Shown here piece after piece: positions 1-13,327 of a DNA stretch of 13,327 bases. The notes beneath the pieces are model-generated. The model saw only the letters and a list, made by a program, of their open reading frames with translations, made no database searches and was not told the DNA's origin. Source of the DNA: a virus. Numbering within the stretch: position 1 is the stretch's first letter; every line of letters begins with the position of its first letter. The translations under genes and the position numbers were made by a program. The stretch lies in the IMG/VR virus record IMGVR_UViG_3300045988_044270, positions 1-13,327 of that record, one strand, 5' to 3'.

Positions 1-119
1 ATTCCTATCAGTTGAAAAATTCGCGGACAAAACTAAACTAACAGGGCATGTACATTACTAATGATTAGTGATATTATATAATCGTAAAGAGGAAGGAAAA
101 CCTCACAAGCCAGAAAGGG
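1..119. repeat. Left inverted terminal repeat (119 bp)
   Basis: I reverse-complemented bases 1-119 base by base and they match 13209-13327 with no mismatch. Identity stops at position 120 (a), which would need t at 13208 where the sequence has c. Confidence 0.97.
49..82 (+). promoter_or_regulatory. Putative inward-facing early promoter inside the left ITR
   Basis: TGTACA (49-54), a 17-nt spacer, then an extended -10 TGaTATTAT (69-77) overlapping a perfect TATAAT (77-82). The purine-rich leader and the SD AAAGGGA (114-120) precede the ATG at 126. Several registers are possible in this AT-rich DNA. Confidence 0.45.
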
Positions 120-125
120 AATGCA

Positions 126-374
126 ATGTTTAGCGAAGTTGTTAAGAACGTTCCGGCTTATAGCAATCTGGCAATGGGGAAAGTTGTGATTGCGAAGAAT
201 TCCGAAACTCACAAGAAATGGGTTTGTGATAAGTTTTTCGCGGATGATTGCGGCAGGATTTACATTAGCACCTTTAAGCGGGAAGGAGAATATGAGCTTG
301 CGGAGGTATACGACATGACGGCAGAAGGGGCGGCAAACGAACTTATTTACATGGCGGCGGTAACAGTATTCTAA
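126..374 (+). CDS. Hypothetical early protein (82 aa), first gene after the left ITR
   Basis: ATG at 126 lies 6 nt after AAAGGGA. It is an uninterrupted ORF with a TAA stop. I recognise no motif. Confidence 0.6.
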   Translation: MFSEVVKNVPAYSNLAMGKVVIAKNSETHKKWVCDKFFADDCGRIYISTFKREGEYELAEVYDMTAEGAANELIYMAAVTVF

Positions 375-422
375 TAAATATAGCTGACCTAACGGCTTGA
401 CGGGGAGAAGGGAAGTTGCAAC

Positions 423-689
423 ATGAATAAATCAATTATCACCCGCGAAGGTTGGCACGTCACACGCGACGGTTTCCGCTACTATGTAAAAGGCGGTAGA
501 ATCATTTATGGAATTGTAGATACTGACGACGGGGCAGGAGTTAGGATGTTTCAATACAAGGTTCGGCGCACAAAGAGCGGGAAAGTTTTTGACTACAAAC
601 GCATTACACCAATTGCCCGTTATTATAATGTAACTCGCTACGTTTGGAGTCCATGTTTTTGTTTGGAGGAGGGAACGAAATGTTGCTAA
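423..689 (+). CDS. Hypothetical early protein (88 aa) with a Cys-rich C-terminus (CFCLEEGTKCC)
   Basis: SD GGGGAGAAGGGAAG lies upstream and the ATG is at 423. The palindrome GTTGCAAC (415-422) abuts the start codon. No family recognised. Confidence 0.6.
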   Translation: MNKSIITREGWHVTRDGFRYYVKGGRIIYGIVDTDDGAGVRMFQYKVRRTKSGKVFDYKRITPIARYYNVTRYVWSPCFCLEEGTKCC

Positions 690-732
690 CGGCAGTCATG
701 CTTATAATCCTTGTTACATGGGGGTTGCAACA

Positions 733-921
733 ATGAATAATAGAGTTCGTAGATATAAGGTTATATCGCTATCCATGTATCCCGAAGATTTGAAGCGACT
801 AAAAGAAATTTGCGACATTAGCAGAATGGACAATCTTTCAAAGACTGCGCGACTCTGTATTAAAACCGTGTACAACGAATTGATGAGAAGGGGGCTTATA
901 AAGAATGGCACGATGGAATAA
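733..921 (+). CDS. Putative ribbon-helix-helix (CopG/Arc/MetJ-like) DNA-binding regulator, 62 aa
   Basis: The sequence RRYKVISLSMYPEDLKRLKEICDISRMDNLSKTARLCIKTVYNEL fits a beta-strand / helix / helix RHH pattern. I prefer ATG 733 over ATG 718 because GGGGGTTGCAACAATGAATAA mirrors the initiation region of the previous gene (GGGAAGTTGCAACATGAATAA). Its position directly upstream of the terminal protein gene matches regulator p4 in phi29 (an analogy in position, not homology). Confidence 0.5.
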   Translation: MNNRVRRYKVISLSMYPEDLKRLKEICDISRMDNLSKTARLCIKTVYNELMRRGLIKNGTME

Positions 922-1606
922 ACGATTCGCGCAAAGTACGGCGCTTGAAAATCGTCCTCTTCAGGCATCCGTGTATGTCGGCACAAAAATTCCGAAGGAA
1001 GGGCTGACACTCAAAGCCATCAGAAAGGAAATGAAAGCGTTAATCGATCTAATGGATAAGCGCTTTAAGGCGGCGAAGAAGAAGGGCATCGAGTATGAAA
1101 GCATTAAACAGTATGAGCGCCATTATTGGGATAAACCCTCCACCGTGCGGACGGTGGAGGAAGGCGTCCGGCAGATTCGTGCCATGTGGAAAGTTGTTAG
1201 CGGGACAAAAACACCAAAACAGTTATTTGTTGCACAACAAAACCAGTGGAAACGCGAATATGAAACACTTTTACAGCGTGGATGGTTTACTGAAGAAACA
1301 TTCACACATGAGGATTTTCTGCAATTCAGAAAATTTTTCGCTGTTTATGCAGATGCGAATAAAGAAGCACAATATTATTATATTCTGCAAGATATTGTTG
1401 ATGTGGCACAGGAAGGGACTACCAGCGTTAAGCGGAAATTCGCCAAATCGGACTGGGATGACTTGCTAAAGCGGTGGGATTACTGGGAGCGTCAAGCGGC
1501 CAAAGCACGGGCGCGATATAAAGAACGTCTTAAAGCTGGTGAATTTGTGAGCGGTTCGACCGTTCGCGCAATGTTTGAAAAAGCCAAAAGAGAAGGGAAG
1601 ATTTAG
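905..1606 (+). CDS. Putative terminal protein (replication primer), 233 aa
   Basis: It sits immediately upstream of, and is translationally coupled to, the protein-primed PolB (stop 1604-1606, pol ATG 1609), as in phi29 gene 3 / gene 2. Size is similar to known phage terminal proteins. The N-terminus is strongly basic (KRFKAAKKKG) and the middle is acidic and aromatic. There is no recognisable sequence motif, so the call rests on synteny and composition. Confidence 0.55.
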   Translation: MARWNKRFAQSTALENRPLQASVYVGTKIPKEGLTLKAIRKEMKALIDLMDKRFKAAKKKGIEYESIKQYERHYWDKPSTVRTVEEGVRQIRAMWKVVSGTKTPKQLFVAQQNQWKREYETLLQRGWFTEETFTHEDFLQFRKFFAVYADANKEAQYYYILQDIVDVAQEGTTSVKRKFAKSDWDDLLKRWDYWERQAAKARARYKERLKAGEFVSGSTVRAMFEKAKREGKI

Positions 1607-1608
1607 GA

Positions 1609-3627
1609 ATGCTCAGCGTATATGATGGAATCCAAAAAATAACGGCGTTAACGCCTGATAATCCACGGGCTAAAATCGTATACGCTAATGCGCTGATGGC
1701 GTTTGACATTGAGACAACTCGCCTTGAAGATGATAACGCTGTAATGTACATTTGGCAATGCGGGCTATGTGTGGAGGGAGAATACTATATCACATATGGG
1801 AGAACGTGGGAAGAATGGACTGCATTACAGGAAGCAATAAATGCGCGACTGTGCGGAATTACAATAATTTGTTTTGTTCATAATCTTTCCTATGAGTTCC
1901 AATTCCTTGCGGGGCTTTACGAATTTTCCGATGTTAAGTGCCTTAAATCCCGAAAAATACTGTCCGCGACTTGTGGAAGAATCGAATATCGCTGCTCCTA
2001 TATTTGGACAAATAAAACGCTTTCAAAATTTCTAAAGGAAATGAATGTCCAACACATGAAGAAGTCAGGCGCTGAATTTGACTATTCTAAAGTCCGCTAT
2101 CCGTGGACAGAACTTTCAGAAGATGAGATTGAATATTGTCAAAATGACGTTATCGGACTACTTGAAGCTGCCGAAAAGAAGATTTCGCAAGATGGCGACA
2201 CTCTCTATACAGTTCCGCGTACGTCTACGGGCTACGTGCGCCGGGATGCAAAACAAGCGTTAAGCCAAACGCCACTTGGAGCGCTTAAACCCACAGAAGA
2301 AATTTACATAAAACTTCGCAAGGCGTTCAGAGGGGGGAACACGCACGCGAACCGGTATTTCGTCGGCAAGGTTTTGACGGGCGTGCAATCGGTCGACCGT
2401 TCATCAAGCTACCCTGATGTTATGCTAAATAACAAGTTTCCTATGAAATCATTCAAGAAATGCCCTGATGGAATAGCAACTATTAGGAGGGCGTTTTCAT
2501 CCGGGCTTGCAATTCTTTGTACGATGAGCATAACAGGCGCTACCCTGCGCAATCCGTTGTGGGGGTGCCCCTACATCCCCGTTAGCAAGTGCCAAATGCT
2601 TATAGATCCTGTGGAAGATAACGGACGAGTTCTTGAAGCGGATGCGCTGACGATTGAAGTAACAGAAGTAGATATGCAGATAATTCTTGAAGAATATGAT
2701 GGCGAATTTGATTTTACAGATATATACACGGCAGAGAAGGACTATTTGCCAAAACCGTTTACGGATTGTATAAAACGCTATTATACAAACAAAACATCAC
2801 TTAAAGGAATCGCCGGGAGTGAATATGAATACATGAAAAGTAAGAATTTGTTAAATAGCTTGTACGGTATGACAGCCACAGACCCCGGCAAAGATGATAT
2901 TATATTCGACGGTGTAGAATACATTCAGCAGGAAACAGACGTAATCAAAAATATCAATAAATCATTCCTCCCATATCAATGGGGCGTATGGGTTACCGCG
3001 TACGCAAGGCTTGAGTTGGAAGAAATGATAAAGATTGCGGGGAATAATTTTGTTTATGGCGATACGGATAGCTGTAAATATATAAAATCAGAATCAATTA
3101 GTTATGAATCATATAATAACAGATGCAAAACAGCATCCCTTGAGCATGGGGCGTGTGCCGTAGACCCCCACGGAACATTGCATTATATGGGCGTTGCAGA
3201 AACAGAGGGTGAATATTTCCAGTTTTTAACATGGGGGGCGAAAAAATATGCTTCACGGGATGAAAAGGGGCATATAGACATAACTATTGCAGGTGTACGC
3301 AAAAAATCCAGTAAAAACGCTGCTGGTGATATTGTGGAGTGGGGCGGTGATGATGAACTGGAAGAAGCAGGAGGACTTGCAAAATTCGCGCCCGGTTTCG
3401 TTTTCCGAAAAGCCGGAGGGCTTGAAAGCGTTTACAACGACCACGTACACAAGAAAATTAGCGTTGACGGGCATGAATTAACGATAACCCGAAACGTATG
3501 CTTACGCCCATCAACCTATGCTGTAGGAATTACTTATAAATACGCAGATTTGCTTGAGACATTGCAGAACACTTATATAAGCGTTGACGCAGACCGAAAT
3601 CTGTGCTATAATCTTATCAGGCGATAA
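1609..3627 (+). CDS. Family B DNA polymerase, protein-primed (phi29 gp2-like), 672 aa
   Basis: Exo I is FDIET (nt 1702-1716). Exo II is HNLSYEF (1879-1899). Exo III is YCQNDVIGL. Motif A is VDRSSSYPD, motif B is KNLLNSLYG, motif C is YGDTDS (3055-3072), and KKY is present. SD AGAAGGGAAG precedes the ATG. Confidence 0.95.
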   Translation: MLSVYDGIQKITALTPDNPRAKIVYANALMAFDIETTRLEDDNAVMYIWQCGLCVEGEYYITYGRTWEEWTALQEAINARLCGITIICFVHNLSYEFQFLAGLYEFSDVKCLKSRKILSATCGRIEYRCSYIWTNKTLSKFLKEMNVQHMKKSGAEFDYSKVRYPWTELSEDEIEYCQNDVIGLLEAAEKKISQDGDTLYTVPRTSTGYVRRDAKQALSQTPLGALKPTEEIYIKLRKAFRGGNTHANRYFVGKVLTGVQSVDRSSSYPDVMLNNKFPMKSFKKCPDGIATIRRAFSSGLAILCTMSITGATLRNPLWGCPYIPVSKCQMLIDPVEDNGRVLEADALTIEVTEVDMQIILEEYDGEFDFTDIYTAEKDYLPKPFTDCIKRYYTNKTSLKGIAGSEYEYMKSKNLLNSLYGMTATDPGKDDIIFDGVEYIQQETDVIKNINKSFLPYQWGVWVTAYARLELEEMIKIAGNNFVYGDTDSCKYIKSESISYESYNNRCKTASLEHGACAVDPHGTLHYMGVAETEGEYFQFLTWGAKKYASRDEKGHIDITIAGVRKKSSKNAAGDIVEWGGDDELEEAGGLAKFAPGFVFRKAGGLESVYNDHVHKKISVDGHELTITRNVCLRPSTYAVGITYKYADLLETLQNTYISVDADRNLCYNLIRR

Positions 3628-3658
3628 CCGCCGAACAAATATTTAGGAGGGCTTCATC

Positions 3659-4006
3659 ATGAACACGAAGACTAATCAGAGCATTTCCCCGGCGGACCTT
3701 TACAAGCTTACGCTTTCTCGCGAAGGGCGCACAATGTCGGAGCTGATGACGAAAACCGTTCGCGTCGATGCATGGGCGGTGGCTGAAACAGTAGATAGTA
3801 ACGGGGAGTTTAAGCCGCGTTGCGGAATCATTGTTGATGGTGTCGCCTACATCACGAATAGCAGAGCGTTCAGCGATCGGCTTCTCGCTATTGTTGAGTA
3901 TCTCAGAAAGGCGGACATGGACGATGCAGGGTTTAACTTGCAGATTACGCAGATTCGGAGCAAGAATAGTCACAACTATACATCTTGCGAATTGATTCTC
4001 GATTGA
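3659..4006 (+). CDS. Small early protein (115 aa), possibly a phi29 p5-like ssDNA-binding protein
   Basis: Strong SD AGGAGGG 7 nt upstream. The C-terminal half (DGVAYITNSRAFSDRLLAIVEYL...FNLQITQIRSKNSHNYTSCELIL) resembles my recollection of the phi29 SSB pattern (DGSLYSAISK...FKVKVVQGTSSKGNVFFSLQLSL). It is the last gene of the replication operon. The function is tentative. Confidence 0.4.
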   Translation: MNTKTNQSISPADLYKLTLSREGRTMSELMTKTVRVDAWAVAETVDSNGEFKPRCGIIVDGVAYITNSRAFSDRLLAIVEYLRKADMDDAGFNLQITQIRSKNSHNYTSCELILD

Positions 4007-4011
4007 TGCAT

Positions 4012-4044
4012 AAAAGGCAGGGTCATCGCCCTGCCTTTTATTTT
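4012..4044 (+). terminator. Rho-independent terminator ending the left early operon
   Basis: Stem GGCAGGG (4016-4022) pairs with CCCTGCC (4029-4035), with a 6-nt loop. It is followed by TTTTATTTT and preceded by AAAA. Confidence 0.75.
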
Positions 4045-4056
4045 AGGAGGGGGCGT

Positions 4057-5076
4057 ATGAATAACCTATTTTTGGAAAATGGCTATGTTGATATGTCGCG
4101 AATCATAGAACAAAAATATACATTCATTTTGATGACGGGTGCAAGAGGTACTGGGAAAACATACGGCGCGCTTAAATATGTTATTGAACATAAAATGAAA
4201 TTTATCTATATGAGACGAACGAAACTACAAGCGGATGTTATTAGCGCGCCTGAAATGTCACCTTTTGCGCCCGTTTGCGATGATATGTCCTTGTCTCTCG
4301 AAATGGATAAGGTTTCCAAAGAAGCAACAGCTGTATATATCAACGAGGAAAGCAGCCCTGCCGGGTATGTTATGGCGCTGTCCGGTGTATCAAATATTCG
4401 GGGGTTTTCAGCTCATGACATTGAAATTATTATATTTGATGAATTTATCCCTGAATCGCATGAGCGCAGAATCAAAAATGAAGGGGATGCATTTTTTAAC
4501 GCATATGAAACAATAAATAGAAATAGGGAGCTACAAGGGAAGCCCCCTGTGAAGTGTTTATGCCTTGCCAATAGCAACAGCATTGTAAATCCGATTTTTC
4601 AAATTTTGGGGCTTATTACGATTGCTTATAAGATGGAAGAGAATGATATGCAGGAATATAAAGATGGCGAACGCGGATTATATCTGATAAACATGCGCAA
4701 TAGTCCCATAAGCCGGAGGAAGGGAGAAACCGCGCTTTATCGGCTTCTAAAGGATAATAAAATAAAAGACATGTCGCTTGAAAACCGATTTTTGGATAAA
4801 CCAGTATTACAAACCATGAGCGCGAACCTCAAAGAGTATACGCCTATCGTAACGTGTGGGGAAATCACAGTATATCGGCACAAGAGCAATCGAACGTATT
4901 ATATTAGCCCGCACGGGCAGGGAACGCGCCCGATATACAGCACAACGGAAAACGATTGTTTACGTTTCCGCACGCTTTATCGGTATCTGATGCAGGAATA
5001 TATTGCCCGAAAAATTTATTGCGAATCTCCGGCTTGCGAAATTGTTTTCTGTCAATACTTCGGGATAGTTAAATAA
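4057..5076 (+). CDS. DNA packaging (encapsidation) ATPase, phi29 gp16-like, 339 aa
   Basis: Walker A is GARGTGKT (nt 4138-4161; phi29 gp16 has GARGIGKS at the same N-terminal position). Walker B is IIIFDEF. Size is close to gp16. SD AGGAGGGGG (4045-4053) precedes ATG 4057. The longer ORF from 3985 would run through the terminator hairpin. Confidence 0.85.
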   Translation: MNNLFLENGYVDMSRIIEQKYTFILMTGARGTGKTYGALKYVIEHKMKFIYMRRTKLQADVISAPEMSPFAPVCDDMSLSLEMDKVSKEATAVYINEESSPAGYVMALSGVSNIRGFSAHDIEIIIFDEFIPESHERRIKNEGDAFFNAYETINRNRELQGKPPVKCLCLANSNSIVNPIFQILGLITIAYKMEENDMQEYKDGERGLYLINMRNSPISRRKGETALYRLLKDNKIKDMSLENRFLDKPVLQTMSANLKEYTPIVTCGEITVYRHKSNRTYYISPHGQGTRPIYSTTENDCLRFRTLYRYLMQEYIARKIYCESPACEIVFCQYFGIVK

Positions 5077-5079
5077 GTC

Positions 5080-5108
5080 TTGACAAAATTTAAAAATTAT
5101 GATACATT
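5080..5108 (+). promoter_or_regulatory. Near-consensus sigma-A type promoter
   Basis: TTGACA (5080-5085), a 17-nt spacer, then an extended -10 TGaTACATT (5100-5108). It starts 4 nt after the ATPase stop codon. The predicted TSS is around 5113-5116. Confidence 0.65.
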
Positions 5109-5112
5109 GATT

Positions 5113-5198
5113 ATGGCAATAGGGAAGCTCGAACGACAACCCCGGAAGGGTGAGCATGGCATAGTCGTATGCCTCGACCCCTATTGCCATTTTGTTTT
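5113..5198 (+). ncRNA. Candidate small structured RNA with paired 5' and 3' ends and its own terminator. It may be a pRNA-like packaging RNA, or alternatively a leader/attenuator of the late operon.
   Basis: P1 is 12 perfect bp, 5113-5124 (AUGGCAAUAGGG) with 5179-5190 (CCCUAUUGCCAU). P2 pairs 5127-5130 with 5152-5155 and encloses a CCC/GGG hairpin capped by a GGAA tetraloop (5141-5150) plus a 9-10 nt bulge. P3 pairs 5158-5163 with 5168-5173 and has loop GUCG. A U-tract UUUGUUUU lies at 5191-5198. The predicted TSS coincides with the 5' strand of P1. Confidence 0.5.
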
Positions 5199-5217
5199 CG
5201 GGGGGACAGGAGGGGAT

Positions 5218-5412
5218 ATGGAAATTTCCGATATTGTTACGCTAATCACAAACGTAGGGTTTCCGATTGCTTGTACTTGCGCGCTTTTCTATTTCTGGAA
5301 TAAGGAGCGGGAACAGCACCGCGTAGAAACAGCGGAATTAAAGGATGCTATCAATAATAATACGATGGTAATGCAGCGCCTCATTGATAAGTTGGGCGGT
5401 GATGGAAATTGA
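5218..5412 (+). CDS. YvrJ-family small membrane protein, holin candidate (64 aa)
   Basis: SD GGAGGGG lies 4 nt before ATG 5218. The sequence ITNVGFPIACTCALFYFW matches the YvrJ signature (N-x-GFPIA followed by a single TM helix), and a charged coiled C-tail follows. It is immediately upstream of, and overlaps, the endolysin gene. Confidence 0.6.
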   Translation: MEISDIVTLITNVGFPIACTCALFYFWNKEREQHRVETAELKDAINNNTMVMQRLIDKLGGDGN

Positions 5413-5897
5413 TTGCGGCAGAATGGGCTGAAAAAATCAGCGCAAACCGTGTAGATTTAATCGGTATTCCGTATACATCCCTTGATTGTCAGGCGTTCAT
5501 CGAATTTTGCCTGAAAAAATATGCGGGAATCTCCAAAAACTGGCGCGGCTCGAATGATATGTGGCGCAATGCTGTGTATGACAAATCTGACAATTTTGAT
5601 AACATTGATGTAGGCGAATGGGTATTTACTATCAAACATGATGGTAATGAACCAAAGCGCTATACCGATGGTGTGAATGCCGCTCATGTTGGAATTTACA
5701 TTGGCAACGGTGAAGTAATTCATTCGACGACGGGAGGTGTTCAGATGGATAAAATTACTAATCGGAAGCGGTGGACGCACCACGCGAAGGCAAATTGTCT
5801 ATACTATGCGGCTGTGCAGGATGCGAACGAACTATATTCAAACCTATACGGTGAACTTGTGGCACTTGTAAATAAATATGGAGGTAACAAACAATGA
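5409..5897 (+). CDS. NlpC/P60-family cell-wall endopeptidase (endolysin), 162 aa
   Basis: A catalytic Cys lies in SLDCQAF (C27), and His residues lie in AAHVGIYIGNGEVIHS (H93, H105). No in-frame ATG precedes the catalytic Cys, so the start is probably TTG 5409, overlapping the upstream TGA (TTGA) and preceded by GGTGA. The start codon is uncertain. Confidence 0.8.
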   Translation: MIAAEWAEKISANRVDLIGIPYTSLDCQAFIEFCLKKYAGISKNWRGSNDMWRNAVYDKSDNFDNIDVGEWVFTIKHDGNEPKRYTDGVNAAHVGIYIGNGEVIHSTTGGVQMDKITNRKRWTHHAKANCLYYAAVQDANELYSNLYGELVALVNKYGGNKQ

Positions 5898-6226
5898 ATG
5901 TATCTGACATTTTGACGCTGGCAAAAGCTGGATTTACGGCAGAGCAAATCGGGAAGCTGATGACCGTAGATGCACCGGCACCGGTGCCGGCACAGGCACA
6001 GGCGCCGGCACAGGCACAGGAACCGGCACAGGCACAGGCACAGGCGCCGGCACCGGTGCCGGCACAGGCACCGGATAATACACAGGCGCAGTTTGAGAAG
6101 GTTTTCCAGCAGATTGCGAACCTTACGGGAATTGTGCAGAGGGGAAACATCGCAAACGCGCATCAGCCGGATTCACAGCCGCTGACGGCGGAGGATGTTC
6201 TTTCGGAAATCATCCGCCCGAACTAA
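5894..6226 (+). CDS. Putative scaffolding protein (110 aa) with a PAQ-rich low-complexity core
   Basis: It sits directly upstream of the MCP gene, as gp7 does for gp8 in phi29. The N-terminus is helical (ILTLAKAGFTAEQIGKLM), the linker is APAPVPAQAQAPAQAQEPAQAQAQAPAPVPAQAP, and the C-terminus is helical. ATGA overlaps the lysin stop. SD GGAGG is present. Confidence 0.55.
   Translation: MNVSDILTLAKAGFTAEQIGKLMTVDAPAPVPAQAQAPAQAQEPAQAQAQAPAPVPAQAPDNTQAQFEKVFQQIANLTGIVQRGNIANAHQPDSQPLTAEDVLSEIIRPN
5972..6074 (+). repeat. Hexanucleotide-type low-complexity tract (CCGGCA/CAGGCA units) inside the scaffold gene
   Basis: The 28-nt unit GCACCGGCACCGGTGCCGGCACAGGCAC (5972-5999) recurs at 6043-6070 with one mismatch. 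CAGGCA-type repeats lie between the two copies. Each unit contains the palindrome GGCACCGGTGCC. Confidence 0.85.
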
Positions 6227-6241
6227 TGGAGGTGTTAAAAT

Positions 6242-7417
6242 ATGGCTAATACGCTTAGTATTGATAAAATTAGTACCCTGCTTAAAGCAGTTCTCAAGGA
6301 TGCAACCGGGCAGGATACAGCCGCGCTTGACACTAAGCAGTTGTTGACGCTCGGACAGAAGGCGTTGAAAACAGGGGCTGACCCTGTAATGAACGCAATT
6401 TCGCAGATGCTTTCGCGAACAATTTTTTCCAGCCGCCCATACAAAGCGAAGTTTGAGGGTATGCGGATTCCCGGCGACCAGTGGGGAAACTGGGTGAGGA
6501 AAATTAAGACGATTGACGACCCGGATGACCTGACCGACAACCCTTACTGTGATTTGACCGACGGGCAGAGCGTCGACCAATACACGATTCACAAGCCGAA
6601 GGTTGCACAGTTTAACTTCTACGGGCAGCAAAGCTACGAATACGAAAAAACGATTTTTGAAACGCAGTTAAACACGGCGTTTAATTCGGCAGAAGATTTC
6701 GGTGCATTTATTTCGATGATTTTGACGAATATGAATAACAAAATCGAAAAGACGCACGAAGAAACCGCGCGCGCAACCGTAGCTGGGTTTGCCGCTGGCA
6801 AGATTGCACAGAACGCCGATGTTATTCATCTGCTGACGGAGTACAACACCGTTACAGGGCTTGAGTTGACTGCGACAACCGTTATGCAACCCGCAAATTA
6901 TAAAGCGTTTACGCAGTGGGCTTTTTCCCGACTTGCTAACCTGTCCGATATGCTGACAGAATATTCTAGTCTTTATCAGACAAATAGTGCAGATGGCGTA
7001 TTCCTCCAGCACAGCCCGAAGTCCGCGCAGCGTGTTTATATTAACTCGATGTTTATGCATCAAACTAACATGATGGCGCTTGCGGACACGTTCCATGATA
7101 ATTTCCTTCGCATGGCGGGTGATGTTGAATATGTCAATTACTGGCAGATTATGACCGACCCACAGAAAATCCATGTAGTAAAGCCGCAGTATCTCGCGGC
7201 TGACGGCACTATTGCAACGGCGACGGCTGACGTAAATCAAGGCAACGTACTTGGTATTATCTGTGACCGTGACGCTTTCGGGTACAGCCCGATTCTAACG
7301 CGGCAGAGGGTGACGCCTCCGAACGCGAAGGGCGAATATTACAACATTTTTTGGAAGTACAACGAGCGTCATGCTATTGACTTTACCGAAAAGGGTATTG
7401 TTATTCTTATGGATTAA
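6242..7417 (+). CDS. Major capsid protein, phi29 gp8-like (HK97 fold), 391 aa
   Basis: SD GGAGGTG is present. The segments VMNAISQMLSRTIFSSRPYKAKF and QLNTAFNSAEDFGAFISMILTNMNN parallel the phi29 gp8 segments (FITSLVDRIGLVV...LKKF and [25 protein letters not shown]) as I recall them. It follows the scaffold gene and is followed by a strong terminator. Confidence 0.8.
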   Translation: MANTLSIDKISTLLKAVLKDATGQDTAALDTKQLLTLGQKALKTGADPVMNAISQMLSRTIFSSRPYKAKFEGMRIPGDQWGNWVRKIKTIDDPDDLTDNPYCDLTDGQSVDQYTIHKPKVAQFNFYGQQSYEYEKTIFETQLNTAFNSAEDFGAFISMILTNMNNKIEKTHEETARATVAGFAAGKIAQNADVIHLLTEYNTVTGLELTATTVMQPANYKAFTQWAFSRLANLSDMLTEYSSLYQTNSADGVFLQHSPKSAQRVYINSMFMHQTNMMALADTFHDNFLRMAGDVEYVNYWQIMTDPQKIHVVKPQYLAADGTIATATADVNQGNVLGIICDRDAFGYSPILTRQRVTPPNAKGEYYNIFWKYNERHAIDFTEKGIVILMD

Positions 7418-7423
7418 CTTAAT

Positions 7424-7481
7424 AGTAATAGCCCTGTATTCGCCAAGTTAATAACATAGCAATACAGGGCTATTACTTTTG
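7424..7481 (+). terminator. Strong intrinsic terminator after the capsid gene
   Basis: A perfect 17-bp stem pairs 7424-7440 (AGTAATAGCCCTGTATT) with 7461-7477 (AATACAGGGCTATTACT). The loop is 20 nt and TTTT follows. Confidence 0.8.
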
Positions 7482-7549
7482 CGGCGATTCTGTGCGATTT
7501 CCAAAATGTGTTGTTAAATAACTTTACCAGAAAATACAGGAGGTGTGAC

Positions 7550-8293
7550 ATGGCAGGAGATAGGCATAGGATGCCCGGTAGCAACATAGTCCCTGCTGCG
7601 GACAGCACAGCAACACGCTATCCCCATTGGTACAAGCCTTTTCGGTTGCCGCAGGAGTGGTATTATAGTGTATACGACGACCCATATTTTGACTATCAAG
7701 ACCACGAGACAGCGAGCGAAACAAACGGCTTACTTATTGCAACCGGGCTGTATAAAAACGGATGGAAAGTCCCCCAAATAGCGGCGATGTTGGGGAACAT
7801 GTGCCGCGAATCTACACTCAATCCTGCCATATGGCAGGGCGGGAACGCTCCGAGCCCAGACCCAAATAATTATAAGCAGAACACCGAAAAGAAATACGGT
7901 TTTGGGCTTGTCCAATGGACAGGAGCAGATAAATATATAGATTGGGCGCTCGAAATATTTGGAACAAATGGGGCATATGCAGGGCTTGATTGTTGGTATA
8001 ACGGCAGCATCCAGATAGCGCGCATCATGTATGAGGTCGAGCATAATTACCAGTGGGAGGGCGGCACAATATACCCGGATTTCCAAGATTTTTACTTTTC
8101 GGACAGCACAGATATTGAGCAGTTGACAAAGAGTTTTTGTCTTTGCTATGAGCGACCTGCAATTACGGACTGGGAAGCAACAAGTAAATATCGTATTCAG
8201 TGGGCGAATTATTGGTACAATAAATTACAAAAAAACAATCTGAATAGCTTGCCCGTTTGGTTTATCTGCAAAGCGGCTAATAAATGGAGGTGA
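7550..8293 (+). CDS. Virion/tail-associated lysozyme-like peptidoglycan hydrolase (phage tail lysozyme domain), 247 aa
   Basis: SD AGGAGGTG lies 6 nt before ATG 7550. The sequence IAAMLGNMCRESTLNP...YGFGLVQWTG matches the phage tail lysozyme signature (LGN-x-x-x-ES-x-x-NP ... G-x-G-L-x-QWT). It lies within the tail gene block. Confidence 0.7.
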   Translation: MAGDRHRMPGSNIVPAADSTATRYPHWYKPFRLPQEWYYSVYDDPYFDYQDHETASETNGLLIATGLYKNGWKVPQIAAMLGNMCRESTLNPAIWQGGNAPSPDPNNYKQNTEKKYGFGLVQWTGADKYIDWALEIFGTNGAYAGLDCWYNGSIQIARIMYEVEHNYQWEGGTIYPDFQDFYFSDSTDIEQLTKSFCLCYERPAITDWEATSKYRIQWANYWYNKLQKNNLNSLPVWFICKAANKWR

Positions 8294-8297
8294 AATA

Positions 8298-9749
8298 ATG
8301 GAAGCATGGTTTACAAATGTCGGGAAACGCAGAAATTCAACCTACACCCCATCGGTAACATCTTATGAAGATAGCCTAAAGTTTGATGTTGTGCTGAAGG
8401 ATAATACAAATGTGCAAAATCCTGTTATTAGCCTGATTTGGTCAAACAACCGTTATCCGCCACAAAACCTTAATTATGTATTTATTCCATTGTTCGGGCG
8501 CTCATATTTCGTGGAAAATGTCACGTTCGAGCGTAACAGGGTATTTTTTACACTAAGTACCGATGTTTTAGGGTCGTTTTGGGGGTTGCTGAAGAAGTCG
8601 ACACAATACGTTATTAGGTCAGCAAGCAAGTATAATTCGCGGATTATAGATACTTCTTTGCCAATTTTGGCAAAAGGGGAAAAGCAAACCTACGAAATAG
8701 ATAACACTGGATATGTATCAGTTATGTCTGAAGGATGGTATGTTGTAGGTATCATCGGCGCGGAAGGTAACGCAGTTGGTGCTGTATCGTACTATGTGAT
8801 GACACAAACACAATTTACATATTTTAGAAGCAAGTTACTGACTGATTATAGTTATATGGGCGTAAATGTCGCAGAAATTTCGGCGGAACTGTTAAAAGCT
8901 ATTGTAAATCCTTTCCAATACATCGTATCTTGTAGATGGTATCCGATAAAGCCTCCGACATTAGACACTTTAACAACTGTTAAAGTTTCAGGTTGGGAAT
9001 TGGCGGGCACATCCGCGCGCCTGTTATCTTCATCAACCGTTACAACAAAATCTTTTTACTGCGGCACTGGATATATTAAACAGGATGAATGGAAAAATTG
9101 CTATCCGTATAGGCAAATAGCAATCAATCTTGCTCCGTGGGGGTATTTTCAAGTCGACACAACATCGCTAACAAAATATGGCGAAAATATAACAATCAGG
9201 GCATATATAGATTTTACAAGCGGAGGTTCAATCGCTTATTATTTGTGCGGAGGGGAGGCTATCAAATATCATGTGTTAGGAGTTCGAGAATCACAATTTG
9301 GAGTTGATATCCAATTAGCACAAACTGGATACGGGCAAGATGTTATTTCAATAGCAGGAAGTGTCGCGGCCGGAGTTGGCGGCGTCGGTGCTGCGATTTT
9401 GGGGAATGCAAAAGCGCTAAATAGTGTAACTGATAGTATTAATAATATAGCAACCTCAATGTCAGATGGTTTTGGCTCCGTATCCTCATTTTCAGCAAAC
9501 ACCTCTATTGCAAAATACGCAATGCCGCAATATGTAGATGTTGTATATACATATACTGCCGAACAAAATGCCAAAATAAATGGGCGTCCTCTTTGCGCAA
9601 CAGTTAAATTGGAGACCTTATCAGGATATACGCTTATAAATAATCCCGATACTTCGGCAGTAACCAATTGTTACGGAGAAGAACGCGATGAACTAACACG
9701 CTATATGCAATCAGGATTTTATATAGAGGAGGCCGAAACCGGTGAATAA
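8298..9749 (+). CDS. Tail knob / distal tail tube protein, phi29 gp9-like, 483 aa
   Basis: The N-terminal segment NYVFIPLFGRSYFVENVTFERNRVFFTLSTDVLGSFW parallels phi29 gp9 YIMFQN..KWFYAFVTELEFKN..VHFEIDVLQTW. A Gly/Ala-rich hydrophobic segment (IAGSVAAGVGGVGAAILG) parallels the gp9 loop GGGISAGASAAGGSALG. The gene order knob then connector matches phi29. Confidence 0.7.
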   Translation: MEAWFTNVGKRRNSTYTPSVTSYEDSLKFDVVLKDNTNVQNPVISLIWSNNRYPPQNLNYVFIPLFGRSYFVENVTFERNRVFFTLSTDVLGSFWGLLKKSTQYVIRSASKYNSRIIDTSLPILAKGEKQTYEIDNTGYVSVMSEGWYVVGIIGAEGNAVGAVSYYVMTQTQFTYFRSKLLTDYSYMGVNVAEISAELLKAIVNPFQYIVSCRWYPIKPPTLDTLTTVKVSGWELAGTSARLLSSSTVTTKSFYCGTGYIKQDEWKNCYPYRQIAINLAPWGYFQVDTTSLTKYGENITIRAYIDFTSGGSIAYYLCGGEAIKYHVLGVRESQFGVDIQLAQTGYGQDVISIAGSVAAGVGGVGAAILGNAKALNSVTDSINNIATSMSDGFGSVSSFSANTSIAKYAMPQYVDVVYTYTAEQNAKINGRPLCATVKLETLSGYTLINNPDTSAVTNCYGEERDELTRYMQSGFYIEEAETGE

Positions 9750-10665
9750 TCCCCCCTTCGATTACAATCGTATAAATGCATACGAATCCAGCATTTCTCC
9801 CTCTACTTGCCATACCAAAAATACGGCACTTTTCCAATACTATCAACGCTATTTATTCCAGAAACTAACAAGCCAATTCAAATGGAGCTTGCCCGAAGGT
9901 TGGAGCGATACATATTTTCTCGGTTGCTTGTACGCATGGGGAAGCGTGGCGATTTTTAACAGCAAGCGCTACGGTGTAATTCCGCAGGCTGGCGCATTGT
10001 ATGGATACAATGTTTACTATCAACCAACAACTGTTTTGATTGCAAACCCGCTTCTTCCTCCGATGCGCTTGCAAATCGACAAGGATTGCGTTCTTTTCCG
10101 GTTACAACGCGATTATCACGGCGCGCTAGACATTGTTAATTATTACGCAGACTTGCTTGCCACCTCTTGCGAATCGCTTGCCATGAACATAATGAATTCT
10201 AAACTTTCCTATGTGTTCGCGTGCAGTTCAAAAAATGCCGCACAAACTGGCAAAGAATTGATGGACAGGGTAACATCTGGAGAATTGGCTGTATGGGTGG
10301 ATAAAGCCCTTTTTAACGATGACGGTTCCCCCTCGTGGGCACCATTCGCGCAAAACGTAGGACAAAACTATATCGCGGACAGAATTATTTCCAACATGAG
10401 GCAAATTGAAGCAGAATTTGACACCCGCGTAGGGATACCGACTTGTAACACCGACAAAAAAGAACGGTTGATTACAGCCGAAGCGGAACGGAACGACGTT
10501 GAAACAGACGCAATCGTTGCGCAATGGTTCGACACCATCCAGGAGTGCATCCGCAACGTGCATACTGCGTTCGGTGTGGCAATCACTTGTGAGCGACGTT
10601 ATCCGATTGAGCATAACAAAAATGGAGGTGACAAGATTGAGCGTGATGCTGGCGACAATGTATAA
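9742..10665 (+). CDS. Head-tail connector (portal, upper collar), phi29 gp10-like, 307 aa
   Basis: The start is GTG 9742, 9 nt after GAGGAGG, overlapping the knob stop. YLFQKLTSQFKWSLPEG...GSVAIF parallels gp10 YLQSLAYQLFEWENLPP...GYVGFY. NTDKKERLITAEAERNDVE parallels [21 protein letters not shown]. Confidence 0.8.
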   Translation: MNNPPFDYNRINAYESSISPSTCHTKNTALFQYYQRYLFQKLTSQFKWSLPEGWSDTYFLGCLYAWGSVAIFNSKRYGVIPQAGALYGYNVYYQPTTVLIANPLLPPMRLQIDKDCVLFRLQRDYHGALDIVNYYADLLATSCESLAMNIMNSKLSYVFACSSKNAAQTGKELMDRVTSGELAVWVDKALFNDDGSPSWAPFAQNVGQNYIADRIISNMRQIEAEFDTRVGIPTCNTDKKERLITAEAERNDVETDAIVAQWFDTIQECIRNVHTAFGVAITCERRYPIEHNKNGGDKIERDAGDNV

Positions 10666-11230
10666 TTTTGACCCGTCCATCTTTGACGGCGTGGAATTTC
10701 CTTCTAATATATCGGTGCAAGATTTCGTCGATTCGCTATTGATGCAGTGTGGAGAAATGCCCGTTCTGTACTCGTCCCCTCCCCTGCTTAAATCGCTAAT
10801 TCGTGTATGGACGAAAATTTCGCAATATAGTTGGGTGCATCTTGCCGCAACACTAACGGCGGAATATAATCCGATAGAAAATTATGACAGAATTGAAGAA
10901 TGGGAGGACAGCACCACAAACACTTCGCACTATACAAATTCTGCAAACAATACTTCCAGCGGCTCTACAAAGGAACAGGTATACGGTTACAACGATTTGC
11001 AAACCCCCTCTGACAATAGCGCAAGCACCAGCGCAAGCACAAGCGCGGATACAAGCGATAGTGCCGGGACAGGCACAAGCGCAGGGACTCGAAAAGGGCG
11101 GGCGCACGGTAACATCGGTGTAACCACGACGCAGAATATGCTTGAAAGTGAACGGAAGGTTGCAATGTTCAACTTCTATGATGCAGTTATTCAGGATTTT
11201 AAGAAGCGGTTTTTAATTTGGGTGTATTAA
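10637..11230 (+). CDS. Virion structural protein of about 197 aa. It may be a lower-collar or head-tail adaptor analogue, judged by position.
   Basis: It lies between the connector and tail fiber genes, where gp11 lies in phi29. SD GGAGGTGA is at 10624-10631. Candidate starts are TTG 10637, GTG 10643, ATG 10646 and ATG 10658. Motifs EYNPIENYDR and GNIGVTTTQNMLESE are present, with a Ser/Thr/Ala-rich linker. The function rests only on synteny. Confidence 0.4.
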   Translation: MSVMLATMYNFDPSIFDGVEFPSNISVQDFVDSLLMQCGEMPVLYSSPPLLKSLIRVWTKISQYSWVHLAATLTAEYNPIENYDRIEEWEDSTTNTSHYTNSANNTSSGSTKEQVYGYNDLQTPSDNSASTSASTSADTSDSAGTGTSAGTRKGRAHGNIGVTTTQNMLESERKVAMFNFYDAVIQDFKKRFLIWVY

Positions 11231-11247
11231 TAGGAGGTGTAAAATAT

Positions 11248-12702
11248 ATGGGTATTTGGGAACAATTCCCGTTTACGAATTTCCACGAACAGAATCTTGA
11301 TTGGGCTTATAATTCAATCAAAGAACTTGATGGAAGAGTTGACACGCTGGAAAAGAGCGGCAATGTAAGCAAAGAATATGTTGACGAACAAGATGCTGCG
11401 CTTGACGAAAAAATCAGCGGCGAACGTTCCGCGCGAACAACCGCAGACCAAGCACTCCAAAATCAGATTACACCGCATACGGCAAGTATTAATGGTCTAA
11501 ACGAGCGAATGGTGGAAGCTGAAAAAAATATTGGCGTAAAGCCTTCTGTGCCTAATTTCAGCAGCATTTGGAGCACAATAGGCGAATACGGTGCTACACA
11601 GGCAATCGGCAGTAAGTTGCTTTCAGTTCAGACGGCGAGCAAAGAAAATCTTCGTTCTATTGCGGGAACCGATGGCATGTATGATATTACCAAGGGCACA
11701 ATTCAGGCGCGCCTTGACATCATAGAGGAAGCCCTTAAACCCGGTTCTCTGGTAAAACTTAACGGCGAATATCAAATTGCTATTTCTCCCGGAACTGCAA
11801 GAGGGACTGAATTCACCCCCAAAAAAGAAATCACACCGTTTGATTTCGCGATTTGTGCGCGCGAATCATCTGTTGCGCATACAGATGGAGATAGTAATAA
11901 CGCATTTTTGATTGTTAAGCCTATAAAAACTACAACCGAAAATAAATATAATAATTTTGTAGTTGTAGCAGACAGCCCCGGAGAAACGACAACATTTAAT
12001 ATGGTAGTTCACGTTTGGACTTTTGCAGTTGTGGCGGGCAGTTCTGGCGGGGAGCAGTATGCAACGGTATCCTATGTAGATGAAAAAACTGGTGAGCTGG
12101 CGACAGAACTTGGAAACGTAGAAGCGGATGTGCAGGATGCATACACCAAAGCGGAGACGGCAGACAACAATGCCGCAATTGCCAAGTCAACCGCAACAAC
12201 GGCTGCTTCTACTGCTTCTTCCGCACTGGAAAAAATCGGCACGAGACCTGCAGAATCGAAATATAACACCCTCTGGGATACAATCGGTACTTGGTCGGAA
12301 AATGTCCCGATGGCTCTCAGAATCAATCCTGCCTATAATTGGAGCCGGAATAATCGTTCCGCTATCAATGGTACTTCGGACTACCCAACAGACAAGGGTT
12401 CTATCAATTCCCGGCTAACCGATTTGGAAACAGCTATAGCCAAATTCCAGAATATGCCAAAAATTGCGAGGGGACACGTGCTTGCATACCAAGACCAAGA
12501 CACCATTATTGATTATCAGTCGGCGGGATTTACCGAAATTCCGACCGTGGTTGCGACTTATGCAAACACTGGGGCTGTTGCAGATAGTGTAACACGCAGT
12601 CAGTTAATTTTCGCCAAAACTACAAGTTCAGCAAAAATCAGGCTTTCCGGTACATCGACGCATGAGCAGTTCGCCGTAGACTGGATTGCAGTTGGTGTGT
12701 AA
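11248..12702 (+). CDS. Tail fiber / receptor-binding protein, 484 aa, built from two tandem paralogous modules
   Basis: SD AGGAGGTG lies 8 nt before ATG 11248. The N-terminal motif FHEQNLDW is typical of phage fibers. Coiled-coil heptads are present. The C-terminus (...IRLSGTSTHEQFAVDWIAVGV) resembles the gp53-like / lectin-like fiber tip pattern that ends in W-I-A-x-G. Confidence 0.7.
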   Translation: MGIWEQFPFTNFHEQNLDWAYNSIKELDGRVDTLEKSGNVSKEYVDEQDAALDEKISGERSARTTADQALQNQITPHTASINGLNERMVEAEKNIGVKPSVPNFSSIWSTIGEYGATQAIGSKLLSVQTASKENLRSIAGTDGMYDITKGTIQARLDIIEEALKPGSLVKLNGEYQIAISPGTARGTEFTPKKEITPFDFAICARESSVAHTDGDSNNAFLIVKPIKTTTENKYNNFVVVADSPGETTTFNMVVHVWTFAVVAGSSGGEQYATVSYVDEKTGELATELGNVEADVQDAYTKAETADNNAAIAKSTATTAASTASSALEKIGTRPAESKYNTLWDTIGTWSENVPMALRINPAYNWSRNNRSAINGTSDYPTDKGSINSRLTDLETAIAKFQNMPKIARGHVLAYQDQDTIIDYQSAGFTEIPTVVATYANTGAVADSVTRSQLIFAKTTSSAKIRLSGTSTHEQFAVDWIAVGV

Positions 12703-12706
12703 CAAT

Positions 12707-12734
12707 AAAGGGAGGGCATTGCCCTCCCTTTATT
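12707..12734. terminator. Bidirectional intrinsic terminator between the convergent late (+) and right early (-) operons
   Basis: Stem AAAGGGAGGG (12707-12716) pairs with CCCTCCCTTT (12722-12731), with loop CATTG. T-runs follow on both strands. The stop codon of the - strand gene lies in the stem. Confidence 0.75.
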
Positions 12735-12978
12735 CACCCCATGCTGTGAGATGCGCGCCCCCACGAAAACGAGTTGCAACCCAGCGATACCCACCGGCAC
12801 GGCGGCGGCGATAGAGCTTCGCGCACTGCGTACGCTTAGAAATGCTTGTGGCGATTTCCATCGACATCATTGCGACTGTGAGCGAATAAAATTCAAACCG
12901 TTTGATACCGCTTTCGTCATTTCTTTCGATTTCTCTTCCATCGGCATCGTACCGAATAAGCACATAATTAGCGTTCAT
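12730..12978 (-). CDS. Hypothetical right-end early protein (82 aa) with an Arg-rich C-terminal half
   Basis: On the - strand, SD AAGGGAGGAAG lies 5 nt before ATG 12978. It overlaps the upstream gene by 11 nt and ends in the bidirectional terminator. No family recognised. Confidence 0.6.
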   Translation of the reverse strand: MNANYVLIRYDADGREIERNDESGIKRFEFYSLTVAMMSMEIATSISKRTQCAKLYRRRRAGGYRWVATRFRGGAHLTAWGE

Positions 12979-13198
12979 CTGGCTTCCTCCCTTTATATAA
13001 TCTCTTTACACGGATTTCAACCTGTTCCCAGCCGTTCGGATTGCTACTGCTTTTATTCGATAAAGCAACCGTTGTGTCGAGGTACTCACGACGGATTCTT
13101 ACCACAGAATCTTCCTCCATAAAATAGCGATAGCGGGCAGTATCATAAATGCTGTCGTGGTTCAGCTGGTTAATAGCACGGCGTCCGAGATATGCCAT
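12968..13198 (-). CDS. Hypothetical right-end early protein (76 aa), first gene after the right ITR
   Basis: The - strand ATG at 13198 is preceded by AAAGGGGAA, the inner edge of the ITR. It is an uninterrupted ORF with a TAA stop at 12968-12970. No family recognised. Confidence 0.6.
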   Translation of the reverse strand: MAYLGRRAINQLNHDSIYDTARYRYFMEEDSVVRIRREYLDTTVALSNKSSSNPNGWEQVEIRVKRLYKGRKPDER

Positions 13199-13208
13199 AT
13201 CATAATTC

Positions 13209-13327
13209 CCCTTTCTGGCTTGTGAGGTTTTCCTTCCTCTTTACGATTATATAATATCACTAATCATTAGTAATGTACATGCCCTGTTAGTTTAGTTTTG
13301 TCCGCGAATTTTTCAACTGATAGGAAT
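13209..13327. repeat. Right inverted terminal repeat (119 bp)
   Basis: Exact reverse complement of 1-119. Confidence 0.97.
13246..13279 (-). promoter_or_regulatory. Mirror copy of the ITR promoter, driving the right-end operon on the - strand
   Basis: Same sequence as 49-82 because it lies inside the ITR. It points inward toward the - strand ATG at 13198, whose SD (AAAGGGG) is again the inner end of the ITR. Confidence 0.45.

Follow-up and report, generated by a model that had tools for sequence, protein, structure and literature searches.

Gene organization of a small phi29-like phage genome

The stretch of DNA analyzed here, referred to as the window, comprises 13,327 nt and contains approx. 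18 ORFs spanning roughly 95% of the sequence (Table 1). As originally predicted, the late and replication genes share one strand: all replication and structural genes are encoded on the plus strand, and the minus strand harbors just two small ORFs. Ribosome-binding sites of the GGAGG type precede most genes. The phi29-type module set, consisting of family B DNA polymerase (PolB), gp16 ATPase, major capsid protein (MCP), tail knob, connector and lower collar, is present.

Table 1. Features of the window with their positions, strand and supporting evidence.
Feature	Position	Strand	Evidence or remark
Left inverted terminal repeat (ITR) as assembled	1-119	+	Homology to L142 105-223; probably inner part of a ~225-260-nt ITR
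Three small early ORFs (126-374, 423-689, 718-921)	126-921	+	No assigned function
Terminal protein (TP) candidate, 233 aa, all-alpha	905-1606	+	Position only
Protein-primed-type PolB	1609-3627	+	PF03175 3e-15; phrog_1907 7e-54
phi29 p5-like single-stranded DNA-binding protein (SSB)	3659-4006	+	Transitive assignment via homologues (PF17427)
gp16-type DNA packaging ATPase	4057-5076	+	PF05894 4.5e-21; phrog_2150 8e-41; start codon refined
RNA promoter	5080-5108	+	TTGACA - 17 nt - TG-n-TACATT; in most relatives the RNA is preceded by the same promoter
pRNA-like structured RNA, ~78 nt	5113-5190	+	Just 3' of ATPase gene; own promoter
RNA helix A	5113-5124 with 5179-5190	+	12 bp, without bulges
RNA helix C	5127-5131 with 5151-5155	+	
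RNA CE loop, 9 nt	5132-5140	+	CGAC at 5134-5137
RNA E stem-loop	5141-5150	+	Loop GGAA
RNA D stem-loop	5158-5173	+	Loop GUCG at 5164-5167
Holin-like small membrane protein, 64 aa	5218-5412	+	phrog_4898 holin 1.5e-4; start codon per relatives
NlpC/P60 peptidoglycan endopeptidase, probably endolysin	5409-5897	+	PF00877 1e-7
Scaffold candidate, PAQAQ repeat	5894-6226	+	Position before capsid gene; inferred from phi29 gene order 7-8
phi29-type MCP	6242-7417	+	PF25622 9.5e-20; 2432 homologues
Terminator-like hairpin 3' of capsid gene	7421-7484	+	20-bp stem, then T-run
Tail-associated lysozyme, comparable to phi29 gp13	7550-8293	+	PF18013 2.8e-25
Tail knob, gp9-like	8298-9749	+	AF2 model and Foldseek
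Head-tail connector/upper collar, gp10-like	9742-10665	+	PF05352 1.4e-17; phrog_2038 5e-32
Lower collar, gp11-like	10637-11230	+	Profile matches 6qz9, 6iac
Tail fibre/receptor-binding protein, phi29 gp12 position	11248-12702	+	Conserved N-terminus, swappable C-termini
Bidirectional hairpin between converging transcription units	12707-12731		Sequence
Two small early ORFs (12968-13198, 12730-12978)	12730-13198	-	Read inward from right ITR
Right ITR as assembled	13209-13327	-	Mirror of 1-119; drives the two minus-strand early ORFs

Alignment of PolB with its relatives revealed invariant Exo I and III, Pol A, B, C and KxY motifs, and the phi29 DNA polymerase was the sole match of the PolB profile in the PDB (4e-15). 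Single-sequence phmmer searches of the PDB with PolB and the TP candidate gave nothing useful. In 20 of 20 relatives, PolB is immediately preceded by an ORF of 185-304 aa, and it is by gene order only that the 233-aa ORF is a candidate terminal protein. It had no Pfam, PDB (single sequence or profile) or Foldseek match; its AF2 model (pLDDT 71) matched no PDB structure in Foldseek at E 2 or below, and Pfam scans of all 21 ORFs at this position returned noise. An hhalign comparison of its profile with the upstream ORFs of distant relatives gave a weak match (67%). The pairing of a TP candidate with a protein-primed PolB in the original prediction hence holds for the polymerase, while the terminal protein is a matter of gene order. 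In a column of the TP-position alignment that might contain the priming residue, 19 sequences have S, and the window and one relative (L014) have Y. This hint of a Ser-to-Tyr switch is a weak lead; the hhalign alignment (67%) ends before that column. The SSB profile PF17427 was matched by 16 of 19 homologues (best 1e-9) and not by the window protein itself. Judged from the polymerase family, the linear DNA would be copied from both ends by the protein-primed PolB, and the primer would probably be the 233-aa protein encoded just upstream.

Packaging of the DNA would be driven by the gp16-type ATPase on the gp10 connector. A clear appendage had been reported missing; this did not hold, as the genome encodes a gp9-like knob, a gp11-like collar and a modular fibre. 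A profile search of the PDB with the knob returned nothing, and its identity came from structure instead: all Foldseek matches of the AF2 model (pLDDT 79) below E 0.001 were phi29 gp9 (E 3e-12, probability 1.0, TM about 0.5). The lower collar profile matched phi29 gp11 (6qz9, 3e-37) and the P68 lower collar (6iac, 1.5e-6). The fibre, without sequence match in a PDB profile search, carries a conserved N-terminus (QFPFTNFHExNLDW) and C-termini that are interchangeable among homologues, one of which has a pectate-lyase beta-helix.

The window shares with phi29 (Bacillus, Salasmaviridae) the protein-primed-type PolB, the order TP-position ORF, PolB and SSB, and the order scaffold, MCP, knob, connector and lower collar followed by the fibre or appendage. 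A gp16 ATPase, a tail lysozyme, ITRs and a small RNA with the topology of pRNA domain I are further common features. In contrast, the phi29 genome measures 19.3 kb versus about 13.5 kb here, its ITR 6 nt versus hundreds of nt. In the window but not in phi29, replication and late genes share one strand, the ATPase gene comes before the structural genes, and an RNA of ~78 nt with a 12-bp A helix follows the ATPase gene. Homologues of the head fibre, p4 and p6 were not detected in the window, and protein identities are very low (10% for the knob).

The genome belongs to an already catalogued group of 12-15 kb phi29-like gut phages, whose size range is otherwise given as 11-15 kb. Evseev et al. 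(2024) described 11-14 kb phi29-like clusters with the module order found in the window (PMC11476376). For the capsid protein, 2432 homologues were retrieved, none of them on a contig exceeding about 15 kb. The description of the genome as unusually small could not be upheld against this large group (PMC11476376), and its placement near the lower size limit for tailed phages overlooked cultured relatives of 10.4-12.3 kb. As phi29-like phages of 10-15 kb have been cultured and catalogued before, the genome in itself is of little impact. One small phi29-like genome with the same module order and RNA architecture is that of Amedibacillus phage AD70P2 (12.3 kb, listed under Guelinviridae). It differs in its proteins (PolB 32%, MCP 27% identical) and in GC content (27% vs 44% in the window). 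Even smaller protein-primed podophages with Gram-negative hosts resemble the window in PolB (33-36%) and MCP (22-24%). In these phages, two separate proteins form the tail knob (PMC11476376), whereas the knob here is one gp9-like protein.

Very probably, the window represents the almost complete genome of an uncultured, phi29-like podophage of the protein-primed type from gut metagenomes. The PolB family and motifs, the ITRs of the window and its relatives, and 32 stand-alone relatives in MAGs indicate that it is linear, probably protein-primed and not integrated, in line with the original prediction. These relatives were obtained by searching MAG contigs with an MCP alignment; a single-sequence query gave nothing. 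Each of the 32 stands alone as a contig of at most 14.9 kb, which speaks against a prophage. That the ITRs mark the boundaries of a prophage or plasmid, or a fold-back assembly chimera, is hardly credible and was rejected. Nothing specific speaks for it beyond the generic caveat for metagenomic contigs, relatives never occurred in contigs above about 15 kb or with host flanks, and Pfam and PHROG profile scans found no integrase or partition genes in the window. Moreover, gene order and ITR are common to independent assemblies, and sequencing adapters were assembled onto the ends of relatives. Look-ups of four of the window's proteins found no identical record, and ARAGORN found no tRNA. The host is probably a Clostridia-type Firmicute, because GGAGG-type ribosome-binding sites precede most genes and most MAG bins holding relatives are Clostridia. 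Binning of contigs of this phage family into many bacterial MAGs implies contamination of those MAGs.

Terminal repeats and the position of the true ends

The two ITR arms show 100% complementarity and extend to the outermost base at either end of the window. The left copy contains an inward-facing early promoter with a TG-extended -10 region (TATAAT at 77-82) as well as the first gene's ribosome-binding site. The retained inner ITR would thereby provide one inward-reading promoter at each end. Perfect 119-bp repeats exactly at both ends had been taken as the mark of a complete genome. The repeats are indeed perfect and flush, but this does not make them the genome termini: the homologous site is internal in every relative with more sequence.

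The closest complete relative, L142 (IMGVR_UViG_3300045988_106820; PolB 96% identical), carries a perfect, flush ITR of 226 nt, and positions 1-131 of the window align with its positions 105-235 at 95%. Together with its relatives and GenBank MT839743, L142 forms a genus-level lineage with the window (about 90% nucleotide identity, PolB 88-96% identical) displaying the same gene order and inner ITR. Members of this group differ from the window in full ITRs of 226-258 nt, in their left-end early ORFs and in length (13.6-14.2 kb). In L105, L128 and L114 the ITR measures 258, 237 and about 247 nt, respectively, and the inner ~120 nt of the ITRs of close relatives match that of the window. In all nine relatives with longer ends the sequence runs outward beyond the site matching base 1 of the window, which is located 104-184 nt inside the contig end. 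The ends of the window do not coincide with the termini of independent assemblies.

The length of 119 nt coincides with a MEGAHIT k value. A de Bruijn graph assembler would find no passage through an inverted repeat longer than k. Because such a repeat cannot be traversed, the output would consist of the unique part plus a stub of exactly k repeat bases on each side, here with k = 119. In a toy graph simulation built from L142, a flush ITR equal to k was obtained. Among relatives, the length of the stub follows the assembler: 55 nt in a SPAdes NODE contig, 30-31 nt in Logan contigs, for which we take k to be 31, and 141 nt in k141-named contigs. Contigs without assembler label have stubs of 59 and 99 nt. 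A counter-example is one k141 contig with a stub of about 82 nt rather than 141. The contig k119_72757 starts 2 nt inside the start of the window, in step with its predicted ITR boundary at base 119, and L014 possesses a 118-nt arm at one end, while its opposite end runs 137 nt further.

These data indicate that the assembler most likely left the 119-nt repeats as a stub of longer ITRs, and that about 105-140 nt, including the true termini, are probably absent at each end. A complete genome is consequently not supported: the repeat is exactly as long as one of the k settings of an assembler, and in close relatives it corresponds to no more than the inner half of the 226-258-nt ITRs.

The termini of relatives read (GGG)TATTCCTATAATAAAAA. 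The first bases of the window, ATTCCTAT, are identical to the 8-mer at the true terminus of relatives (L105, L142), and L142 carries this 8-mer twice, at its end and internally at position 105. A genuine shorter end is conceivable, because the window opens with the terminal 8-mer that is copied internally in L142 at the same position. The outer ~105 nt would then have been lost, replication would start at the internal copy, and the perfect, flush repeat of 119 nt would be the true ITR of a complete genome. We regard this as unlikely given the coincidence with the MEGAHIT k value, the stub lengths of the relatives including the unlabelled contigs, the 2-nt shift of the k119-named contig, the truncation of L014 at the same place at one end only, the internal position of the site in nine of nine longer relatives, and the simulation, which reproduces the stub pattern. 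For the favored assembly stub, a literature search on ITR assembly artefacts provided nothing relevant. A perfect, flush ITR with the length of an assembler k value (55, 119 or 141, possibly also 59 or 99) is no proof of a complete linear genome, and the true replication origins are missing from a contig that ends in such a stub. In L015 and L020, Illumina adapters were assembled onto the contig ends, which are physical ends in these relatives.

A pRNA-like RNA downstream of the packaging ATPase gene

The RNA encoded at 5113-5190 is previously undescribed and a candidate for a new pRNA variant. The fold is a three-way junction closed by helix A, its other two branches being a C/E arm and a D hairpin, and in the window a U-run extends from the RNA to about position 5200. 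The structure is supported by covariation. In the RNA alignment, 25 of 26 base pairs were changed on both sides, and 89.7% of the cells were paired compared with 55.7% in shuffles (0/500). The covariation value was 0.82 versus 0.10-0.17 with the pairing slid. The CE loop remained Watson-Crick complementary to the D loop across 17 sequence combinations. Cognate loops displayed complementary runs of 3-5 nt with a mean of 3.9, a value reached in 0 of 20000 permutations, versus 2.3 for non-cognate loops; this result covers pairing between and within molecules alike. Among the loci examined, every phage with the RNA had a gp16-type ATPase and a gp10 connector, and the RNA adjoined the ATPase gene.

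The architecture corresponds to that of phi29 pRNA (RF00044), in which helix A likewise closes a three-way junction and helix C with a 9-nt 5'-side loop is followed by E and then by the D hairpin (PMC5066667). The CE and D loops, too, are complementary in the window RNA family (3-5 nt). In contrast to phi29 pRNA, which comprises 120-174 nt and an A helix of about 25 bp with an ATPase-binding bulge, the window RNA measures 78 nt, lacks domain II and has a 12-bp A helix instead of a long bulged one. The genomic location is different as well. No pRNA was found with Rfam: RF00044 did not match the window or L142 at E 1 or below, nor the region 5095-5215 at E 10 or below.

According to two reviews, no phages other than phi29 and its Bacillus relatives are known to have pRNA (PMC11476376, PMC5066667). 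We moderately favor a genuine packaging role for the RNA, which would then be a minimal pRNA with a wide distribution among small phi29-like phages of gut Firmicutes, AD70P2 among them. Folded like domain I of phi29 pRNA, it would most likely form a ring on the prohead via loop-loop pairing between copies. Alternatively, it might be a cis-acting terminator, attenuator or leader of the lysis-structural operon, or a regulatory RNA with an intramolecular loop pseudoknot. Its position between the ATPase and the late genes, the terminator-like succession of helix A and U-run in the window clade, its shortness, the missing long bulged A helix and the failure of RF00044 to detect it are compatible with such a role. 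We nevertheless consider it doubtful, since order and sizes of the elements match pRNA domain I down to the 9-nt 5'-side loop, the complementarity of the hairpin loop to this loop covaries, a strong promoter of its own lies directly at helix A, the U-run is missing in L014 and L015, and the RNA is restricted, among the loci examined, to phages with gp16-type ATPase and gp10 connector, beside the ATPase gene.

If the RNA is a packaging RNA, pRNA-dependent packaging would extend beyond phi29 and its Bacillus relatives, and the pRNA core would consist of a three-way junction and two interlocking loops, with no need for the long A helix. Such a covarying, much shorter family in distant relatives would help to define the minimal functional pRNA core and bear on the question whether pRNA is an ancestral component of gp16-type packaging motors. 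It would also offer many new three-way junction and kissing-loop pairs to RNA nanotechnology.

The covariance model R2, which was built on the RNA, did not reach the phi29 pRNA, HM2 or AD70P2. A hand-written structure descriptor reached the AD70P2 RNA: in this cultured Amedibacillus phage, in which a packaging role is open to testing, the 123-nt gap that follows the packaging gene adopts this RNA architecture, its loop pair being UAUCC/GGAUA.

Gene content and layout

The sequence has a GC content of 44% and is coding over about 95% of its length. ORFs run almost without interruption along the plus strand from 126 to 12702, and two small ORFs are located on the minus strand (12730-13198). PolB, the capsid protein and the connector, all named in the original prediction, were recovered by profile searches along with further genes. 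The order of scaffold, major capsid protein, knob, connector, collar and fibre corresponds to that of phi29 genes 7 to 12. A clear appendage or pre-neck protein had been reported as lacking, which holds for direct sequence recognition only, as a tail knob, a lower collar and a fibre could be assigned. Foldseek matches of the knob model with E <0.001 were exclusively to phi29 gp9, and one homologue of the fibre contains a pectate-lyase beta-helix. A head fibre was not found in the window.

Features of the phage sequence and the basis of their assignment
Feature	Positions	Strand	Basis or description
TP candidate	905-1606		position
PolB	1609-3627	+	profile search: PF03175 (3e-15), phrog_1907 (7e-54)
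Sigma-70-like site	3584-3612		TTGACG, 17 nt, TG-n-TATAAT; 11/12 positions
p5-like SSB	3659-4006	+	transitive homology: PF17427 matched by 16/19 homologues
gp16 packaging ATPase	4057-5076	+	profile search: PF05894
RNA promoter	5080-5108	+	TTGACA, 17 nt, TG-n-TACATT
pRNA-like RNA	5113-5190	+	about 78 nt, downstream of the RNA promoter
NlpC/P60 lysin	5409-5897	+	profile search: PF00877
phi29-type capsid	6242-7417	+	profile search: PF25622
Tail lysozyme	7550-8293	+	profile search: PF18013
Tail knob	8298-9749	+	AF2 model, pLDDT 79; Foldseek phi29 gp9, E 3e-12, probability 1.0
Connector	9742-10665	+	profile search: PF05352
Lower collar	10637-11230	+	profile matches to phi29 gp11 (3e-37) and P68 lower collar
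Fibre, gp12 position	11248-12702	+	N-terminal anchor kept, C-termini interchangeable

The sole low-confidence segment of the knob model, residues 342-399, is Gly/Ala-rich and hydrophobic and is reminiscent of the membrane-inserting loop of phi29 gp9. At 5945-6098, the gene of the scaffold candidate contains imperfect repeats of 6-12 nt (GCACAGGCACCGG and similar) that translate into low-complexity runs of the PAQAQ type, and a similar Ser/Thr/Ala-rich run is encoded at 11028-11097 in the lower collar gene. The best sigma-70-like site of the window, a possible middle promoter, lies within the 3' end of the PolB gene and closely precedes the SSB-like gene. Weak matches to RAGATH-12 (RF03149) inside the PolB gene, at 2792-2869 (31 bits) and at 2818-2895 of the related contig L142 (29 bits), are probably due to chance, the gathering score being 75.

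Terminal repeats and contig ends

The segments 1-119 and 13209-13327 show 100% complementarity and reach the very ends of the sequence, in agreement with the 119-bp terminal repeats of the original prediction. The completeness claimed for the genome could not be demonstrated, as the ITRs of close relatives measure 226-258 nt and the stub in the window equals an assembler k value. The closest complete relative, L142 (IMGVR_UViG_3300045988_106820, identical to L001 and L084; 14,020 nt), shares a PolB of 96% identity, and its ITR is perfect, flush with the contig ends and 226 nt long. Alignment placed window positions 1-131 on L142 positions 105-235 with 95% identity. In three further close relatives the ITR is 258 nt (L105), 237 nt (L128) and about 247 nt long (L114), and the termini of this group read (GGG)TATTCCTATAATAAAAA. 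All nine aligned relatives with longer ends extend outward beyond the column of window base 1, and all share the inner ITR boundary, which on either side lies at the ribosome-binding site preceding the first gene.

The length 119 is a k value in the default list of MEGAHIT. Flush ITR stubs in this phage family vary in length with the assembler: 55 nt in a contig with a SPAdes 'NODE' name (L143), 30-31 nt in two Logan contigs (L144, L161; k = 31), and 141 nt in two contigs named k141 (L182, L187). Stubs of 55, 59, 99 and 141 nt were found in contigs without an assembler clue (L132, L094, L163 and L181, respectively). A near relative, k119_72757, starts 2 nt inside the window start, and its predicted ITR boundary (GGGGAAT), as read from the left end, ends at exactly base 119. 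In the related contig L014, one end has a 118-nt arm and the opposite end is 137 nt longer; this asymmetry must result from truncation. A toy de Bruijn graph built from L142 gave two unitigs, namely the ITR alone and the unique part with exactly k (or k-1) ITR bases on each side.

Two observations argue against truncation. Window bases 1-8 (ATTCCTAT) are identical to the motif at the termini of relatives, which also occurs internally in L142 at exactly the position of the window start, and the stub of one k141 contig measures about 82 nt. Overall, about 105-140 nt are very probably missing at each end of the window, and the true genome would therefore be about 13.5-13.6 kb long. The copies of the 8-nt motif (window 1-8; L142 5-12 and 105-112) have A-rich, loosely similar flanks; its recurrence within the ITR may represent a duplicated origin-like element or a coincidence.

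Probable protein priming, genome size and probable host

All relatives found in GTDB genomes (32/32) are stand-alone MAG contigs of at most 14.9 kb without host flanks. The contigs of 2432 capsid homologues reach about 14 kb at the longest among the matches listed, and the largest contig seen for any relative is about 15 kb or less. Two related contigs, L015 (1-27) and L020 (1-30), start with sequence of the Illumina TruSeq and Nextera adapters; therefore, physical DNA ends were sequenced. Such starts in some IMG/VR contigs of relatives are contamination and, at the same time, mark physical ends. Several termini open with GGG (among L142, L114, L110, L126 and L015), in L015 right after the adapter, which could be a real reiteration for sliding-back or a library artefact.

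The PolB motifs Exo I, Exo III, A, B, C and KxY are invariant, and phi29 DNA polymerase was the sole PDB match of the PolB profile (4e-15). Protein priming, as originally predicted, is thus well supported by the polymerase type and the ITRs, while the primer protein is a candidate assigned by position. An ORF of 185-304 aa directly precedes PolB in 20/20 relatives, and the product of its counterpart in the window is the TP candidate. This product showed neither sequence nor fold similarity to known TPs; outside Salasmaviridae, TPs are described as unrecognisable (Evseev et al., PMC11476376). One alignment column of these ORFs, occupied by Ser in 19 relatives, holds Tyr in the window (Y157/Y158) and L014. 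It is a candidate for the priming hydroxyl residue in an alignment that is unreliable at such divergence, and the hhalign alignment ends before this column.

The designation as unusually small was not borne out. Cultured relatives are smaller, namely Vibrio phage K58 g2 (10.4 kb), Pectobacterium DU_PP_III (11.5 kb), Salmonella Astrid and astrithr (11.6-11.7 kb), Acinetobacter Phanie (11.9 kb) and Amedibacillus AD70P2 and AD70P3 (12.2-12.3 kb). The catalogue of Evseev et al. 2024 (PMC11476376) includes over 2000 phi29-like entries, along with several clusters of 12-15 kb from human metagenomes. The window is of ordinary size within its group and represents a near-complete genome of an additional member of the known small phi29-like phages.

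Strong ribosome-binding sites of the GGAGG type, together with MAG bins of relatives that are mostly Clostridia, point to a Firmicute host. Whole phage genomes among the GTDB contigs L163-L193 were binned into MAGs labelled Clostridia, Lachnospiraceae, Alphaproteobacteria, Bacteroidales, Spirochaetia and Kiritimatiellae, likely a binning contamination that makes such bins an unreliable guide to the host.

A pRNA-like RNA downstream of the ATPase gene

Beyond the original prediction, start-codon refinement delimited a non-coding gap of 141 nt (5077-5217) between the ATPase and holin-like genes. It is 99% identical to L142, compared with about 90% genome-wide, and is more conserved than its coding flanks. 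The RNA encoded here begins with helix A and helix C, the latter with a 9-nt 5'-side loop, and continues with an E hairpin (CCC-GGAA-GGG) and a D hairpin, after which come the return strand of helix A and a U-run.

Two rounds of covariance-model search over relatives yielded 22 full-length copies, every one on the gene strand. Changes on both sides were observed for 25 of 26 base pairs. Paired cells amounted to 89.7% versus 55.7% in shuffles (0/500), although fitting of the alignment to the model somewhat inflates pairing; the covariation score, from the same fitted alignment, was 0.82 versus 0.10-0.17 with partners slid. The D loop was complementary to the internal loop in all 17 distinct combinations, such as CGAC/GUCG, CACC/GGUG, GGGC/GCCC, GUGC/GCAC, AGACG/CGUCU and GCACA/UGUGC. 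Complementary runs averaged 3.9 nt in cognate and 2.3 nt in non-cognate loops, and none of 20000 permutations reached the cognate mean. In 19 of 21 cases the RNA starts -1 to +41 nt relative to the ATPase stop codon, usually with the same promoter upstream. A structure descriptor that required the loops to pair over 4 nt or more matched the same architecture in 15 of 30 further relatives, among them the cultured AD70P2, and in 0/30 reverse-complement controls. The RNA model gave zero matches in unrelated viral contigs totalling 378 kb, and the RNA itself escaped detection by Rfam even at E ≤10. Existence and structure of the RNA are thus well supported.

The authentic phi29 pRNA (120 nt; features described in PMC5066667) folds with an identical element order and the same 9-nt 5'-side loop. 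In contrast, the RNA of the window is shorter, has an unbulged helix A of 12 bp and occupies a different genomic location. A role in packaging appears somewhat favoured; failing that, the RNA would most likely be a cis-regulatory element or a small RNA that forms a pseudoknot within one molecule. The pRNA-like RNA was also located in L014 (5347-5424), L015 (5365-5442), L155 (5589-5663) and AD70P2 (about 5846-5917), as well as at about 30 further loci.

Follow-up and report, generated by a model that had tools for sequence, protein, structure and literature searches.

A candidate minimal packaging RNA at the head of the late genes of phi29-like gut phages

To our knowledge, the prohead or packaging RNA (pRNA) is the sole known RNA component of any viral DNA-packaging motor. 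The phages that carry it in the form described by the Rfam family RF00044 (Phage_pRNA) are the Bacillus phages phi29, PZA, M2/Nf, B103, SF5, GA-1 and their relatives. In phi29 pRNA, a 9-nt bulge is found on the 5' side only, with no unpaired base on the 3' side; its last bases (AACC) abut helix E, and the loop of hairpin D reads GGUU. The covariation between this bulge and loop was first interpreted as an intramolecular pseudoknot. Structured phage RNAs of another kind also bear on what follows, namely the late leader of lambda (PR'-6S RNA-tR') and the HK022 put and lambda nut leaders of processive antitermination. A 2024 review regards pRNA as peculiar to phi29 and its relatives among Bacillus phages (PMC11476376), and the additions made by a 2025 Infernal survey are limited to phages of Bacillus and Cytobacillus (PMC12670572); in the searchable literature, we find pRNA reported for phages of these two genera only.

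Here we describe a cassette at positions 5080-5198 of the IMG/VR virus record IMGVR_UViG_3300045988_044270, the whole 13,327-nt stretch of which was analyzed and is called the window. On comparative sequence evidence, we cautiously favor the reading that its RNA is a new, minimal variant of phi29 pRNA, which we call the mini RNA.

The locus and its predicted fold

The source of the window is a gut phage with a complete, 13-kb phi29-like genome, bounded by inverted terminal repeats of 119 bp. Pfam (PF03175, PF05894, PF05352, PF25622) and PHROG matches give a phi29-type gene set of protein-primed polymerase B, gp16 ATPase, phi29-type capsid protein and gp10 connector; a search of the window for tRNA and tmRNA genes found none. 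The RNA gene is internal to this genome (5115-5198 of 13,327) and has the same orientation as the genes downstream. Upstream of it, the ATPase gene probably starts at ATG 4057, with the Shine-Dalgarno sequence GGAGGGGG ahead, rather than at the TTG at 3985 given in the list of open reading frames; a terminator hairpin at 4012-4044 falls within the TTG-started version. The features of the region are as follows.

4057-5076, + strand: gp16-type DNA packaging ATPase gene (PF05894 Podovirus_Gp16, E 4.5e-21; phrog_2150 terminase)
5080-5108, + strand: sigma-70-type promoter (-35 TTGACA 5080-5085, 17-nt spacer, TG 5100-5101, -10 TACATT 5103-5108)
5115-5198, + strand: predicted small RNA of ~84 nt, from predicted start to U-tract (covariance model and fold)
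5115-5187, + strand: family core, helix A to helix A (covariance model R1, 34.5 bits, E about 1e-6)
5113-5124, + strand: helix A, 5' strand, pairing with 5179-5190
5127-5131, + strand: helix C, 5' strand, pairing with 5151-5155
5132-5140, + strand: 9-nt bulge AACGACAAC, on the 5' side only; ACGAC 5133-5137 complementary to the helix D loop
5139-5151, + strand: helix E hairpin, in the family reading ACCC/GGGU with pentaloop CGGAA (5143-5147)
5158-5173, + strand: helix D hairpin GGCAUA-GUCG-UAUGCC; loop GUCG(U) 5164-5168 complementary to the bulge
5174-5178, + strand: 5-nt junction strand from D to A, UCGAC (commonest family form AAGAA)
5179-5190, + strand: helix A, 3' strand (fold and family covariation)
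5191-5198, + strand: U-tract UUUGUUUU, directly 3' of helix A, an intrinsic-terminator-like end
5196-5203, + strand: "anti-E" motif UUUCGGGG, complementary to CCCCGGAA at 5140-5147 (helix E 5' strand and loop)
5218-5412, + strand: 64-aa YvrJ/holin-like protein, first gene of the lysis/structural block (phrog_4898 holin, E 4e-5; PF12841 weak)

Every sequence feature listed in an initial annotation of this DNA, including the near-consensus promoter after the ATPase stop, is present where it had been placed. The promoter begins 3 nt past the stop codon, which ends at 5076; it is a 10/12 match with an extended -10 and ranks second among the plus-strand promoters of the genome. Because the -10 element ends at 5108, transcription is expected to start at about 5114-5116, and the RNA may therefore begin inside the 12-bp helix, without its outermost 1-3 pairs. 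The earlier placement of the start at the helix base thus stands, save that these outermost pairs are possibly untranscribed.

Folding of 5109-5200 with RNAfold, a check suggested along with the initial annotation, returned the anticipated 12-bp helix (5113-5124 with 5179-5190) closing a multi-branched fold, a three-way junction, with a minimum free energy (MFE) of -35.6 kcal/mol (z = -3.91; 0 of 200 shuffles folded equally well). The MFE structure reads helix E alternatively as CCC-GGAA-GGG at 5141-5150, and the closing A-U pair of helix D is disrupted in two related loci (L006 and L009). A second copy of AUGGCAUA does occur at 5156-5163, as had been noted, but the two competing folds built on its pairing with the 3' strand of helix A were rejected, being specific to the window; the best such run elsewhere in the family is 3-4.

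Two complementarities go beyond these helices. Within the 9-nt bulge, CGAC (5134-5137) matches GUCG (5164-5167), the hairpin loop that caps the other arm, and the match reaches 5 nt when ACGAC (5133-5137) is set against GUCGU (5164-5168). The anti-E pairing, which the initial annotation missed, is mutually exclusive with helix E. The anti-E motif lies past the U-tract and 5-10 nt upstream of the Shine-Dalgarno sequence, which for the YvrJ/holin-like gene of the window is GGAGGGG (5209-5215).

A covarying RNA family and candidates in other phages

IMG/VR holds more than 575 related ATPases. In 98 loci of related phi29-like phage contigs, with ATPases 33-95% identical to that of the window, covariance model R1, which was built for this analysis, found exactly one copy of the RNA in 87, always on the gene (+) strand. 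The family core measures 70-80 nt, with a helix A of 10-12 bp. Paired cells make up 82.5% of the family alignment (49.9% in shuffles), and the covariation score is 0.749, compared with 0.179 after shuffling and 0.10-0.20 for slid controls. All four helices covary, each with changes on both sides: 10/10 modeled pairs of helix A, 4/4 of helix C and 4/4 of helix E, the last being 100% paired. The suggested search for helix covariation in related genomes thus came out positive. The RNA is placed on the plus strand because G-U pairs fix the strand. We regard it as confirmed by these alignments that 5080-5198 is one member of a large covarying RNA family, far beyond chance, and as supported that the cassette is an RNA-level structure; we read it as encoding a small non-coding RNA with a predicted length of about 75-85 nt.

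The complementarity between bulge and D loop, first noted as CGAC with GUCG, is real and covaries over about 30 sequences. Family-wide, arm 1 carries a 7-nt bulge that complements the loop of arm 2, with a mean Watson-Crick run of 4.45 (2.48±0.12 with permuted loops); 30 distinct cores occur, e.g. GGUCA/UGACC, GCACA/UGUGC and GUAUCA/UGAUAC, and 4/5 of the pairs in fixed register changed on both sides. The mini RNA is thus predicted to have the covarying bulge/D-loop pairing that is the hallmark of pRNA. What type of contact does this pairing make? By steric reasoning, intramolecular and intermolecular pairing are both feasible; in the intramolecular pseudoknot, a 2-nt linker would cross a 5-bp helix, as in H-type pseudoknots.

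Other parts of the cassette are conserved to differing extents. Of 70 distinct members, 60 have CGGAA as the E loop. A promoter of at least 9/12 is found in 70 of 81 distinct members (1.4% at random positions), its -10 ending 6-7 nt ahead of helix A and putting the 5' end at helix A. The U-tract right after the closing helix was correctly described for the window, where the 3' strand of helix A (5179-5190) and UUUGUUUU have the form of an intrinsic terminator, but it does not hold for the family, in which the 9 nt past helix A contain at least 6 U in 20 of 81 members; with a threshold of at least 5 U the count rises to 37. A clade comprising L045-48 and L052 has a terminator hairpin separate from the RNA. 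A defined 3' end, be it U-tract or separate terminator, is present in only about a quarter to half of the members; the branched fold is always kept. As for anti-E, the flanks of its CCGG core covary with helix E (1.95 of 3 flank pairs, 1.13±0.17 when permuted, 0/5000), the first flank position being C:G in 13 cases and G:C in 6. The motif is absent in about 40% of members, which keep the whole RNA including the CGGAA loop. The covarying anti-E pairing points to an added regulatory layer in which helix E and anti-E would alternate.

The RNA had been described as lying next to the packaging ATPase gene, but across the family it is not tied to that gene. It is always co-oriented with, and directly at the 5' end of, the lysis/structural block, the first late gene being YvrJ/holin-like in most members and scaffold-like in L018-L020; in MT835998 it heads the lysis/structural operon 8 kb from the ATPase gene. 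The RNA therefore tracks the late operon, a position that a leader would occupy. For the pRNA reading this placement is a complication, and so is the covarying anti-E pairing; the missing U-tract in half or more of the members, the smaller size and the failed match to RF00044 also count against that reading.

No pRNA or other Rfam family was matched at the site when the window and seven related loci were searched at permissive E-values; weak matches elsewhere (RAGATH-12, STnc) are terminator-like or chance. The RNA core of the window was sought as an exact pattern in 185,579 representative bacterial genomes, without a match. We also used a generic finder, an RNALfold-based search for pRNA-like architecture. 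On the phi29 genome its sole match was phi29 pRNA, and on 14 shuffled genomes it returned none with a bulge/loop run of at least 5 and a dG of -30 or lower; the finder is specific but insensitive, since its reliance on the MFE parse makes it overlook the true RNAs in L101 and L102. Neither Rfam nor this finder gave a further pRNA candidate in the window.

The finder did give candidates in cultured phages. Clostridium phages CI55P1 and CI461P1 have a 107-nt RNA upstream of the ATPase gene that is unannotated in their records and shows 9 compensatory pairs in a set of nine sequences whose variation is shallow. Streptococcus phage Cp-1 (Z47794, minus strand 4836-4658), for which the 1996 genome paper reportedly proposed a pRNA, has a cassette of promoter, 117-nt RNA and terminator that runs antisense to the genes on either side and shows a bulge/D-loop pairing of 6 bp (UGGUUA/UAACCA). 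With such a pRNA-like cassette in a Streptococcus phage, the earlier statement that pRNA has been described for Bacillus phi29 relatives only appears too narrow.

Alternative readings and a possible packaging role

Could the RNA instead act in cis, as a structured 5' leader of the late (lysis/structural) operon, with bulge and D loop joined in an intramolecular pseudoknot as part of a compact fold? We judge this a possibility, though a rather unlikely one. Helix A and the U-tract would terminate transcripts from a constitutive promoter, as in the PR'-6S RNA-tR' arrangement before the lambda holin gene, and a phage or host factor on the CGGAA loop, or a switch between helix E and anti-E, would set late-gene read-through or translation. 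The position of the RNA agrees well with this, as in every mini-family member the first late gene follows the RNA directly and in the same orientation, and in MT835998 the RNA goes with the late operon and not with the ATPase gene. The intramolecular fold is sterically allowed (2-nt linker, 5-bp helix), a subset of members have U-tract terminators, and anti-E, near the Shine-Dalgarno sequence and both covarying and mutually exclusive with helix E, has the signature of a switch. The lambda PR'-6S RNA-tR' leader and the HK022 put and lambda nut leaders are like the mini cassette in having a constitutive promoter and a short, structured, terminated transcript before the holin and structural genes, and the conserved pentaloop hairpin of the mini RNA could bind protein, as boxB does. 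These leaders, however, are built of one or two simple hairpins without a closing helix, three-way junction or covarying loop-bulge pairing, and no counterpart of Q, N or put was identified here. Moreover, anti-E lies past the U-tract and therefore cannot work as a classical antiterminator, and since the terminator is absent in about half of the members and the anti-E motif in about 40%, a single cis mechanism cannot fit all of them. The Cp-1 cassette has the same architecture, lies antisense to its neighbors with its own terminator, and for this orientation cannot be a leader; the CI55P1 RNA precedes the ATPase gene; the window has no Rfam riboswitch or leader match; and the match to pRNA topology within exactly the phage group that uses pRNA would have to be coincidence. 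Were the RNA a late-operon leader after all, it would represent a regulatory RNA class new to phages, marked by two long-range pairings that both covary.

Two further readings fare less well. A base-pairing riboregulator, whose CGGAA E loop pairs in trans or in cis with a UUCCGG-type motif before the ribosome-binding site of the first late gene, would time lysis or late expression without any role in packaging. The 6-8 nt of complementarity that join the 5' strand and loop of helix E to a downstream motif with covarying flanks, located near the Shine-Dalgarno sequence, are what such an RNA should display, and a strong promoter with terminators would yield an abundant small RNA. We nevertheless consider it improbable: about 40% of members are without the motif yet retain the whole RNA including the CGGAA loop, the closing helix and the covarying bulge/D-loop pairing are left unexplained, and the E loops of Cp-1 and CI55P1 differ, with no such motif noted there. 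That the locus is no more than a branched terminator serving the ATPase gene, a fold arisen by chance or a piece of a longer open reading frame is extremely improbable, and the comparative data refute it. A hairpin with U-tract is indeed terminator-like, no stop interrupts the frame between TTG 5080 and 5412 in the window, and the minus strand has a reading frame of 76 aa at 4960-5190. Against these stand compensatory changes in all helices over ATPases only 33-47% identical and a three-way junction that is conserved where the U-tract is not. N-terminal extension of the downstream protein from 5080 or 5113 was rejected, with in-frame stops in L001, L002, L004, L007, L010 and L011 and a variable ATG 5113, and so was the minus-strand frame, which is broken in L004, L005, L008 and L010-13. 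The original preference for an RNA over an extended reading frame from ATG 5113 is upheld, as neither this ATG nor the extension is conserved.

If the mini RNA is a packaging RNA, how might it work? Host RNA polymerase would start at the strong promoter, leaving the 5' end at the base of helix A, and in the window the U-tract after helix A would stop transcription. By analogy with phi29, the bulge of one RNA would pair with the D loop of the next to form a ring on the portal vertex of the prohead, the conserved CGGAA E loop would contact the prohead, and helix A would project outward and dock the gp16-type ATPase. On read-through transcripts, the anti-E motif could unfold helix E, which may prevent copies within mRNA from functioning as pRNA or tie the RNA to the expression of late genes. 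A broader proposal, which we offer tentatively, is that pRNA is an ancestral, near-universal part of the phi29-type motor, of which the gut form would be the smallest to occur naturally, equipped with a built-in anti-E switch. Versions of pRNA would then exist in phages of gut Clostridia and Erysipelotrichales (73-80 nt and 107 nt) and in Cp-1 (117 nt), and anti-E would unfold the prohead-binding arm in read-through late mRNAs or link the packaging RNA to late-gene expression.

The family suggests that RNA-geared DNA packaging may extend past Bacillus phages. A covarying family of the same architecture as pRNA, present in 87 or more contigs from phi29-like phages of the gut, would bear on whether RNA is an ancient core of the motor or a late add-on. 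A natural minimal pRNA would show which parts are dispensable, a matter of relevance both to motor mechanics and to three-way-junction RNA nanotechnology. The family also supplies about 30 natural orthogonal bulge/loop pairs. Cultured relatives (Amedibacillus phage AD70P3, Clostridium phages CI55P1 and CI461P1, and Cp-1) make the idea directly testable.

Comparison with phi29 pRNA and related RNAs

The Infernal comparison with the Rfam phi29 pRNA model, another check suggested at the outset, came back negative. RF00044 gave no match in the window at E up to 10 (its gathering score is 100 bits), none at E up to 1 in six related loci (L101, L102, L028, L035, L018, L082) in the same run that gave phi29 145 bits, and none in the CI55P1 region. 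Conversely, R1 is specific to the mini type because phi29, CI55P1/CI461P1 and AD70P3 yielded no convincing match. The window RNA also lacks the RF00044-type size of about 117-120 nt (domain I), the ~25-bp helix A and the outward-pointing gene at the left end.

Differences from phi29 pRNA are mainly those of dimension. The mini core of 73-80 nt compares with 117 nt for phi29 domain I, than which the mini RNA is ~40% shorter, and with 174 nt for the full RNA; helix A has 10-12 bp rather than ~25 bp and helix C 4-5 bp rather than 9 bp; and the unpaired strand from D to A has 5 nt (0 in phi29), that from C to D 2-3 nt (UUU in phi29). Unlike phi29, the mini family conserves the E pentaloop CGGAA and has an anti-E motif, for which phi29 pRNA offers no counterpart. 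The mini gene is internal, co-oriented and at the head of the late block, whereas the phi29 gene is at the left end and points outward.

The candidates from cultured phages share features with the mini RNA in other combinations. The CI55P1/CI461P1 RNA is like it in its promoter, paired ends, three-way junction, U-tract end and adjoining gp16 gene, and in a 5'-only bulge of 6 nt that complements its D loop (UACCA/UGGUA); it differs in its near-phi29 dimensions (helix A ~24 bp, helix C 9 bp), in lying upstream of the ATPase gene, where the mini RNA of the window lies downstream, and in not being matched by R1. The Cp-1 cassette has the same order of elements, a 7-nt, 5'-only bulge (AUGGUUA) beside helix E and a place at the boundary of early and late genes, but is 117 nt in size, with a long interrupted helix A, an 11-bp helix C, a separate terminator hairpin and the E loop CAAG.

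Because RF00044 and R1 fail to cross-detect, the likeness established between the mini RNA and phi29 pRNA is one of architecture only. Both come from phi29-like podoviruses with a gp16 ATPase and a gp10 connector, the genome that encodes the mini RNA specifying a protein-primed DNA polymerase as well, and both have their own strong promoter of the sigma-70/sigma-A type. In both, helix A joins the two ends of the RNA below a three-way junction, and the helix A and two-armed junction of the initial proposal indeed follow the order of domain I (C/E, then D) and fold in the same way. In both, arm C/E has a bulge on its 5' side only, with the 3'-terminal bases of the bulge abutting a 4-bp helix E, and in both this bulge matches the D hairpin loop through a complementarity that covaries.

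The genome and its cassette

The window is a linear genome of 13,327 bp (44% G+C) whose ends, 1-119 and 13209-13327, are perfect 119-bp inverted terminal repeats. Promoter-like sites lie in each repeat, at 12-39 and 49-77 on the left and in mirror image on the right. The window is therefore a complete linear genome, each of whose ends has outward-to-inward promoters. Judged by gene content, this is a phi29-like podovirus.

Main genes of the window
1609-3627: protein-primed family-B DNA polymerase
3985-5076 (ORF): gp16-type packaging ATPase; true start probably ATG 4057
5218-5412: YvrJ/holin-like gene, 64 aa
6242-7417: phi29-type major capsid protein
9742-10665: gp10 connector
Also present: NlpC/P60 lysin; tail lysozyme

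By ATPase, the nearest cultured relatives are the Amedibacillus phages AD70P2 and AD70P3 (Guelinviridae), at about 36% identity; identity to the phi29 group is about 25-27%. A strong hairpin at 4012-4044 (AAAAGGCAGGG-UCAUC-CCCUGCCUUUU, then AUUUU) separates ORF 3659-4006 from the ATPase gene. Because it falls inside the ORF opening at TTG 3985, the ATPase probably begins at ATG 4057, behind GGAGGGGG, and its gene would thus be flanked by a terminator and the small-RNA promoter. An 11-bp hairpin at 12707-12731 (AAAGGGAGGGC-AUU-GCCCUCCCUUU), between the last plus-strand gene (end 12702) and a minus-strand ORF ending at 12730, looks like a bidirectional terminator separating convergent units. Within the DNA polymerase gene, a weak match to Rfam RAGATH-12 at 2792-2869 (30.7 bits, where the gathering score is 75; E 0.006) is most likely chance.

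The initial annotation had proposed a pRNA-like cassette at 5080-5198, and every feature that it listed is found at its place. The promoter (TTGACA at 5080-5085, 17 nt, TG-A-TACATT, with the -10 at 5103-5108) scores 10/12 with an extended -10, and the predicted fold of 5109-5200 has the proposed 12-bp closing helix with two arms inside it, at -35.6 kcal/mol (z = -3.9; 0 of 200 shuffles fold as well).

Elements of the predicted RNA
5113-5124 with 5179-5190, plus: helix A, then two unpaired A
5127-5131 with 5151-5155, plus: helix C (arm 1)
5132-5140, plus: 9-nt bulge of arm 1, 5' side only
5141-5150, plus: helix E with its loop (arm 1)
5158-5173, plus: hairpin D (arm 2), loop GUCG at 5164-5167; two unpaired bases before, five after
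5191-5198, plus: UUUGUUUU, directly after the helix A 3' strand

A -10 that ends at 5108 predicts a start near 5114-5116 and hence an RNA of roughly 84 nt (80-85 nt in the initial annotation), which would include 10-11 of the 12 pairs of helix A. The proposed complementarity between CGAC (5134-5137) in the bulge and the GUCG loop (5164-5167) lengthens to ACGAC/GUCGU.

Conservation and covariation

By sequence comparison, the element is a conserved RNA rather than a coding region. In thirteen IMG/VR contigs, whose ATPases share 90-95% identity with that of the window, it stands directly after the ATPase stop; the RNA core is near-invariant, and the promoter spacer and the tract after helix A vary. 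The N-terminus of the next gene differs even in identity among these relatives, the ATG at 5113 is replaced by TTG, TCG, GTG or TCA, and in locus L011 one helix A G-C pair becomes A-U. Two coding candidates were rejected: an N-terminal extension of the downstream gene, whose frame is broken by stops in 6 of 13 relatives, and the minus-strand ORF 4960-5190, broken in 7 of 13.

An ATPase profile search of IMG/VR gave more than 575 relatives, the best 80 of which were fetched (ATPases 40-47% identical to the window's, contigs mostly 12-14 kb) along with seven GenBank records; most fetched loci carry a three-way-junction RNA 0-40 nt from the ATPase stop. R1, the covariance model that we built from 24 diverse members, matches once in each of 87 of the 98 sources; every match is on the gene strand and lies downstream of the ATPase gene. 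The window RNA scores 34.5 bits (E about 1e-6). Across 70 distinct aligned sequences, standard pairs fill 82.5% of pair cells versus 49.9% in shuffles, and the covariation score is 0.749 versus 0.179 (0 of 500 shuffles reach the real value); such counts treat sequences as independent and are somewhat inflated by kinship, yet sliding the partners by 1-3 columns, which retains kinship, drops the score to background (0.10-0.20). The initial annotation had named conservation and covariation in related contigs as a check, and helices A, C, E and D all covary, with changes on both sides in 10/10, 4/4, 4/4 and 4/4 pairs, respectively. Helix E is 100% paired, and the frequent G-U pairs assign the structure to plus-strand RNA. 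The most conserved sequence is the pentaloop of helix E (CGGAA in 60 of 70) together with the C-G pair that closes it. Of the 70 members, 65 have a 7-nt bulge and 48 a 7-nt D loop. Judged from these alignments, this mini type, i.e. the window RNA and its relatives, is a real, widespread RNA family. A divergent member, L106 (MT835901, 6026-6095), scores only 18.3 bits with R1; UUCCUUUU complements its bulge AAAAGGAA over 8 nt, and no clear stem is visible for its hairpin D.

The bulge/loop complementarity is likewise kept by covariation across the family. Over 49 distinct bulge/loop combinations, the longest Watson-Crick run between a bulge and its own D loop averages 4.45 (5 or 6 in 27 cases), versus 2.48±0.12 (maximum 2.92, 2000 trials) with loops permuted among sequences and 2.66 with loop letters shuffled. 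Thirty different pairing cores occur, for example GGUCA/UGACC, AGUCA/UGACU, GCACA/UGUGC, GUAUCA/UGAUAC, UAGCA/UGCUA, GACCA/UGGUC, ACAGC/GCUGU, AAUCA/UGAUU and GUCG/CGAC, the last being the window's core reversed; in a fixed register, four of five pairs change on both sides. The helix E 5' strand immediately adjoins the paired bulge bases.

Longer forms, gene position and the anti-E motif

Do longer versions exist in other phages? Our generic finder folds locally and then retains structures in which one helix closes two branches, the first with a bulge on its 5' side only and the second a hairpin, and in which bulge and loop share at least 4 complementary bases. The window RNA is recovered, and phi29 pRNA is the sole match in the phi29 genome; in 14 dinucleotide-shuffled genomes, no match combined dG <= -30 with 5 or more complementary bases, and two combined it with 4 or more. 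A second, weak window match in coding sequence (740-859, plus, dG -23.4, AUGU/ACAU, 4 nt) is at the level of shuffled genomes. Two new cases emerged, in Clostridium phage CI55P1 and Streptococcus phage Cp-1.

Finder cases (neither RNA annotated in its record)
CI55P1 (L104, OP172759), 4764-4872: RNA between polymerase and ATPase genes
Cp-1 (L121, Z47794), 4836-4658, minus: cassette in the orf7-orf8 gap
Cp-1, 4836-4808, minus: promoter TTGACA-17-(TG)TATGAT
Cp-1, 4802-4686, minus: three-way junction, 117 nt, -41.9 kcal/mol
Cp-1, 4683-4658, minus: separate terminator hairpin with U-run

The CI55P1 cassette has a TGcTACAAT promoter and a 107-nt RNA (helix A about 24 bp, helix C 9 bp), then UUUUUCUUUU; bulge AUACCA and D loop CUGGUAA pair as UACCA/UGGUA, and among nine relatives nine of 40 predicted pairs show compensatory changes. 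The cassette region, 4750-4880 (promoter, RNA, U-tract), has a counterpart in CI461P1 and L108-L120. In Cp-1, bulge AUGGUUA and a D loop containing UAACCA give 6 bp (UGGUUA/UAACCA), and the cassette occupies the gap between the early genes and the scaffold/capsid operon, antisense to both; it is therefore an independent gene and no leader. The 1996 Cp-1 genome paper reportedly proposed a pRNA. Given the shuffle control, these intermediate forms connect the mini type with RNAs of phi29 size. Large unannotated gaps in other phi29-like phages, at the early/late boundary or after the late genes (4571-4839 in L122, Enterococcus phage vB_EfaP_2/Chl-5; 5166-5410 and 17448-17895 in Cp-1) gave nothing convincing with the MFE-based finder, an insensitive one.

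Three points complicate a pRNA reading: position, 3' end and a second long-range pairing. In all mini-type members, the RNA lies immediately upstream of, and co-oriented with, the first lysis/structural gene; in MT835998 the ATPase gene is on the opposite strand, 8 kb away, and the RNA (1047-1121, 35.1 bits), a TTGACA-17-TGATACTAT promoter and a U-run all stand ahead of a YvrJ-like gene. Of 81 distinct members, only 20 have six or more U among the 9 nt that follow helix A, and 37 have five or more; a separate canonical terminator is found in the L045-48 and L052 clade, and many members have no terminator. In that clade, at about 1-30 nt beyond the RNA, a terminator hairpin (GGCAGGCGGU...ACCGCCUGUUUUAUU) stands after the three-way junction with an anti-E motif, ACCGGGA, after it in turn, a layout that recalls phi29 pRNA domain II and the Cp-1 cassette.

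In many members, the anti-E motif, located 7-12 nt after helix A, is exactly complementary to the 5' strand of helix E and the first bases of its loop: CCCCGGAA (5140-5147) with UUUCGGGG (5196-5203) in the window, CGGACGGA with UCCGUCCG in MT835998, and GGCCGGA/UCCGGCC, AGCCGGA/UCCGGCU, AUCCCGG/CCGGGAU and GCUCGGAA/UUCCGAGU in others. The flanks beside its palindromic CCGG core covary (first position C:G 13 times, G:C 6 times), with a mean of 1.95 of 3 flank pairs formed versus 1.13±0.17 permuted (0 of 5000). As the anti-E helix excludes helix E, itself perfectly supported, the two must alternate. The motif lies downstream of the U-tract, with the ribosome-binding site 5-10 nt further on; it is absent from about 40% of members, and phi29 pRNA has nothing comparable.

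Proposed mechanism and comparison with phi29 pRNA

Sequence comparison shows a conserved promoter that places the 5' end at helix A, a conserved fold and two long-range pairings that covary. The best-supported reading of our analysis, which we favor with reservations, is a small RNA working like pRNA: each copy would pair its bulge with the D loop of its neighbor, so that a ring would close on the portal vertex; the conserved CGGAA loop would touch the prohead, and helix A would extend to the gp16 ATPase. Because the RNA gene lies upstream of late genes, read-through transcripts would arise; we speculate that anti-E disables the prohead-binding arm in them, or ties the RNA to late expression.

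The main rival, which we consider rather unlikely, is a cis-acting leader of the late operon, with the bulge/loop pairing as an intramolecular pseudoknot and the helix E/anti-E alternation as a switch. A purely cis role sits poorly with the antisense Cp-1 cassette, with the CI55P1 arrangement, and with the many members that lack a terminator or an anti-E motif. The loop covariation of phi29 pRNA was itself reportedly first taken as an intramolecular pseudoknot, and two-mutant complementation is reported to have later proved the pairing intermolecular. A riboregulator seems improbable, and trivial explanations highly so.

How close, then, is a pRNA-like window RNA to phi29 pRNA? The fold of phi29 nt 320-201 (minus strand) starts with a long helix A and a single unpaired U, followed by a 9-bp helix C, a 9-nt 5'-side-only bulge whose AACC end adjoins a 4-bp helix E, a return strand without an unpaired base, UUU, hairpin D with loop UGGUU, and helix A immediately after. 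Element order and local geometry are alike in the two RNAs, whereas size (73-80 nt for the window type, 117 nt for phi29), helix A and helix C lengths and junction strands differ. The Rfam phi29 pRNA model, RF00044, suggested by the initial annotation as a check, has no match at permissive thresholds in the window or seven other loci (phi29 scores 145 bits), and R1 has no match in phi29; the likeness is thus architectural, and sequence-level homology is not demonstrable.

To current knowledge, pRNA is unique to phi29 and related Bacillus phages (2024 review, PMC11476376); the twelve pRNAs new in a 2025 Infernal survey all come from Bacillus or Cytobacillus phages (PMC12670572), and a 2012 paper on C. 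perfringens podoviruses names pRNA only as the ATPase partner in phi29 (PMC3362512). Nothing on a pRNA in Guelinviridae-like or gut phages came up in our full-text literature searches. The mini type, whose pRNA function is putative, is smaller than any described pRNA, differently placed, and equipped with an extra conserved pairing.
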